From Raja brachyura (lineage: Eukaryota), in NCBI GenBank assembly GCA_963514005.1, contig OY740795.1, positions 682,001 to 746,000 of the forward strand: DNA of 64,000 nt. Direction: 5' to 3'. A program made the translations under genes and the position numbers. The notes beneath the pieces are model-generated. The model ran no database searches. It had not been told where the DNA came from and saw only the letters and a list, made by a program, of their open reading frames with translations. Shown here piece after piece: positions 1-64,000 of the stretch. Numbering within the stretch: the first letter of the stretch is position 1; every line of letters begins with the position of its first letter.

Positions 1-570
1 TTGTTTCTATGTCTTCAAGACCCCCTCTCATCCTCCAGATTCAGTGAATACAAGCCCAATCTTTCTAATCTTTCCTCTTATGAGTCCCGCCATACAGTGG
101 GTTGCCCTTGTGAACCTACGCTGCGCTCCCTCCATAGCAAGGATGTCCTTCCCCAAATTGGGAGATCAAAACTGCATACAATACTCCAGATGTTGTCTCA
201 CCAAGGTCCTGTACAACTGCAGAAGGACCTCTACTCCTATGCGCAAATCCTCCCGTTATGAAGGCCAACATGCTATTAGCTTTCTTAACAACCTGGTGTA
301 CCTGAGTGTTAAAGAAGGAACTGCAGATGCTGGAGAATCGAGGGTTACACAAAAAGCTGGAGAAACTCAGCGGGTGCAGCAGCATCTAAGGAGCGAAGGA
401 GATAGGCGACGTTTCGGGTCGAGACCCTTCTTCAGACCCTTCTTCAGATGCTGCTGCACCCGCTGAGTTTCTCCAGCTTTTTGTGTAACCCTGGTGTACC
501 TGAGTATTCACTTTCACTGACTGGTGCAAAAGGATACCCAAGTCTCGTCGCACATCCCCTTTTCCCCAAT
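1..570 (-). mobile_element. Degenerate CR1-type LINE RT 3' fragment, interrupted by a Penelope-like insert at 308-489
   Basis: Minus-strand peptide VVKKANSMLAFI and sequence matching the LEYC-QFW region of the CR1 ORF2s elsewhere in the window; 16-bp duplication cctggtgtacctgagt at 292-307 and 490-505. Confidence 0.8.
308..489 (-). mobile_element. Penelope-like element terminal (pLTR) fragment with inverted duplication and hammerhead-like core
   Basis: 46-bp perfect inverted repeat (342-387 vs 446-491), flanking 16-bp TSD, and minus-strand CTGAAGA-AGGGTCTCGACCC-GAAACGTC at 408-435. Confidence 0.65.
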
Positions 571-2127
571 CTGACGACGGCGGAGGACTGAAAGGGTGAA
601 CAAAGAAGAAGCTGACTGAAAAGTATTGCCTTACCTCACAATGGGAAACGTTGATTCCGCTGTGTGGGGATATTCGTGTTAAACTATAACGTGCATTGTG
701 CTCTATTTTATTCATATGGCTGTTTGGTAACTCAAAGCGCAATGTGCCAATTGGTGTATGTGAAAATAAATGTCAGTGGAACTTGAACGTAATTTCAACT
801 GTTTCTGCCTTCAAGGGACCTGCATTTTCCTTTACTAATCTTTTTCTCTTAACATACCAAAATAAGCTTTTACTGCCCTTTATGTTCCTGGCGAGCTTAC
901 CTTCGTACATGCTTACTCAACACTGCCTGCTCCTTCACCTATTTTTGACATCGTCCGCGATATCGTCCACAAAGCCATCAATTCCATCATCCAGATCGTA
1001 AACATACAACGGGAAAAGTAGTGGACCCAACATTAACCCATTAGTCAAAGGCAGCAACGTGTATTCCAATATTTTGGCCCTGCAACGGACAGCCTATCCT
1101 CTATCCTCACTGACACCTTATCTCTAACACCAATACTCCAATCGTAATTGACCGCTTCGCGTCCTGCCCCGTTGAATATAAATCAGAAAATTTAAGTAAG
1201 CAGCATTTCTGACTTTCATTTGTCCATTCTGCTTGTTCCGTTACAAAGAATGTCAACAGAGTTGTCAGGCAATAGCCCCCCCCCCCCTTTGCTGACTTCG
1301 CTTATTTTAGCATTTGCCTGAAAGTAACTGGAATCTCATTTTTACTAATGGTCTCTAAAATCTTACCAACTATTGAAGTCATGCTAACCGCCTAATCATT
1401 ACAACTGGCTTATAAATTTCCCCATACAATTCATGGGATTGATCCACGCCCGCTGCGTGTGAAAGCCTGGGAATCAATCTCTTTCTCACTTCCAGGAAAC
1501 AGGGAGGTTGGCAGGATAGTAGATTGGCTGCGAGTGAAGCTGGACCACCTGTAAACATTCCACAAACTGAAATCAAACGACAGCTGCCAGAACTGTTGAA
1601 ACGGTTCTCGGGAGGGGTAAATATGAACCGCAAGCACAAAAAGCGGGCGACCAAGATTGAAAACTAAAACTGTTCAATTAAATAAAAGTAAAACGCAGAA
1701 GGACGTAGCCCAGTAAAAATAAAAATGAATAAAAATTGGGTTTGCAAGGCGAAATAGTTCAACCAACATTGAATAGCGGAATAGGCTTGATGGATCGAAT
1801 ATCTAAATTATACTCCTATCACATGACCTTATTACCTATGCCTTACATTCCACCCCATCACTGTTGAAACTTAATCATATCCAGCAAGGGATACACTTCA
1901 GTCAAACTGTGGGGAGAATGACTAGTTCTATTGTTTTAACGCGAAGAACCAATTGCAAAATTTCAGAGAACCGAGTAAGGTAATTTGGCTCATTCACCGG
2001 ATCCATACTCTCTGAATCTGCTCCACTATTATTCCGTGCTCGCTTTGACTGTTCCGACAGGCTGGGATGTTTCCAATGTTTCATAATCAGAGTTTGACCT
2101 CGCGAATATTCGTCAGTGATTTTCACC

Positions 2128-2460
2128 ACGGTGGCGCAAAGGTAGAGCTGCTGCCCAACAGCGCTGTTAGCACCAGCGACCCGAGTTCGATCCCGACTCC
2201 GGGTGATGTCTTCCGGAGTTTATATTTTCTCCCCATAATCTGCGTGGGTTTTCTCCGAGATCTGGGATTTCTTCCCACACTCCAAATACGTACAGTTTTG
2301 AACGGTAATTGGCTTTCTATAAATGTAACTTATCCATCGTGTGTGTGGGATAGTGTTAATGTGCGGGGATTGCAGGGCGGCGCGGACGGTGCGGAGAACG
2401 GGCCCGTTTCCGCGCTGTGTCTCTAAATTAAACTGAACTAAACTGAACGAAACTAAACAA
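2128..2460 (+). mobile_element. tRNA-derived SINE (HE1-like)
   Basis: A-box-like ggtggcgcaaaggtagag, B-box-like gagttcgatccc, (aactaa/aactga)n tail; paralog at 39260-39600. Confidence 0.75.
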
Positions 2461-2630
2461 AATTCAAACACAACACGTCGCAGGAACAATAAAACGATTC
2501 ATAAATAACGTTTCCATACATTTTGCAAACATGTGATGAACTAAATGAGACGGTAACCACTTTCTGCGCATCTCACAGTCACCAACAGTCAATGTTAAAA
2601 CATTAACAATTGCCCTGTTATTTTCTGAAG

Positions 2631-2936
2631 ATTCCATTTCCGCGGGTTCCCAGAGCCCGCCTCAACAATCCTCTCTTTCTGGTGACGCTGTCACTCTTAA
2701 CTGCGCATATTCCGGATTCTGCTCATACACAGTACACTGGTACCGACAGTTCCCAGGGCAGGGACTGCAATTCCTGAAACAAAGACACACTTCAGGAAAG
2801 CAAGATAAGGAAGAGGCTGCCGAAGGCCGTATTACTGGTTCTCTCGATCCTGGCCAGAAAATCAGTCAGTTGACGCTATCTGTAGTACTGCCGAGCGATT
2901 AGGCTGTGTGTTGCTGGGGGATTAGTCCGCGCATCC
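2631..2936 (+). pseudogene. Leaderless supporting TCR-delta V segment pseudogene (NAR-TCR-supporting V)
   Basis: Acceptor ttttctgaag at 2630; reads SISAGSQSPPQQSSLSGDAVTLNCAYSGFCSYTVHWYRQFPGQGLQFLKQRHTSG...LPSD*AVCCWGISPRI; in-frame TAG at 2900-2902 and YYC changed to CCW; followed by an RSS. Confidence 0.9.
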
Positions 2937-2975
2937 CACAGTCACACAGCGCAGTGAGATAGCTGTACCAAATCC
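2937..2975 (+). promoter_or_regulatory. 23-RSS (degenerate) of the supporting V pseudogene
   Basis: Heptamer cacagtc, 23-bp spacer, nonamer accaaatcc. Confidence 0.85.
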
Positions 2976-3061
2976 TCCGGGACAGCACAGCAGAACAGGG
3001 AAGGAAAGAAAGAGAAAGATTACAAAGATACATTATGTTCAAACTTTCAGAAGCACAATTA

Positions 3062-3265
3062 NNNNNNNNNNNNNNNNNNNNNNNNNNNNNNNNNNNNNNN
3101 NNNNNNNNNNNNNNNNNNNNNNNNNNNNNNNNNNNNNNNNNNNNNNNNNNNNNNNNNNNNNNNNNNNNNNNNNNNNNNNNNNNNNNNNNNNNNNNNNNNN
3201 NNNNNNNNNNNNNNNNNNNNNNNNNNNNNNNNNNNNNNNNNNNNNNNNNNNNNNNNNNNNNNNNN
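3062..3265. other. Assembly gap (N run)
   Basis: Run of N. Confidence 1.
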
Positions 3266-3699
3266 GGATAATAGGCGGAAATGGAGCTGAAGTTGAAAAT
3301 CGGCCTTGGCGTAAAATATCTGAGTAGACGTCAGCGGCTAGGTAAACATCAGCCGCCGATTTTTATTCTCCCCGTTTTTCATACGCACGACCACAACACA
3401 AATACGCACAGACTAAAACTCTTTAAAAATCTCATTCATCTACTGTTGCCAATTTGTGTCAGTATACTTTACGAAGCAGCAAGAAACGTAACAGTATAAA
3501 GACTGATGGACTGCCCACTATTTATGTGCTGGTGGGGGTGCACAAGATGCAGAAGATGGGAGCTGCTCAGTTCCGCAATGGAGAAAACAAATCTCCCCCT
3601 TCCCGGAATGGAAATCGAATCCGGACCACTGGACCATGAGGGAAACTGGCTTAATTATTGTGCCTTAATGAACTTATTCTGTCCACGGAGGAGGCTCAG

Positions 3700-3950
3700 A
3701 GCAGAGTGAGGCAAATTGGCACCTCACATTTCGCTTGGGTAGTTTTCACCCCTGCGTTATGAACATTGACTACTCTAATTTCAGGCAATCCTTGCTTTCT
3801 CCCTGCATCCCCTCCCCTTCCCAGCGCCCCCATAGCCCATTGTCTCCGCCTCTTCCATTCTTCTGCCCGCCACCTCCCTCCTACATACCCACATCAGTCT
3901 GCAGAAGGGTCTCGACCCGAAACGTAACCTATTTCTTCTCTCCATAGATC
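3700..3950 (+). mobile_element. Penelope-like element 3' fragment
   Basis: HLTFRLGSFHPCVMNIDYSNF resembles a PLE ORF C-terminus, followed by ctgcagaagggtctcgacccgaaacgt; paralog at 42160-42400. Confidence 0.6.
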
Positions 3951-4059
3951 ACCAGTCGCCAGGCTCCACCCCCCCCAACTCCCCTGGACCTTCATATAGT
4001 CACCCACCCCCCCCCCCCCCCAGGACTTCCCAGAAAACTCCCAGGACTTCCCAGAAAAC

Positions 4060-4640
4060 TCTACCGTAAACCAAACCGGCCGGGTATTTGCCACTCCAGA
4101 GTCAACTCATCCAATGAAAAGTGGTCATCAAGGTGTGCAAACATCTCACTATCCACAGTCAATAGACCCTCCCACAGGATCAGCTGAGCCTTCCCGCTGA
4201 ATCCATCTGCGGAGAACAGAGACCCATAAAATGACCGAACTAAAGCACTGATCTTCTCTGGATCCGTAGAAATCATCCTCGAGCAGCTCCAGAAAGAGAA
4301 ATAAAGGCGATGCACGGTCTAGATCGTGCAGCATCTGGACCCGCGACCTCACGTAAGCATCTCGGGACCGCTCAAACTGCAGGTCCCTCCGTGCTTCCTT
4401 CCTTTCATGATACTCACAGGAGTCCTCACCAATCCGACCCAAGCGGGACTCTGCGTCGAGTAATTATCTGCTCCCCGCCTTCTGGTCGAACCCGACGTGA
4501 ACTCCTGACAAAAGGATGTAAGCATTTCTCACATCCCACCACTGCCTAAAAGAAGCCATACCCCTCCGCCTCTCTTCACTTCACCGAAAACCGACTGAAT
4601 AGCCCCTGGAATCGACTGTCCTCCAGGAGCTGATTATTAA
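4060..4640 (-). mobile_element. Tx1/L1-clade LINE ORF2 fragment (degenerate)
   Basis: AYVRSRVQMLHDLDRASPLF and TDPEKISALVRSFYGSLFS resemble the EN-RT linker of Tx1-like LINEs; paralog at 42480-43300. Confidence 0.6.
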
Positions 4641-5512
4641 AGTGCCAGCTGGTGTGCGCGCTAGGATACACTTGTTACAGTGCCGACAAGCTCGGACACT
4701 GTATTTTCACTTGTACTAGTTTTTTTTTTAAATTATTATCACATTCAGTCATATGTGTGTTTTTTTTAATTCAAGGACAATCGCAAAGAGAATCTACTAA
4801 TTGAATTTTGTAGGGTAAATAATCCCCCTATATCTATGTATGCAAGGCCCACATGTATTAAATCTATTGAAAATGCAAGACGATAACCAAAATAAGCTGG
4901 GAGGAATCTAATTTGGTAGTTGGAACGTTAGGGGTGTTAACGAACGCATTAAAAGGGTTAATATTGTAGCTTAACTGAAAGCATACAACATAGATATTGC
5001 TTTCTCACAAGAAACGCATCATAAACTTCAAGATCAAGCTAGATTGAGGACGAACTGGATAGAACAAACTTTTCACTCATCATACACGTCGAAATCTAGA
5101 GGAACGTCTATTATTATTCGCAAAGGCATTCCATTTAAACCCAAAACTACCTTAACAGATAAGGACGGGAGATATTTGATAGTTGCCGGGGAGTTCCATG
5201 CTGCCCCAATTACCTTTGTGAACATATATGCGCCCAATTTTGACAACCCGCATTTTTTCAATAAAATATTGAATATAATTGCAATATATAACTACCAGAA
5301 AGCCATAATCGGCGGAGACGTTAACTGTGTTTTAGACCCTTACTTAGATGAATCCAAACAAAAACAGAGAGTTATTACGAATTCAAAAACTAGCGAACTT
5401 CTAAATACATATATAAAACACACAAACATAACAGATATATGGAGGATTGCAAATCCGACCGGCAGGGATTACTCGTTCTGTCCAATGGTACACAAGACAT
5501 ATTCACGTATAG

Positions 5513-5602
5513 CTGAAGAAGGGTCTCGACCCGAAACGTCGCCTATCTCCTTCGCTCCTTAGATGCTGCTGCACCCGCTGATTTTCTCCAGCTTTTTGTG
5601 TA
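5513..5602 (+). mobile_element. Penelope-like terminal fragment starting at a hammerhead-like core
   Basis: 12-bp TSD attcacgtatag (5501-5512 and 5603-5614); the insert begins ctgaagaagggtctcgacccgaaacgtc. Confidence 0.7.
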
Positions 5603-5985
5603 ATTCACGTATAGATTATTTCCTGGTGGATACAAAACTAATACCCCACACTTCTAAATCAAAATTCCACACACATACGATTTCAGATCAGTCCCCAATA
5701 ACTTTTTTTCTAAAAATGGAAGGAATGATTAAGAACAAACCGTTTTGGAGGGACTATCCTCACTTTTTAATAGACCCGCAACGGAGTACATATTCAAAAC
5801 AGCAAATTGACCATTTTTCGAAATAAACGATACGCCAAACATATCACCTACACTATTATGGAAATATTTTAAAGCATACATTCGAGGCGTTATAATTTCA
5901 TACCAAGCTTTTCAAAATAAAGAAAATAAGAACGAACAAAGACAGTTAGATGAACAACTTAGACAACTGGACATAGAAAACTCTA

Positions 5986-8652
5986 AACATAGAACATAGA
6001 AATATAGAAATTAGGTGCGGGAGTAGGCCATTCGGCCCTTCGAGCATGCACCGCCATTCATCATGATCATGGCTGATCATCCAACTCAGTATCCCGTACC
6101 TGCCTTCTCTCCATACCCTCTGATCCCCTTAGACACAAGGGCCACATCTAACTCCGTATTAAATATAGCCAATGAACTGGCCTCAACTACCCTCTGTGGC
6201 AGAGAGTTCCAGAGACCCACCACTCTCTGTGTGAAAACATTCCTTTTCATCTCGGTCCAAAAGGATTTTCCCCTTATACTTAAGCTGTGACCCCTTGTCC
6301 TGGACCTCCCCAACATCGGGAACAATCTTCCTGCATCTAGCCTGTTCAACCCCTTAAGAATCTTGTAAGTTTCTATAAGGTCCCCTCTCAATCGCCTAAA
6401 TTCTAGAGAGTATAAACCGAGTCTATGCAGTCTTTGTTCATAAGACAGTCCTGATATCCCAGGAATCAGTCTGGTGAACCTTCGCTGCACTCCCTCTATG
6501 ACAATAATGTCCTTCCTCAGATTTGGAGACCAGAACTGTACGCAATACTCTAGGTGTGGCCTCACCAAGACCCTATACAACTGAAGTAGAACCTCCCTGC
6601 TCCTATACTCAAATCCTTTTGCTATGAAAGCTAACATACCATTGGCTTTCTTCACTGCCTGCTGAACCTGCATGCCTACTTTCAATGACTGGTGTACCAT
6701 GACACCCAGGTCGCGCTGCATCTCTCCTTTTCCTAATCGGCCACCATTTAGATAGTAGTCGGTTTTCCTATTTTTGCCACCAAAGTGGATAACCTCACAT
6801 TTATCCACATTATACTGCATCTGCCAAACATTTGCCCACTCACCCACCCTATCCAAGTCACCTTGCATTCTCCTAGCATCCTCCTTACAGCTAACACTGC
6901 CCCCCAGCTTAGTGTAATCCGCAAACTTGGAGATATTGCCTTCAATTCCCTCATCCAGATCATTTATGTATATTGTAAATAGCTGGGGTCCCAGCACTGA
7001 GCCTTGCGGTACCCCACTAGTAACTGCCTGCCATTGTGAAACGACCCGTTAACTCCTAATCTTTGCTTCCTGTTTGCCAGCCAGTTCTCTATCCACATCA
7101 ATACTGAACCCCCAATGCCATATGCTTTAAGTTTATATACTAATCGCTTATGTGGGACTTTATCGAAAGTCTTCTGGAAGTCCAGATACACCACATTCAC
7201 TAGTTCTCCCCATCCACGCTACTAGTTACATCCTCGAAACATTCCACAAGATTCGTCAGACATGATTTACCTTTCGTAAATCCATGCTGACTTTGTCCAA
7301 TGATTTCACCACTTTCCAAATGTGCTGTTATCACATCTTCAATAACTGACACTAGCAGTTTCCCCACTACCGATGTTAGACTAACTGGTCTGTAATTCCC
7401 CGTTTTCTCTCTCCCCCACCTTCTTAAAAAGAGGGGTTACGTTTGCTACCCGCCAATCCTCAGGAACTACTCCAGAATCTAAAGAGTTTTGAAAGATTAT
7501 CACTAATGCATCCACTATTTCTGGAGCTACTTCCTTAAGTACTCTGGGATGCAGCCTATCTGGCCCTGGAGATTTATCGGCGTTTAATCCATTCAATTTA
7601 CCCAACACCACTTCCCGACTAACCTGGATTTCAGTCAAGTACTCCTTTGACCTGCGGTCCCCTGCTATTTCCGGCAGATTATTTATGTCTTCCTTAGTGA
7701 AGACGGAACCAAAGTAGTTATTCAATTGGTCCGCCATATCCTTGTTCCCCATGATCAACTCACCTGTTTCTGACTGCAAGGGACCTACATTTGTTTTAAC
7801 TAATCTATTTCTCTTCACATATCTATAAAAACGTTTGCAGTCAGTTTTTATGTTCCCTGCCAGTTTTCTTTCATAAACTATTTTTCCTTTCCTAATCAAG
7901 CCCTTTGTCCTTCTCTGCTGGTCTCTGAATTTCTCCCAGTCCTCTGGTATGCTGCTTTTTCTGGCTACTTTGTACGCATCATCCTTTGCTTTGATACTAT
8001 CCCTGATTTCCCTTGTTATCCACGGATGCACTACCTTCCCTGATCTATTATTTTGCCAAATTGGGATGAACATTTTTTGTAGTTCATCCATGCAGTCTTT
8101 AAATGTCTTCGATTGCGTATCCACCGTCAATCCTTTTAGAATTGATTGCCAGTCAATCTTGGCCAATTCACGTCTCATACCCTCAAAGTTACCTTTCCTT
8201 AAGTTCAGAACCATTGTTTCTGAATTAACAATGTCACTCTCCATCCTAATGAAGAACTCGACCATATTATGGTCACTCTTGCCAAAGGGGGCACGCACAA
8301 TAAGACTGCTAACTAACCCTTCCTCATTACTCAATACTCAGTCTAAAATAGCCTGCTCTCTCGTTGGTTCCTCTACATGTTGATTTAGATAACTAGCCCT
8401 CATACTTTCCAAAAAATCCTCTTCCTCAGCGCCCCTGCCAATTTGATTCACCCAATCCATATGTAGTTTGAAGTCACCCATTATAACTGTTTTGCCTTTG
8501 TGGCACGCAGTTCTAATTTCCTGTTTTATACCATCCCCAACTTCACTACTACTGTTAGGTGGCCTGTACACAACTCCCACTAGCGTTTTCTGCCCCTTAG
8601 TGTTTCGCAGCTCTACCCATACCGATTCCACATACTCCAAGCTAATGTCCTT
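5986..8652 (-). mobile_element. 5'-truncated CR1 (HER1-like) LINE inserted in the old L1
   Basis: ORFs 8338-8640, 7381-8334 and 6086-6997 give APE (YRPP, GDF, SDH) and RT (QGSVLGP, FADY, LEYCVQFWSP) motifs; (ttctatgt)n 3' tail. Confidence 0.95.
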
Positions 8653-11600
8653 AAAGACCCCCTACGGCTAAACATAATAGAATAATAATACTGAAATTTA
8701 ATAAAATAAATTATTATCAGAGAAAGTCATAAGATTATTACAAATTACAAGGCAGGAACATTTTGAATTTGGGGATAAGCCCCATAAAATTCTGGCAGGT
8801 CAATTTAAAAAAAAAAACGACAAAAGGCTCACACGATTTCAAAGATTAAATCAGCCAAAGGGGAAGTATTGACCTTGCCAAGTGATATTACTAAAAGGTT
8901 TGCACAATTTTACGAGAATCTGTATACATCTAAAACGATAACGGACACCAACAAATTTACAGTTATGGGATAATTGTAACCTTCCTAAACTAGAGTTGCA
9001 GGAACAAGAGGAATTGTGGGCACAAATCTGAAATAAGGAAATAGAAGAAACAATGATCTCATTAAAAAAAATGGAAAAACACCAGGTCGCGACGGATTTA
9101 GTAATGAATTCTATAACAGTTTTAATGACATATTTACACCTCGCCTACAGAAAATGTATACTTATGCCTTCAAAGAACAAATACTACCTGAAACGGTAGC
9201 AGAATCCACGATCAAATTAATACTTAAGCATGATAAAAATGTGGAAGAACCTGGATTATATGGAGCCATTGCGTTGTTAAACACAGATCAAAAACTATTA
9301 GATAAAATACTAGCTAGAAGACTACGTAAATATGCTAGTAAATTAATACATCCGGTTCAAACAGGGTTTCGCCGTAAGAGACAATCATTTAATAATTTGA
9401 GACGTCTGTTCAATATAATGCATTCACACCAAACGGAAGATCAAAAACTATTAATCATATCGTCAGATGCAGAGAAAGCATTCCATCAGGTCGGATGGGA
9501 TTATATGGTCAGGGTATTGCAAGAATTTCAACTGGGAGAGAATTTAATTATATGGATTAAATTACTATATAATAAACCAACGGGCAGAATATTAACTAAC
9601 ATTCATTTATCTACGCAATTTCAATTGTCAATCGGTAATAGACAAGGATGTTCTCTATCACCGTTGTTATTTGCTCTCGTAATTGAACCCCTAGCGGAAA
9701 TAATTAGAACTGATCCGAATATCCATGGATATAAAACAAAATATTCCAACAATAAAATATCATTATACGCTGATGATGTACTATTGTACATCACAAAACC
9801 TCATATTACTATACCAAATATTTAAAACTTAATAGAGGACTTCCGATCATTTTCATGATATATAATAAATTGGAATAAAAGTGAAATCATGTCAATAAAA
9901 CCGAAAGACTCTACACATCATTTACAGTTTCCTTTCAAAATAGCTATGGAAATGTTTTAATACTTGGGTATCGAAATTACTAGAAGATATCAAGACATGT
10001 TTTACGCTAAATATAACCCTCTACTTAAGAAACTATGTAACTTGAATACATTTTGGAAAACGCTTCCGATGTCCTTCATATGCCGAATAAATGCCATAAA
10101 AACGATTTGTCGACCTCAAATCTTACACCTGTTCCAATCTATTCCAATATACTTATCCAAAAAGTTTTTTTAAAAACCGGACTTAGATATCACAAATTTT
10201 ATTTGGGATTATAAATCTCACAGAACACAAAGAACACATCTGAATAAACCCAAAGTAGTGGGGGGTTATGTATAACTTTATGTATTACTACTGGTCTGTA
10301 AACAGGATCCAATTGCTGGATAACTAATCCCAGCAACCGCATTTGACTATTATGGAGAGAGAGGATTGTCCCCCTTATAATATTGGAGCAATCCTTCTTT
10401 CACCAATGATGATGAATAATATAAATTACAACAAAAATCCAATTATATACAGTACAATTAGAATTTGGAAACAAATAAAACACAATTTAAGAAATCCATC
10501 TCTCGTATCTCCTATCGGTAAAAACCGTTCGTTTAAACCTTCAACTATAGATAAAGCATTTATACAGTGGGAAAGAGCCGGAATTAAAATCTTCGGAGAT
10601 TTGAATGAAATGGGCAAACTAGTATCATTTAAACAATTACAACTAAAATACAATTTGGGAAACAATCAGTATTTTAAATATTTCCAAATCTGTGACTATC
10701 TGAAAAAATACGCATAAGACGATCACAATATGCCTCCAGACTTACTGTAAGACGTAATGAATACAAAGGCAGAATCACCAAACCTACTATTATATATATA
10801 TAATATTATTCTAAGCGCAGAAATACCAACAACAGAAGGTATCAGTAGAGACTGGGAAACAGAATTAAGTATAAAAATTCCCAAACAAAGGTTGGAAGAA
10901 TATTTACTAAATGTGCATAAATGTTCAATTAATGTAAGACACCCCTTAATACAATTTAAAATCGTACACATATTATACTATTCAAAAAAAAACAAAAAAC
11001 TTTTCCCCAATGTCTCACCTATATGTGATAAATATCAATGTCAAGAAGCTAATATAGCACACTCATTTGTCTTTTGTACAAAAATTCCAAAATTTTCGAC
11101 TGAAATTTTTTTGAAATTTTCACAAAAGTATATAAAATAAAACTGACTCCAAAAGCAGATTGGATTATCTTTGGAACATCGGAAGATAGCCCTGAATTAA
11201 ATGTGTTTCAAAATACTCTATTTGAATACGGCTTAATAACTGGAAAAAAGCAAATCTTAAAATTCTGGAAAAATGCTCCTATACCAACAGTTAATATGTG
11301 GATTTCAGCTGTGTTCGAAACACTACATTTGGATGATATGAGACTCCGATTGGCAGGCAAATCAGACTGCGTCTATAAGACGTGGTCTGCTTTTATAACT
11401 CTATTACAAGGATAAGGTGCAAATATACCTCAACAAAGTATGGTGAAGGGGGAAGAAAAACTGTCGAGTTGGTAGACTCCTTTTGCGAGATGTTTATAAT
11501 AACGTAACTGGCTTTTCTTTTTTCCTTCTCTTTCTTTCCTTTTTTTCTCCTCTTCAGGGTCTATCTTTTAATCTACTTTCTCTAACTCTTCGTTCAAGGG

Positions 11601-12202
11601 TTCCCTTTCCCTCTGCCACGCATTTTCACGTTCACAACTCTTTTTCACTCTTCTGCTTTCTCTGTTGATATTTCTTTCTCTTTTCCTTATTTTCTATTCC
11701 TTATTTTCTCATTGTACCCCTTAAAAAGTTAAGGGGTACAATGACTGTAATACTATATATGGGATGTACACTGATGTAACTTACGGTACCTCTAATAAAT
11801 AAAGATACATACAATATATTTTCACCTATATTTAGCTGGCAAGAAGCTTCCAAATTTGTTTCACGAAAGATCAGCAAGTTTTAAAAATCCCACATAGTAA
11901 GGCTTTGTGTGGTTGATCGGGAGAATCATCAATATATTTATGGGACATGCAATATACTTTCAATGGGGACAACAGCGGTGAAGGTAAGAGTTTACCAACG
12001 GAATTCAAGTTATTTCACTTCCGGTGGCGCCATGTTCTAGGGGAGAACAGCGCCAGATCAGCTCCGTAAAAATCGGTTAAAAAAACGGGGTTAAAGGAGG
12101 GTGCTAACGCTACTTACCGCAGGAGATCGATTTAAAACGGCTCCGGTGCGATTGAAGGCTGCGTGACGTCATCAGGCGCGCGACTTCGGTAAGAAATTTA
12201 AA

Positions 12203-13345
12203 ATGCAACCCTCCTCCCCTCCCCTGAAGAAAACGGGCCTTAGAAGAGAGGCTGGTGCCACCAAAGCCTCGGGCTCGAGTCTGACTGCCTCCCAAGAAGA
12301 AATCTCACAGAGGAAAGTGGAAATGGAAGAATTTAAAAATTCCTTGATGGGTGAGATGAAAAAACTGGTGAAAGAAATAAAAGACCTGAAGAAGAAATAT
12401 AAAGATGAATTTAAAGACATGAAGAAAGAATATAAGGATGAAATAAAAACTCTTAAAGCGGAGATTCTGGTGTCTCATGAGAAAACTAAAGTGGAATTAA
12501 CAAAAGAAGTTACCGAGATGGTAAAGAATATAATGAACGAATGGAAAAGAAAGGCGGATGCTGAATTTCAAAACCGAATCTCTGAGGTAAACGACAAGGT
12601 TGCTGGGCTGGAACAAATGCTGAATGATAAGATAGATCCTATTGTCATCACACTCGACCAACAAAATGACGCAATTAAAGATTTGGCTGATTTTGCTGTA
12701 AAAAGTGCCAAGGAAACTGAGAAGTTACTTGCCGAGAATAAACGCCTTTCAGAACTACTCCACAAAATAAATGAGAAATGTATTGATTTGGAAGGTCGAC
12801 AAAGACGTAAGAATTTGCGAATAGTAGGATTGCCCGAGGGTCGGGAAGGAAATCAGGACCCGCGGAAATTTGCTGCAAAACTCCTAAAGGACATTCTGGA
12901 TCTGGACCAAGAACCACTGTTGGGCCGTGCCCACAGGGCTTTAAGACGGGCCCCTGGGAGTGGTGCACCACCAAGACAAATGATTATAAAGGTGGCTTAT
13001 GATCACGAGTTTGAAGAAATGATGAAGATAATAATAAGAAAGAGGAATCTGAAATATGAAGGAGTTAATATCAGTATCTTCAGAGATTACCCGGCTGAAG
13101 TGGCTAAGAGAAGATCTTTATTCTCAGAAACAAGAGGTATTCTTCGGAATATAAAGGATGGAAAGGATCTCAGATATGGTTTGATGTACCCAGCAACATT
13201 GAGGGTGACCTACGACAACAAGGAATTCCGTTTTGTTAAGCATACCAAAGCACTGGAATTCGACCGAGGCATACAGAAGAAGGCAGAAGAGGAAGCAGAA
13301 GAAGAAGTAAGCGCTGAAGAAGAAGAAGAAGAAGAAGAAGAATGA
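12203..13345 (+). CDS. L1 ORF1p (coiled coil, RRM, CTD; acidic tail)
   Basis: 380-aa open ORF with LEGRQRRKNLRIVGLPEG, RAHR, FRDYPAEVAKRR and YPATLRV motifs typical of L1 ORF1. Confidence 0.9.
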   Translation: MQPSSPPLKKTGLRREAGATKASGSSLTASQEEISQRKVEMEEFKNSLMGEMKKLVKEIKDLKKKYKDEFKDMKKEYKDEIKTLKAEILVSHEKTKVELTKEVTEMVKNIMNEWKRKADAEFQNRISEVNDKVAGLEQMLNDKIDPIVITLDQQNDAIKDLADFAVKSAKETEKLLAENKRLSELLHKINEKCIDLEGRQRRKNLRIVGLPEGREGNQDPRKFAAKLLKDILDLDQEPLLGRAHRALRRAPGSGAPPRQMIIKVAYDHEFEEMMKIIIRKRNLKYEGVNISIFRDYPAEVAKRRSLFSETRGILRNIKDGKDLRYGLMYPATLRVTYDNKEFRFVKHTKALEFDRGIQKKAEEEAEEEVSAEEEEEEEEE

Positions 13346-13957
13346 ATTTTTATTACCGACCTGCGGTTATGAATTATTCATTAAGAAAGAGGGGCAACAA
13401 TGGACATGTTGTTATAGCTTGGTATTAATTAGTACATTTTTAATTGTCCCCCTAATATAGTATTACCTACTATAATATTAATTATACTAGAAATTAATAA
13501 CTGGTAATTAGTAATATGAATAACAGAAATATTTACTAAGTACTTAAAGTTAGTACCCCACCCCAATATACATAGTATTATAGACAGGAGCTGGAACACT
13601 TAACATCTCTTTTCTTAAGAAAAACCGGAAGTCAGTAGATTAATAGCCACGCTAGTGTGGCTTTCACTAATGCACACTACACACTATACCAGTGTAGTTT
13701 CTTTTTTTTCTGGGCACCCTGTTAACACCCCTTTCTCTTTTTTTAATTACACTTTGTACTTTTTCTTATATATTAAATATTTGATTCTGCGTTATATATT
13801 ATATGAATGTAGTTATGAACGATATTGTATAATCGCTCTAAGAAGATATGTATATGGATTACTGAAGATAGAAACTCTCATCGGATTGGCGTTTGGGTAT
13901 ACCGCTGGGCTGGAGGGGTCGAGAAGGCTACTCCAAAAAAAACACCCTAATAGTAAA

Positions 13958-16900
13958 ATGCAAGATATGAATGTGAAGACCGGGGGGGGGGTGGAATTAC
14001 CTTCTGTAGTTGGAATGTTAAGGGAATTAATGAACCAATTAAAAGGGGAAAGGTACTAGCACAGTTGAATAGATTGAAATCAGACGTGATCTTCCTCCAA
14101 GAGACTCATCTCAAAAGAGATGCTCAATATAGATTAACAGCGAAATGGATTTCCAAGGTATATCACTTTTCATTTACACACAAATCTAGAGGAGTTGCAA
14201 TAATTATCCGTAAAGGTATACCTTTTAAACAAAATTCTATAATAGAGGACAAAGAGGGTAGATATGTAATAATTACAGGGGAATTATATTCACAGAAAGT
14301 AATTTTGGTGAATATATATGCCCCTAATTTTGATAACCCATTATTTTTTAAGAAAATATTTAATAATATTCCTATTTCCACACAATATAATTTAGTTATT
14401 GGGGGTGACTTTAATTGCACCTTAGATAGCTACCTAGACAGGTCTTCTACAAAAAGGAAAGTCACCTCTAATTCAAGTAAACTTATAAATTATTTTATTA
14501 ATACATCGAATGTTAAGGATATTTGGAGATTAGATAATCCATCCGGACGAGAATACTCGTTTTTTTCGCCCGTACACGGAACTTATTCTAGGATAGATTA
14601 TTTTTTAATAGATTCAAAATTACTACCTTTTATGTATGACGTAAAATATCACAATATTATTATTTCAGATCACGCGCCTCTTACATTTAAGATAAAACTA
14701 AAAGATATACTTAATAAAACGACTACTTGGAGATTTAATCCCCAGATATTAAAGGATAAGGACTGTTGTAAACATGTGACGGAACAGATTAAATTATTTT
14801 TTGAAACTAATGACAAACCGGAGACTTCACCATCGTTACTCTGGGACACATTTAAAGCATTTATGCGTGGTGCAATAATATCTACACAAGCTTATCTTAA
14901 TAAAGAAAATAGAAAGATGGAACAAAAGTTAGAACACGAGATAAAACAACTAGATAGTGAAAATATAAAACGCCCTTCTAAAGAGCTAAGTAACAAAATT
15001 GCAATAGCAAAATATAGACTAAATAAAATATATTCTAACCAAGTCATTAAACTATTTTAACAAACCAAACAAGTGCATTTCGAGTTTGGAGACAAACCAC
15101 AAAAACTATTAGCAAGACAACTTAGAAAATTAGAGGATGAAAAATTGATACATAGAATTAGATCGGTGGATGGAAATATATTGACGATACCAAAAGATAT
15201 TAATGACAGATTTCTACAATATTATCAAAATCTTTATTCATCTAAATTAACAGGATTAATAGTGGATATGGAAACATTTCTACAAAAGTGTCAAATTAAC
15301 AGTTTAGATCAGGAAGGTAGACATTTGTTAAACGCCGAAATAACAGTAATATATATTGAAGAATCAATTAGTTCGTTAAAGAATGGAAAAGCAGCGGGCC
15401 CCGATGGCCTAAGTGCAGAATTTTATTAAAAATTTCTAGATCTGATTTCCCCAAGATTATATACAGTATATAGATATGCATATGAACAAGGTAAATTACC
15501 AGAATCTTTAAACGAATCTACAATTACACTTATTCCTAAGGCAGATAAGGATTTGGAAGATCCAGGATCATATAGAGCGATCGCACTTCTAAATACAGAC
15601 CAAAAAATACTAACGAAAGTTTTATCTCGGAGATTAAGTTTGGTGATTTCTAAATTAATACATCAAGATCAAACAGGTTTTATCCCAAAACGCTACTCAT
15701 CCCATAATCTCAGACGCTTGTTTAATATTATATATTCAAAAAGAGTACGGGACAGGGAATTAGCAGTTGTATCGCTAGATGCAGAAAAGGCATTCGATCA
15801 GGTGGAATGGTTATATTTATTTAATATAATGGAAACGTTTCATTTGGGGGATAGATTCTGTAAATGGATAAGAATTTTATATTTGAATCCAACGGTAAGA
15901 ATCTTAACTAATCAAATATTATCAGCTAAATTTAAGCTCTCTAGGGGTTGTACACAGGGTTGTTCGTTATCGCCTTTATTATTTGCTTTGATGATAGAGC
16001 CTTTGGCGGAAAGAATCAGATCAGAACCTGAAATCCATGGCTATAATACTGACACAACAACTAACAAAATATCTTTATATGCAGATGATGTTTTGATTTA
16101 TATTACAAAACTGGAAATTAGTATACCTAAGTTATTTAATGTTATAACTATCTTTGGCACATTTTCAGGATTTAGGATTAACTGGAATAAAAGTGAAATT
16201 ATGCCTATAACAGGAATTAACTTAAATATATTACAACAATATCCGTTAAAAATAGTTAAAGACAAATTTAAATATTTAGGAATTAATGTAACTAAATCTT
16301 ATAATTCACTAATTAAATCTAATTACCCTCTATTATTAGATAAACAAAAAAAATATTTTGTACTGGAAAACACTTCCTATATCCATGATTGGTAGAATAA
16401 ACGCCAAAAAGATGGTGTTTTTACCACAATTATTATATTTGTTCCAGGCTATTCCTTTTTTTCTCCCAAAGACCTTTTTTAAAAAAATAGATAATATTAT
16501 TTATAGTTTTATTTGGGATTATAAAAATCATAGAATAAGTAAAAAACATTTATGTAAATCTAAGATAAATGGAGGATTAGCACTTCCAAATTTTTTATAT
16601 TATTTTTGGGCAGTCCAGATTAAGAATATGAATTTTTGGTGGGTAAATATGGATTATGAACCAATGTGGTTAAAGATGGAAAAGGAAGATTGTTTACCCT
16701 ATAATGTAGGCTCGGTTCTCTTTGCACCAAAGGAAGTACAAAAAAAAATTATAGGGATAACCCTATAATTTATAATAATAGATGTATTTGGAAACAAATA
16801 GTTAAGACTTTACAGCTAGATAATCTTTCACTTAGACTACCAATAATGAATAACCCATTATTTAAGCCCTCTATATTGGATGGAGGGTTTAGACACTGGG

Positions 16901-17745
16901 ATGATTTAGGAATTAAAAGGATAGAGCACCTTTATAGAAAAGGAACATTTATTTTATTCCAAGAGTTACAAGATATCTACGGATTGTCTCCGCAACACTT
17001 GTTTAGGTACTTACAAATTAGAGATTATATAAAATCAAACACACTAGATTATAAAAATAAAGTACCAGGATTATTAGATGATTTGTTTAATTTACACCCA
17101 AATACAGAAAAATTAATAGCCCATATATATAACATAATCTTGGATAAGGAGAATCCAACAACGGAAACATATCGGCAAGCATGGGAAAAGGAAATTGGTT
17201 TATCCATAACAAAAGAAAATTGGGAAGAAAGTTTACAGCAAATACATCGGTGTTCGTTAAATGCCAGACATACATTGATACAATTCAAAGTATTATACAG
17301 ATTACACTATTCAAAAACTAAATTAAATAGTATCTTTCACAATCTCTCTTCAATTTGTGATAAATGTAAGAACTTAGAAGCAAATTTAACACACAGTTTT
17401 GCTACATGTCCCAAACTGAATTGCTACTGGACAGAAATTTTTAAGGTTATTTCTGAGGTTCTAAAAATTAGATTGGATCCAGACCCAAAGTTAATAATAC
17501 TTGGGATTTTGGATTCAAATTCGGTACTTACTGGAAATCAAAGAAATTTCTTTGATTACTGTTTGATAATAGGGAAAAAAATCATATTGAAATTTTGGAA
17601 GGGAACATTATCCCCCACAATTAAAATGTGGGCAGCAGAGATGTTGGAGACGTTACAATTAGAAAGAATCATATTTGTCCTATTGGACAAATATAATATC
17701 TTCGAACAAATATGGTCTCCATATATACAGTATCTAGAGAAGTAG
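13958..17745 (+). pseudogene. L1 ORF2p (APE endonuclease, RT, Cys-rich C-terminus) with stops and frameshifts
   Basis: Fragments 14065-15060, 15073-15429, 15553-16395, 16358-16768 and 16846-17745 carry LQETH, GGDFN, SDHAP, GPDG, QGCSLSP and YADD. Confidence 0.95.
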
Positions 17746-18619
17746 CTGTTCTTGACGTCACAGCCTGACGGGTACCCAGCGGGATTTGATGAGAATAATT
17801 GATTCTTATACTAGGATTAATAGGCATGTCTTCATTGATATTATTATTTGTAATAGTTTTAGATACAATATATTTTGTTGATTTTCATTGATATATATAT
17901 ATATATATATATAATATTTTTTCACTTTTTGTTAATCTATAATCTTTTTTCCTTGCTCTATTTTCTTCTTCTTTTCTATATAATTAAATTATTATTTAAT
18001 CACTTTCTTATTGATTTAAAACTATTCTATTCTTTTCTTTATTTCCAAAAAAATAGAAGATGATAACTGTCAATGGGTTATTTTAAAAATGTGTAATTAA
18101 GTTGAGGTTTGTAAAGCTGTTTACATTATTGTAAATAGATTACTTCTAATAAAATAAAGTTAAAAAAAAAAATTCAAGTTATTTGCACTATTGAGGCTGC
18201 TGCATTAAAAAAAAAACACTAGTAGTAAAAATGACAATGGTCGTCGTTGCGATTGTACCAACTAAATGGCGAGAAATATGGTTCACAATTTTCCCCGTCA
18301 CACCGAATAATTCCGCTCAGATTTACATTTCACGCAATCCGGAACTAAACATGTCACGGTGAGGGGATGCTGCATGATAATATTGGCAGAGTTGACATAT
18401 GGACTGCTGGCGGAGTGTATTGTCACTTAATTTATTAACAATTGGTTTGTTAATAAGAGTACACGAGCGATGATTTTTTTTTTGGAACAAGATATCTTCA
18501 TTTTAATTCATAATTGACCGAATGTTTTATTTTCTTCACAGATTGCGTGGGAAGAGGAGACATAGGTAGGTACAAAATTAACCCTCCTCCAGCCCCAATT
18601 TTGTAGAGTCAGGGAATAA

Positions 18620-18900
18620 TTATGCAGCTTACTGCCTCTTAACAGCAAATGAACAGCAGGCAGTATCTCTGGAGGAAAAGGATAGATGACGTTTCTGGTC
18701 AGGATCATTCTTTCGTCGAGAGTCGGGCGGGGTCACAGGATGAAAGAGTAGGCCAGAACAAGGCAGGGAAGGCAACAGATGCCTAAAAAAGAAATTAGCC
18801 CATAATCGCCCATTGGTTGCTGGGGAATACGTGGTAACAAACAACTACAAAGTTGCGAGCAATACAACTAGTATGATGACTAGGTTGGGGGAGAGAGTGA
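18620..18900 (-). mobile_element. Degenerate Penelope-like terminal fragment
   Basis: Minus strand reads cgacgaaaagaatgatcctgaccagaaacgtcatctatcc...ccagagatactgcctg, similar to the pLTR copies; paralog at ~43950-44200. Confidence 0.45.
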
Positions 18901-19179
18901 GAGAAAGGGAGACATGGGACATACGAGATGCTGTTCCTCCATTGATTGCGTGGCCTCGCTCTAACAGTTGAGGTGGACAACGGCAGAGTGGTTTATATGA
19001 GAATGGGAAGAGGTGTTAATATGTTTGCCCTCCGGGAGAACGTAAAGGAAAATGCGGAAATTGATTTGTTACCGTACATAGGATCATACAATCACAGAGT
19101 CATAGAGCGATACAGTGTGGTATCAGGACCTTCCGCCCAACTTGCCACACCGGCCAACAATATACCAGCTACACTAGAC

Positions 19180-21070
19180 TGGAGGGGGACCGATTTAACT
19201 GGAGGGGGACCGACCGTTTGGCAGGCAGGTTTTCTAGGGCTACACGTGTGGGTTTAAACTAAATAGTGGGGGGGGGGGGGATTGACAAATCGGGAGTATA
19301 AAGGTGGAATTGAGGGGGAAGTGGCTGCAGGAAAACATACCAAAGATTCTCGAATTAATGGGACGGAAAGCTCGAGAATGGACAACAGCGTAAGGTCAGG
19401 GACAATTGCGAGTGGTGCGGGGGGGGAGTGAATATGGAGGTGAAAGTGCTGTATATGAATGCGCGAAGTACAGTATAGGATTAAAGTGGACGAGCTTGAG
19501 GCTCAGTTAGAAACTGTCAAGTATGATGTTTTAGGAATTACTGTGACATGGCTGTAAGAGGGCCAAGGTTGGGAACTCAATATTCAAGGGAATACCTCCT
19601 AACGAAAAGACGGAAAGGTGGGTAGAGGGGGTGGGGTTGCCCTGTTGGTGAGGAATGACATTCAGTCCCTTGCAATGGGTGACATTGAAACAGGAGATGT
19701 GGAGTCTGTATGGATAGAACTCAAGAATTGTAAGGGTAAAAATACCCTAATGGGACTAATCTACAGTCCTGTGGATTGGAGGGTAGCTAACGTTATCCTA
19801 CTTTTTAAGTAAGGCGGGAGAGGGAAACCAGCGGATTACAGATCAGTTAGCCTGACATCGGTGGTGGTGAAGATGCTGGAGTCAATTATAAAATATGAAA
19901 TAGCCGAACATTTGGATAGTAGTACAGGAGCGGTCCGAGTCAGCATGGATTTACGAAGGGGAAATCATGCTTGAATAATCTACTGTGATTTTATTGAAGA
20001 TTTACCTAGGAAAATGGACGAGGGGGAGCCAGTGGATGTAGTGTGCCAGAACTTTCAGAAAACATTTCTTAAGGTCCCACATAGGAGATTAGTGGGCAAA
20101 ATTAGGGCGCATGGTATTGGGGGTAGAGTGCTGACATGGATAAATAAGTGGTTGGCAGCCAGGAAAAAAAGAGTAGGGATTAACGGACCCCTTTCAGAAT
20201 GGCAGGCAGTGACTAATGGGATACCGCAAGATTCGGTGCTGAACCGCAACTATTTGCCAAAAACATCAATGATTTGGATGAAGGGATTCAAAGTAACATT
20301 ACCAAATTTGCAGGTGGCACAGAGCTGGGTGGCAGTGTGAACTGTGAGGAGGATGCTATGAGAATGCAGGGTGACTTGGACAGGTTGGGGGAGTGGGCAG
20401 ATGCATGGCAGATTAAGTTTAATGCGGATAAATGTGAGGTTATCCACTTTGGTAGCAAAAACTGGAAGGCAGATTACTATCTAAATGGCGTCAATTTGGA
20501 AAAAAAGGGGAAGTACAACGGGATCTGGGGGTCCTTGTACATCAGTATGAAAGTAAGCAGGTAGGTACAGCAGGTAGTGAAGAAAGCGAATAGTATGCTG
20601 GCCTTCATAACAAGTGGAATCAAATATAGGAACAAAGAGGTCCTTCTGCAGTTGTGCAGAGCCCTAGTTAGACCACACCTGGAGTATTGTGTGCAGTTTT
20701 GGTCCCCTAATATGAGGAAGGACATTCTTGCTATTGAAGGAAAGCAGCGTAGGTTTATAAGGTTAATTCCCGGGCTGGCAGGACTGTCATATGCTGAAAG
20801 AATGGAGCAGCTGGGCTTGTGCACTCTGGAGTTTAGAACAATGAGAGGGGATCTAATTGAAAGAGATAAGATTGTCAAGGGCTTGGACACGCTAGAGGCA
20901 GGAAACATGTTTCCGATGTTGGGGGAGACCAGAATCAGGGGCCACATTTTAAGCATAAGGAGTAAGCCATTTTGAACGGAGAAGAGGAAACACATTTTCT
21001 CATCAGAGAGTAGCGAGTCTGTGGAATTCTCTGCCTCAGAGGGCGGCGGAGGCGGGTTCTCTGGATGCTT
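19180..21070 (+). mobile_element. Degenerate CR1 LINE (internally deleted relative to the paralog at 44500-47615)
   Basis: APE start GGGVALLV and RT motifs KVPH and HLEYCVQFWSP. Confidence 0.9.
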
Positions 21071-21680
21071 AACCCCTTAAGAATTGTGTAAGTCTCTATA
21101 AGATCCCCCTTCAGTCTTCTCAATTCCAGCGAGTACAAGCCGAGTCTATCCAGTCTTTCTTCATATGGAAGTTCTGCCATCCCAGGAATCAGTCTGGTGA
21201 ACATTCTATATACTCCCTCTATGGCAAGAATGTATTTCCTCAGATTAAGAGACCAAAACTGTACGCAATACTCCAGGCGTGGCCTCTCTAAGACCCTGTA
21301 CAACTGCAGTAGAACTTCCCTGCTCTTGTACTCAATTCCTTTTGCTAAATGCCAACATACCATTCGTTTTCTTCGCAGACTACTGCACCTGAATGCCTGT
21401 GACAGCCAGGTCTCGTTGCACCTCCCCTTTTCCTAATCAGCCACCATTCAGATAATACTCTACCCTCCTGCTTTTGCCACCAAAGTGGATAACCTCACAT
21501 TTATCCACATTATACTGCATCTGTCATGCATTTGCCCACTCGCCCAACCTATCCAAGTCACATTGCAGCCTCCTAGCATCGTCCTCACAGCTAACACTGC
21601 CCCCCCCCCCCCTCCCCAGCTTCGTGTCATCCGCAAACTTGGAGATGTTGCATTCAAGTCCCTCATCCGGATCACTAATA
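21071..21680 (-). mobile_element. CR1 RT fragment
   Basis: REVLLQLYRVL..LEYCVQFWS on the minus strand. Confidence 0.85.
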
Positions 21681-22118
21681 TCGATTGAAGTTTTCCGTAT
21701 GGAGAAGGTATCTTAAGCACGGTATCTGTATGGAACTTTACACAATTTAGATCATCCGCTGCTAAAACAGCATATTATTTTTAAATCGAAAACCTCGTTA
21801 ATGTGCAATGATGAAAGGAAATCATAAATACAACCCGTTGCACCTAGTCAACAAAAAATCTTCATACGTTTTGAAAACATTATTTTCCAGGTATATGTAC
21901 ATACATTCATGAAAACACAGAAGTTGAATGATTGAACGGGGCAAATGATGATACGTAGAAGAGGTGAGACTCAATTGAGCCCATGAACCTACTAAGCAAG
22001 TGGGCGTGTCCTACAGGGCGAATGGCCATAAAATGTCCACGCATTAAATGCTATCTTTTCACTTAAACCCTACAGCAAAGCAACGCATGAAGCCAGCTGG
22101 TCACTCGTTTTTGTTATA

Positions 22119-24947
22119 TTATTTTAACTTACACTTTACCGATTTAAATATATTTCCAGTGCAAATGACCGGATAAGTGAGCACACGGAACAGCTCCTCT
22201 CTGAACCTGCTCTGTGTCACGCTGTAAATCGCCGTGTTGGTGCAGGAGCTCAGCAGCTGAAGCATGAATCCAACCCTTTCCAATCCACCCACATAGTCTG
22301 TCCAGGTCTTGCCCAAAAACTCTTTCAAACTTCTATACGCTATAAAATGTGCCACACTTGTGGCCCAGAGCAGGATGAAGCAGCTCGAGATTGCCAGAAG
22401 TAAAACGACCGACCGTCTGCGATTCACCATCTCCAGGTCTTTCGTTTTCTCCCTACTGCTGAGGTCTCGGAGATTCCTGCGGGATCGACTGGCCACGAAA
22501 ATACGCCTCACGGTGAGCGTGTTAAACAACAAAATCAGGCAGAATGAATTGCCGGGGTGAACAACTGTTCGACCCAAGAGAACACCATCCATTCGGGACG
22601 CATGTAAAAATGGACAAGTTTCCGGCAACCATGCGGTCTACCCCATCCGGTATAAGGAACGTAGGCAACGGGCAAGGGTAGGTTTTTGAGGCAGACGAAT
22701 GGAATCACTGTCAGGATAACAATCGACACGGTTCTCCGGCTACAGGAGTGTAGGGCACGGAAGCATGCCACCAATACAGATCAGCAATCCGGTTAAATAT
22801 CATCTCATAAAGAATGACAGAGAGGTCGGCGGACGCCATGGCTACCATGTAACGAGTGATGCACTTGGAAAGGCCGCACTTACAACGGGACAAGATCAAA
22901 ATCGCCATCAGATTCACAGGGAAAGAATAAAAACAGAAATTAATTAATTGTCTGGTGTACGGGCAGGTGGGAGGGAGCGGACGGAGTAATTTCACCCTGT
23001 GTCGCCAGTAGTAGAAACGATTTATTTAACGAATTGATATTTGGGACAATCATCCGTCATTCGCTTGCCAGAAAGAAATTCAATAGGTAAATTATTAAAT
23101 ACGTGATTACCAAAATTAGTGGGATTGCCTTATGAAGATGGACAGAGAAGGACATGAAGGTGGAAATAGTAGAACAAACGGCAATCCAATTTTGGTAAAC
23201 AGGAATGTAATCTGCAAATGATTAAAATCCTGTTTACCAAAATTATTGGGATTGCCTTTTGTTCTAATATTCACAAAATTATGGCAATCGTTTGATTTTG
23301 ATGTAAAATATAGAACATTTTCAACAGGACAGTCAGTGTATCAAAAATGAAATTAACAATCCAAATTACCGTCGATCAAATCAGAATTAAGAGGGGATCC
23401 TTCCAATATCAGATATTTGATATAATTTTTATAACGGTAAATTCAAATGAACAGTATCGTTTTTATTGCTGAGACGTGAGCAACTTTTGCGTCGGGCACT
23501 GAGTCAATCGTGGTCTGGATTAACGCGATCGGTTTTCCAATGGGCCTTCGAGAATGCATTTCCGAACATGAGACCAAGGAAATGGATTCATTGAAGCGCA
23601 GCAAATATAATTACAAACACCCTTCACAAACACGGCTAACAACATTTTGGCAGGTAGTTTCTGCGGAACAGCGGGCGGAATTCCGTACCGTACCTGACAA
23701 GAACAAATGCTGGGGTATCTCAGTGGCGCAAGCAATATCTCTGGACGACACACATCGGCGATGTATCATCTCGAGCCCATTCTTCAGAATCCGATTGGAA
23801 GAATGATATCAAGCCGATACGTCAACTTCGTCGGAGCTCCAGAAATGCTGCAAGACTGACTGAGTTAACCAGTTCTTTGTTTTCACTGGGGCAGGTTGCT
23901 GTGGAGCAGGTTGATCGTACGTCCTTCAAATCTGTCCCAGCGAAATTATTCCTGTGAGAAGAACAGGTGCAGGTCACCGTTTGACCTGTTTTTACAAAAT
24001 GTTAAATGGTCAGCTGGACATAGATTACAAGACCTACACTAACCCCAAACCAATTAGGAGCAGACTAGGGCATTCGATCCAATTTGTGGTCCCAGCCACA
24101 AAGACAGACGTGTACAGCAATTCGTTCTTCCCACGCACTATTAAAGCATGGAATAATCTCCTCCAAACCACGGTTTCCCAGCCAGATGCAAATAAATTTA
24201 AAGTGGCACTTTCTCCCCAATAACCCTCTCTGGCTTACCCCTCTCTTTACCACCTCCAGTTTAAATTCCAGTTGGAGTATTTTGGAGGACCAAGTCACCA
24301 AGAACCAAGAACTAAGAATTTAAGAGCGATACAGTAAATGCAGTGCCAAATTACTGGACCGGGTGCATTTCTCGTTCTGCCGAATGCAGAACGCATAGTG
24401 GATCATAAATTGCCACTCACAGCGAGGACCAAGTTGCCCTTCACTTAGCAACAGTGCATGTGCGGGCATTGATTTTAGTAAAACACGGTGAAGGCTACAT
24501 TTCTCCAGCTTCACTGAACGGCATCCATCAAATATACCAACGCGCTTCCTCGCTCCTAACATGTATATTCCTTGTTTCGTTTTAGTTTAGGGATACAGCG
24601 CGCACACTAACACCAGCTCACGCACACAAGGGACAATTTATTTTATTTTATGGAGTGAGGAGGAAACCGAAGATGGCAGGGAAAACCCAGAAGGTAACGG
24701 GGAGAACGGACACACTCCGTACAGACCAGCGCAGTAAGATAACTACTCTGGTGCTGCGCCACGGTGCCGCCCTAACTACTGCTGGGCTATTCGGTATGTT
24801 CTCTTAACCTTTAATACTCTGCGCTTTTCAAACAGTCTTTGTTAGTTCCATGAGATGTGCTGACAATTACCTACCAGGTAAACCAATTGCTGCCAGAATC
24901 GGATAATACACAAGTCCTATTTTTTCCTCGATCGGATTACCGTGCAT
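22119..24947 (-). pseudogene. GPR139-like class A GPCR pseudogene (exon 1 24875-24947; exon 2 ~22119-22916)
   Basis: Exon 1 MHGNPIEEKIGLVYYPILAAIGLP with a GT donor; exon 2 acceptor AG changed to TG (22917-22918); ~120-bp deletion at ~22740 removes TM3 and the DRF motif relative to the 48376 copy; 1-nt frameshift at ~22547. Confidence 0.9.
23960..24318 (+). mobile_element. LINE 3' end fragment (CR1/L2-group) in the GPCR pseudogene intron
   Basis: RLTCFYKMLN..SFFPRTIKAWNNL C-terminal motif, (ccaagaa)n tail; absent from the paralogous intron at ~50290. Confidence 0.75.
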
Positions 24948-25257
24948 TTTAATGCGAAAGTCCAGGCGATCACGGCTGGTGGAGCCGCCCTGCGGTTGTC
25001 AGCGAAACAAACCAATATCTGGCATATCTATAAAGAAAATAAAGGACAAAGCAGGCAACTAGATTACATCCCTGAGGGCTTTACTTACACATTTTTGAAC
25101 AAACATCTACTGTTTTCCATGTAATATTCAAAATCACAATCATGGTGGCGACATTTCCAACAGCAGACAGTGAACAATGGATTTTGCAAATCCCAAACTA
25201 TCGCACGCGCAGTGAAATTGCCGGCGAGGGTTGTACCTGTTCTACTCGCGTTTCCAA

Positions 25258-25555
25258 ACCTACACAAGTCCTACACAAACCCCAAACCAATTCGGAGCAG
25301 ACGAGGGCATTCGATCAAATTTGTGGCCCAGCCACAAAGACAGATGTGTACAGCAATTCCTTCTTCCCACGCACTATTAAAGCATGGAATAATCTCCACC
25401 AAACCACGGTTGCCCAGCCAGATACAACTAAATTTTAAGTGCCTCTTTCTTCCCAATAACCGTCTCTGGCTTAACCCCTCCCTTCACCCTCCAGTTTAAA
25501 TTCCAGTTGGAATATTTTGGAGGACCAAGTATCCAAGAGCCAAGAACCAAACAAC
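25258..25555 (+). mobile_element. Second copy of the same LINE 3' end family
   Basis: Near-identical to 24035-24310 (NSFFPRTIKAWNNL, ccaaga tail). Confidence 0.75.
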
Positions 25556-25689
25556 GATAACAGGTAGAGAGCGGGACGCAGGACGGGCACCTCAGCATAT
25601 CTACTGGTTACACAGGGCACACGGGGTCGGATATCTCCGAAAAGTGGCGTTTTGGGGGAATGAGCAACAAAAGAGAGAAGAACCGTCGA

Positions 25690-26890
25690 ATTTATCAAAT
25701 ATGGTCAAGTCAAGAGAGTTTATTTTCATATGTCCCAGATAGGACAATGACATTCTTGCTTGGCATCCGCACCACGGAATATAGTAGGTACGAATACAGA
25801 ACATATTATATCAGTGAGTCCATATACCATTATATAAATTTATACACACATCAATAAATAAGCAGATAAAGTGCAAATAAACAGATAATGGTATACTAGT
25901 GTTCAAAGATTTGTTTCAGTTGAGTTTAATAGCCTGATCGCTGTGGGAAGTGGCTATTTCTGAAGCTGGACGTTGCAGTCTTCAGGCTCCTGTTCCTTCT
26001 ACCTGAAGGTAGCGGGGAGATGAGTGTGTGGCCATGATGGTAAGAGTCCTTGATGATGCTGCCAGCCTTTTTGAGGCAGCGACTGCGATAGATCCCACGA
26101 TGGTAGGGAGGTCAGAGTCGATGATGGACTGGGTAGTGTTTACTACATAGAAACATAGAAAATAGGTGCAGGAGTAGGCCATTCGGCCCTTCGAGCCTGC
26201 ACCGCCATTCAATGTGATCATGGCTGATCATCCAACTCAGTATCCCGTACCTGCCTTCTCTCTATACCCCCTGATCCCTTTAGCCACAAGTGCCACATCT
26301 AACGCCCTCTTAAATATAGCCAATGAACTGGCCTCAACTACCCTCTGTGGCAGAGAATTCCAGAGACTCACCACTCTACATTTTGTAGTCTTTTCCGCTC
26401 CTGGGTGCTCAAGCTGCCGAACCAAGCCACGATGCAACCGGTCAGCATGCTCTCTACACTGCACCTGTAGAAGTTAGAGAGAGTCCTCCTTGACATACCG
26501 ACTCTCCGTAATCTTATCAGGAAGTAGAGTCGGTAATGTGCTTTCTTAATAATTGCATCAGTATTCACGGACCAGGAGAGATCTTCAGAAATGTGCACGC
26601 CCAGGAATGTGAAGCTCTTGACCCTTTCCTCCATCGTCCCATTTATCTAAACGGGACTGGTGGGTCTCCATTATATCCCTTATAAAGTCCACAATCAGTT
26701 CCTTGGTTTTGCTGGTGTTGAGGGCCAGGTTACTGTACTGGCACCACATGGACAGTCGCTCGATCTCACTTCTATACTGTGACTCTTCGCCATCAGTGAT
26801 ACGTCCCACAACAGTGGTGTCGTCAGCGAACTAGATAATGGAGTTCGCACTGTGACCGGCTATGGGGCATACAGTGAGTACAGCAGTAAA
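25690..26890 (-). mobile_element. Rex1/Babar-like LINE RT 3' part with a nested CR1 3' end at ~26146-26378
   Basis: NLALNTSKTKELIVDF and FLGVHISEDLSWS..KKAHYRLYFL..FYRCSVESMLTGCIVAWFG motifs. Confidence 0.75.
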
Positions 26891-28413
26891 ACACTAACAT
26901 GTAATATAGTATCAGGCAGGGTGGTTCATCGGCTCCTTCCCGGGGTGAACGGTCAGAGGTGGGAAAGATTGATATGGTCATGGGAATATACTTCCCGCCT
27001 AATTGTTTTTCTTTAGAAGATACTTCAACGCCTGACAAGTTACTTGCCGCTTTTTCTAATTGGCATATCCCCGCTGTAAGCCGAAATTACGGCGCAGAAG
27101 TTGTATTTCCAAACCAAACTCCGGCAGGCCGCGACATCTCAACGGACTTCAGTAGCCGGATCCGCCTCCAAATAAGTAGTTGATTACTTGACAAAATCTG
27201 AATCTATAATATGAGAGAAGGGCCTTTTGGCAGAGATGCTGAGTGATGTGATTGTTTAGTCTGGGGAGAATTAATTTCCACAGGCCAGATCTCTGGGTAA
27301 GGTGCCCGCCATTTAAAACTAGTTGACAATAATATATGCGATAATCTGTCCCAATGTCAAGTAGACGCCCTGTCATTAAACATTCAAGCACGAGACGGAT
27401 ATGTTTCGAGATGGGAATCATTGCATTGAAGAGGAATACGATCTAATCTGATCTCAATAAATCTAGAACAGATTTGTGCAGTCGAGCACCCGCTTCTTCC
27501 TTCTATTATTATGTTCTACAGTGGCAGGGACGAATAACACACATTGGTTCTTGTCGCGGTTCCTTTTTCTGAACGCTATTCCAGAAAAAACATTCCTTCC
27601 GCGAACGGGTTAAAAACGCAGCTCAGTGACAGCGCCCTCTGACCCTACCGTCTGCCTGAAACTGCAATCTCCTTGTTCCACTTGATGGGCTCCTTGATTC
27701 TGAGCAACGTTATTCGGGGAGAATCGGCTCTGGGCCCAAATGTAATATCGCACCGTTGTTTCATGGATATCACGTAGTAAGTAAATGTTATTTATATAGC
27801 ACGTTTAAATCAACTCGCGTTGAAACCAAAGTGCTTTACATAGAATAAATAATGAATTTTCCGTACATCGATGGTACTAATTTTCCGTTTCCGTACATCA
27901 CGTGGTACGAGTTGTCCATTTTCCGTATCCTTGCTACCTCATCAAATAAATAAAAGAGGCATTCCCTTTCCTTCAACTTTGAGGTGTTGCAATGGCGACC
28001 AGCAGCAGTTCCTGAAAGAACTGCTCCCATCTTAAACCTATATCCTCTGACTCACGATTCCTAATCAACCCCCTGCGCTCCAAAGGAATACATTCCTAAT
28101 CTGCTCACCCACTCCCTCGATCACAGGCCCTCGAGTTCTGAGAGTTTTCGAGTCCTCTGAACTTGACAGCAGTTCTGTGACGGTCACATGAGTGGCAGAT
28201 GCTGTACAATGTGGACACATGTGAGGTTATCCACTTTGATGTCAAGAACAAGAAAGCGGATTATTATCTGAATGGTGTCAGATTCTGAAAAAGGGAGGTG
28301 CAACGAGACCTGGATGGGCTTGCTCATCAGTCACTGAAAGTATGCATGCAGGTACAGAAGTCAGTGAAGAAAGCTAATGGCATGTTGTCCTTCATTGCGA
28401 GAAGATTTGGGCT

Positions 28414-29905
28414 ATGACAGAAATATTTCAAATGTCATTAGAAACTGGAATCGTCCCCGAGGATTGGCGTACTGCGCATGTTGTTCCATTGTTTAAAAAG
28501 GGTTCTAAAAGTAAACCTAGCAATTATAGACCGGTTAGTTTGACTTCAGTGGTGGGCAAATTAATGGAAAAGATACTTAGAGATAATATATATAAGTATC
28601 TGGATAAAGAGGGTCTAATTAGGAACAGTCAACATGGATTTATGCCTGGAAGGTCATGTTTGACTAATCTTCTTGAATTTTTTGAAGAGGTTACTAGGGA
28701 AATTGACGAGGGTAAAGCAGTGGATGTTGTCTATATGGACTTCAGTAAGGCCTTTGACAAGGTTCCTCATGGAAGGTTGGTTAAGAAGGTTCAACTGTTG
28801 GGTATAAATGCAGCAATAGCAAGATGGATTCAACAGTGGCTGAATGGGAGAAGCCAGAGGGTAATGGTGGATGGCTGTTTGTCGGGTTGGAGGCAGGTGA
28901 CTAGTGGGGTGCCTCAGGGATCTGTGTTGGGTCCTTTGTTGTTTGTCATGTACATCAATGATCTGGATGAAGGGGTGGTAAATTGGATTAGTAAGTATGC
29001 AGATGATACCAAGATAGGGGGTGTTGTGGATAATGAAGAGGATTTCCAAAGTCTACAGAGTGATTTAAGCCAGTTGGAAAAATGGGCTGAAAGATGGCAG
29101 ATGGAGTTTAATGCTGATAAATGTGAGGTGCTACACCTTGGCAGGACAAATCAAAATAGGACGTACATGGTAAACGGTACGGAATTGAAGAATACAGTTG
29201 AACAGAGGGATCTGGGAATAACCGTGCATAGTTCCTTGAAGGTAGAATCTCATATAGATAGGGTGGTAAAGAAAGCTTTTGGTATGCTAGCCTTTATAAA
29301 TCAGAGCATTGAGTATAGAAGCTGGGATGTAATGTTAAAATTGTACAAGACGTTGGAGTATGGTGTACAATTTTGGTCGCCCAATTATAGGAAGGATGTC
29401 AACAAAATAGAGAGGGTACAGAGGAGATTTACTAGAATGTTGCCTGGGTTTCAACAGCTAAGTTACAGAGATAGGTTGAATAAGTTAGGTCTTTATTCTC
29501 TGGAGCGCAGAAAGTTAAGGGGTGACTTGATAGAGGTCTTTAAAATGATGAGAGGGATAGACAGAGTTAATGTGGGCAAGCTTTTCCCTTTGAGAATAGG
29601 GAAGATTCAAACAAGAGGACATGACTTTAGAATTAAGGGACAGAGGTTTAGGGGTAACATGAGGGGGAACTTCTTTACTCAGAGAGTGGTAGTGGTGTGG
29701 AATGAGCTTCCAGTGGAAGTGGTGGCGGCAGGTTCGTTGGTATCATTTAAAAATAAATTGGATAGGCATATGGATGAGAAGGGTATGGAGGGTTATGGTA
29801 TGAGTGCAGGCAGGTGGGACTAAGGGAAAAAAGTTGTTCGGCACGGACTTGAAGGGCCGAGATGGCCTGTTTCCGTGCTGTAATTGTTATATGGTTATAT
29901 GGTTA
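28414..29905 (+). mobile_element. 5'-truncated CR1 LINE with an open RT domain (469 aa), nested in an older CR1 (~28180-30160)
   Basis: ORF 28414-29823 with NYRPVSLTS, QHGF, DFSKAFDKV, PQGSVLGP and YADD; (atatggtt)n tail. Confidence 0.95.
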
Positions 29906-31485
29906 TAAGATTTAAGTTGAGGAGCAAAGAGGTCCTACTGCAGTTGCACAAGGCCCTGGTGAAACCACAACTGGAACATTGTGTGCAGTTTTGGCCTCCT
30001 AATTCTTGCCAGAGAGGAAGTGAAGTGCAGGTTTACCAAATTAATTTCCGGGATGCCGGCCAAGACATATTATGAAGCAATGGGTGACTGGGCTTGTATT
30101 CTCTGGAATTTAGGATGAGAGGGTATCATATAGAAACATAACATTCTTAGCGCACTAGACAATAAACAATAGACAATAGGTGCAGGGGGAGGCCAGACGG
30201 TCCTTCAAGCCAGCACACCCATTCAATGTAATCATGGCTGATCATTCACAATCAGTACCCCGTTCCTGCTTTCTCCCCATATTCCCTGAGTCCGCTATGT
30301 CCAAGATCCCTATCCAGCTCTCTCTTGAAAGTTTCCAGTTAACCGGCCCCCACCGCCATCTGCGGTAGACAATTCCACAGACCCACAACTCCCTGTGTGA
30401 AAAAGTATTTCCTCATCTCCGTTCTAAACGGCTTAACGCTTATTCTTAAACTGTGCCCATGGTTCTGGACTCCCCCAACATCGGGAACATGTTTCCTGCC
30501 TCTTTGCTTGTCCAAACACTTAATAATCTTTTAAGTTTCAATAAGATGCTCTCCCATCCAACTAAATTCCAGAGTATACAAGCCCAGCCACTCCATTCTC
30601 TCAGCACGTGACAGTCCCGCAATCCCGGGAATTAAGCTTGTGAACCTACGCTGCACTCCCTCAATAACATGAATATTGGAGCGGCTAGATGCAGGACATT
30701 TCTTGCGAATATTGAGGGAGTCCAGAAACCGAGGGTCACAGTTTACGAATAAGGGGTAGGCTAGTTAGAAACAATGAAACAAATAAATACAAGCAGGAGT
30801 AGGCCATTCGGCCCTACGACCCAGAACCGCCATTCAATATGATTATGGATGATCATCTAAAATTAGTACTCCCCGTATCCCTTGATTCCTTTAGCCCCAA
30901 GAGCTAAATCTACCTTTTCCTTGAAGCATCTAGTGAATTGACCTTCACTGTCTTCCGTGGCGGAGAATTCCACAGACTCACAACTCTCTGGGTGAGGAAG
31001 TTTTTCCTCACGAGGCAGATAGTATTGCAGGACTGCTCTCGAATTATGTTAGGATGGTTCATTTACCTGATAACTACAGGGAATAAACTGTCCCTAAATC
31101 TGGATGTGTGAGTTTTGCACACTTCTATATATTCTGCCAGATTGGAGGGGGGACTGTGCCTTCACCCTATCTACTCCACCCATATGTTCAGTTGACTGAA
31201 TGGTTCAAATGGTCCACTGAACGTCAGAGAAACGTAAAAGCCACATCAGATGCTTCGCATCAGATGCCCGGCCACCAAACCAATCAGCAGATTTAACGAT
31301 CCTCTTCTCAAACTCTCCATCACCTCGCACAGCGATTTTCAGAAATTCCCAACACACCGCCCGCAACGACACGAGCTGGCCAGCCGAGGCTCCGGCTCAT
31401 TCTCCGAGACAGGGGCAGGATCTGTCGGGGGACCTGGACTCCAGCATCTTGACACGTAAACCATTATTTTCCCGGAGAACGCGCG

Positions 31486-31528
31486 ATGGGAATCCTCCTG
31501 TTTTTTGTACTGTCACTCTGCTTACGCC
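31486..31528 (+). CDS. NAR-TCR V leader exon
   Basis: ATG..MGILLFFVLSLCLR plus c|gtgagt donor; phase-1 intron 31529-31681 ends ...catccacag. Confidence 0.9.
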
Positions 31529-31681
31529 GTGAGTACCGGTCCTCTACTCTCACACAGTGCGGGTTGAACATAAAACAACTCGAGTCCACTCCGACCTGAA
31601 TTTCAAACACTGTCCGTGATTTATCCTTCTTCCGTGGTTCGCTCGAATTCCCACTCACCTCTCCCTGTGTTTCATCCACAG

Positions 31682-31974
31682 ACACCTTCAGTCAGTCAGT
31701 GACCCAGAGCCCGAGTACGGTGACTGGAAAAGAGTGCCAACCTGTCACCATCACCTGCCTTTTCCAAGAAGGTTCCCGGGGTTACTACAAATTTGATGTA
31801 GGACATTTCTTCAAGCATGCAGAATCCGGTGCTGAACGGCAGAGGATCACAACAGGTGGACGGGTTGTTGTGTCGACCAACAAAGCGGAAAAGACCTTTA
31901 CGTTGAAAATTCTTGGTTTGAGAGTTGAGGACACGGCCACATATCACTGTCAAGCTGAGTACAGGTGGAGTTTA
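31682..31974 (+). CDS. NAR-TCR variable segment (IgNAR-like V lacking CDR2)
   Basis: HTFS-QSVTQSPSTVTGKECQPVTITC...GHFFKHAESGAERQRITTGGRVVVSTNKAEKTFTLKILGLRVEDTATYHCQAEYRWSL; open frame, both canonical Cys, short FR2-FR3 region as in VNAR, extra FR1 Cys. Confidence 0.9.
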
Positions 31975-32012
31975 CACAGCGATGGGCCTGCGGTTCCAGC
32001 AATACAAAAACC
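31975..32012 (+). promoter_or_regulatory. RSS (22-bp spacer, 23-type) of the NAR-TCR V
   Basis: cacagcg + 22 nt + perfect nonamer acaaaaacc. Confidence 0.9.
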
Positions 32013-32334
32013 CTGAAGGCAGAAACTAGGAGCAACGTAAAGACGCGAGGTGAATCCGCCGGCGAACCCACGGTCCCGCTTTATCCCGCCTGCCCTGCAT
32101 TCGAGGTTGCACCGGATGAAATGCGTACGATTCAAACAATGTGGTTTCTCTATTTGGCGAGAGCGGCTGGATAATGCCCCTTTACCGAAAATGGTGTAAA
32201 CGAATAGTCATCGAGAATGATTGACCACTCTTCTGATGCACAACTCCAGACGGGATTCAGTTACAGAAACTGCAATCTGAAAAATGCATTCGGTGAACGT
32301 TAATCTCCTGCCTGCCCGTCTCGCCGCGCACCTG

Positions 32335-32406
32335 GGGATTTGAAAGCGTCGTGAAACAACGTGTGGGACTCGAATATCCACAGTGTAGGAGAGTCGAATA
32401 AAAACT
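32335..32406 (+). other. NAR-TCR D segment (32364-32378, tgggactcgaatatc) with flanking 12-type RSSs
   Basis: 3' RSS cacagtg (32379-32385) + 12 nt + ataaaaact; weaker 5' RSS: gggatttga(a), 12-13 nt, caacgtg (32357-32363). Confidence 0.75.
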
Positions 32407-32716
32407 CACCTCATTCAAGATATATGTTCTTGGGTTCCAGAACCAAAATCAAACGATTGTTGTTCGTGACGGTGTTGTCCAGATAAATTGCATAGGGATT
32501 ACCACATTCCGTTAACATTCCTTAATAATTGGTTCCATGTTTGTCAAAGCACACCAGCCGGCGTGGGCGATCACTCTGCTGTTAGCTTTGTTTCTTTGAG
32601 GGGAACAGGTCGACCCACCGCGGATTGGGGAGAAAGGACAGTTGCTGCTTGGTCTGAAACTCCTCGAATAATTGGACAGCGATTATTATGGTTGCCGGGA
32701 AAATCGAGGTGAGAAC

Positions 32717-32813
32717 TGTTCTTGTACTGCGAGCGTCGAGAGACGGGACACTGTGGCTTCATGGACCACTTACTATCAGGAGGGGACGGGGACTAGGGTG
32801 ACTGTCACAGCCG
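32717..32813 (+). CDS. NAR-TCR J segment (32756-32813) with 5' 23-RSS (32717-32755)
   Basis: tgttcttgt + 23 nt + cactgtg; encodes ASWTTYYQEGTGTRVTVTA followed by a g|gtaagt phase-1 donor; EGxGT as in IgNAR J. Confidence 0.92.
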
Positions 32814-33789
32814 GTAAGTACCCTAAACCTCTCTTATCCACGGCTGTTCTTGGAAATATTCAGTTCCTTTAATATTGGATCACGAGGCATCAATTGATTT
32901 CCAATTAGCACATGTTCTATTTATAAAGGGTTCCAGCAACTTGGTCCAGATGTTACGGTACGCGTGAGTCCAATGAGAGGATATGTGGGTCTCCCCGGGA
33001 GCAAAAAGTTAATCAGGTTCAAGAATCGCTATTTCCCCAAAACCATCAGGGTATGGGACCCCACACAGTGCTAACCACAGCTATGAATTTCAATGCAGAC
33101 ACAAGTAAATGCGGACGCTGAATTCGCATTCTGAAGTCTAGATACAAAATGTCGGCTATCAATGTTCTCCTGAAATGCTGACTGACCCGCGCAGTTAATG
33201 CTACCACCAAACCGCCGGCTTGCTCCAAATCACTATGTGAATTCACCCTCTTGGTCTACAAGTTACTGCAGCACTTTGTGTTCACCACCTTTTCATAATT
33301 GTATCTGGTTATACAAAGGATTTTTGTTGTTGCTCTAGGGTTGTGGCCATTAAATTATCGAGTTAGTGTCTTTATCATATATTATGAGAGGCATGGTTTG
33401 AGCGTACGGACGTGTATAAAATCATGGAAAGAATAGATCGGGTAGAAACGCAGAATCTATTGTGCAGCGTAGGTGAGTCGAGGACCAGCGGAGACAGGTT
33501 TAAGCTGAAGGGGAAGATTTAATAGGATTTGAGGAGTAACGTTTTCACACGGAGGGTAGAGGGTGTACAGAAAAAGCTGCCAGAGTACACAATTGAAGCT
33601 GGCACTATCCCACGGTTTAAGAATCAGTTAGACAAGTACATGGACAGGACAGGTTTGTATGGATTTGGACCAAAGGCGGGCAGCTGACACTAATGTAGCT
33701 GTGAGATGTTGGCCGATATGCGCAAAGTGAGCTGAAGATCCTCTTTCCGCGTTATATCGCTCCATGTCTCTCTGACCCTGTTATCTGAT

Positions 33790-34190
33790 AAACCGTATTG
33801 CATTTCTGGCCTTTGGCCTTTACAAGAAACTGGCTTGCAGCGGACAAACCCAGACATAGACAATTGATAGACATAGTACAGGAAATATTTGCCATGGAGA
33901 AAATGACATATTCTCTAAGAGTGAAAGAAGACGAGTTTAATATAAAATGGAAGAAATGGATTAGGTATAGCAATAAAGACATCAACACTATAATTTTATA
34001 GACAATAATGTAAGTTATTGGAAAATGTTTTAATTTGAAATTAGTTCTGTATACTACATCATTAATTGTAAACTGAACCACCCCGCTACTCTGTTGTACG
34101 TTTCACTCTAATGTTGTATGTTTTTTTGTTTTATTTGTGTTTTATTTGTGTATACATAAAAGTAATAAAAACTAAAGTGGGAAAAAAAAA
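33790..34190 (+). mobile_element. L1-clade 3' end fragment
   Basis: ..MEKMTYSLRVKEDEFNIKWKKW ORF2 C-terminus, aataaa and poly(A) at ~34180. Confidence 0.65.
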
Positions 34191-34605
34191 CCGTATTGCA
34201 TTTCTAGGCCTGTGTGCATCAAGAAGTAAGGATGTCATTTATCCGTTGTCGGAACAGAATACATTTGAACACGCTGGAATCGTTATTTTTGATTCGAACG
34301 GGCAATGACTGTTGGCCTTAACAGCTATGCCCAAATCCAAAACAAAGACAAAGACCATAAGGCATAGAAGCAGAGTTAGGCCATTTGCTCGTCGTGGAAA
34401 TTGAAATCGGCCGTTGGAAGTGAAAACGAAAAGTGCGTGGGTGAAGGCTGCGATATGTAGCAAGGGTCAATTCAGAGAAAAGGGGGAAAGTATCCGAGTT
34501 TGGAAGGTGAGGATGAAATGCCGATGTCAATGCTGCTCAAATCTCAATCAGAGTGATCAGAACGTATCCGTCTCAAGTCCAGCGTGTGTAGGCTTGGAGT
34601 TAGCA

Positions 34606-37490
34606 AACATAGAAACATAGAAACATAGAAAATAGGTGCAGGAGTAGGCCATTCGGCCCTTCGAGCCTGCACCGCCATTCAATGTGATCATGGCTGATCA
34701 TCCAACTCAGTATCCCGTACCTGCCTTCTCTCCATACCCCCTGATCCCTTTAGCCACAAGTGCCACATCTAACGCCCTCTTAAATATAGCCAATGAACTG
34801 GCCTCAACTACCTTCTGTGGCAGAGAATTCCAGAGACTCACCACTCTCTGTGTAAAGAATGTTTTCCTCATTTCGGTCCTAAAGGAATTCCCCCTTATCC
34901 TTAGACTGTGACCCCTTGTTCTGGACTCCCCCAACATCGGGAACAATCTTCCAGCATCTAGCTTGTCCAACCCCTTAAGAATTTTGTAGGTTTCTATAAG
35001 ATCCCCCCTCAATCTTCTAAATTCCATCGAGTACAAACCGAGTCTATCCAATCTTTCCTCATATGAAAGTCCTGACATCCCAGGAATCAGTCTGGTGAAT
35101 CTTCTCTGTACCCCCTCTATGGCAAGGATGTCTTTCCTCAGATTTGGAGACCAAAACTGTACGCAGTACTCCAGGTGTGGCCTCACCAAAACCCTGTACA
35201 ACTGCAGTAGAACCTCCCTGCTCCTATACTCAAATCCTTTCGCTATGAATGCTAACATACCATTTGCTTTCTTCACTGCCTGCTGCACCTGCATGCCTAC
35301 TTTCAATGACTGGTGTACCATGACACCCAGGTCTCGTTGCATCTCCCCCTTACCTAATCTGCCACCATTCAGATAATAGTCTACCCTCATGTTTTTGCCA
35401 CCAAAGTGGATAACCTCACATTTATCCACATTGTACTGCATCTGCCATGCATCTGCCCATTCACTCAGCCTATCCAAATCACCCTGCAGCCTCCAAGCAT
35501 CCTCCTCACACCTAACTATACCCCCCAGCTTGGTATCATCTGCAAATTTGGAGATGTTGCATTGAATTCCCTCGTCCAAATCATTAATATATATTGTAAA
35601 TAGCTGGGGTCCCAGCACTGAGCCTTGCGGCACCCCACTAGTCACTGCCTGCCATTCAGAAAAGGACCCGTTTACTCCTACCCTTTGCCTCCTGTCTGCT
35701 AGCCAGTTCTCTATCCACATCAATACTGAACCCCCAATACCGTGTGCTTTAAGTTTGTATGCTAATCTCTTATGCGGGACCTTGTCGAAAGCCTTCTGAA
35801 AGTCTAGATATAACACATCCACTGGTTCTCCCTTATCCACTCTACTAGTTACATCCTCGAAAAATTCTATCAGATTTGTCAGACATGATTTACCTTTCGT
35901 AAATCCATGCTGACTTTGTCCAATGATTTCACCACTTTCCAAATGCGCTGCTATCCCATCTTTAATAACTGACTCTAGCAGTTTCCCCACTACCGATGTT
36001 AGACTAACTGGTCTGTAATTCCCCGCTTTCTCTCTCCCTCCTTTTTTTAAAAAGTGGGGTTACATTAGCTACCCTCCAATCCTCAGGAACTACTCCAGAA
36101 TCTAAGGAATTTTGAAAAATTATCACTAATGCATCCACTATTTCTGTGGCTACCTCCTTGAGTACTCTGGGATGCAGACTATCTGGCCCTGGGGATTTAT
36201 CGGCCTTCAATCCGTTCAATTTACCCAACACCACCTCCCGGCTAACCTGGATTTCACTCAGTTCCTCCATCTTATTTGACCCCCGTTCCACTGCTATTTC
36301 CGGCAGATTATTTATGTCTTCCTTAGTGAAGACAGAACCAAAGTAGTTATTCAATTGGTCTGCCATGTCCTTGTTCCCCATGATCAATTCACCTGTTTCT
36401 GACTGCAAGGGACCAACATTTGTTTTAACTAGTCTCTTTCTCTTTACATATCTATAAAAACTTTTGCAGTCAGTTTTTATGTTCCCTGCCAGTTTCCTTT
36501 CATAATCTATTTTCCCTTTCCTAATTAAGCCCTTTGTCCTCCTCTGCTGGATTCTGAATTTCTCCCAGTCCTCCGGTAGGCTGCTTTTTCTGGCAAATTT
36601 GTATGCCTCATCTTTTGTTTTTATACTATCCCTGATTTCCCTTGTTATCCATGGATGCACCACCTTCCCCGATTTATTCTTTTGCCAAACTGGTATGAAC
36701 AACTTTTGTACTTCATCCATGCAGTCTTTAAATACCTTCCATTGCACATCCACTGTCAACCCTTTAAGAATCACCTGCCAGTCTATCTTGGCCAATTCAC
36801 ATCTCATACCTTCAAAGTTACCTTTGTTCAAGTTCAGAACCCTTGTTTCTGACTTAATTTTGTCACTCTCCATCCTAATGAAGAACTCAACCATATTATG
36901 GTCACTCTTGCCCAAGGGGCCACGCACAACAAGACTGCTAACTAACCCTTCCTCATTACTCAATACCCAGTCTAGAATAGCCTGCTCTCTCGTTGGTTCC
37001 TCCACATGTTGGTTGAGAAAACTATCCCGCATACATTCCAGGAAATCCTCTTCCTCAGCACCCCTGCCAATTTGATTCACCCAATCTACATGCAGATTGA
37101 AGTCACCCATTATAACCGTGTTACCCTTGTTGCACGCATTTCTAATTTCCTGTTTGATGCCATCCCCAACTCCAATACTACTGTTAGGTGGCCTGTACAC
37201 AGTTCCCACTAGCGTTTTCTGCCCCTTAGAGTTTCGCAGCTCTACCCATATCGATTCCACATCCTCCACGCTAATGTCCTTCCTTTCTATTGCATTAATC
37301 TCCTCTCTCACCAGCAACGCTACCCCACCTCCTTTTCCTTTTCGTCTATCCCTCCTGAATATTGAATATCCCTGGATGTTCAGCTCCCAGCCTTGGTCAT
37401 CCTGGAGCCAAGTCTCCGTGATTCCAACTATAGCATAGTCATTAATCGCTATCTGCACCTTCAACTCATCCACCTTATTACGAATGCTCT
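34606..37490 (-). mobile_element. Young 5'-truncated CR1 (HER1-like) LINE, ORF2 nearly intact, in the J-to-supporting-V intron
   Basis: ORFs 36004-37473 (APE) and 34707-35990 (RT) separated by a single frameshift in an A-run; (ttctatgt)n tail. Confidence 0.95.
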
Positions 37491-39259
37491 TATGCGCTTC
37501 TTATGCGCGACCGAATGATCCCCACGGTATCGAAAACTGCGCGCGATATTTCAAATGTGATCAAATCAGTGCCTAAAATAAGCATTACATTTGATTCCTG
37601 TTTTTATATACTGGTCATCTGGAAATGAATGCTAAAATGTAATTTGTCTCCATCAACGACGATTCACGCTTAGGAATTTCCGCACCAACATTCCCATGTC
37701 CCTTCGCATCTCAAAATTCTGAATCCTCTCCCCATTTAGAAAAAAAACTCGACATCGTTATTCCTTCCGCCAAAGTGCATGGCCGCATAGTGTGCTGTGT
37801 AGTGTTCCATCTGCCATTATTTGCCCCCTCTTCCAACCTGTTCAAGTAACTCTGCAGACTCCATGCTTACTCAACAATACCTGCCCCTTCACCTATTTTT
37901 GGCACCGTCCGCGATATCAGCCACAAAACCATCAATTACATCATTCAGCTCGTAAACATACAAAGGGAAAAGTAGTGGACCCAACATTGACCCATTAGTC
38001 AAAGGCAGCAAGCGGAAAAGATAACGGTTGACATGAAACGGACAGCCTATCCTCTATCCACACGGACATCTTATCTCTAACACCAATACTCCAAACTTAA
38101 TTGACCGCTTCGCGTCCTGCCCCGTTTAATGTTCTTCAGAAAATTTAAGTAAGCAGCATTTCTGACTTTCCTTTGTCCATCCTGCTTGTTATGTCCACAA
38201 AGAATTTCAACAGATTTGTCAGGCGAGAGCCCCTTGCTGACTTCCCCGATTTTATCATGTGCTTCAAAGTAACCGGAACCTCATTTTTACTAATGGTCTC
38301 TAAAATCTTACCGCCTATTGAAGTCATGCTAACCGACTTATCATTACATCGGGCTTATAAATTTTCCCATACAATTTATGCGATTGATCCACGCCCCCTG
38401 CGTGTGAATGCCTGGGAAACAATCTATTTCCTATTTCCTGGAAACAGAGGGAGGTTGGCGGAAGAGTAGATGGGCTGCGAGTGAAGCTGGACCCGCTGTC
38501 AACATTCCACAAACTGAAATCAAACGACAGCTGCCAGAACTGTTGAAACGGTTCTCGGGAGGGGAAAATATGAACCGCAAGCAGCAAAAAACGGGTGACC
38601 AAGATTGAAAACTAAAACTGTTCTTCAATTAAATGAAAGTAAAACGTAGAAGGACGTGGCCCAGTAAAAATAAAAACAACTCTTAATACAAAGCATTTAT
38701 CCCGGTTTGTGTAAATTGCACTTAAAAGATGACCTTCCAGTTGTTAAACACAAAAGGCCGTGGAGGCCAAGTCAGGGGGGGGGGGGAATAAAGCAGCGAC
38801 AGATAGATTTATGATTAGTCGAAGCGTCAGAGGTTATTGTTATTGCGGAGAATGCAGGAGAATTGGGTTCGCAAGGTGAGATAGTTCAGCCATCATTGAA
38901 TGGTGGAGTAGCCTTGATGGATCGAATGGCCAAATTATACTCCAATCACATGACATTTATTACCTTATGCCTTAAATGGCAACACATCGCTGTTGAACCT
39001 TAATCATATCCAGGAAGAGATACACTGCAGTCGAGCTGTGGGGAGAATGACTAATATTATTGTTTTAACGCGAAGAACCAATTACAAAATGTTACAGAAC
39101 CGAGTAAGGTAATGTGGTTCATTCACCGGCTCCATACTCTCTGAATCAGCTCCATTATTATTCCATGCTCGCTTTCACTGTTCCCACAGCGTGGGGTGTT
39201 TCCAATTTCCATTTCTTAATCAGAGTTTGACCTCGTGGATATCCGTCAGTGATTTTCAC

Positions 39260-39600
39260 CACGGTGGCGCAACGGTCGAGCTGCTGCCCAACAGCGCTGT
39301 TAGCACCTGAGACCCGAGTTCGATACCGACTCCGGGTGATGTCTCTCTGGAGTTTCTATATTATCCCCACAATGTGCGTGGGATGTCTCCGAGATCTAGG
39401 GTTTCTTTCCACACTCCAAATACGGATAGTTTTAAAGGGTATTTGGATTCTATAAATATAAATTATCCATCGTGTGTGTGGGATAGTGTTAATGTGCGGG
39501 GATTGCAGGGCGGCGCCGACGGTGGGCCGAACGGGTCCGTTTCCGCGCTGTGTCCCTAAACTCAACTAAACTAAACTGAACCAAAGTAAACAAAACTGAA
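39260..39600 (+). mobile_element. tRNA-derived SINE (HE1-like), paralog of 2128-2460
   Basis: ggtggcgcaacggtcgag, gagttcgatacc and (ctaaa)n tail. Confidence 0.75.
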
Positions 39601-39740
39601 AGAAATTAAAACTCAACACGTCGCAGGAAATTTTGCTAAAATGTGATGAAGTACCGGAGACGGTAACCATCTTCTCCGCATGTCACAGTCTCCAACAGTC
39701 AATGTTAAAACAATAACAATTCCCCTGTTATTTTCTGCAG

Positions 39741-40045
39741 ACTCAATTTCCGCGGGTTCCCAGAGTCCGCCTCAACAATCCTCTCTTTCTGGTGACACTG
39801 TCACTCTTAACTGCGGATATTCCGGATTCTGCTCGTACACAGTACACTGGTACCGACAGTTCCCAGGGCAGGCTCTGGATTCCTGCTCCAAAGACACACT
39901 TCAGGACAACAAGATAAGGAAGAGGCTGCCGAAGGCCGTATTACTGGTTCTCTCGATCCTGACCAGAAAATCAGTCAGTTAACGCTATCTGAAGTACTGC
40001 CGAGCGACGAGGCTGTGTATTACTGTGGGTTAAGTCCGCGCATCG
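39741..40045 (+). pseudogene. Leaderless supporting TCR-delta V segment with one apparent 1-nt deletion (possible sequencing error)
   Basis: Acceptor ttttctgcag at 39740 in phase 1 with the J donor; (D)SISAGSQSPPQQSSLSGDTVTLNCGYSGFCSYTVHWYRQFPGQAL, 1 nt missing at ~39879 versus the 2631 copy, then FLLQRHTSGQQDKEEAAEGRITGSLDPDQKISQLTLSEVLPSDEAVYYCGLSPRI. Confidence 0.88.
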
Positions 40046-40084
40046 CACAGTGACACAGTGCAGTGAGATAGCTGTACCAAAACC
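40046..40084 (+). promoter_or_regulatory. 23-RSS of the supporting V
   Basis: Perfect heptamer cacagtg + 23 nt + accaaaacc. Confidence 0.92.
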
Positions 40085-40232
40085 TCAGCGTGGCGGAATA
40101 CAGGCACACAGCACTGAGGATCATCTGCAGCGCTATCCGACAACCTCCGATTAGTATGGATTGTTTACACGTTGCGAGGGAAGGAAGAGAAAGATAAAGC
40201 TTAGAAAGATAAATTATATTCAAAAGTACAGA

Positions 40233-40469
40233 NNNNNNNNNNNNNNNNNNNNNNNNNNNNNNNNNNNNNNNNNNNNNNNNNNNNNNNNNNNNNNNNNNNN
40301 NNNNNNNNNNNNNNNNNNNNNNNNNNNNNNNNNNNNNNNNNNNNNNNNNNNNNNNNNNNNNNNNNNNNNNNNNNNNNNNNNNNNNNNNNNNNNNNNNNNN
40401 NNNNNNNNNNNNNNNNNNNNNNNNNNNNNNNNNNNNNNNNNNNNNNNNNNNNNNNNNNNNNNNNNNNNN
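40233..40469. other. Assembly gap (N run)
   Basis: Run of N. Confidence 1.
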
Positions 40470-42120
40470 CACTCTTACCCCTTATGCAATTATGTTGAAA
40501 AGTGGCCCTTTTTGATTTTTGCCCTGGATTTTTCTGCCTGCCACTTTAACTTTTCTCCCTGCTACCTATTGCTTCTACCCTCATCTCACATCCCTCTGTC
40601 TCTCTGCTCATGTTCCCACCCCCTGCCACATTAGTTTAAATCCTCCCTGACAGCACTAGCAAACACTCCCCCAAAGACATTGGTTTCCTTCAATCCCAGG
40701 TGCAGACCGTCCTGTTTGTACTGGTCCCATCTCCCCCAGAACTGATTCCAATGTCCGAGAAAATTTAATCCCCTCCCCCTTGCACCATTTTTCATGCCAC
40801 ACGTATTCATCAGCAATATCCTCCTAATTCTGCTCTGACTAGCACGTGGCACCGGTAGGAGTTCAGAGATTATTACCTTTGAGGTCATACATTTAAGTTT
40901 ATCTCTTAGCTCGCAAAATTCGCTTGCAGGACCTCATCCCGTTTTTTACCTGTATCGTTGGTGCCAATGTGCACCACGGCAGCTGGCTGTTCACCCTCCC
41001 CCTCCAGAATGTTCTGCAGCCGTTCAGTGACATCCTTGACCCTTGCATCAGGGAGGCAACATGCCATTCTGGAGTCTCGTTAGCGGCCGCAGAAACACCA
41101 ATCTATTCCCCTTACTATTGAATTCCTTAGTACAATAGCCCGTCCACTCTTCTTTCTCCCCTCCTGTGCCGCAGAGCCACCCATGGTGCCATGAACTTGG
41201 CTGCTGCTGCCTTCCCCTGATGAGCCATCTCCCCCAACTGTATCCAAAATGGTATATCTGTTTAGGAGGGAGATGACCGCAGGGGACTCCTGCACCACCT
41301 GCCTACTGCTACGCTGGCTAATGGCCACCCGTTCCCTTTCTGGCCGCTTACCTTGCGATGTGACCAACTCACTGCACGTGCTTTTCACGAGCTTCTCAGC
41401 ACCGTGCATGCTCCAGTATGAATCCAACCGCAGCTCCAATCGTTCAATGCGGCCTGCCAGGAGCAGCAGCAGGACACACTTGCGGCAAATGTAGTCACTA
41501 AGGACACCGACAATATCCCTGATCTCCCACATGTTGCAGGATGATCAAACCACGGGGCCGATCTCAAATGAGATGGCTTGCCCCCAAATTAAATCACATC
41601 ACACTATAAAAATCTTAATCCTTTAAACTAACTTTTACTAAAAAGCACTGAACCCTTTAGCTTACTGAACCATTCAGCTCACTGAACCCTTTAGCTCACT
41701 GTACCTTTAACTCACTTTACCTTTAACTCACTGAACCCTTTAACTCACTTTACCTTTAAGTCACTTTACCTTTAACTCACTTTACCTTTAAATCACTGAA
41801 CCCTTTAGCTCACTTTACCTTTAACCCACTTTATCTTTAATGTAAACCAGGGGTCGCACCCAATCAGCTGTTTCCGCCAATCAGCGGCTTCCACCAGAAC
41901 ACTTGTGTGGAACGTTACAGATTTGAGTTCCCCCTCCGCTTGCTCCAACGGCTCCAGGGCCTCTGTTAAAACAAAGCCCCGCCCTCGATTTTTAATCTCG
42001 CCACCCGGAGACTCCTCCTCTTGCTCCAACGTCTCCTCGGCCTCTGTTAAAACAAAGCCCCGCGCTCGATTTTTAAACTCACCACCCGGAGACTCCTCTA
42101 CTTGCTCCAACGTCTCATGG
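40470..42120 (-). mobile_element. 5' part of a CR1 LINE (5'UTR tandem repeats and ORF1 zinc-finger/SGNH esterase)
   Basis: MWEIRD..YICRKC, NSIVRGID..FCG and FWGRWDQYKQDGLHL; ~16-bp repeats at 41650-41840 and two ~81-bp repeats at 41940-42115. Confidence 0.8.
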
Positions 42121-42159
42121 GCCTCTGGCCGTGAAGGAGGCTCAGAACATAGCGAGGCC

Positions 42160-43300
42160 CACCGCAAATTGGCACCTCATATTTCGTTTGGGTAGTTTAC
42201 AACGCAGCGGTATGAACATTGACGTCTCCAATTTCAGACAGTCCTTGCTTTCTCCCTCCATCCCCTCCCCTTCAAGGCTCCCCATAGCCCACTGTCCCCG
42301 CCTGTTCCATTTTTCTTCCAGTCCCCCCACCCCACCCCACATCAGTCTGCAGAAGCGCCTCGTCCCGAAACGTCACCTATTCCTTCTCTCCATAGATCAC
42401 CGGTCGCCAGGCTCCACCCCCTCCCCCACTCCCCAGGACCTTCATGTACTCACCCCCAAGACATCCCAGAAAGCTCTACCGTCTACCAAACCGGCTGGAG
42501 ATTTGCCACTCCACAGTCAACTCCGCCAATGAAAAGTGGTCATCAAGGATTTCAAACAGCTCACTATCCACAGTTAGTAGACCATCCCGCAGGAGCAGCT
42601 GAGCCTTCCCGCTGTAACCAAGTGGGGGGGAACAGAGACCTATAAAATGACCGAACTAAAGCACTGATCTTCTCTGGATCTTTAACAGAGGAGCCGTCAT
42701 CCGCGAGCAGCTCGACGAGATGTTCGCGGATTCCCAGCCCTTCATCCAGAGAGAAAAATAAAGGTGATGCATGGTCCGGATCGTGCAGCATCAGGACCCG
42801 CGACCTCACGTAAGCATCTCTGGGCAGCTCAAGCTGCAGGTCTCTCCGTGCTTCCTTCCTGTCATGATACTCTCCCCACTCACAGGAGTCCTCACCAATC
42901 CGACACAAACGAGACTCTGCGTCGAGTAATTCTCTGCGCCCCGCCCTCTGGTTGAACCCGTCGTAAACTCCTGATAAAAGGATGTAAGCCTTTCCCACAT
43001 CCCACCACTGCCTAATGGAAGGGATACCACTCCGCCTCTCTCTTCACTTCACCCAAAACCGACTGAATGATACCTGGAATCGGCTATTCTCCAGCAGCTG
43101 GTTATTAAAGCGCCAGAACGCGGAGCAGCTGATGTGCGCGCTAGGATAAAGTACACTCACATCAGACAGTGGACCGAGCGCGGCACCGGCCGCACAGAGG
43201 CCACGAGACACGAGAGACATAAGCTCCGGAGATGTATATGCCATCGATACGGGAACCACCCCCTTCAGACATGCGCGAAAAAACGTTGGAATCAGGGTGT
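42160..43300. mobile_element. Penelope-like 3' fragment (+, 42160-42400) and Tx1-like ORF2 fragment (-, 42480-43300)
   Basis: HLIFRLGSLQRSGMNIDVSNF; AYVRSRVLMLHDPDHASPLFFSL and FWRFNNQLLENSRF. Confidence 0.6.
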
Positions 43301-44499
43301 AGCTGAAATAAAAATATAAAGATTCGTACAATCAATTTTCACCTTCATTTAGCTGGAAAGAAACTTCAAAAATTCGTTTCACGAGAGATCAGCAAGTTTT
43401 AAAAATCCCACATTAAGGCTTTGTAGAGTTGATCGGGAGAATCATCAATATATATATATGGGACAAGCAATATACATTCAAAGGGGAGAACATCGGAGAA
43501 GGTAAGACTTTACCAACTGAATTGAAGGCATTTGCACTATGCAGGCTGCTACATTCAAAGAAACACACTCGTAGGAAAATAGACAATTGTCTTCGTTGCG
43601 ATTGTGCCAACTAAATGGCGAGAAATATGGTTCACAATTTTCCCCATCGCTTAGAATAATTCCGCTCAGATTTACATTTCACGGAATCCACGACTAAACA
43701 TGTCCCGCTGAAGGGATGCTGCATGATAATATTAGCAGAGTTGACATATGGACAGCTGGAGGAGTGCGTTATCACTTAATTTATTAACAATTGGTTTGTT
43801 AAGAAGAGTGCCCGAGCGATGATTTTTTTTAGAACCAGATAGCTTCATTTTAATTCATCATTGACAGAATATTTTATTTTCTTCACAGATTGCGAGGGAA
43901 GAGGAGAAATGGGTAGGTACAAAGTTAACCCTCCACGTTGTAGTATCAGGGAAACATTATGCGGCTTACTGCCTCTTAACAGCAAATTAACAGAAGGCAG
44001 TATCTCTGGAGGAAAGGGATAGATGACGTTTCTGGTCAGGATCATTCTTCCACCGACAGTAGGACGAGGCCACTGGATGCAATAGTAGGCCAGAACAAGG
44101 CAGGGAAGGCAACACATGTCTGAGAAGGAAATTAGCCCATAATCGCCCATTGTTGGCTGGAGAATACGTGGTAACAAACAACTACAAAGATGGGAGCGGA
44201 ACAACTAGCATGATGACTAGGTTGGGGAGAGATTGGGAGAAAATTAGACATGCGAGATACGAGACGGTGTTCCTCCATTGATTGCGTGGCCTCGCTCTAA
44301 AAGTTGAGGTGGACAACGGCAGAAGGGGTTATATGGGAATGGGAAGACGTGTTAAAATGTTTGCCCTCCGGAAGAACGTAAAGGCAAATGTGGATATTGA
44401 TTTGTTACCGCAGATAGGACCACAGAATCACAGTCATAGAGTGATACAGTGTGGTAGCAGGACATTCCGCCCAACTCGCCACACCGGCCAACAATATAT

Positions 44500-47400
44500 C
44501 AGTTACACTAGTATGGAAGGGGACCGATATAACAAGAGGGGGACCGACCTTCTGGCAGGCAGGTTTGCTAGGGCTACACGTGTGGGTATAAACTAAATAG
44601 TGGGGGCAGGAATTGACAAATCGGGAGTATAAAGATGGAGTTGAGGGGGAAGTAGCTACAGGAAAAATACAAACGCTTCTCGATTTAACGGGAAGGAAAG
44701 CTCGAGAATGGTCAAAAGGGTAAGGTCAGGGACAATTGCGAGTGCTGCGAGGGGGGAAGGAAATATGGAGGTGAAAGTGCTGTATATGAATATAAGGAAT
44801 AAAGTGGACGAGCTTGAGGCACAGTTAGAAACTGGCAAGTGTGATGTTGTGGGAACTACTGAGACATGGCTGCAAGAGGGCAAAGGTTGGGAACTGAATA
44901 TTCAAGGGAGAAGACAGACAGGTGGGTAGAGGGGATGGGGTTGTCCTGTTGGTGAGGAATGAAATTCAGTCCCTTGCAAGGGGTGACATTGAAACACGAG
45001 ATGTGGAGTCAGTATGGATGGAACTATGGAATTGAAAGGGTAAGAAGACCCTAAAGGGACTAATCTACAGGCCCCAAACAGTAGCCTGGACATAGGGCGC
45101 AAGTTGAATCAGGAGTTAAAATTGGCAAGTAGTAAACGTACTTCTGTGGTTGTTATCGGAGATTTCAACATGCAGATGGACTGGGAAAATCAGGTTGGTA
45201 CTGGAGCCCAAGAAACGGACTTTGTAGAGTGCCTTCGTAATGGATTATTTGAACAGCTTGTATTGGAGCCTACAAGAGAGAAGGCAATTCTGGATTTAGT
45301 GTTATGTAATGAACCGGATTTTATAAAGGACCTCGAGGTTAATGAGCCATTAGGAGGCAGTGACCATAACATGGTCAGGTTTACTCCACAATTGGAGAGG
45401 GAGAAGGGTAGATCGGAGGTGTCGGTGTTACAGTGGAATAAATGGGACTAAGGGGCCATGAGCGATGAGCTGGCCAGTGTTGACTGGAAATATACACTAG
45501 CAGGGACAAAAATGGTAGGTTGTTCTAGGAATAATACAGAAGGTGCAGGATCATTTCATTCCTAGGAGGAAGAAAGATTCCAAGGGGAGAAAATTACGTC
45601 CATGGCTTAGAAGGGACGTTAGTGACATTATAAAAATTAAAGCGAAGTACATCGTATCAAAGATGAGCGGGTAGCAAGTAGATTGGGTAATGTTTAAGGA
45701 ACAACAGAAGATAACTAAAAATACAATACCGGGAGGAAATATGAAGTACGAAGATAAGCTAGCCAAGAATATAAAGCAGGATATTAAAAGCGTGTTTAGG
45801 TATGTGAAGAGGAAGAAAATAGTTATGACCAAAGTTGGACCCTTGAAGACCGAAACAGGTGAATTTATTATGGAGAACATGGAAATGGCAGATGATTTGA
45901 ACAGTTACTTTGGATATGTCTTCACTAAGGAGGACACAAACAATCTTCCTGATATAGTAGTGGCCAGAGGATCTGGGGTGACGGAGGAACTGAAGGAAAT
46001 CCACATTATGCAGGAAATGGTGTTGGATAGACATATGGGACTGAAGGCTGTAAATACCCAAGCCTGATGGTCTGCATCAGAAGGGTACTTCAGGACGTGG
46101 CTCCAGAAATTATGGATGCATTGGTGATATTTTTCCAATGTTCTATAGCCTCAGGATCAGTCCCTGTGGATTGGAGGGTAGCTAATGATATCCTACTTTT
46201 AAGAAAGGTGGGAGAGAGAAAACAGGGGATTACAGACCAGCTAGCCTGACATAGGTGGTGGTGAAGATGCTGGAGACAATTATAAAACATGAAATAGCGG
46301 AAAATTTGGATAGTAGTAACAGGATCGGTCCGAATCGGCATGCGTTTACGAAGGGGAAATCATGCTTGACTAATCTTCTGGAATTTTTTGAAGATTTAAC
46401 TAGGAAAATGGACAAGGGAGAGCCAGTGGATGTAGTGTACCTGGAATTTCAGAAAACATTTCATCAGGTCCCATATAGGAAATTAGTGGGCAAAATTTGG
46501 GCGCATGGTATTGGGGGTAGAGTGCTGACATGGATAAAGAAGTGGTTGGCAGACAGGAAACAACGAGTAGGGATTAACCGGTCCCTTTCAGAATTGCAGG
46601 CAGTGACTAGTGGGGTAGCGCAAGGCTCGGTGCTGGGACAGCAGCTATTTTCAATATACATGAATGATTTGGATGAAGGGATTCAAAGTAACATCAGCAA
46701 ATTTGCAGATGACACGAAGCTGGGTGGCAGTGTGAACTATGAGGAGGGTGCTATAAGAATGCAGGGTGACTTGCACAGGTTGGGGGAGTGGGCAGATGCG
46801 GATAAATGTGAGGTTATCCAGCTTGGCAGCAAAAACAGGAAGGCAGATTACTGTCTAAATGGTGTCAATTTGGGAAAAGCGGAAATACAACGGGATCTGT
46901 GGGTCCTTGTGCATCAGTCTATGAAAGTAAGCATGCAGGTAAAGCAGGCAGTGAAGAAAGCGAATGGCATGCTGGCCTGTATAACTAGTGGAATCTAATA
47001 TAAGAACAAAGACGTCCTTCCGCAGTTGTGCAGAGCCCTAGTGAGACCACACCTGGAGTATTGTGTGCAGTTTTGGTCCCCTAATTTGAGGAAGGACATT
47101 CTTGCTATTGAGGGAGTGCAGCGTAGGTTTACAAGGTTAATTCCCGGGATGGCGAAACTGTCATATGCTGAAAGAATGGAGGAGCTGGGCTTGTACGCTC
47201 TGGGGTTTAGAAGGATGAGAGGGGATCTCATTGAAAGAGATAAGATTGTCAAGGGCTTGGACACGCTAGAGGCAGGAAACATGTTGCCGATGTTTGGCGA
47301 AACTAGAACCAGGGGCCACATTTTAAGAATAAGGAGTAAGCCGTTTCGAACGGAGAAGAGAAAACACTTTTACTCACAGAGAGTGGCGAGTCTGTGGAAT

Positions 47401-47615
47401 TTTCTTCCTCAGAGGGCGATGGAGGCGGATTCTCTGGATGCTGACAAGAGAGAACTGGAGACGTCTCTTAAAAATAGTGGAGTCAGGGGATATGGGGAGA
47501 AGGCGGGAACGAGGCACTGATTGGGGATGATCAGCCATGGTCACAATGAATGGCGGTGCTGGCTCGAAGGGCCGAATGGCCTACTCCTGCAGCTATTCTC
47601 TATTGTCTATTGTCC
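44500..47615 (+). mobile_element. Degenerate CR1 LINE ORF2 with 3' tail
   Basis: GDFN, GSDHNMV, FADD and HLEYCVQFWSP; tail (tattgtc)n. Confidence 0.9.
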
Positions 47616-48375
47616 ATATTCCAGTCCCACTTGCCTGCACTTGGTCCATATCCCTTCAAATCTCTCCTATTCTATCTAACTGTTTCTTAAACGATGGGAT
47701 AGTCCCAGCCTCGACTACCTCCTGTCGCAGCTTGTTCCATACACCCACTACCCTTTGTGTGGAAATGTTTCCCCACGGATTGCTATTGAATATCTTTCCT
47801 TTCTCCTTGAACCTATGTCCTCTGGTAGTCGATTCGCTGGGCAAAAGACTCTGTGCATCTACCCGGTGTACTCCTCTCATGATTTTGTATTTCTGGCACA
47901 CCTCACCCGTAGCTTTACTTTCGATAGATGTTTTCCGCATAGGGAAGGTATTTTAAGCACGGTATCAGTATGGAACTTTACACAATCTAGATCATCCGCT
48001 GTTGAAACAGCAGATTCTCTTTAAGCCGTAAACCTCGTTAATGTGCAACGATACGTGTTTTCAATGATGAAAGGAAATCATAAATACAACCTGTTGTACC
48101 TATTCAACAAAAAATCTTCACTCGTTTTGAAAACATGTATGTTCCAGGCATATGTATACATATTCAAGAAAGCACAGAAGTTGAATGATTGAACGGGGCA
48201 CATGATGATACGGACAAGAGGTGAGACTCAATTGAGCCCAGTAACCTACTAAGCAGGTGGGCGTGCCCGACAGTGCGAATGGACATAAAATGTCCACACA
48301 TTAAATGCTGTTTTTTCACACAAACGCTACAGCAAAGCAACGTATGGAGCTAGCTGATCACTCGTTTTTGTTATA

Positions 48376-50964
48376 TTATTTGAACTTACACTTTACCGAT
48401 ATAAATATCTTTCCAGTGCAAATGACCGGATAAGTTAGCAGACGGGACAGCTCCTCTCTGAACTTGCTCTGTGTCACAGTGTAAATCGCAGTATTGGTGC
48501 AGGAGCTCAGCAGCTGAAGCATCAATCCAACCCTTTCCAATCCACCCAAATAGTCTGTCCAGGTCTTGCGCATAAACACTTTCAAACTTCGATACGCTAT
48601 AAAATGTGCCACACTTGTGGCCCAGAGCAGGATGAAGCAGCTCGATATTGCCAGAAGTAAAACGACCGACCGTCTGCGGTTCACCATCTCCTGGTCTTTC
48701 TTTTTCTCGCCACCGCGGAGATTCCTGCGGGTTCGACTGGCCACGAAAATACGTCTGACGGTGAGCGTGTTAAACAACAAAATCAGGCAGAATGGAATCA
48801 CCGGGGTGAACAACTGTTCGGTCCATGAGAATACCATCCATTCGAGACGAATGAAAAAATCGACAAGTTTGCGGCAGCCATGCGGTCTACCCCATCCGTT
48901 ATACGGAACGTAGGCGAAGGGCAAGGGTATGTTTTCGAGGCAGACGAATGGGATCACTGTCAGGATAACAATTGACGCGGTTCTCTCGGTGCAATATTTA
49001 GTTTTCATGGTCTGAGTAGAGATCGCAACAAAGCGATCAAAGGTGAAAGCGACTGTGAACCATACAGAGCAATTCACCATGACGGATGCCAGGAAGATCG
49101 TTATTTTGCACACAGGAGTGTAGGGCAAGGAAGCATGCCACCAATACAGCTCAGCAATCCGTTGAAATATCACCTCACAGAGAATCACAGAGAGGTCCGC
49201 GGTCGCCATGGCTACCATGTAACGAGTGATGCACTTGGAAAGGCCGCACTTGCTACGTGACAGGATCACAATCGCCATCAGATTCACTAGGAAAGAATGA
49301 AAACATAAAATGTTTAATTGTGTGATGTCCGCGTTGGTGGGAGGGAGCAGACGGAATAATTTCGCCAGTAGTAGAGATTATTTATTTTACGAATCAATAT
49401 TTGGGACAATCACCCGTCAAACGTTTGCCAGAAAGATGTTCATTCAGTAGATTATTCAATTCGTGATTTCCAAAATTAGTAGGATTGTCTTATGTATAAA
49501 ATAATGACATAAAGATGGAAATATCAGTACAAAGACAATCCAATTTTGCTATTCAGGAACTTAATCTGCAAATGATTAAAATCATGTTTACCAAAATGAG
49601 TGGGATTGCCTTTTGTACTAATCGTCACGACGTTATATCAATCGTTTGATGTTGATGTAAAATATAGAACATTTTCAACAGGACGGACATTGTACCTCAA
49701 AAAAGAAATCAACAATCCAAATTACGGTCGATCAAATCAGCATTAAGAGGGGATCCTCCCAATATCAAATATTTGATTTCATTTTTATAACGGTAAATGT
49801 AAATGCGCAGCGTTATTTTTACTGCTGAGACGTGAGCAACGTTTGCGTCGGGGCATTGAATCAATCGAGGTCTGGATTAACGCGCTCTGTTTTGCATTGG
49901 GCCTTCGAGAATGCATTTCCGAACATGAGACCAAGGAAAGGATTTCAGTGCAGCGCTGCAAATATAATTACAAACACCCTTCACAAGCACGGCTAACAAC
50001 ATAACGGGCAGGTATTTTCTGCCGAACAGCGGCGCAAACAATGTCTCATGAGGACATATGCGAAGTATCAGCTTGAGCCCCTTCTTCAGACTCCGGTCGG
50101 AAGAATGATCCCAACTCGATACGTCCACTGCGTCGGAAATACTGCAAGACTGGCTGAGTTAACCAGATCTCTGTTGTCACTGCACGATCGCTGCTCTTGT
50201 AGTTTATAATATCTACCGATCGTTTTATTTTTTGTCCAGCAGGTTGTTCGTACGACCTTCAAATCTGTCTCCGGAAACTATCCCTATGAGAATTTAAGAG
50301 CGATACAGAAAGTGCAGTATCAAATGACTGGACGGGGTGTATTGAGCGTTGTGCCCAATGCAGTACTCACATTGGGACATAAACTGCCACTCACAGCGAG
50401 GACGAAGTTTCGCTTCACCTCGCAACAGCGCAAGTAATGGCATTGACTTTAGTAAAAAGCTGCGAGGGCTATATTTCTGCGAACTTCAATGAGCGGTTTC
50501 GATCATATATACCAACGCGCTACCTCGCGCCCAAGGTGTACATCGCTTACTTTATTTAAGTTTAGGGATATAGCGCGAAAACGGGAGCATCGACGTATCA
50601 AATCTGCACCGATCACGCACACCAAACAACAGCCTACACACACAAGGGGCAATTCATTTTACTTTTATGGAGCATGGGAGCAAATCGAAGATCTCGGGGA
50701 AAACCCAAAAAGATACGGGGAGAACGTACAGACTCCGTACAGACAAACGCTTTAAAACAATTGCTCAAGCGCTGCGCCAGCGTACCGCCCTAACCCGTGC
50801 TGGGCGACTCGGTATGTTCTCTTAATCTTTAATATTCTGCGCTTTTCAAAAGTCTTTGTTAGTTCCATGCGATGTGCCGACAATTACATACCAGGTATAC
50901 CGATTGCTGCCAAAATCGGATAATACACAAGTCCTATTTGTTCCTCAATCGGAATGCCGTGCAT
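48376..50964 (-). CDS. GPR139-like (GPR139/GPR142 family) class A GPCR, 2 exons: 50892-50964 and 48376-49286, 327 aa
   Basis: Exon 1 MHGIPIEEQIGLVYYPILAAIGIP + g|gtatgt; acceptor ttctttcctag; exon 2 VNLMAIVILSRSKCGLSKCITRYMVAMATADL, WFTVAFTFDRFVAI, KYCTERTA and LLSSCTNTAIYTVTQSKFREEL; seven hydrophobic segments, no stops. Confidence 0.9.
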
Positions 50965-53900
50965 TTTAATGCACAGGTCCAGGCGATCACTCCTTGTACT
51001 GCTGCTCAGCGGTTGTTAACGAAACAAACAGATATCTGGCATATTTATAAAGTGAATGACGGGGAAAACAGGCAACGAGCTAACATCCCTGTGGACATTA
51101 CTTACACTCTTTTGAACAAACATCTACTATTTTTCATGTAATGCTCAAAATCACCTTATTGGAAACATGGATCGTGCCTCTTGCGTGTCCAAACCCTTAA
51201 TGATCATATATGTTTCAATCAGATTTCCTCTCATCCTTCTAATTTTCAGAGTATACAAGCCCAGCCGCTCCATTCTCTCAGTATATTACAACCCCGCCAT
51301 CCTTGGAAAATAACCATGTGAACGTACGCTGCATTCCTTCAGTACAAGACTATTGGGCCGGCTAGATGCAGTCAAAAATATTCCGGACATTGAGGGAGTC
51401 CAGAAACAGAGGTCACAGTGTACGAATGATGGTTAGACCATTTAGAAACATAGAAACAGAAAATTCGATGCAGTAGTATCACGCTCGGCCCCTCGAGCCA
51501 GCAGCGCCATTCAATATGATCATGGTTGATCATCTAAAATTATCATGTTTATTCCAATGTTCCTGTTTAATCCACATACCCCTTGATTCATTTGGGCCCA
51601 AGAGCTAAGTCTAACTCTTTGAAACATGCAGTGAATTGTCCTCAGTTGTATTCTGTGGCCGAAAATTCCACAGATTCAAATTCTCTGGGTGAGTGACATT
51701 TTCCCTCATCACAGTCCCAAATGGCCTATCGTTATCCATAAATGTTGACCCCTTGCTCTGGACTGCACGAACATCGGGAACACGTATCATGCATCTAGTT
51801 TGTGTCCAATCCTTTAATAATATTATATGTTTCTATCAGATCCCCTCTCATCCTTCTAACTGGCAGTGAATACAAGGCGACTCAACCCATTATTTTACCA
51901 CATGTCAGTCCACCATCGCGGGAATTAACCTGGAGTACCGGCGCTGCACTTCCTCAATAACAATCTCGTCCTTCCTCAAATTAGGAGACCAAAATGGCTC
52001 ACAAATGCGGTCTCATCAGGGTCCAACACAACTTAGGACTGAGATGTGAAAAATCTGTTTGACCCAGAGAGTTGTGAATCTGTGGAATGCTGTACCACAG
52101 AAGGAAGTAGATGACAATTCATTGGAAGATTTCACGAGAGAGTTAAGGTTAGCTCTTAGGACTACAGTAATCAAGGGATATGGAAGAAAGCAGGAACGGG
52201 GTACTGATTTTAAATAGAGACATGGAAGCATATAAATAACTAGTGCTGTCCATTCGGCCGTTGAACTGCCATGCATTTTGATCATGGCTGATGAGCCACC
52301 ATCAGTGATCCGTGCCTGACATCCCCCCATGAATCTTGATTCTCCCAGGGCCAAGAGCACTATCTAGCTCTCTTTTCATTTAATTCAATTAATTAGCCTC
52401 CGCTGCCTTCTGTGGCAGATAATTCCATACATCCACAACTCTCTGGCTGAAAAAGATTGTGATCATCTCAGTTTTAAATGCCCTCCCCTTTACTCTTAGA
52501 CGGTGGACCCTGGTTCTGGACTCCCCCGGCACTAGCTTGACCAATCGTTTTATAATTTTAAATGTTTCTACACGATTCCCCCTCATTCTTCTCAAATCCA
52601 TCTTTCCAACTTTTCGTCGTATGACAGTCCCGTCATATCGCGGATTTTACTTCGGAGTCACGTGAGTGATTCCCTGAATAAGACTCGTCAGGCCGCATGC
52701 GCGCCAGTACGTCAGGCGCATTGACGCACGGAGGCTGTGTGGAACAGTGCTCCTCCAGCGGTAAGTATTCAGACTCCTGGTAAGTGAAAAACTTTCACTG
52801 GAGTTCAATTCTGTTCTTGCCGGTACGCTTATCTACCGATCGCTAGCAATGGACAAAACAGGGAAAGGAAAGCGGCGAGTCGCAGCCAGCCGCGGTAGTG
52901 CAGGTTTGGAATCGCTGCCACATACCCCTGACACAGTCGCTAGCTACAGAGTGAGCGAGTGCAAACTTAGTGCTGCACAGCACAGAGACAGCGCCATTAG
53001 ATCTGCTAAGCCCACGGATTCTGGGATGATTCCTCACCGGGGCTGGATAGAGTGTGTTCACGCCTATCCCAAGTGGAGGATATGTTGTGCACAGTACTCC
53101 AGCAAACTACACTCCAGGAGAAGGATTGTCATCGCCACTCAGAGCCAGAGGCGCCAGATAACCCCTTCACATTTGAGGGGAGTACAATGGGTCAGATTAG
53201 TGCTGACCTCGAGTCTGATGGGCAGGTCCAGCCAGGAGAAACAATGGATTTACCAGATGTTCCACCCCTGGCAGTACCATTTGCTGTCCCATCAGGAGCA
53301 GGAGAGCCGCTAAGAGAAGAACTGGCCGCTCCAATATATTATATGGTTTGTCAACACCTCCAGGTGCTCACTATGGAAGAGACAACCAAAAAAACATGAG
53401 CCTCCTAAAAATTGTGAGTTGTTAAAACTAACAACTGTTAATCAGGTCGTTTGGGGTCAGATGGGAACCGGCATGCGAAATCAAGAGATCAAGTTGCAGA
53501 GGGCCGTAAAATTATTGGGCTCTGGAAGTACCGCGTTCGCAAGAACAATGGATGGTGGTTATGTGACTAGAACACATCAAGAGTTTCTGGGGTTGCTATG
53601 TCGCACCCATTTTGAGATTAACTGTATCAGAAAAAGGGCTATTAGTCCCACTATGAATCCGAGATTTGCTGCGCTTTGCAAGCCAACAAATATCCATCCA
53701 CCCAACCCACTGTTTGGTGCAAACCTTATTAAGCAGGTCAAGGAATGAAGAAAGAAAATCAATGAGCCTGATGAGACCAATGTTGACCGGCAGACCACTG
53801 AAGAGGAAATATTCTTACAGAATGACCTCAGCTTCCGGGGTTACACCAGGGACAAGCTGGTATTCCATTCTGGGTCGTGGTTGGTACCCTTCGACAGGAG

Positions 53901-54475
53901 CACGAACAACCATGGGGGCCCCTGCCAGGAGCTGGGGTCAGCAGGACACACTAGTGACCAGGGAAGTACTCTTAAGAACATATTAAGTATAACACAGGGG
54001 AAAAAATGGTGGTAGATTACGGCTATTTTATGAAGAATGGAAGCAGCTTACTTCAGATCTCTTGATCAGGAGTGTGATTCAAGGGTTTCGGATGTAATTC
54101 AATCCAATTGATGATTTGCATCTCCAACATGTTCATAGCAGAACACTTTATTTTTTCACAAACAGAGGTAGTAGAGGTTCAGGCTGAACTTGAAAATGTG
54201 TGTAACAAATGGGTAATTGAGAAGACGGTTTATCAAGCTCGTCAATTTGTATCACATATATTTTCCCGTCCCAAAAAAGACGGAGCTACAGAATTATTTT
54301 GGACCTTACAAGGTCAAATCCATTTGTAATATGTGGACACTTCAAAATGGAAACGTTGGTTACGGCCAAGCAACTGATTTCCAGAGGTTGTTATATGGCA
54401 ACCATAGATCTGAAAGATGCTTACTACTCAGTGCCTGTTTATTGCGAGCATAGAAAGTATTTTAAATTTTAAATA

Positions 54476-57400
54476 CAGGAGCTGTTGGAAGAGAAGGAGG
54501 GAGAGGAGCGACACCCGACCGGTAAGGATAAAAATCCAGCGCGGTGCTTGCTTTTTCAGATGCCCACAGGATCCGTTGGAAGAGAATGAGGGGGTGGAGC
54601 GACACCCGACCGGTAAGGATAAAAGCGCGGGGCTTGTTTACCAAAATCCATAACATTCCATTCGGAGAAGTGGATTTTTTGGGGGGGGTTTTGAGGAAGC
54701 CGCTGATTGGTGGGAAGGGGACTAGGGTAAGCAACTGATTGGCAGTCAGATTCCAGCTGTTTGTAGTGTATTTTGTGTTGAGATTTTATCCTGCGTAAGG
54801 GGCGAGTATGAAGGCCAGGGCTGTGTACTGTTGCGAATGTCAGATGTGGGAGGTCAGGGAAGCTGACAGCCCACCAGTCGTCCACATCTGCGCCAGGTGT
54901 GTCGAGATGGGGCTCCTGAAGGACAGTGTTAGGAACCTGCAGCGACAGCTCGAGGACCTCCGTCTGGTCAGGGAGAGTGAGGCGGTCATAGAGAGGAGTT
55001 ACAGGGAGGTGGTCACTCCCGGACCACGGGAGGCAGACAAGTGGGTTACTGTTAGGAAGGGCAAGGGGCAGAGGCAGGGACTGTAGAGTATCCCGGTGGC
55101 TGTACACCAGGAAAATAGGTACTCATGTTTGTGTTTAATTGGAGCGGACAGCAGGGGGCAGCAACAGCGGCCGGGCCTCCGGCACAGAGAAGGACCCTGA
55201 TGCTCAGAAGGGTAGCAAAAATAGGACGGAATTGTAATAGGGGACTCCATAGTTAGGGGGTCAGATTGGCGATTCTGTGGACGCAGTCGGGAGACCCGGA
55301 TGGTAGTTTGCCTCCCTGGTGCCAGGGTTTCGGATGAGTCGGAACGTGTCGAAAAGATTCTGAAAAGAGAGGGAGAGGAGCCTGATGTTGTGGTGCACAT
55401 AGGTACAAATGACATAGGCAGAAAAAGAGAAGAGGACCTGAAAGGGGAACTTAGGGAGTTGGGGGGAAAGTTAAGGAGAAGGACCAAATGAGTAACAATT
55501 TTAGGATGACTGCCTGTGTCACGTGACAGTGAGTGTAGAAATGGAATGAGGATAAATGCGTTGCTGAGGGACTGGTGCAGTGGGCAAGGATTCAAGTTTC
55601 TTGATCACTGGGACCTCTTTTGCGGAAGGCATTATCTGCATAAAAAGGACGTGTTGCACTTGAACCCGAGGAGGACTAATATCCTGGTGGGGAGATATGC
55701 AAAGGAGACTTTAAACTAGAAAGGCTGGGGGGAGGGACTCGGGCAGAGGGGGCTAGGGGACGGGGTGAGGGGCAAGAGGCAGAGAAGGGAAGCACTCGGA
55801 CCCACATGTAGGCGAGAAAGAGGAAAAAGATAATAAACTGAGAATAAGGGATGGTGGGTTTCTAAAATGTGTTTATTTTAATGCTAGGAGTATTGTAAGA
55901 AAGGTGGGTGAACTTAGAGCCTGGATTGATACCAGGAAATATGATGTTGTGGCAATCAGTAAAACATGGTTGCGGGATGGGTGTGATTGGAAACTAAATA
56001 TTCCAGGATTCCTTTCAGGTGTGATAGAATTGGAGGGACCAGAGGTGGAGGGGTTGCATTGGTTGTCAGAGAAGATATTACAGCAGTGCTTTGGCAGGAC
56101 AGATTAGAGGGCTCGTCTTGGGAGGCTATTTGGGTGGAACTGAGAAGTGGGAACGGTATAGCAACACTTTTAGGGGTGTATTATAGACCGCCAAATGGTG
56201 AGCGAGAATTGGAAGAGCTAATATGTAAGGAGACAGCAGATATTTGTAGTAAGCACAAGGTAGTGATTGTGGGAGATTTCAATTTTCCAAAAATAGACTG
56301 GGAAGCACATTCTGTAAATGGGCTGGATGGTTTGAAATTTGTTAAATGTGTGCAGGATAGTTCTTTTCTGCAATACCTAGACGTATCGACCAGAGAAGGG
56401 GCAGTGCTGGACCTCCTGGTAGGAAATGAGGCAGCACAGGTGACGGATGTATGTGTTGGTGAGAACTTCGGGACCAGTGATCACAATACCATTAGTTTCA
56501 ATATAATTATGGAGAGAGTCAGAACTGGACCTAGGGTTGAGATTTTTGATTGGAGAAATGCTAACTTTGAGGGAATGCGTAATGATTTAAAAATAGTGAA
56601 TTGGGACATTTTGTTTTATGGGAATGATGTAGAAGAGAAATGGAGGACATTTAAAGGGGAAATTGTAAGAGTACAGAATCTTTATGTCCCTGTTCGGTTG
56701 AAAGGAAATAATAAAAATCAGAAAGGGCCATGGTTTTCAAGGGAAATTGGACACTTGGTTCGAAAAAATAGAGACATCTACAATAATTATAGGAGGCATG
56801 GAGTTAATGAGGTGCTAGATGAGTATAAAGAATGTAAAAAGAATCTTAAGAAAGAAATAATAAAAGCTAAAAGAAGATATGAGGTAGCTTTGACAAGAAA
56901 GGTGAGATAGTAAATCACCTTTCTTGCCACAGCTATATTAATAGCAAAAGGATAACGAAGGATAACATTGGACCATGAGAGAGCCAGAATAGACAGCTGT
57001 CTGCAGAGCCAAAAGAGATGGGGGAGATATTGAACAATTTATTTCCTTCGGTGTTCACCAAGGAGAAGGATATTGAACTCTGTGAGGTATCGGAAAAAGT
57101 AGAGTAGCTATGGAAACTATGAGATTCATAGAGGAGGAAGTACTGACACTTCTGAAAAATATAAAAGTGGATAAGTCTCCAAGTCCTGACAGGATATTCC
57201 CTAAGGCATTGAGGGAAGTTAGTGTATAAATAGCAGGGGCTCTGACAGAAATATTTCAGATGTCATTAGAAACGGGAATAGTGCCGGAGGATTGGCGTAC
57301 AGCGCATGTTGTTCCATTGTTTAAAAAAGGGTTCAAGGAATAAACCTAGCAATTATAGACCTAGCAATTAGTTTAACGTCAGTGGTGGGCAAATTAATGG

Positions 57401-58550
57401 AAATAATACTTAGCGATAATATATATAAGCATCTGGATAAACAGAGTCTGATCAAGAACAGACAACATGGATTTGTGAATGGAAGGTCATCTTTGACAAA
57501 CCGTCTTGAATTTTTTGAAGAGGTTACCAGGGAAATTGATGAGGGTGAAGCAGTGGATGTTGCCTATATGGATTTCAGTAACGCCTTTGACAAGGTTCCC
57601 CATGGAAGGTTGGTTAAGAAGGTTCAATCTTTGGGTGTTAATGGCGGAGTAGCAAGATGGATCCAACAGTGGCTGAATGGGAGATGCCAAAGAGTAATGG
57701 TGGATGGCTGTTTGTCAGGTTGGAAGCCGGTGACGAGTGGGGTGCCTCATGATCTGTGTTGGGTCTACTGTTTTTTGTCATGTATATCAATGATCTAGAT
57801 GATGGGTTGTAAAATTGGATCAGTAAGTATGCAGATGATATTAAGATAGGGGGTGCTGTGGATAATGAAGTAGATTTTTAAAGTCTACAGAGAGATTTCG
57901 GACATTTTGAAGAGTGGGCTGAAGGATGACAGATGGAGTTTAATGCTGATAATTGTGAGGTGCTACATCTTGGCAGGACAAATCAAAATAGGACCTACAT
58001 GGTAAATGGTAGGGAATTGAGGAATGCTGTGGAGCAGAGGGATCTAGGAATAACTGTGCATAGTCCCCTGAAGGTGGAATCGCATGTAGATAGGGTGGTA
58101 AAGAAAACTTTTGGTGTGCTGGCCTTTATAATTCAGAGCATTGTTTATAGGAGTGGGGAAGTAATGTTAAAATTGTACAAGGCATTGGTAAGACCAATTC
58201 TGGAGTATGGTGTACAATGTTGGTTCTACTTATAGGAAGGAGGTCAACAAAATAGAGAGAGTACAGAGGAGATTTACTATAATGTTGCCTGGGTTCCTGC
58301 AACTAAGTTACAGAGAAAGGTTGAACAAGTTAGGTCTTTATTCTTTGGAGCGCAGGAGGTTAAGGGGGGACTTGATTGAGGTCTTTAAAATGATGAAAGG
58401 GATAGACAGATTTGACGTGGATACGCTTTTCCCATTGAGGGTGGGAAAGATTCAAACAAGAGGGCATGACATGCGAATTAAGGGACAGAAATTTAGGAGT
58501 AACATGAGGGCGAACTTCTTTACTCAGAGAGTGGTGGCTGTGTGGAATGA
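54476..58550 (+). mobile_element. Near full-length degenerate CR1 (ORF1 esterase plus ORF2) nested in the DIRS
   Basis: CCECQMWEV..HICARC, GDSIVRG and VCLPGARV..VHIGTNDI; ORF2 YRPP, GDFN, SDH and RT motifs; same subfamily as 28414. Confidence 0.9.
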
Positions 58551-59933
58551 TACGAGTTCAAGTTGTGTGGGATGATTGAGTATGGAGAAGCTTTGCTTCT
58601 GCAAACATGGGGAATAAAACATTTAGAGCTTTTAGGAGCGTTTTATGGGCTAAAGGCTTATTGTTCTAACGCAAGTAGTCTGCATGTTCAGCTCCAAATT
58701 GATAACACTACGGCAGTAGCATATGTCAATCACGTGGGTGGTATCAAGTCGTTATTTTGTGACCAACTGGATCTGGGGTATTGGCAAGCACATTTGGCTC
58801 TCAACTATGTATCTACCAGGGAGGTTCAATACAGACACCAGGTCACGAACGTTCCATGACAACATGGAGTGGATGTTGAATCGGATGATGACTTGTTGGC
58901 ATCCAGCCTGAACTACCAGCTACCCAAATATGTGTAATGGGAACCAGATCCTGGGGCGGTAGCGATTGACGCTTTCTCGCCGCATTGGTGTGGTATGTTT
59001 ATGTATGCGTTTCCACCGTTTTGTCTCACAAATCGTTGACTGCTTAAATTCAAGCAGGGTGATGCTTCAGGGGTGCTGGTGATAGATACCCGACTGGCCT
59101 ACCCAGCCACGGTATCCTTTGATCTTGCAACTGATGACTCAATCCCTGATGGCTGTTCCCAAACGAAGGGATTTATTGGTGCATCCGGTAACTGGCGAAT
59201 GTCTTTCGTTCTATGACTGTATTGATTTGTTAATTTGCAGATTTTAAGAAGGCCATGTCTGGGGCGTGGATTATCGGGTGGAACTGTGGACATGCTTATT
59301 GCATCTTGGAGATCCAGTACTCAAATCAGTATCTTTGTTATGTAAAAAAATGGGAGGTTTACTGTGTACAAAATAATATTGACTATTGTACAAAATAATA
59401 TTGACTATTGTACAGCAGGTACTTCGCACTTTCTAGAGTTTCTGTCAACCCTCTACTATGATGAAGGGCTGCGTTGTAGTGCAATTAACACAGCTAGAAG
59501 TGTTTTGTCATCATATTAATTGATGAAGTCAGACAAATATTCTATTGGATCTCACCCTCTCGTTATCCGGTTAATGAAAGGGATTTTTAATTACAGACTT
59601 CCCAAACCTAGGTATATGGCAATTTGGGATGTGAGTATGGTTCTTAGACAACTGCGTGAGTGGTCTCCTGTCTCGTCTTTGCCCTTGACCAAAATCAACA
59701 TGAAGCTGGCCATGAGAGTACAGACGTTGCAACAACTACAGCTATATAGAATGGAACAGCTGCAGACAATGTAACGTTTTACATGTATGACCTCCTCAAA
59801 CAAAGCAGACCAGGTGTCACAGGGTTTAAAATAATATTCTTAGCATATCCCACGGATCTATACTTATGCGTAAAAACGCATTTGATGCAATACATTGCAG
59901 CTACGGGGGCTTTACGTAACATGGACGCAGGAT

Positions 59934-60044
59934 ACAAAAACACATAAGAGAGTATCAGTTACAAAAAACACATAAGAGAGTATCAGTTACAAAAAACACA
60001 TAAGAGAGTATCAGTTACAAAAAACACATAAGAGAGTATCAGTT
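59934..60044. repeat. Tandem repeat, 4 x 28 bp (acaaaaaacacataagagagtatcagtt)
   Basis: Direct reading; lies inside the DIRS recombinase ORF. Confidence 0.95.
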
Positions 60045-60773
60045 AATACTATTTCGAGATGGTTGAAATAGGTCTTGATTGATGCAGGTATTAACACTGA
60101 TATGTTCACATCTTATTCCACTAGGGCAACAGCTACGACTGCGGCCAAGGCGAGGGACGTGCCCGTCGACAATATTTTTGCGGCCGCCGGATGGGCAAAT
60201 GAGCTAATGTTTCAGAGTTTCTATCTTCGGCCGATTGTCGATCCAGGGCTGTTTGCCAATGCTATTTTAAGGTCTGCTTGAAGTGCCCTCTGGGATAGAG
60301 GCGTACTGTTGTTTTGTTTATAATTTCAAATAAACGTTATTTAAGCATTAAATGCAATGTCATTACTAATGCATTATTTTCTCAACCGAATCAATCAATG
60401 CGGTGGGAAGCCGGGATTTGAAATGTGCGGCACGAAATCACAAATCTTTGAACGCTTCACGGTATCACTCACGTGACTCCGAAGCAAAATAGTAATATTA
60501 GTCGAGAACTTACCAGTAATGTTAAACGAGAACTTACCAAACGAGAACGTGCCCGCCACGCCCAAACCTCTCTCATAGAAGATCATCTGGTAGTGCTCGA
60601 GTCACCCATCTTACCATGTCACTTCCGTGCTTGTTAATTGTGATTTCATACCGCTGCTTTGAAGATTGACGCGCATGCGTCCTGACGGGTCTTCTTCACT
60701 TAATCACCAAAGTAACTCCTCATAAAATCAATATCAAACTTCAAACTGGTAAGTTATCGTTTAATCTTACTAT

Positions 60774-61860
60774 TAACCTTGTGAACCTACGCTGCACTCC
60801 CTCAAAAGCAAGGATGTCCTTCCCCAAATGAGTAGGCCAAAACTGCAAACAATACTGCAGTTGTTGTCAAATCAAAGCCCTGTACAACTGCATAAGGCCT
60901 CTACTCCTTTACTCAAATCACCTCCTTATGAAGGCGATCATGCCATTAGGTTTCTTCACTACCTGATGTACCTGAACGTTAACTTTCTGTGACTGGTGTA
61001 CAAGTACACCCATGTCTCGTTGCATGTCCCTTTATCGCCAATCTGACACAACTGGGATGATAATCTGTTTCCATGTTCTTGCCGTCAAAGTGGATAACAT
61101 CACATTTACCTGCATTATACAGCATCTGCCATGTATCTGCCCACTCACTCAACCTGTTCAGGTCACCCTGCCACCACCTAGCATTCAGAAGTTTGTTCAC
61201 GTTACTTTTAAATCATTTATATAAATTGTCAAGCGTTTCAGTGCCTGCACCGAGCCTTGCGGCACAAGTCTCGCCACTGCCTGCCATTCTGACAGGGACC
61301 GCCTTCATCAATTTCACTTTTCACATTCTCAAAACATGCCAGCCGATAAGTCAACCAGGATTTCCCCTTCATAAATCCATACGGACTTGGACTAATCCTT
61401 TAAATGTTAAGCAAATATGCCGTTATCACATCTTTAATAATTAACTCCAGCATGTTCCCCAGTTCCGATATCAGCCTAATTGGTCTATAGTTTCCCGATT
61501 TCTTTCTCGCTCCTTTCTTGAAAAGTGGGATAACATTAGCTACCCTCCAATCGACAGGAACTGATCCTGAATCTATAGACCATTGCGAAGCATCACCAAT
61601 ACGTCCACGATTTCTAGAGCCACCTCCTTGAGTACCGTGCGATGTAGAGCGTCAGGTCCTGGGGATTTTTAGCCTTAATTGCCATCAGTTTACCCAATAA
61701 TATTTCTCGCCCAATGAAAATTTATTACAGTTATTCTGTCTCACGAGATCCTCTGTCCTCTAGTACATAAGGATCCTAATTTTCCGTCTCCCTAAGCGAA
61801 GATAGAACGAGTACTACCTGTTCTACTCTTCTGCCATTTCTTTGTTCCCCATAATAATTC
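60774..61860 (-). mobile_element. Old CR1 RT fragment (continuation of the host element split by the DIRS)
   Basis: Continues the CR1 sequence interrupted at 52644 (..gcgga|taaccttgtgaacctacgctgc). Confidence 0.8.
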
Positions 61861-62029
61861 CTTGTTCCCCATCTATCGTCATCGGATGGGGCCACGCGCG
61901 GCCGCCTCGCCAGCAATATGTCCGTCCTTTCATTCATATTGTTATTTTAGTCTGTCAAAAAAGTTTGTTCCTGAAGATTATTTAGTCTTTTTATGTGGGC
62001 TGTGGGAGGTAGAAGAGGGGAAACGTTTT

Positions 62030-64000
62030 AGAAACATAGAAACATAGAAATTAGGTGCAGGAATACGCCATTCGGCCCTTCTAGCCTGCACCGCCATTCA
62101 ATATGATCATGGCTGATCATCCAACTCAGCATCCCGTACCTGCCCTCTCTCCATACCCTCTAATCCCCCTAGCCACAAGGGCCACCTCTAACTCCCTCTT
62201 AAATATATCCAATGAACTGGCCTCAACTACCCTCTGTGGCAGAGAGTTCCAGAGACCCACCACTCTCTGTGTGAAAAAAATCCTTCTCATCTCGGTCCAA
62301 AAGGATTTCCCCCTTATCCTTAAGCTGTGACCCCTTGTCCTGGACCTCCCCAACATCGGGAACAATCTTCCTGCATCTAGCCTGTCCAACCCCTTAAGAA
62401 TCTTGTAAGTTTCTATAAGATCCCCTCTCAATCTCCTAAATTCTAGAGAGTATAAACCGAGTCTATGCAGTCTTTGTTCATAAGACAGTCCTGACATCCC
62501 AGGAATCAGTCTGGTGAACCTTCGCTGCACTCCCTCTATGGCAATAATGTCCTTCCTCAGATTTGGAGACCAGAACTGTACGCAATACTCCAGGTGTGGC
62601 CTCACCAAGACCCTATACAACTGAAGAAGAACCTCCCTGCTCCTATACTCAAATCCTTTTGCTATGAAAGCTAACATACCATTGGCTTTCTTCACTGCCT
62701 GCTGTACCTGCATGCCTACTTTCAATGACTGGTGTACCATGACACCCAGGTCGCGCTGCATCTCCCCTTTTCCTAATCGGCCACCATTTAGATAGTAGTC
62801 GGTTTTCCTACTTTTGCCACCAAAGTGGATAACCTCACATTTATCCACATTATACAGCATCTGCCAAACATTTGCCCACTCACCCAGCCTATCCAAGTCA
62901 CCTTGCAGTCTCCTAGCATCCTCCTCACAGCTAACACTGCCACCCAGCTTAGTGTCATCCGCAAACTTGGAGATATTGCCTTCAATTCCCTCATCCAGAT
63001 CATTTATGTATATTGTAAATAGCTGGGGTCCCAGCACTGAGCCTTGCGGTACCCCACTAGTCACTGCCTGCCATTGTGAAAACGACCCGTTAACTCCTAC
63101 TCTTTGCTTCCTGTTTGCCAGCCAGTTCTCTATCCACATCAATACTGAACCCCCAATGCCATATGCTTTAAGTTTATATACTAATCGCTTATGTGGGACC
63201 TTGTCGAAAGCCTTCTGGAAGTCCAGATACAGCACATCCACTGGTTCTCCCCCATCCACGCTACTAGTTACATCCTCGAAAAATTCCACAAGATTCGTCA
63301 GACATGATTTACCTTTCGTAAATCCATGCTGACTTTGTCCAATGATTTCACCACTTTCCAAATGTGCTGCTATCTCATCTTTAATAACTGACTCTAGCAG
63401 TTTCCCCACTACCGATGTTAGACTAACTGGTCTGTAATTCCCCGTTTTCTCTCTCCCCCTTCTTAAAAAGAGGGGTTACGTTTGCTACCCGCCAATCCTC
63501 AGGAACTACTCCAGAATCTAAAGAGGTTTGAAAGATTATGACTAATGCATCCACTATTTCCGGAGCTACTTCCTTAAGTACTCTGGGATGCAGCCTATCT
63601 GGCCCTGGGGATTTATCGGCCTTTAATCCATTCAATTTACCCAACACCACTTCCCGACTGACCTGGATTTCACTCAAGTACTCCTTTGACCTGCGGTCCC
63701 CTGCTATTTCCGGCAGATTATTTATGTCTTCCTTAGTGAAGACGGAACCAAAGTAGTTATTCAATTGGTCCGCCATATCCTTGTTCCCCATGATCAACTC
63801 ACCTGTTTCTGACTGCAAGGGACCTACATTTGTTTTAACTAATCTCTTTCTCTTCACATATCTATAAAAACTTTTGCAGACAGTTTTTATGTTCTCTGCC
63901 AGTTTTCTTTCGTAATCTATTTTTCCTTTCCTAATCAAGCCCTTTGTCCTTCTCTGCTGGTCTCTGAATTTCTCCCATTCCTCTGGTATGCTGCTTTTTC
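62030..64000 (-). mobile_element. Young CR1 (HER1-like) LINE, runs off the window end
   Basis: ORFs 62126-63409 (RT, FADD) and 63423-63938; (ttctatgt)n tail; very similar to 5986-8652. Confidence 0.95.

What the first reader, a model, noticed from the sequence alone, without database searches (positions are those of the whole stretch)
2631..50964. GPR139-like GPCR genes are part of the tandemly duplicated NAR-TCR unit and interleave with V segments on the opposite strand
Seen: the order is supporting V (psi) > GPCR (psi, -) > NAR V-D-J > supporting V > GPCR (intact, -), with collinear flanks showing that the GPCR was duplicated together with the receptor segments. Established: non-immune genes sit inside antigen-receptor loci in mammals (trypsinogens in TRB, olfactory receptors at the TRA/TRD V end). 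Inference: a GPR139-like passenger or partner gene expands with NAR-TCR cassettes and would be somatically deleted onto an excision circle when an upstream V rearranges to downstream D-delta. GPCR copy number or expression could therefore depend on cassette usage. I know of no description of this linkage.
Basis: partly seen in the sequence, partly recalled or inferred. Interest (0 to 1): 0.8.

Follow-up and report, generated by a model that had tools for sequence, protein, structure and literature searches.

The report
Receptor genes co-duplicated with TCR cassettes
In a skate T-cell-receptor gene region, a block holding one receptor V gene and one unrelated orphan GPCR gene was duplicated as a unit, so GPCR genes now sit between V genes; the layout is real, but it looks like hitch-hiking and not a working partnership.

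Summary
Window self-comparison shows a collinear duplication, unit A 908-25137 and unit B 37862-51154, at 85-91% identity. Each unit carries a leaderless supporting V on the + strand and a two-exon, 7TM GPCR on the - strand. One NAR L-V-D-J module (31486-32813) lies between the units.

- **Unit A:** both genes are dead.
- **Unit B GPCR:** the gene (327 aa, GT-AG intron) is intact and keeps 76 of 76 family-conserved positions.
- **Unit B V:** the window shows a 1-bp frameshift, but four public runs carry the missing A, so it is probably intact.

The haplotype mis-join idea fails. The stretch dead GPCR > NAR V-D-J > V lies on gap-free sequence, and the units are too diverged to be alleles.

The GPCR belongs to a very large cartilaginous-fish family that is only distantly GPR139-related and is spread over many contigs per species. 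No RNA run holds it. The best reading is a passenger gene amplified by segmental duplication, like trypsinogen genes in mammalian TRB. Somatic excision is a sound inference but untested, and a functional link is unsupported.

The window shows duplication of V+GPCR only, not of the NAR module. The scan had already followed up the same interleaving elsewhere on this genome (s1-880909, s1-880915).

The parts
908..25137 (+). Duplication unit A (supporting V + GPCR, both dead), inflated by unit-specific LINE insertions
   Evidence: Collinear blastn blocks to 37862-51154 at 85-89% identity. LINE endonuclease and RT ORFs at 12203-17745 and 5044-9825 are absent from unit B.
2631..2936 (+). Leaderless supporting V, pseudogene (unit A)
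   Evidence: Pfam V-set 8.7e-08. Acceptor AG lies just before 2631. TAG at 2900-2902, YYC changed to VCCW, heptamer CACAGTC and nonamer ACCAAATCC degraded.
3062..3265 (.). N gap A, not read across
   Evidence: It starts 18 bp after the last block homologous to unit B.
22119..22917 (-). GPCR pseudogene exon 2 (unit A)
   Evidence: tblastn gives three pieces in different frames. Acceptor AG changed to TG, 121-bp deletion over TM2-TM3 including the DRF motif, 1-bp deletion.
24875..24947 (-). GPCR pseudogene exon 1 (unit A); still open, with a GT donor
   Evidence: 87.5% identical to exon 1 of unit B.
31486..31528 (+). NAR leader exon
   Evidence: ATG...MGILLFFVLSLCLR followed by GTGAGT.
31681..31974 (+). 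NAR-type V exon, open
   Evidence: Pfam V-set 1.2e-09. The best single-domain PDB matches are shark VNAR domains, 1e-15 to 1e-12.
31975..32012 (+). NAR V RSS (CACAGCG, 22-bp spacer, ACAAAAACC)
32364..32378 (+). Candidate NAR D segment with 3' RSS CACAGTG-12-ATAAAAACT at 32379; the 5' RSS is weak
32756..32813 (+). NAR J (..YYQEGTGTRVTVTA) preceded by heptamer CACTGTG and followed by splice donor GTAAGT
37862..51154 (+). Duplication unit B (supporting V + intact GPCR)
39741..40045 (+). Leaderless supporting V (unit B). Frameshifted in the window's letters, in frame in public reads.
   Evidence: Pfam V-set on both pieces. 1-bp deletion relative to unit A after 39877/39878. All four runs insert an A behind 39878, which gives 0 stops over 39650-40045.
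40046..40084 (+). Supporting V RSS (CACAGTG, 23-bp spacer, ACCAAAACC)
40233..40469 (.). N gap B, not read across
   Evidence: It starts 8 bp after the last block homologous to unit A.
48376..49286 (-). Intact GPCR exon 2 (303 codons plus stop), after acceptor AG at 49287-49288
   Evidence: Pfam 7tm_1 1.5e-17, 64.4 bits, spanning profile positions 2-260 of 260. 78-81% identical to skate 'probable GPR139' proteins. Matches 76 of 76 family-conserved columns.
50892..50964 (-). Intact GPCR exon 1 (MHGIPIEEQIGLVYYPILAAIGIP plus 1 nt), donor GTATGT
   Evidence: Its end ..YYPILAAIGIP followed by VNLMAIV of exon 2 matches the N-terminus of P0001.

Best explanation
This is a stretch of a skate TCR alpha/delta-type V region that holds NAR-TCR cassettes. 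An ancestral block of roughly 10-13 kb, made of a leaderless supporting V-delta on the + strand and a two-exon orphan class-A GPCR gene on the - strand, was copied once by segmental duplication, probably unequal crossing-over.

The two copies then diverged by about 12-15% in non-coding DNA and picked up different LINE insertions. They followed a birth-and-death course: in unit A both the V and the GPCR decayed, while in unit B both stayed usable.

The GPCR is a hitch-hiking member of a very large cartilaginous-fish-specific receptor family, distantly GPR139-related, that multiplies by local duplication all over these genomes. It is most likely a working gene with a job outside T cells. Nothing links its function to the receptor cassettes.

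Because it lies downstream of V segments whose RSS point the same way, it would be cut out on an excision circle in T cells that use an upstream V. Trypsinogen genes in mammalian TRB behave the same way, with no expected consequence for the tissues that actually use the gene.

**Shown:** the duplication, the gene structures, the state of each copy, the conservation of the intact copy, and the dispersed family.

**Inferred:** the duplication mechanism, a non-T-cell function, and somatic excision.
For: - **One duplication event.** Thirteen ordered collinear blocks join the units, most with E=0. The V exon is 91.8% and GPCR exon 2 is 92.0% identical between units, so they have the same age; the GPCR intron is 84.4% identical.
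- **Not retrocopies.** Both GPCR copies keep the same intron, exon 1 and donor.
- **Unit A is dead.** V: stop codon, lost Cys, degraded RSS. GPCR: lost acceptor, 121-bp and 1-bp deletions.
- **Unit B GPCR is intact.** It has GT-AG splice sites, 327 codons, and 76 of 76 columns that are at least 90% conserved in 25 relatives.
- **Past constraint on both copies.** Between copies dN is 0.068, dS is 0.149 and omega is 0.45. The total dN is below what a pseudogene branch alone would give, so both copies were constrained for some time after duplication.
- **Unit B V is intact in reads.** All four runs restore its frame.
- **Large, dispersed family.** There are 2195 hits, and all 120 listed come from sharks, rays, skates or chimaera. 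They lie on more than 15 different contig lengths in Heptranchias perlo and in Heterodontus francisci, and on two chromosomes in Amblyraja radiata.
- **Old subfamily.** The tree places the window gene in a skate clade (100/100), inside a batoid clade (98/99), with sharks outside.
- **Not an assembly artefact.** The stretch dead GPCR > NAR V-D-J > supporting V lies on gap-free sequence, 3266-40232.
Against: - No RNA evidence exists either way. No listed run that holds the gene is on record as RNA, so expression, tissue and splicing are unconfirmed.
- The two V-to-GPCR adjacencies each cross an N gap. They rest on the same order appearing twice.
A conserved, selected linkage therefore cannot be excluded.
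- The scan's notes report the same V+GPCR pairing in many neighbouring windows. Such regularity would also fit a functional unit.
Confidence: 0.75

Rival explanations
1. Functional partnership. The GPCR is expressed in developing or mature T cells, and its dosage or expression is tied to which cassette rearranges. Somatic deletion of GPCR copies would then be a regulated outcome.
For: - The intact GPCR is fully conserved at family-invariant positions.
- The V+GPCR unit is kept together in the duplication.
- By unverified scan notes, the pairing recurs in neighbouring windows.
Against: - The family is dispersed over many contigs per species, so TCR linkage is not a family property.
- One of the two copies here is dead.
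- No RNA holder was found.
- A gene that is excised by the rearrangement cannot serve the cell afterwards.
- The trypsinogen-in-TRB precedent shows that such embedding needs no function.
Confidence: 0.06
2. Regulatory by-stander role. The GPCR promoter, or antisense transcription from it running back toward the supporting V, helps open chromatin for the neighbouring cassette. Selection would then keep the pair together irrespective of the receptor protein.
For: The GPCR is on the opposite strand, downstream of the V, and is transcribed toward it. The homology block ends only about 190 bp upstream of the GPCR start codon in both units.
Against: - There is no transcription data at all.
- No CTCF-like site lies within either unit. 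The window has one match, at 55148, which is no more than chance.
- Protein-level conservation of the intact copy (76/76, omega 0.45) points to selection on the receptor itself.
Confidence: 0.07
3. Assembly artefact. The two units are alleles or collapsed copies wrongly joined across the N gaps, so there is no real tandem duplication.
For: Each V-to-GPCR adjacency crosses an N gap (3062-3265, 40233-40469), and both gaps start at the same paralogous point. The window also carries at least one 1-bp error or allele in the unit B V.
Against: - The units differ by 9-15% and by several kb of unit-specific LINE insertions, far beyond allelic difference.
- Unit A's GPCR and unit B's V lie on one gap-free stretch, with the NAR module between them (3266-40232).
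- The same order on both sides of both gaps would need two identical mis-joins.
- Public contigs at 99% identity match unit B specifically.
Confidence: 0.03
4. Both GPCR copies are non-functional. The open unit B copy is simply a younger, not yet disrupted, unexpressed relic.
For: No RNA holder was found. Relative to unit A and to relatives, it has a 9-bp in-frame deletion in the third intracellular loop. Its tip branch is longer (0.20) than those of its nearest relatives (0.11-0.13).
Against: A 327-codon frame with intact GT-AG sites survives next to a sister copy that has a lost splice acceptor and two frame-breaking deletions at the same age. It keeps 76 of 76 conserved columns, as good as or better than every annotated relative tested. 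Omega is 0.45.
Confidence: 0.09

Closest known systems
Trypsinogen genes embedded in the mammalian TRB locus (established knowledge, not tested here)
   Same: An unrelated, tandemly multiplied gene family lies between rearranging V segments and the downstream D-J-C. It is therefore removed from T-cell DNA by deletional V(D)J joining, with no known role in T cells.
   Different: Here the embedded gene is a GPCR on the opposite strand, and it is duplicated in the same block as a V segment. The locus is a skate TCR V array with NAR-TCR cassettes. Excision and tissue of expression are not shown.
Olfactory receptor genes at the V end of the mammalian TRA/TRD locus (established knowledge)
   Same: Class-A GPCR genes of a large, tandemly expanding family sit next to TRA/TRD V genes.
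   Different: The mammalian OR genes flank the array. Here the GPCRs are interleaved with V segments and co-duplicated with them. The family is not an OR family, and no chemosensory role has been shown.
NAR-TCR doubly rearranging cassette (Criscitiello, Saltis and Flajnik 2006, PMC1458790, cited in PMC12227049)
   Same: A leader plus NAR-type V with its own D and J. The J ends in a splice donor and is followed by a leaderless supporting V with a splice acceptor and a 23-bp RSS.
   Different: That description, as far as the held library shows, does not mention GPCR genes between cassettes. In this window only the supporting V, not the NAR module, is seen duplicated.
Human GPR139 (PDB 7VUG and 9M42)
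   Same: It is the best solved-structure match to a profile of the family, at 3e-18 over nearly the full length, against 4.5e-12 for the next receptor. Like the skate gene, it is a rhodopsin-family 7TM protein.
   Different: The single sequence matches it only at about 1e-7, no better than 5-HT2A. The skate gene belongs to a cartilaginous-fish expansion with thousands of members and is not an ortholog. Ligand-binding residues were not examined.

Membership tests
Rhodopsin-family (class A) GPCR | Pfam 7tm_1 match above the curated cut-off, covering the whole 7TM core | tested here: met
   64.4 bits against a cut-off of 30.5, profile positions 2-260 of 260.
Rhodopsin-family (class A) GPCR | E/DRY-type motif at the end of TM3 and NPxxY-type motif in TM7 | tested here: inconclusive
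   DRF (TFDRFVAIS) is present. TM7 reads NTAIY, which lacks the Pro, but this variant is invariant across all 26 aligned family members.
GPR139/GPR142 subfamily | Clearly closer to GPR139 than to other class-A receptors | tested here: inconclusive
   The family profile gives GPR139 3e-18 against TRH receptor 4.5e-12. The single sequence gives GPR139 about 2e-07 against 5-HT2A 1e-07 to 5e-07. It is the nearest known relative, but distant.
GPR139/GPR142 subfamily | One-to-one orthology with vertebrate GPR139 | tested here: not met
   2195 hits form a cartilaginous-fish expansion with many paralogs per species. The window gene nests in a skate-specific clade.
GPR139/GPR142 subfamily | Conserved aromatic-amino-acid binding pocket residues | not tested
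   No residue-level comparison with the GPR139 pocket was made.
NAR-TCR cassette | NAR-type V exon with its own split leader | tested here: met
   Leader 31486-31528 and V exon 31681-31974. VNAR domains are the best single-domain PDB hits, 1e-15 to 1e-12.
NAR-TCR cassette | Own D and J segments with RSS, and a J that ends in a splice donor | tested here: met
   V RSS with a 22-bp spacer. D with a canonical 3' RSS (12-bp spacer) but a weak 5' RSS. J reads EGTGTRVTV and is followed by GTAAGT.
NAR-TCR cassette | Downstream leaderless supporting V with a splice acceptor and its own RSS | tested here: met
   Acceptor CAG before 39741 and RSS at 40046-40084. The frame is open once the read-supported A is counted.
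NAR-TCR cassette | Expressed as a two-V-domain TCR delta chain | not testable with these tools
   No RNA run was available.
Passenger genes inside antigen-receptor loci (trypsinogen-in-TRB type) | An unrelated gene lying between rearranging gene segments | tested here: met
   The dead GPCR lies between a supporting V and the NAR V-D-J. Its link to the NAR module and to the second V is on gap-free sequence, 3266-40232.
Passenger genes inside antigen-receptor loci (trypsinogen-in-TRB type) | Removed from lymphocyte DNA by deletional rearrangement | not testable with these tools
   The RSS orientation fits, but the D-J-C region is outside the window and no T-cell DNA was available.
Passenger genes inside antigen-receptor loci (trypsinogen-in-TRB type) | Function and expression unrelated to lymphocytes | not testable with these tools
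   No RNA holder. The only indirect support is that the family is dispersed over many contigs.

The most novel reading that the evidence does not exclude
The V+GPCR pairing is an old, selected arrangement of elasmobranch TCR alpha/delta loci. The GPCR, or transcription from its promoter back toward the V, would be active in thymocytes before rearrangement. It would influence which NAR-TCR or V-delta cassette becomes accessible, and progressive excision of GPCR copies would mark or tune the cell's later state.
Probability: 0.05. Interest if true: 0.8.

Novelty: new member of a known kind. Interest (0 to 1): 0.35.

Why it matters
Antigen-receptor loci are among the fastest-changing parts of vertebrate genomes. 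Genes caught inside them, such as trypsinogens in TRB, are the classic example of genes that are lost somatically in one cell lineage.

This window shows that in a skate an orphan GPCR family has been caught in the V array that carries NAR-TCR cassettes, and that it is amplified block-wise with V segments. The held literature does not mention this.

The finding matters in three ways:
- as a caution for annotating these loci;
- as a natural marker for dating cassette duplications;
- as a pointer to a very large, unstudied cartilaginous-fish receptor family.

It would matter much more if the linkage proved conserved and functional, which nothing here shows.

Tried and rejected
- **First RSS and V-motif regex scan.** It found nothing because the patterns were too strict. 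A plain heptamer scan located the segments.
- **NAR V position.** I first placed the NAR V end at the 31553 heptamer. That site lies in the leader intron. Re-translation from 31440, prompted by scan note s1-880920, gave the true V exon.
- **Cross-species synteny.** The word search with the 95-aa supporting V gave no hits, probably because of the length filter.
- **Expression.** The look-up of sequencing runs listed no RNA holder. I therefore used the one read-laying run to test the V frameshift.
- **Supporting V against PDB.** It hits generic antibody and TCR V domains and cannot type the segment as delta.
- **CTCF-like motif scan.** One match, outside the units, at chance level.
- **Haplotype mis-join.** Rejected on divergence and on gap-free linkage.
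- **Retroposition of the GPCR.** Rejected because the intron is shared.
- **Steps deliberately left out.** I did not search the joined two-exon GPCR model; the exons were handled apart. I did not read across or fill the N gaps.
Full report
**What is in the window.** The window has two N runs, 3062-3265 and 40233-40469. A blastn of the window against itself gives 13 ordered, same-strand blocks that join 908-25137 (unit A) to 37862-51154 (unit B). Most blocks are 85-89% identical and most have E=0. Unit A is longer because it carries LINE insertions that unit B lacks. Their ORFs match endonuclease and reverse-transcriptase families.

**V segments.** A heptamer scan and translations locate one NAR module:
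- leader 31486-31528 with a GTGAGT donor;
- V exon 31681-31974, which is open, matches Pfam V-set at 1.2e-09, and has shark VNAR domains as its best single-domain PDB matches at 1e-15 to 1e-12;
- RSS CACAGCG-22-ACAAAAACC;
- a short D at about 32364-32378 with a canonical 3' RSS;
- J at 32756-32813 (..EGTGTRVTVTA), followed by GTAAGT.

Leaderless supporting V exons start right after a splice acceptor at 2631 (unit A) and 39741 (unit B).
- The A copy has an in-frame TAG (2900-2902), has lost the YYC cysteine and has a degraded RSS.
- The B copy has a perfect RSS (40046-40084) but, in the window's letters, a 1-bp deletion in FR2 that shifts the frame.

Contigs of four public runs (three samples, two studies) all carry an extra A behind 39878, at full depth in three runs and about half depth in the fourth. 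With that A, the frame is open from the acceptor to the RSS. The frameshift is therefore an assembly error or an allele of the reference, and the B supporting V is probably usable.

**GPCR genes.** The minus-strand ORF 48376-49287 matches Pfam 7tm_1 over the whole profile, at 64.4 bits. It lacks a start codon of its own. Skate homologues begin ..YYPILAVIGIPVNLMAIV, and a six-frame motif search finds MHGIPIEEQIGLVYYPILAAIGIP at 50892-50964, followed by GTATGT. Exon 2 follows a TTTCCTAG acceptor.

The unit A copy keeps an open exon 1 and its donor. Its acceptor is TG, a 121-bp deletion removes TM2-TM3, and a further 1-bp deletion follows. tblastn finds no other GPCR or V copies in the window.

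**Is the intact copy under selection?**
- Between units, GPCR exon 2 is 92.0% identical, the V exon 91.8% and the GPCR intron 84.4%.
- Nei-Gojobori over 259 codons gives dS 0.149, dN 0.068 and omega 0.45. The total dN is less than a freely drifting A branch alone would contribute, so both copies were constrained for a while after duplication.
- The B copy matches 76 of 76 columns that are at least 90% conserved among 25 relatives, as good as or better than every annotated relative.
- It does carry a 9-bp in-frame deletion in the third intracellular loop.

**What family is it?** The word search returns 2195 hits. All 120 listed hits come from sharks, rays, skates or a chimaera, and most are named 'probable GPR139' by NCBI. 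The best are 78-81% identical, from Amblyraja radiata and Leucoraja erinacea. The contig-length column shows the family on many different contigs per species: more than 15 in Heptranchias perlo and in Heterodontus francisci, and two chromosomes in A. radiata.

A tree of 26 members places the window gene in a skate clade of five (100/100) with two subtypes. That clade sits inside a batoid clade (98/99), with shark sequences outside.

Against solved structures, the single sequence is no closer to GPR139 than to 5-HT2A, at about 1e-7. A family profile singles out GPR139, at 3e-18 against 4.5e-12. 'GPR139-related orphan class-A GPCR' is a fair label. 'GPR139 ortholog' is not.

**The gaps and the mis-join idea.** Both gaps begin 8-18 bp after the last block shared by the two units, at the same paralogous point just 3' of the supporting-V RSS. 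The other unit therefore cannot bridge either gap, and I did not try to read across them.

The stretch 3266-40232 is gap-free. It holds unit A's flank, the dead GPCR, the NAR V-D-J and unit B's supporting V, so parts of both units are physically linked. The same kinds of sequence lie on both sides of both gaps, which would need two identical mis-joins. Divergence of 9-15%, plus kilobases of unit-specific LINEs, rules out alleles.

**What the window does not show.** Only [supporting V + GPCR] is duplicated here. Homology starts at 908 and 37862, and the NAR module occurs once. Scan notes from the overlapping window say unit A lost its NAR part (s1-881112), which I could not check.

**Function.** The look-up of sequencing runs listed six holders in two studies, none on record as RNA, so expression is unknown. 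No CTCF-like site lies in the units.

The V RSS sit at the 3' ends on the + strand and the GPCRs lie downstream. But the D-J-C region is outside the window. The inference also cuts against a T-cell role, because a gene removed by rearrangement cannot serve the mature cell.

**Literature.**
- No paper in the held library combines GPR139 with any cartilaginous-fish term in a relevant way.
- The 2025 paper on the elasmobranch antigen-receptor cluster does not mention GPCRs.
- The catshark sensory-genome paper does not mention this family.
- One likely source on shark TCR loci, PMC7909615, is not held.

**Earlier scan notes.** The same interleaving has been noted in many windows of this genome. 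It was followed up twice, in s1-880909 and s1-880915, with the same conclusion: real, apparently undescribed, probably a by-product. I treat these as leads. My own tests agree with them.

**Verdict.** It is a new member of a known kind, namely unrelated genes trapped in antigen-receptor loci. Interest is moderate to low.

- The large representative search and the third word search were not used.

Noticed in passing
window 39877-39879: The reference letters lack one A that all four public runs carry (GGATT in the window, GGAATT in the reads). This turns an open supporting V into an apparent pseudogene. Other fixed differences from the runs lie at 39816 (G>T) and 39907 (C>A).
   Followed up: yes
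window 3062-3265 and 40233-40469: Both N runs begin at the same paralogous position, 8-18 bp after the last shared block just 3' of the supporting-V RSS. This suggests a shared sequence there that is hard to assemble or was masked. I did not read across them.
   Followed up: partly
window 39460-39523: A roughly 60-bp piece upstream of the supporting V has a summed contig word depth above 100,000 in every run, against tens elsewhere. It is a very high-copy repeat, possibly SINE-like.
   Followed up: no
window 12203-17745: A LINE with four long open ORFs (a 380-aa coiled-coil ORF1-like protein, endonuclease, RT and a C-terminal part) is inserted in unit A only. It postdates the duplication and may be recently active.
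   Followed up: partly
window 34605-37473: A LINE on the minus strand, with 489-aa endonuclease and 427-aa RT ORFs, sits inside the long intron between the NAR J and the supporting V of unit B. The two-V transcript must therefore splice across it.
   Followed up: no
window 41646-41840 and 41933-42127: Tandem repeats (16-bp unit about 11 times; 81-bp unit about 2.4 times) lie in unit B-specific sequence after gap B. An unclassified 150-aa ORF lies at 41080-41532 (-), with no Pfam match.
   Followed up: no
window 48716 (unit B) against 22460-22470 (unit A): The intact GPCR lacks 9 bp (three residues, RDL/RDI-S in relatives) in the third intracellular loop. The dead copy and all close relatives keep them.
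   Followed up: partly
window 24027-24312 and 25264-25547: A 286-bp direct repeat (91% identical) flanks exon 1 of the dead GPCR and the end of unit A. It may mark the duplication boundary or a later local duplication.
   Followed up: no
window 32330-32378: The candidate NAR D has a canonical 3' RSS but only a weak 5' heptamer and nonamer. Scan notes on neighbouring cassettes report missing D segments.
   Followed up: no
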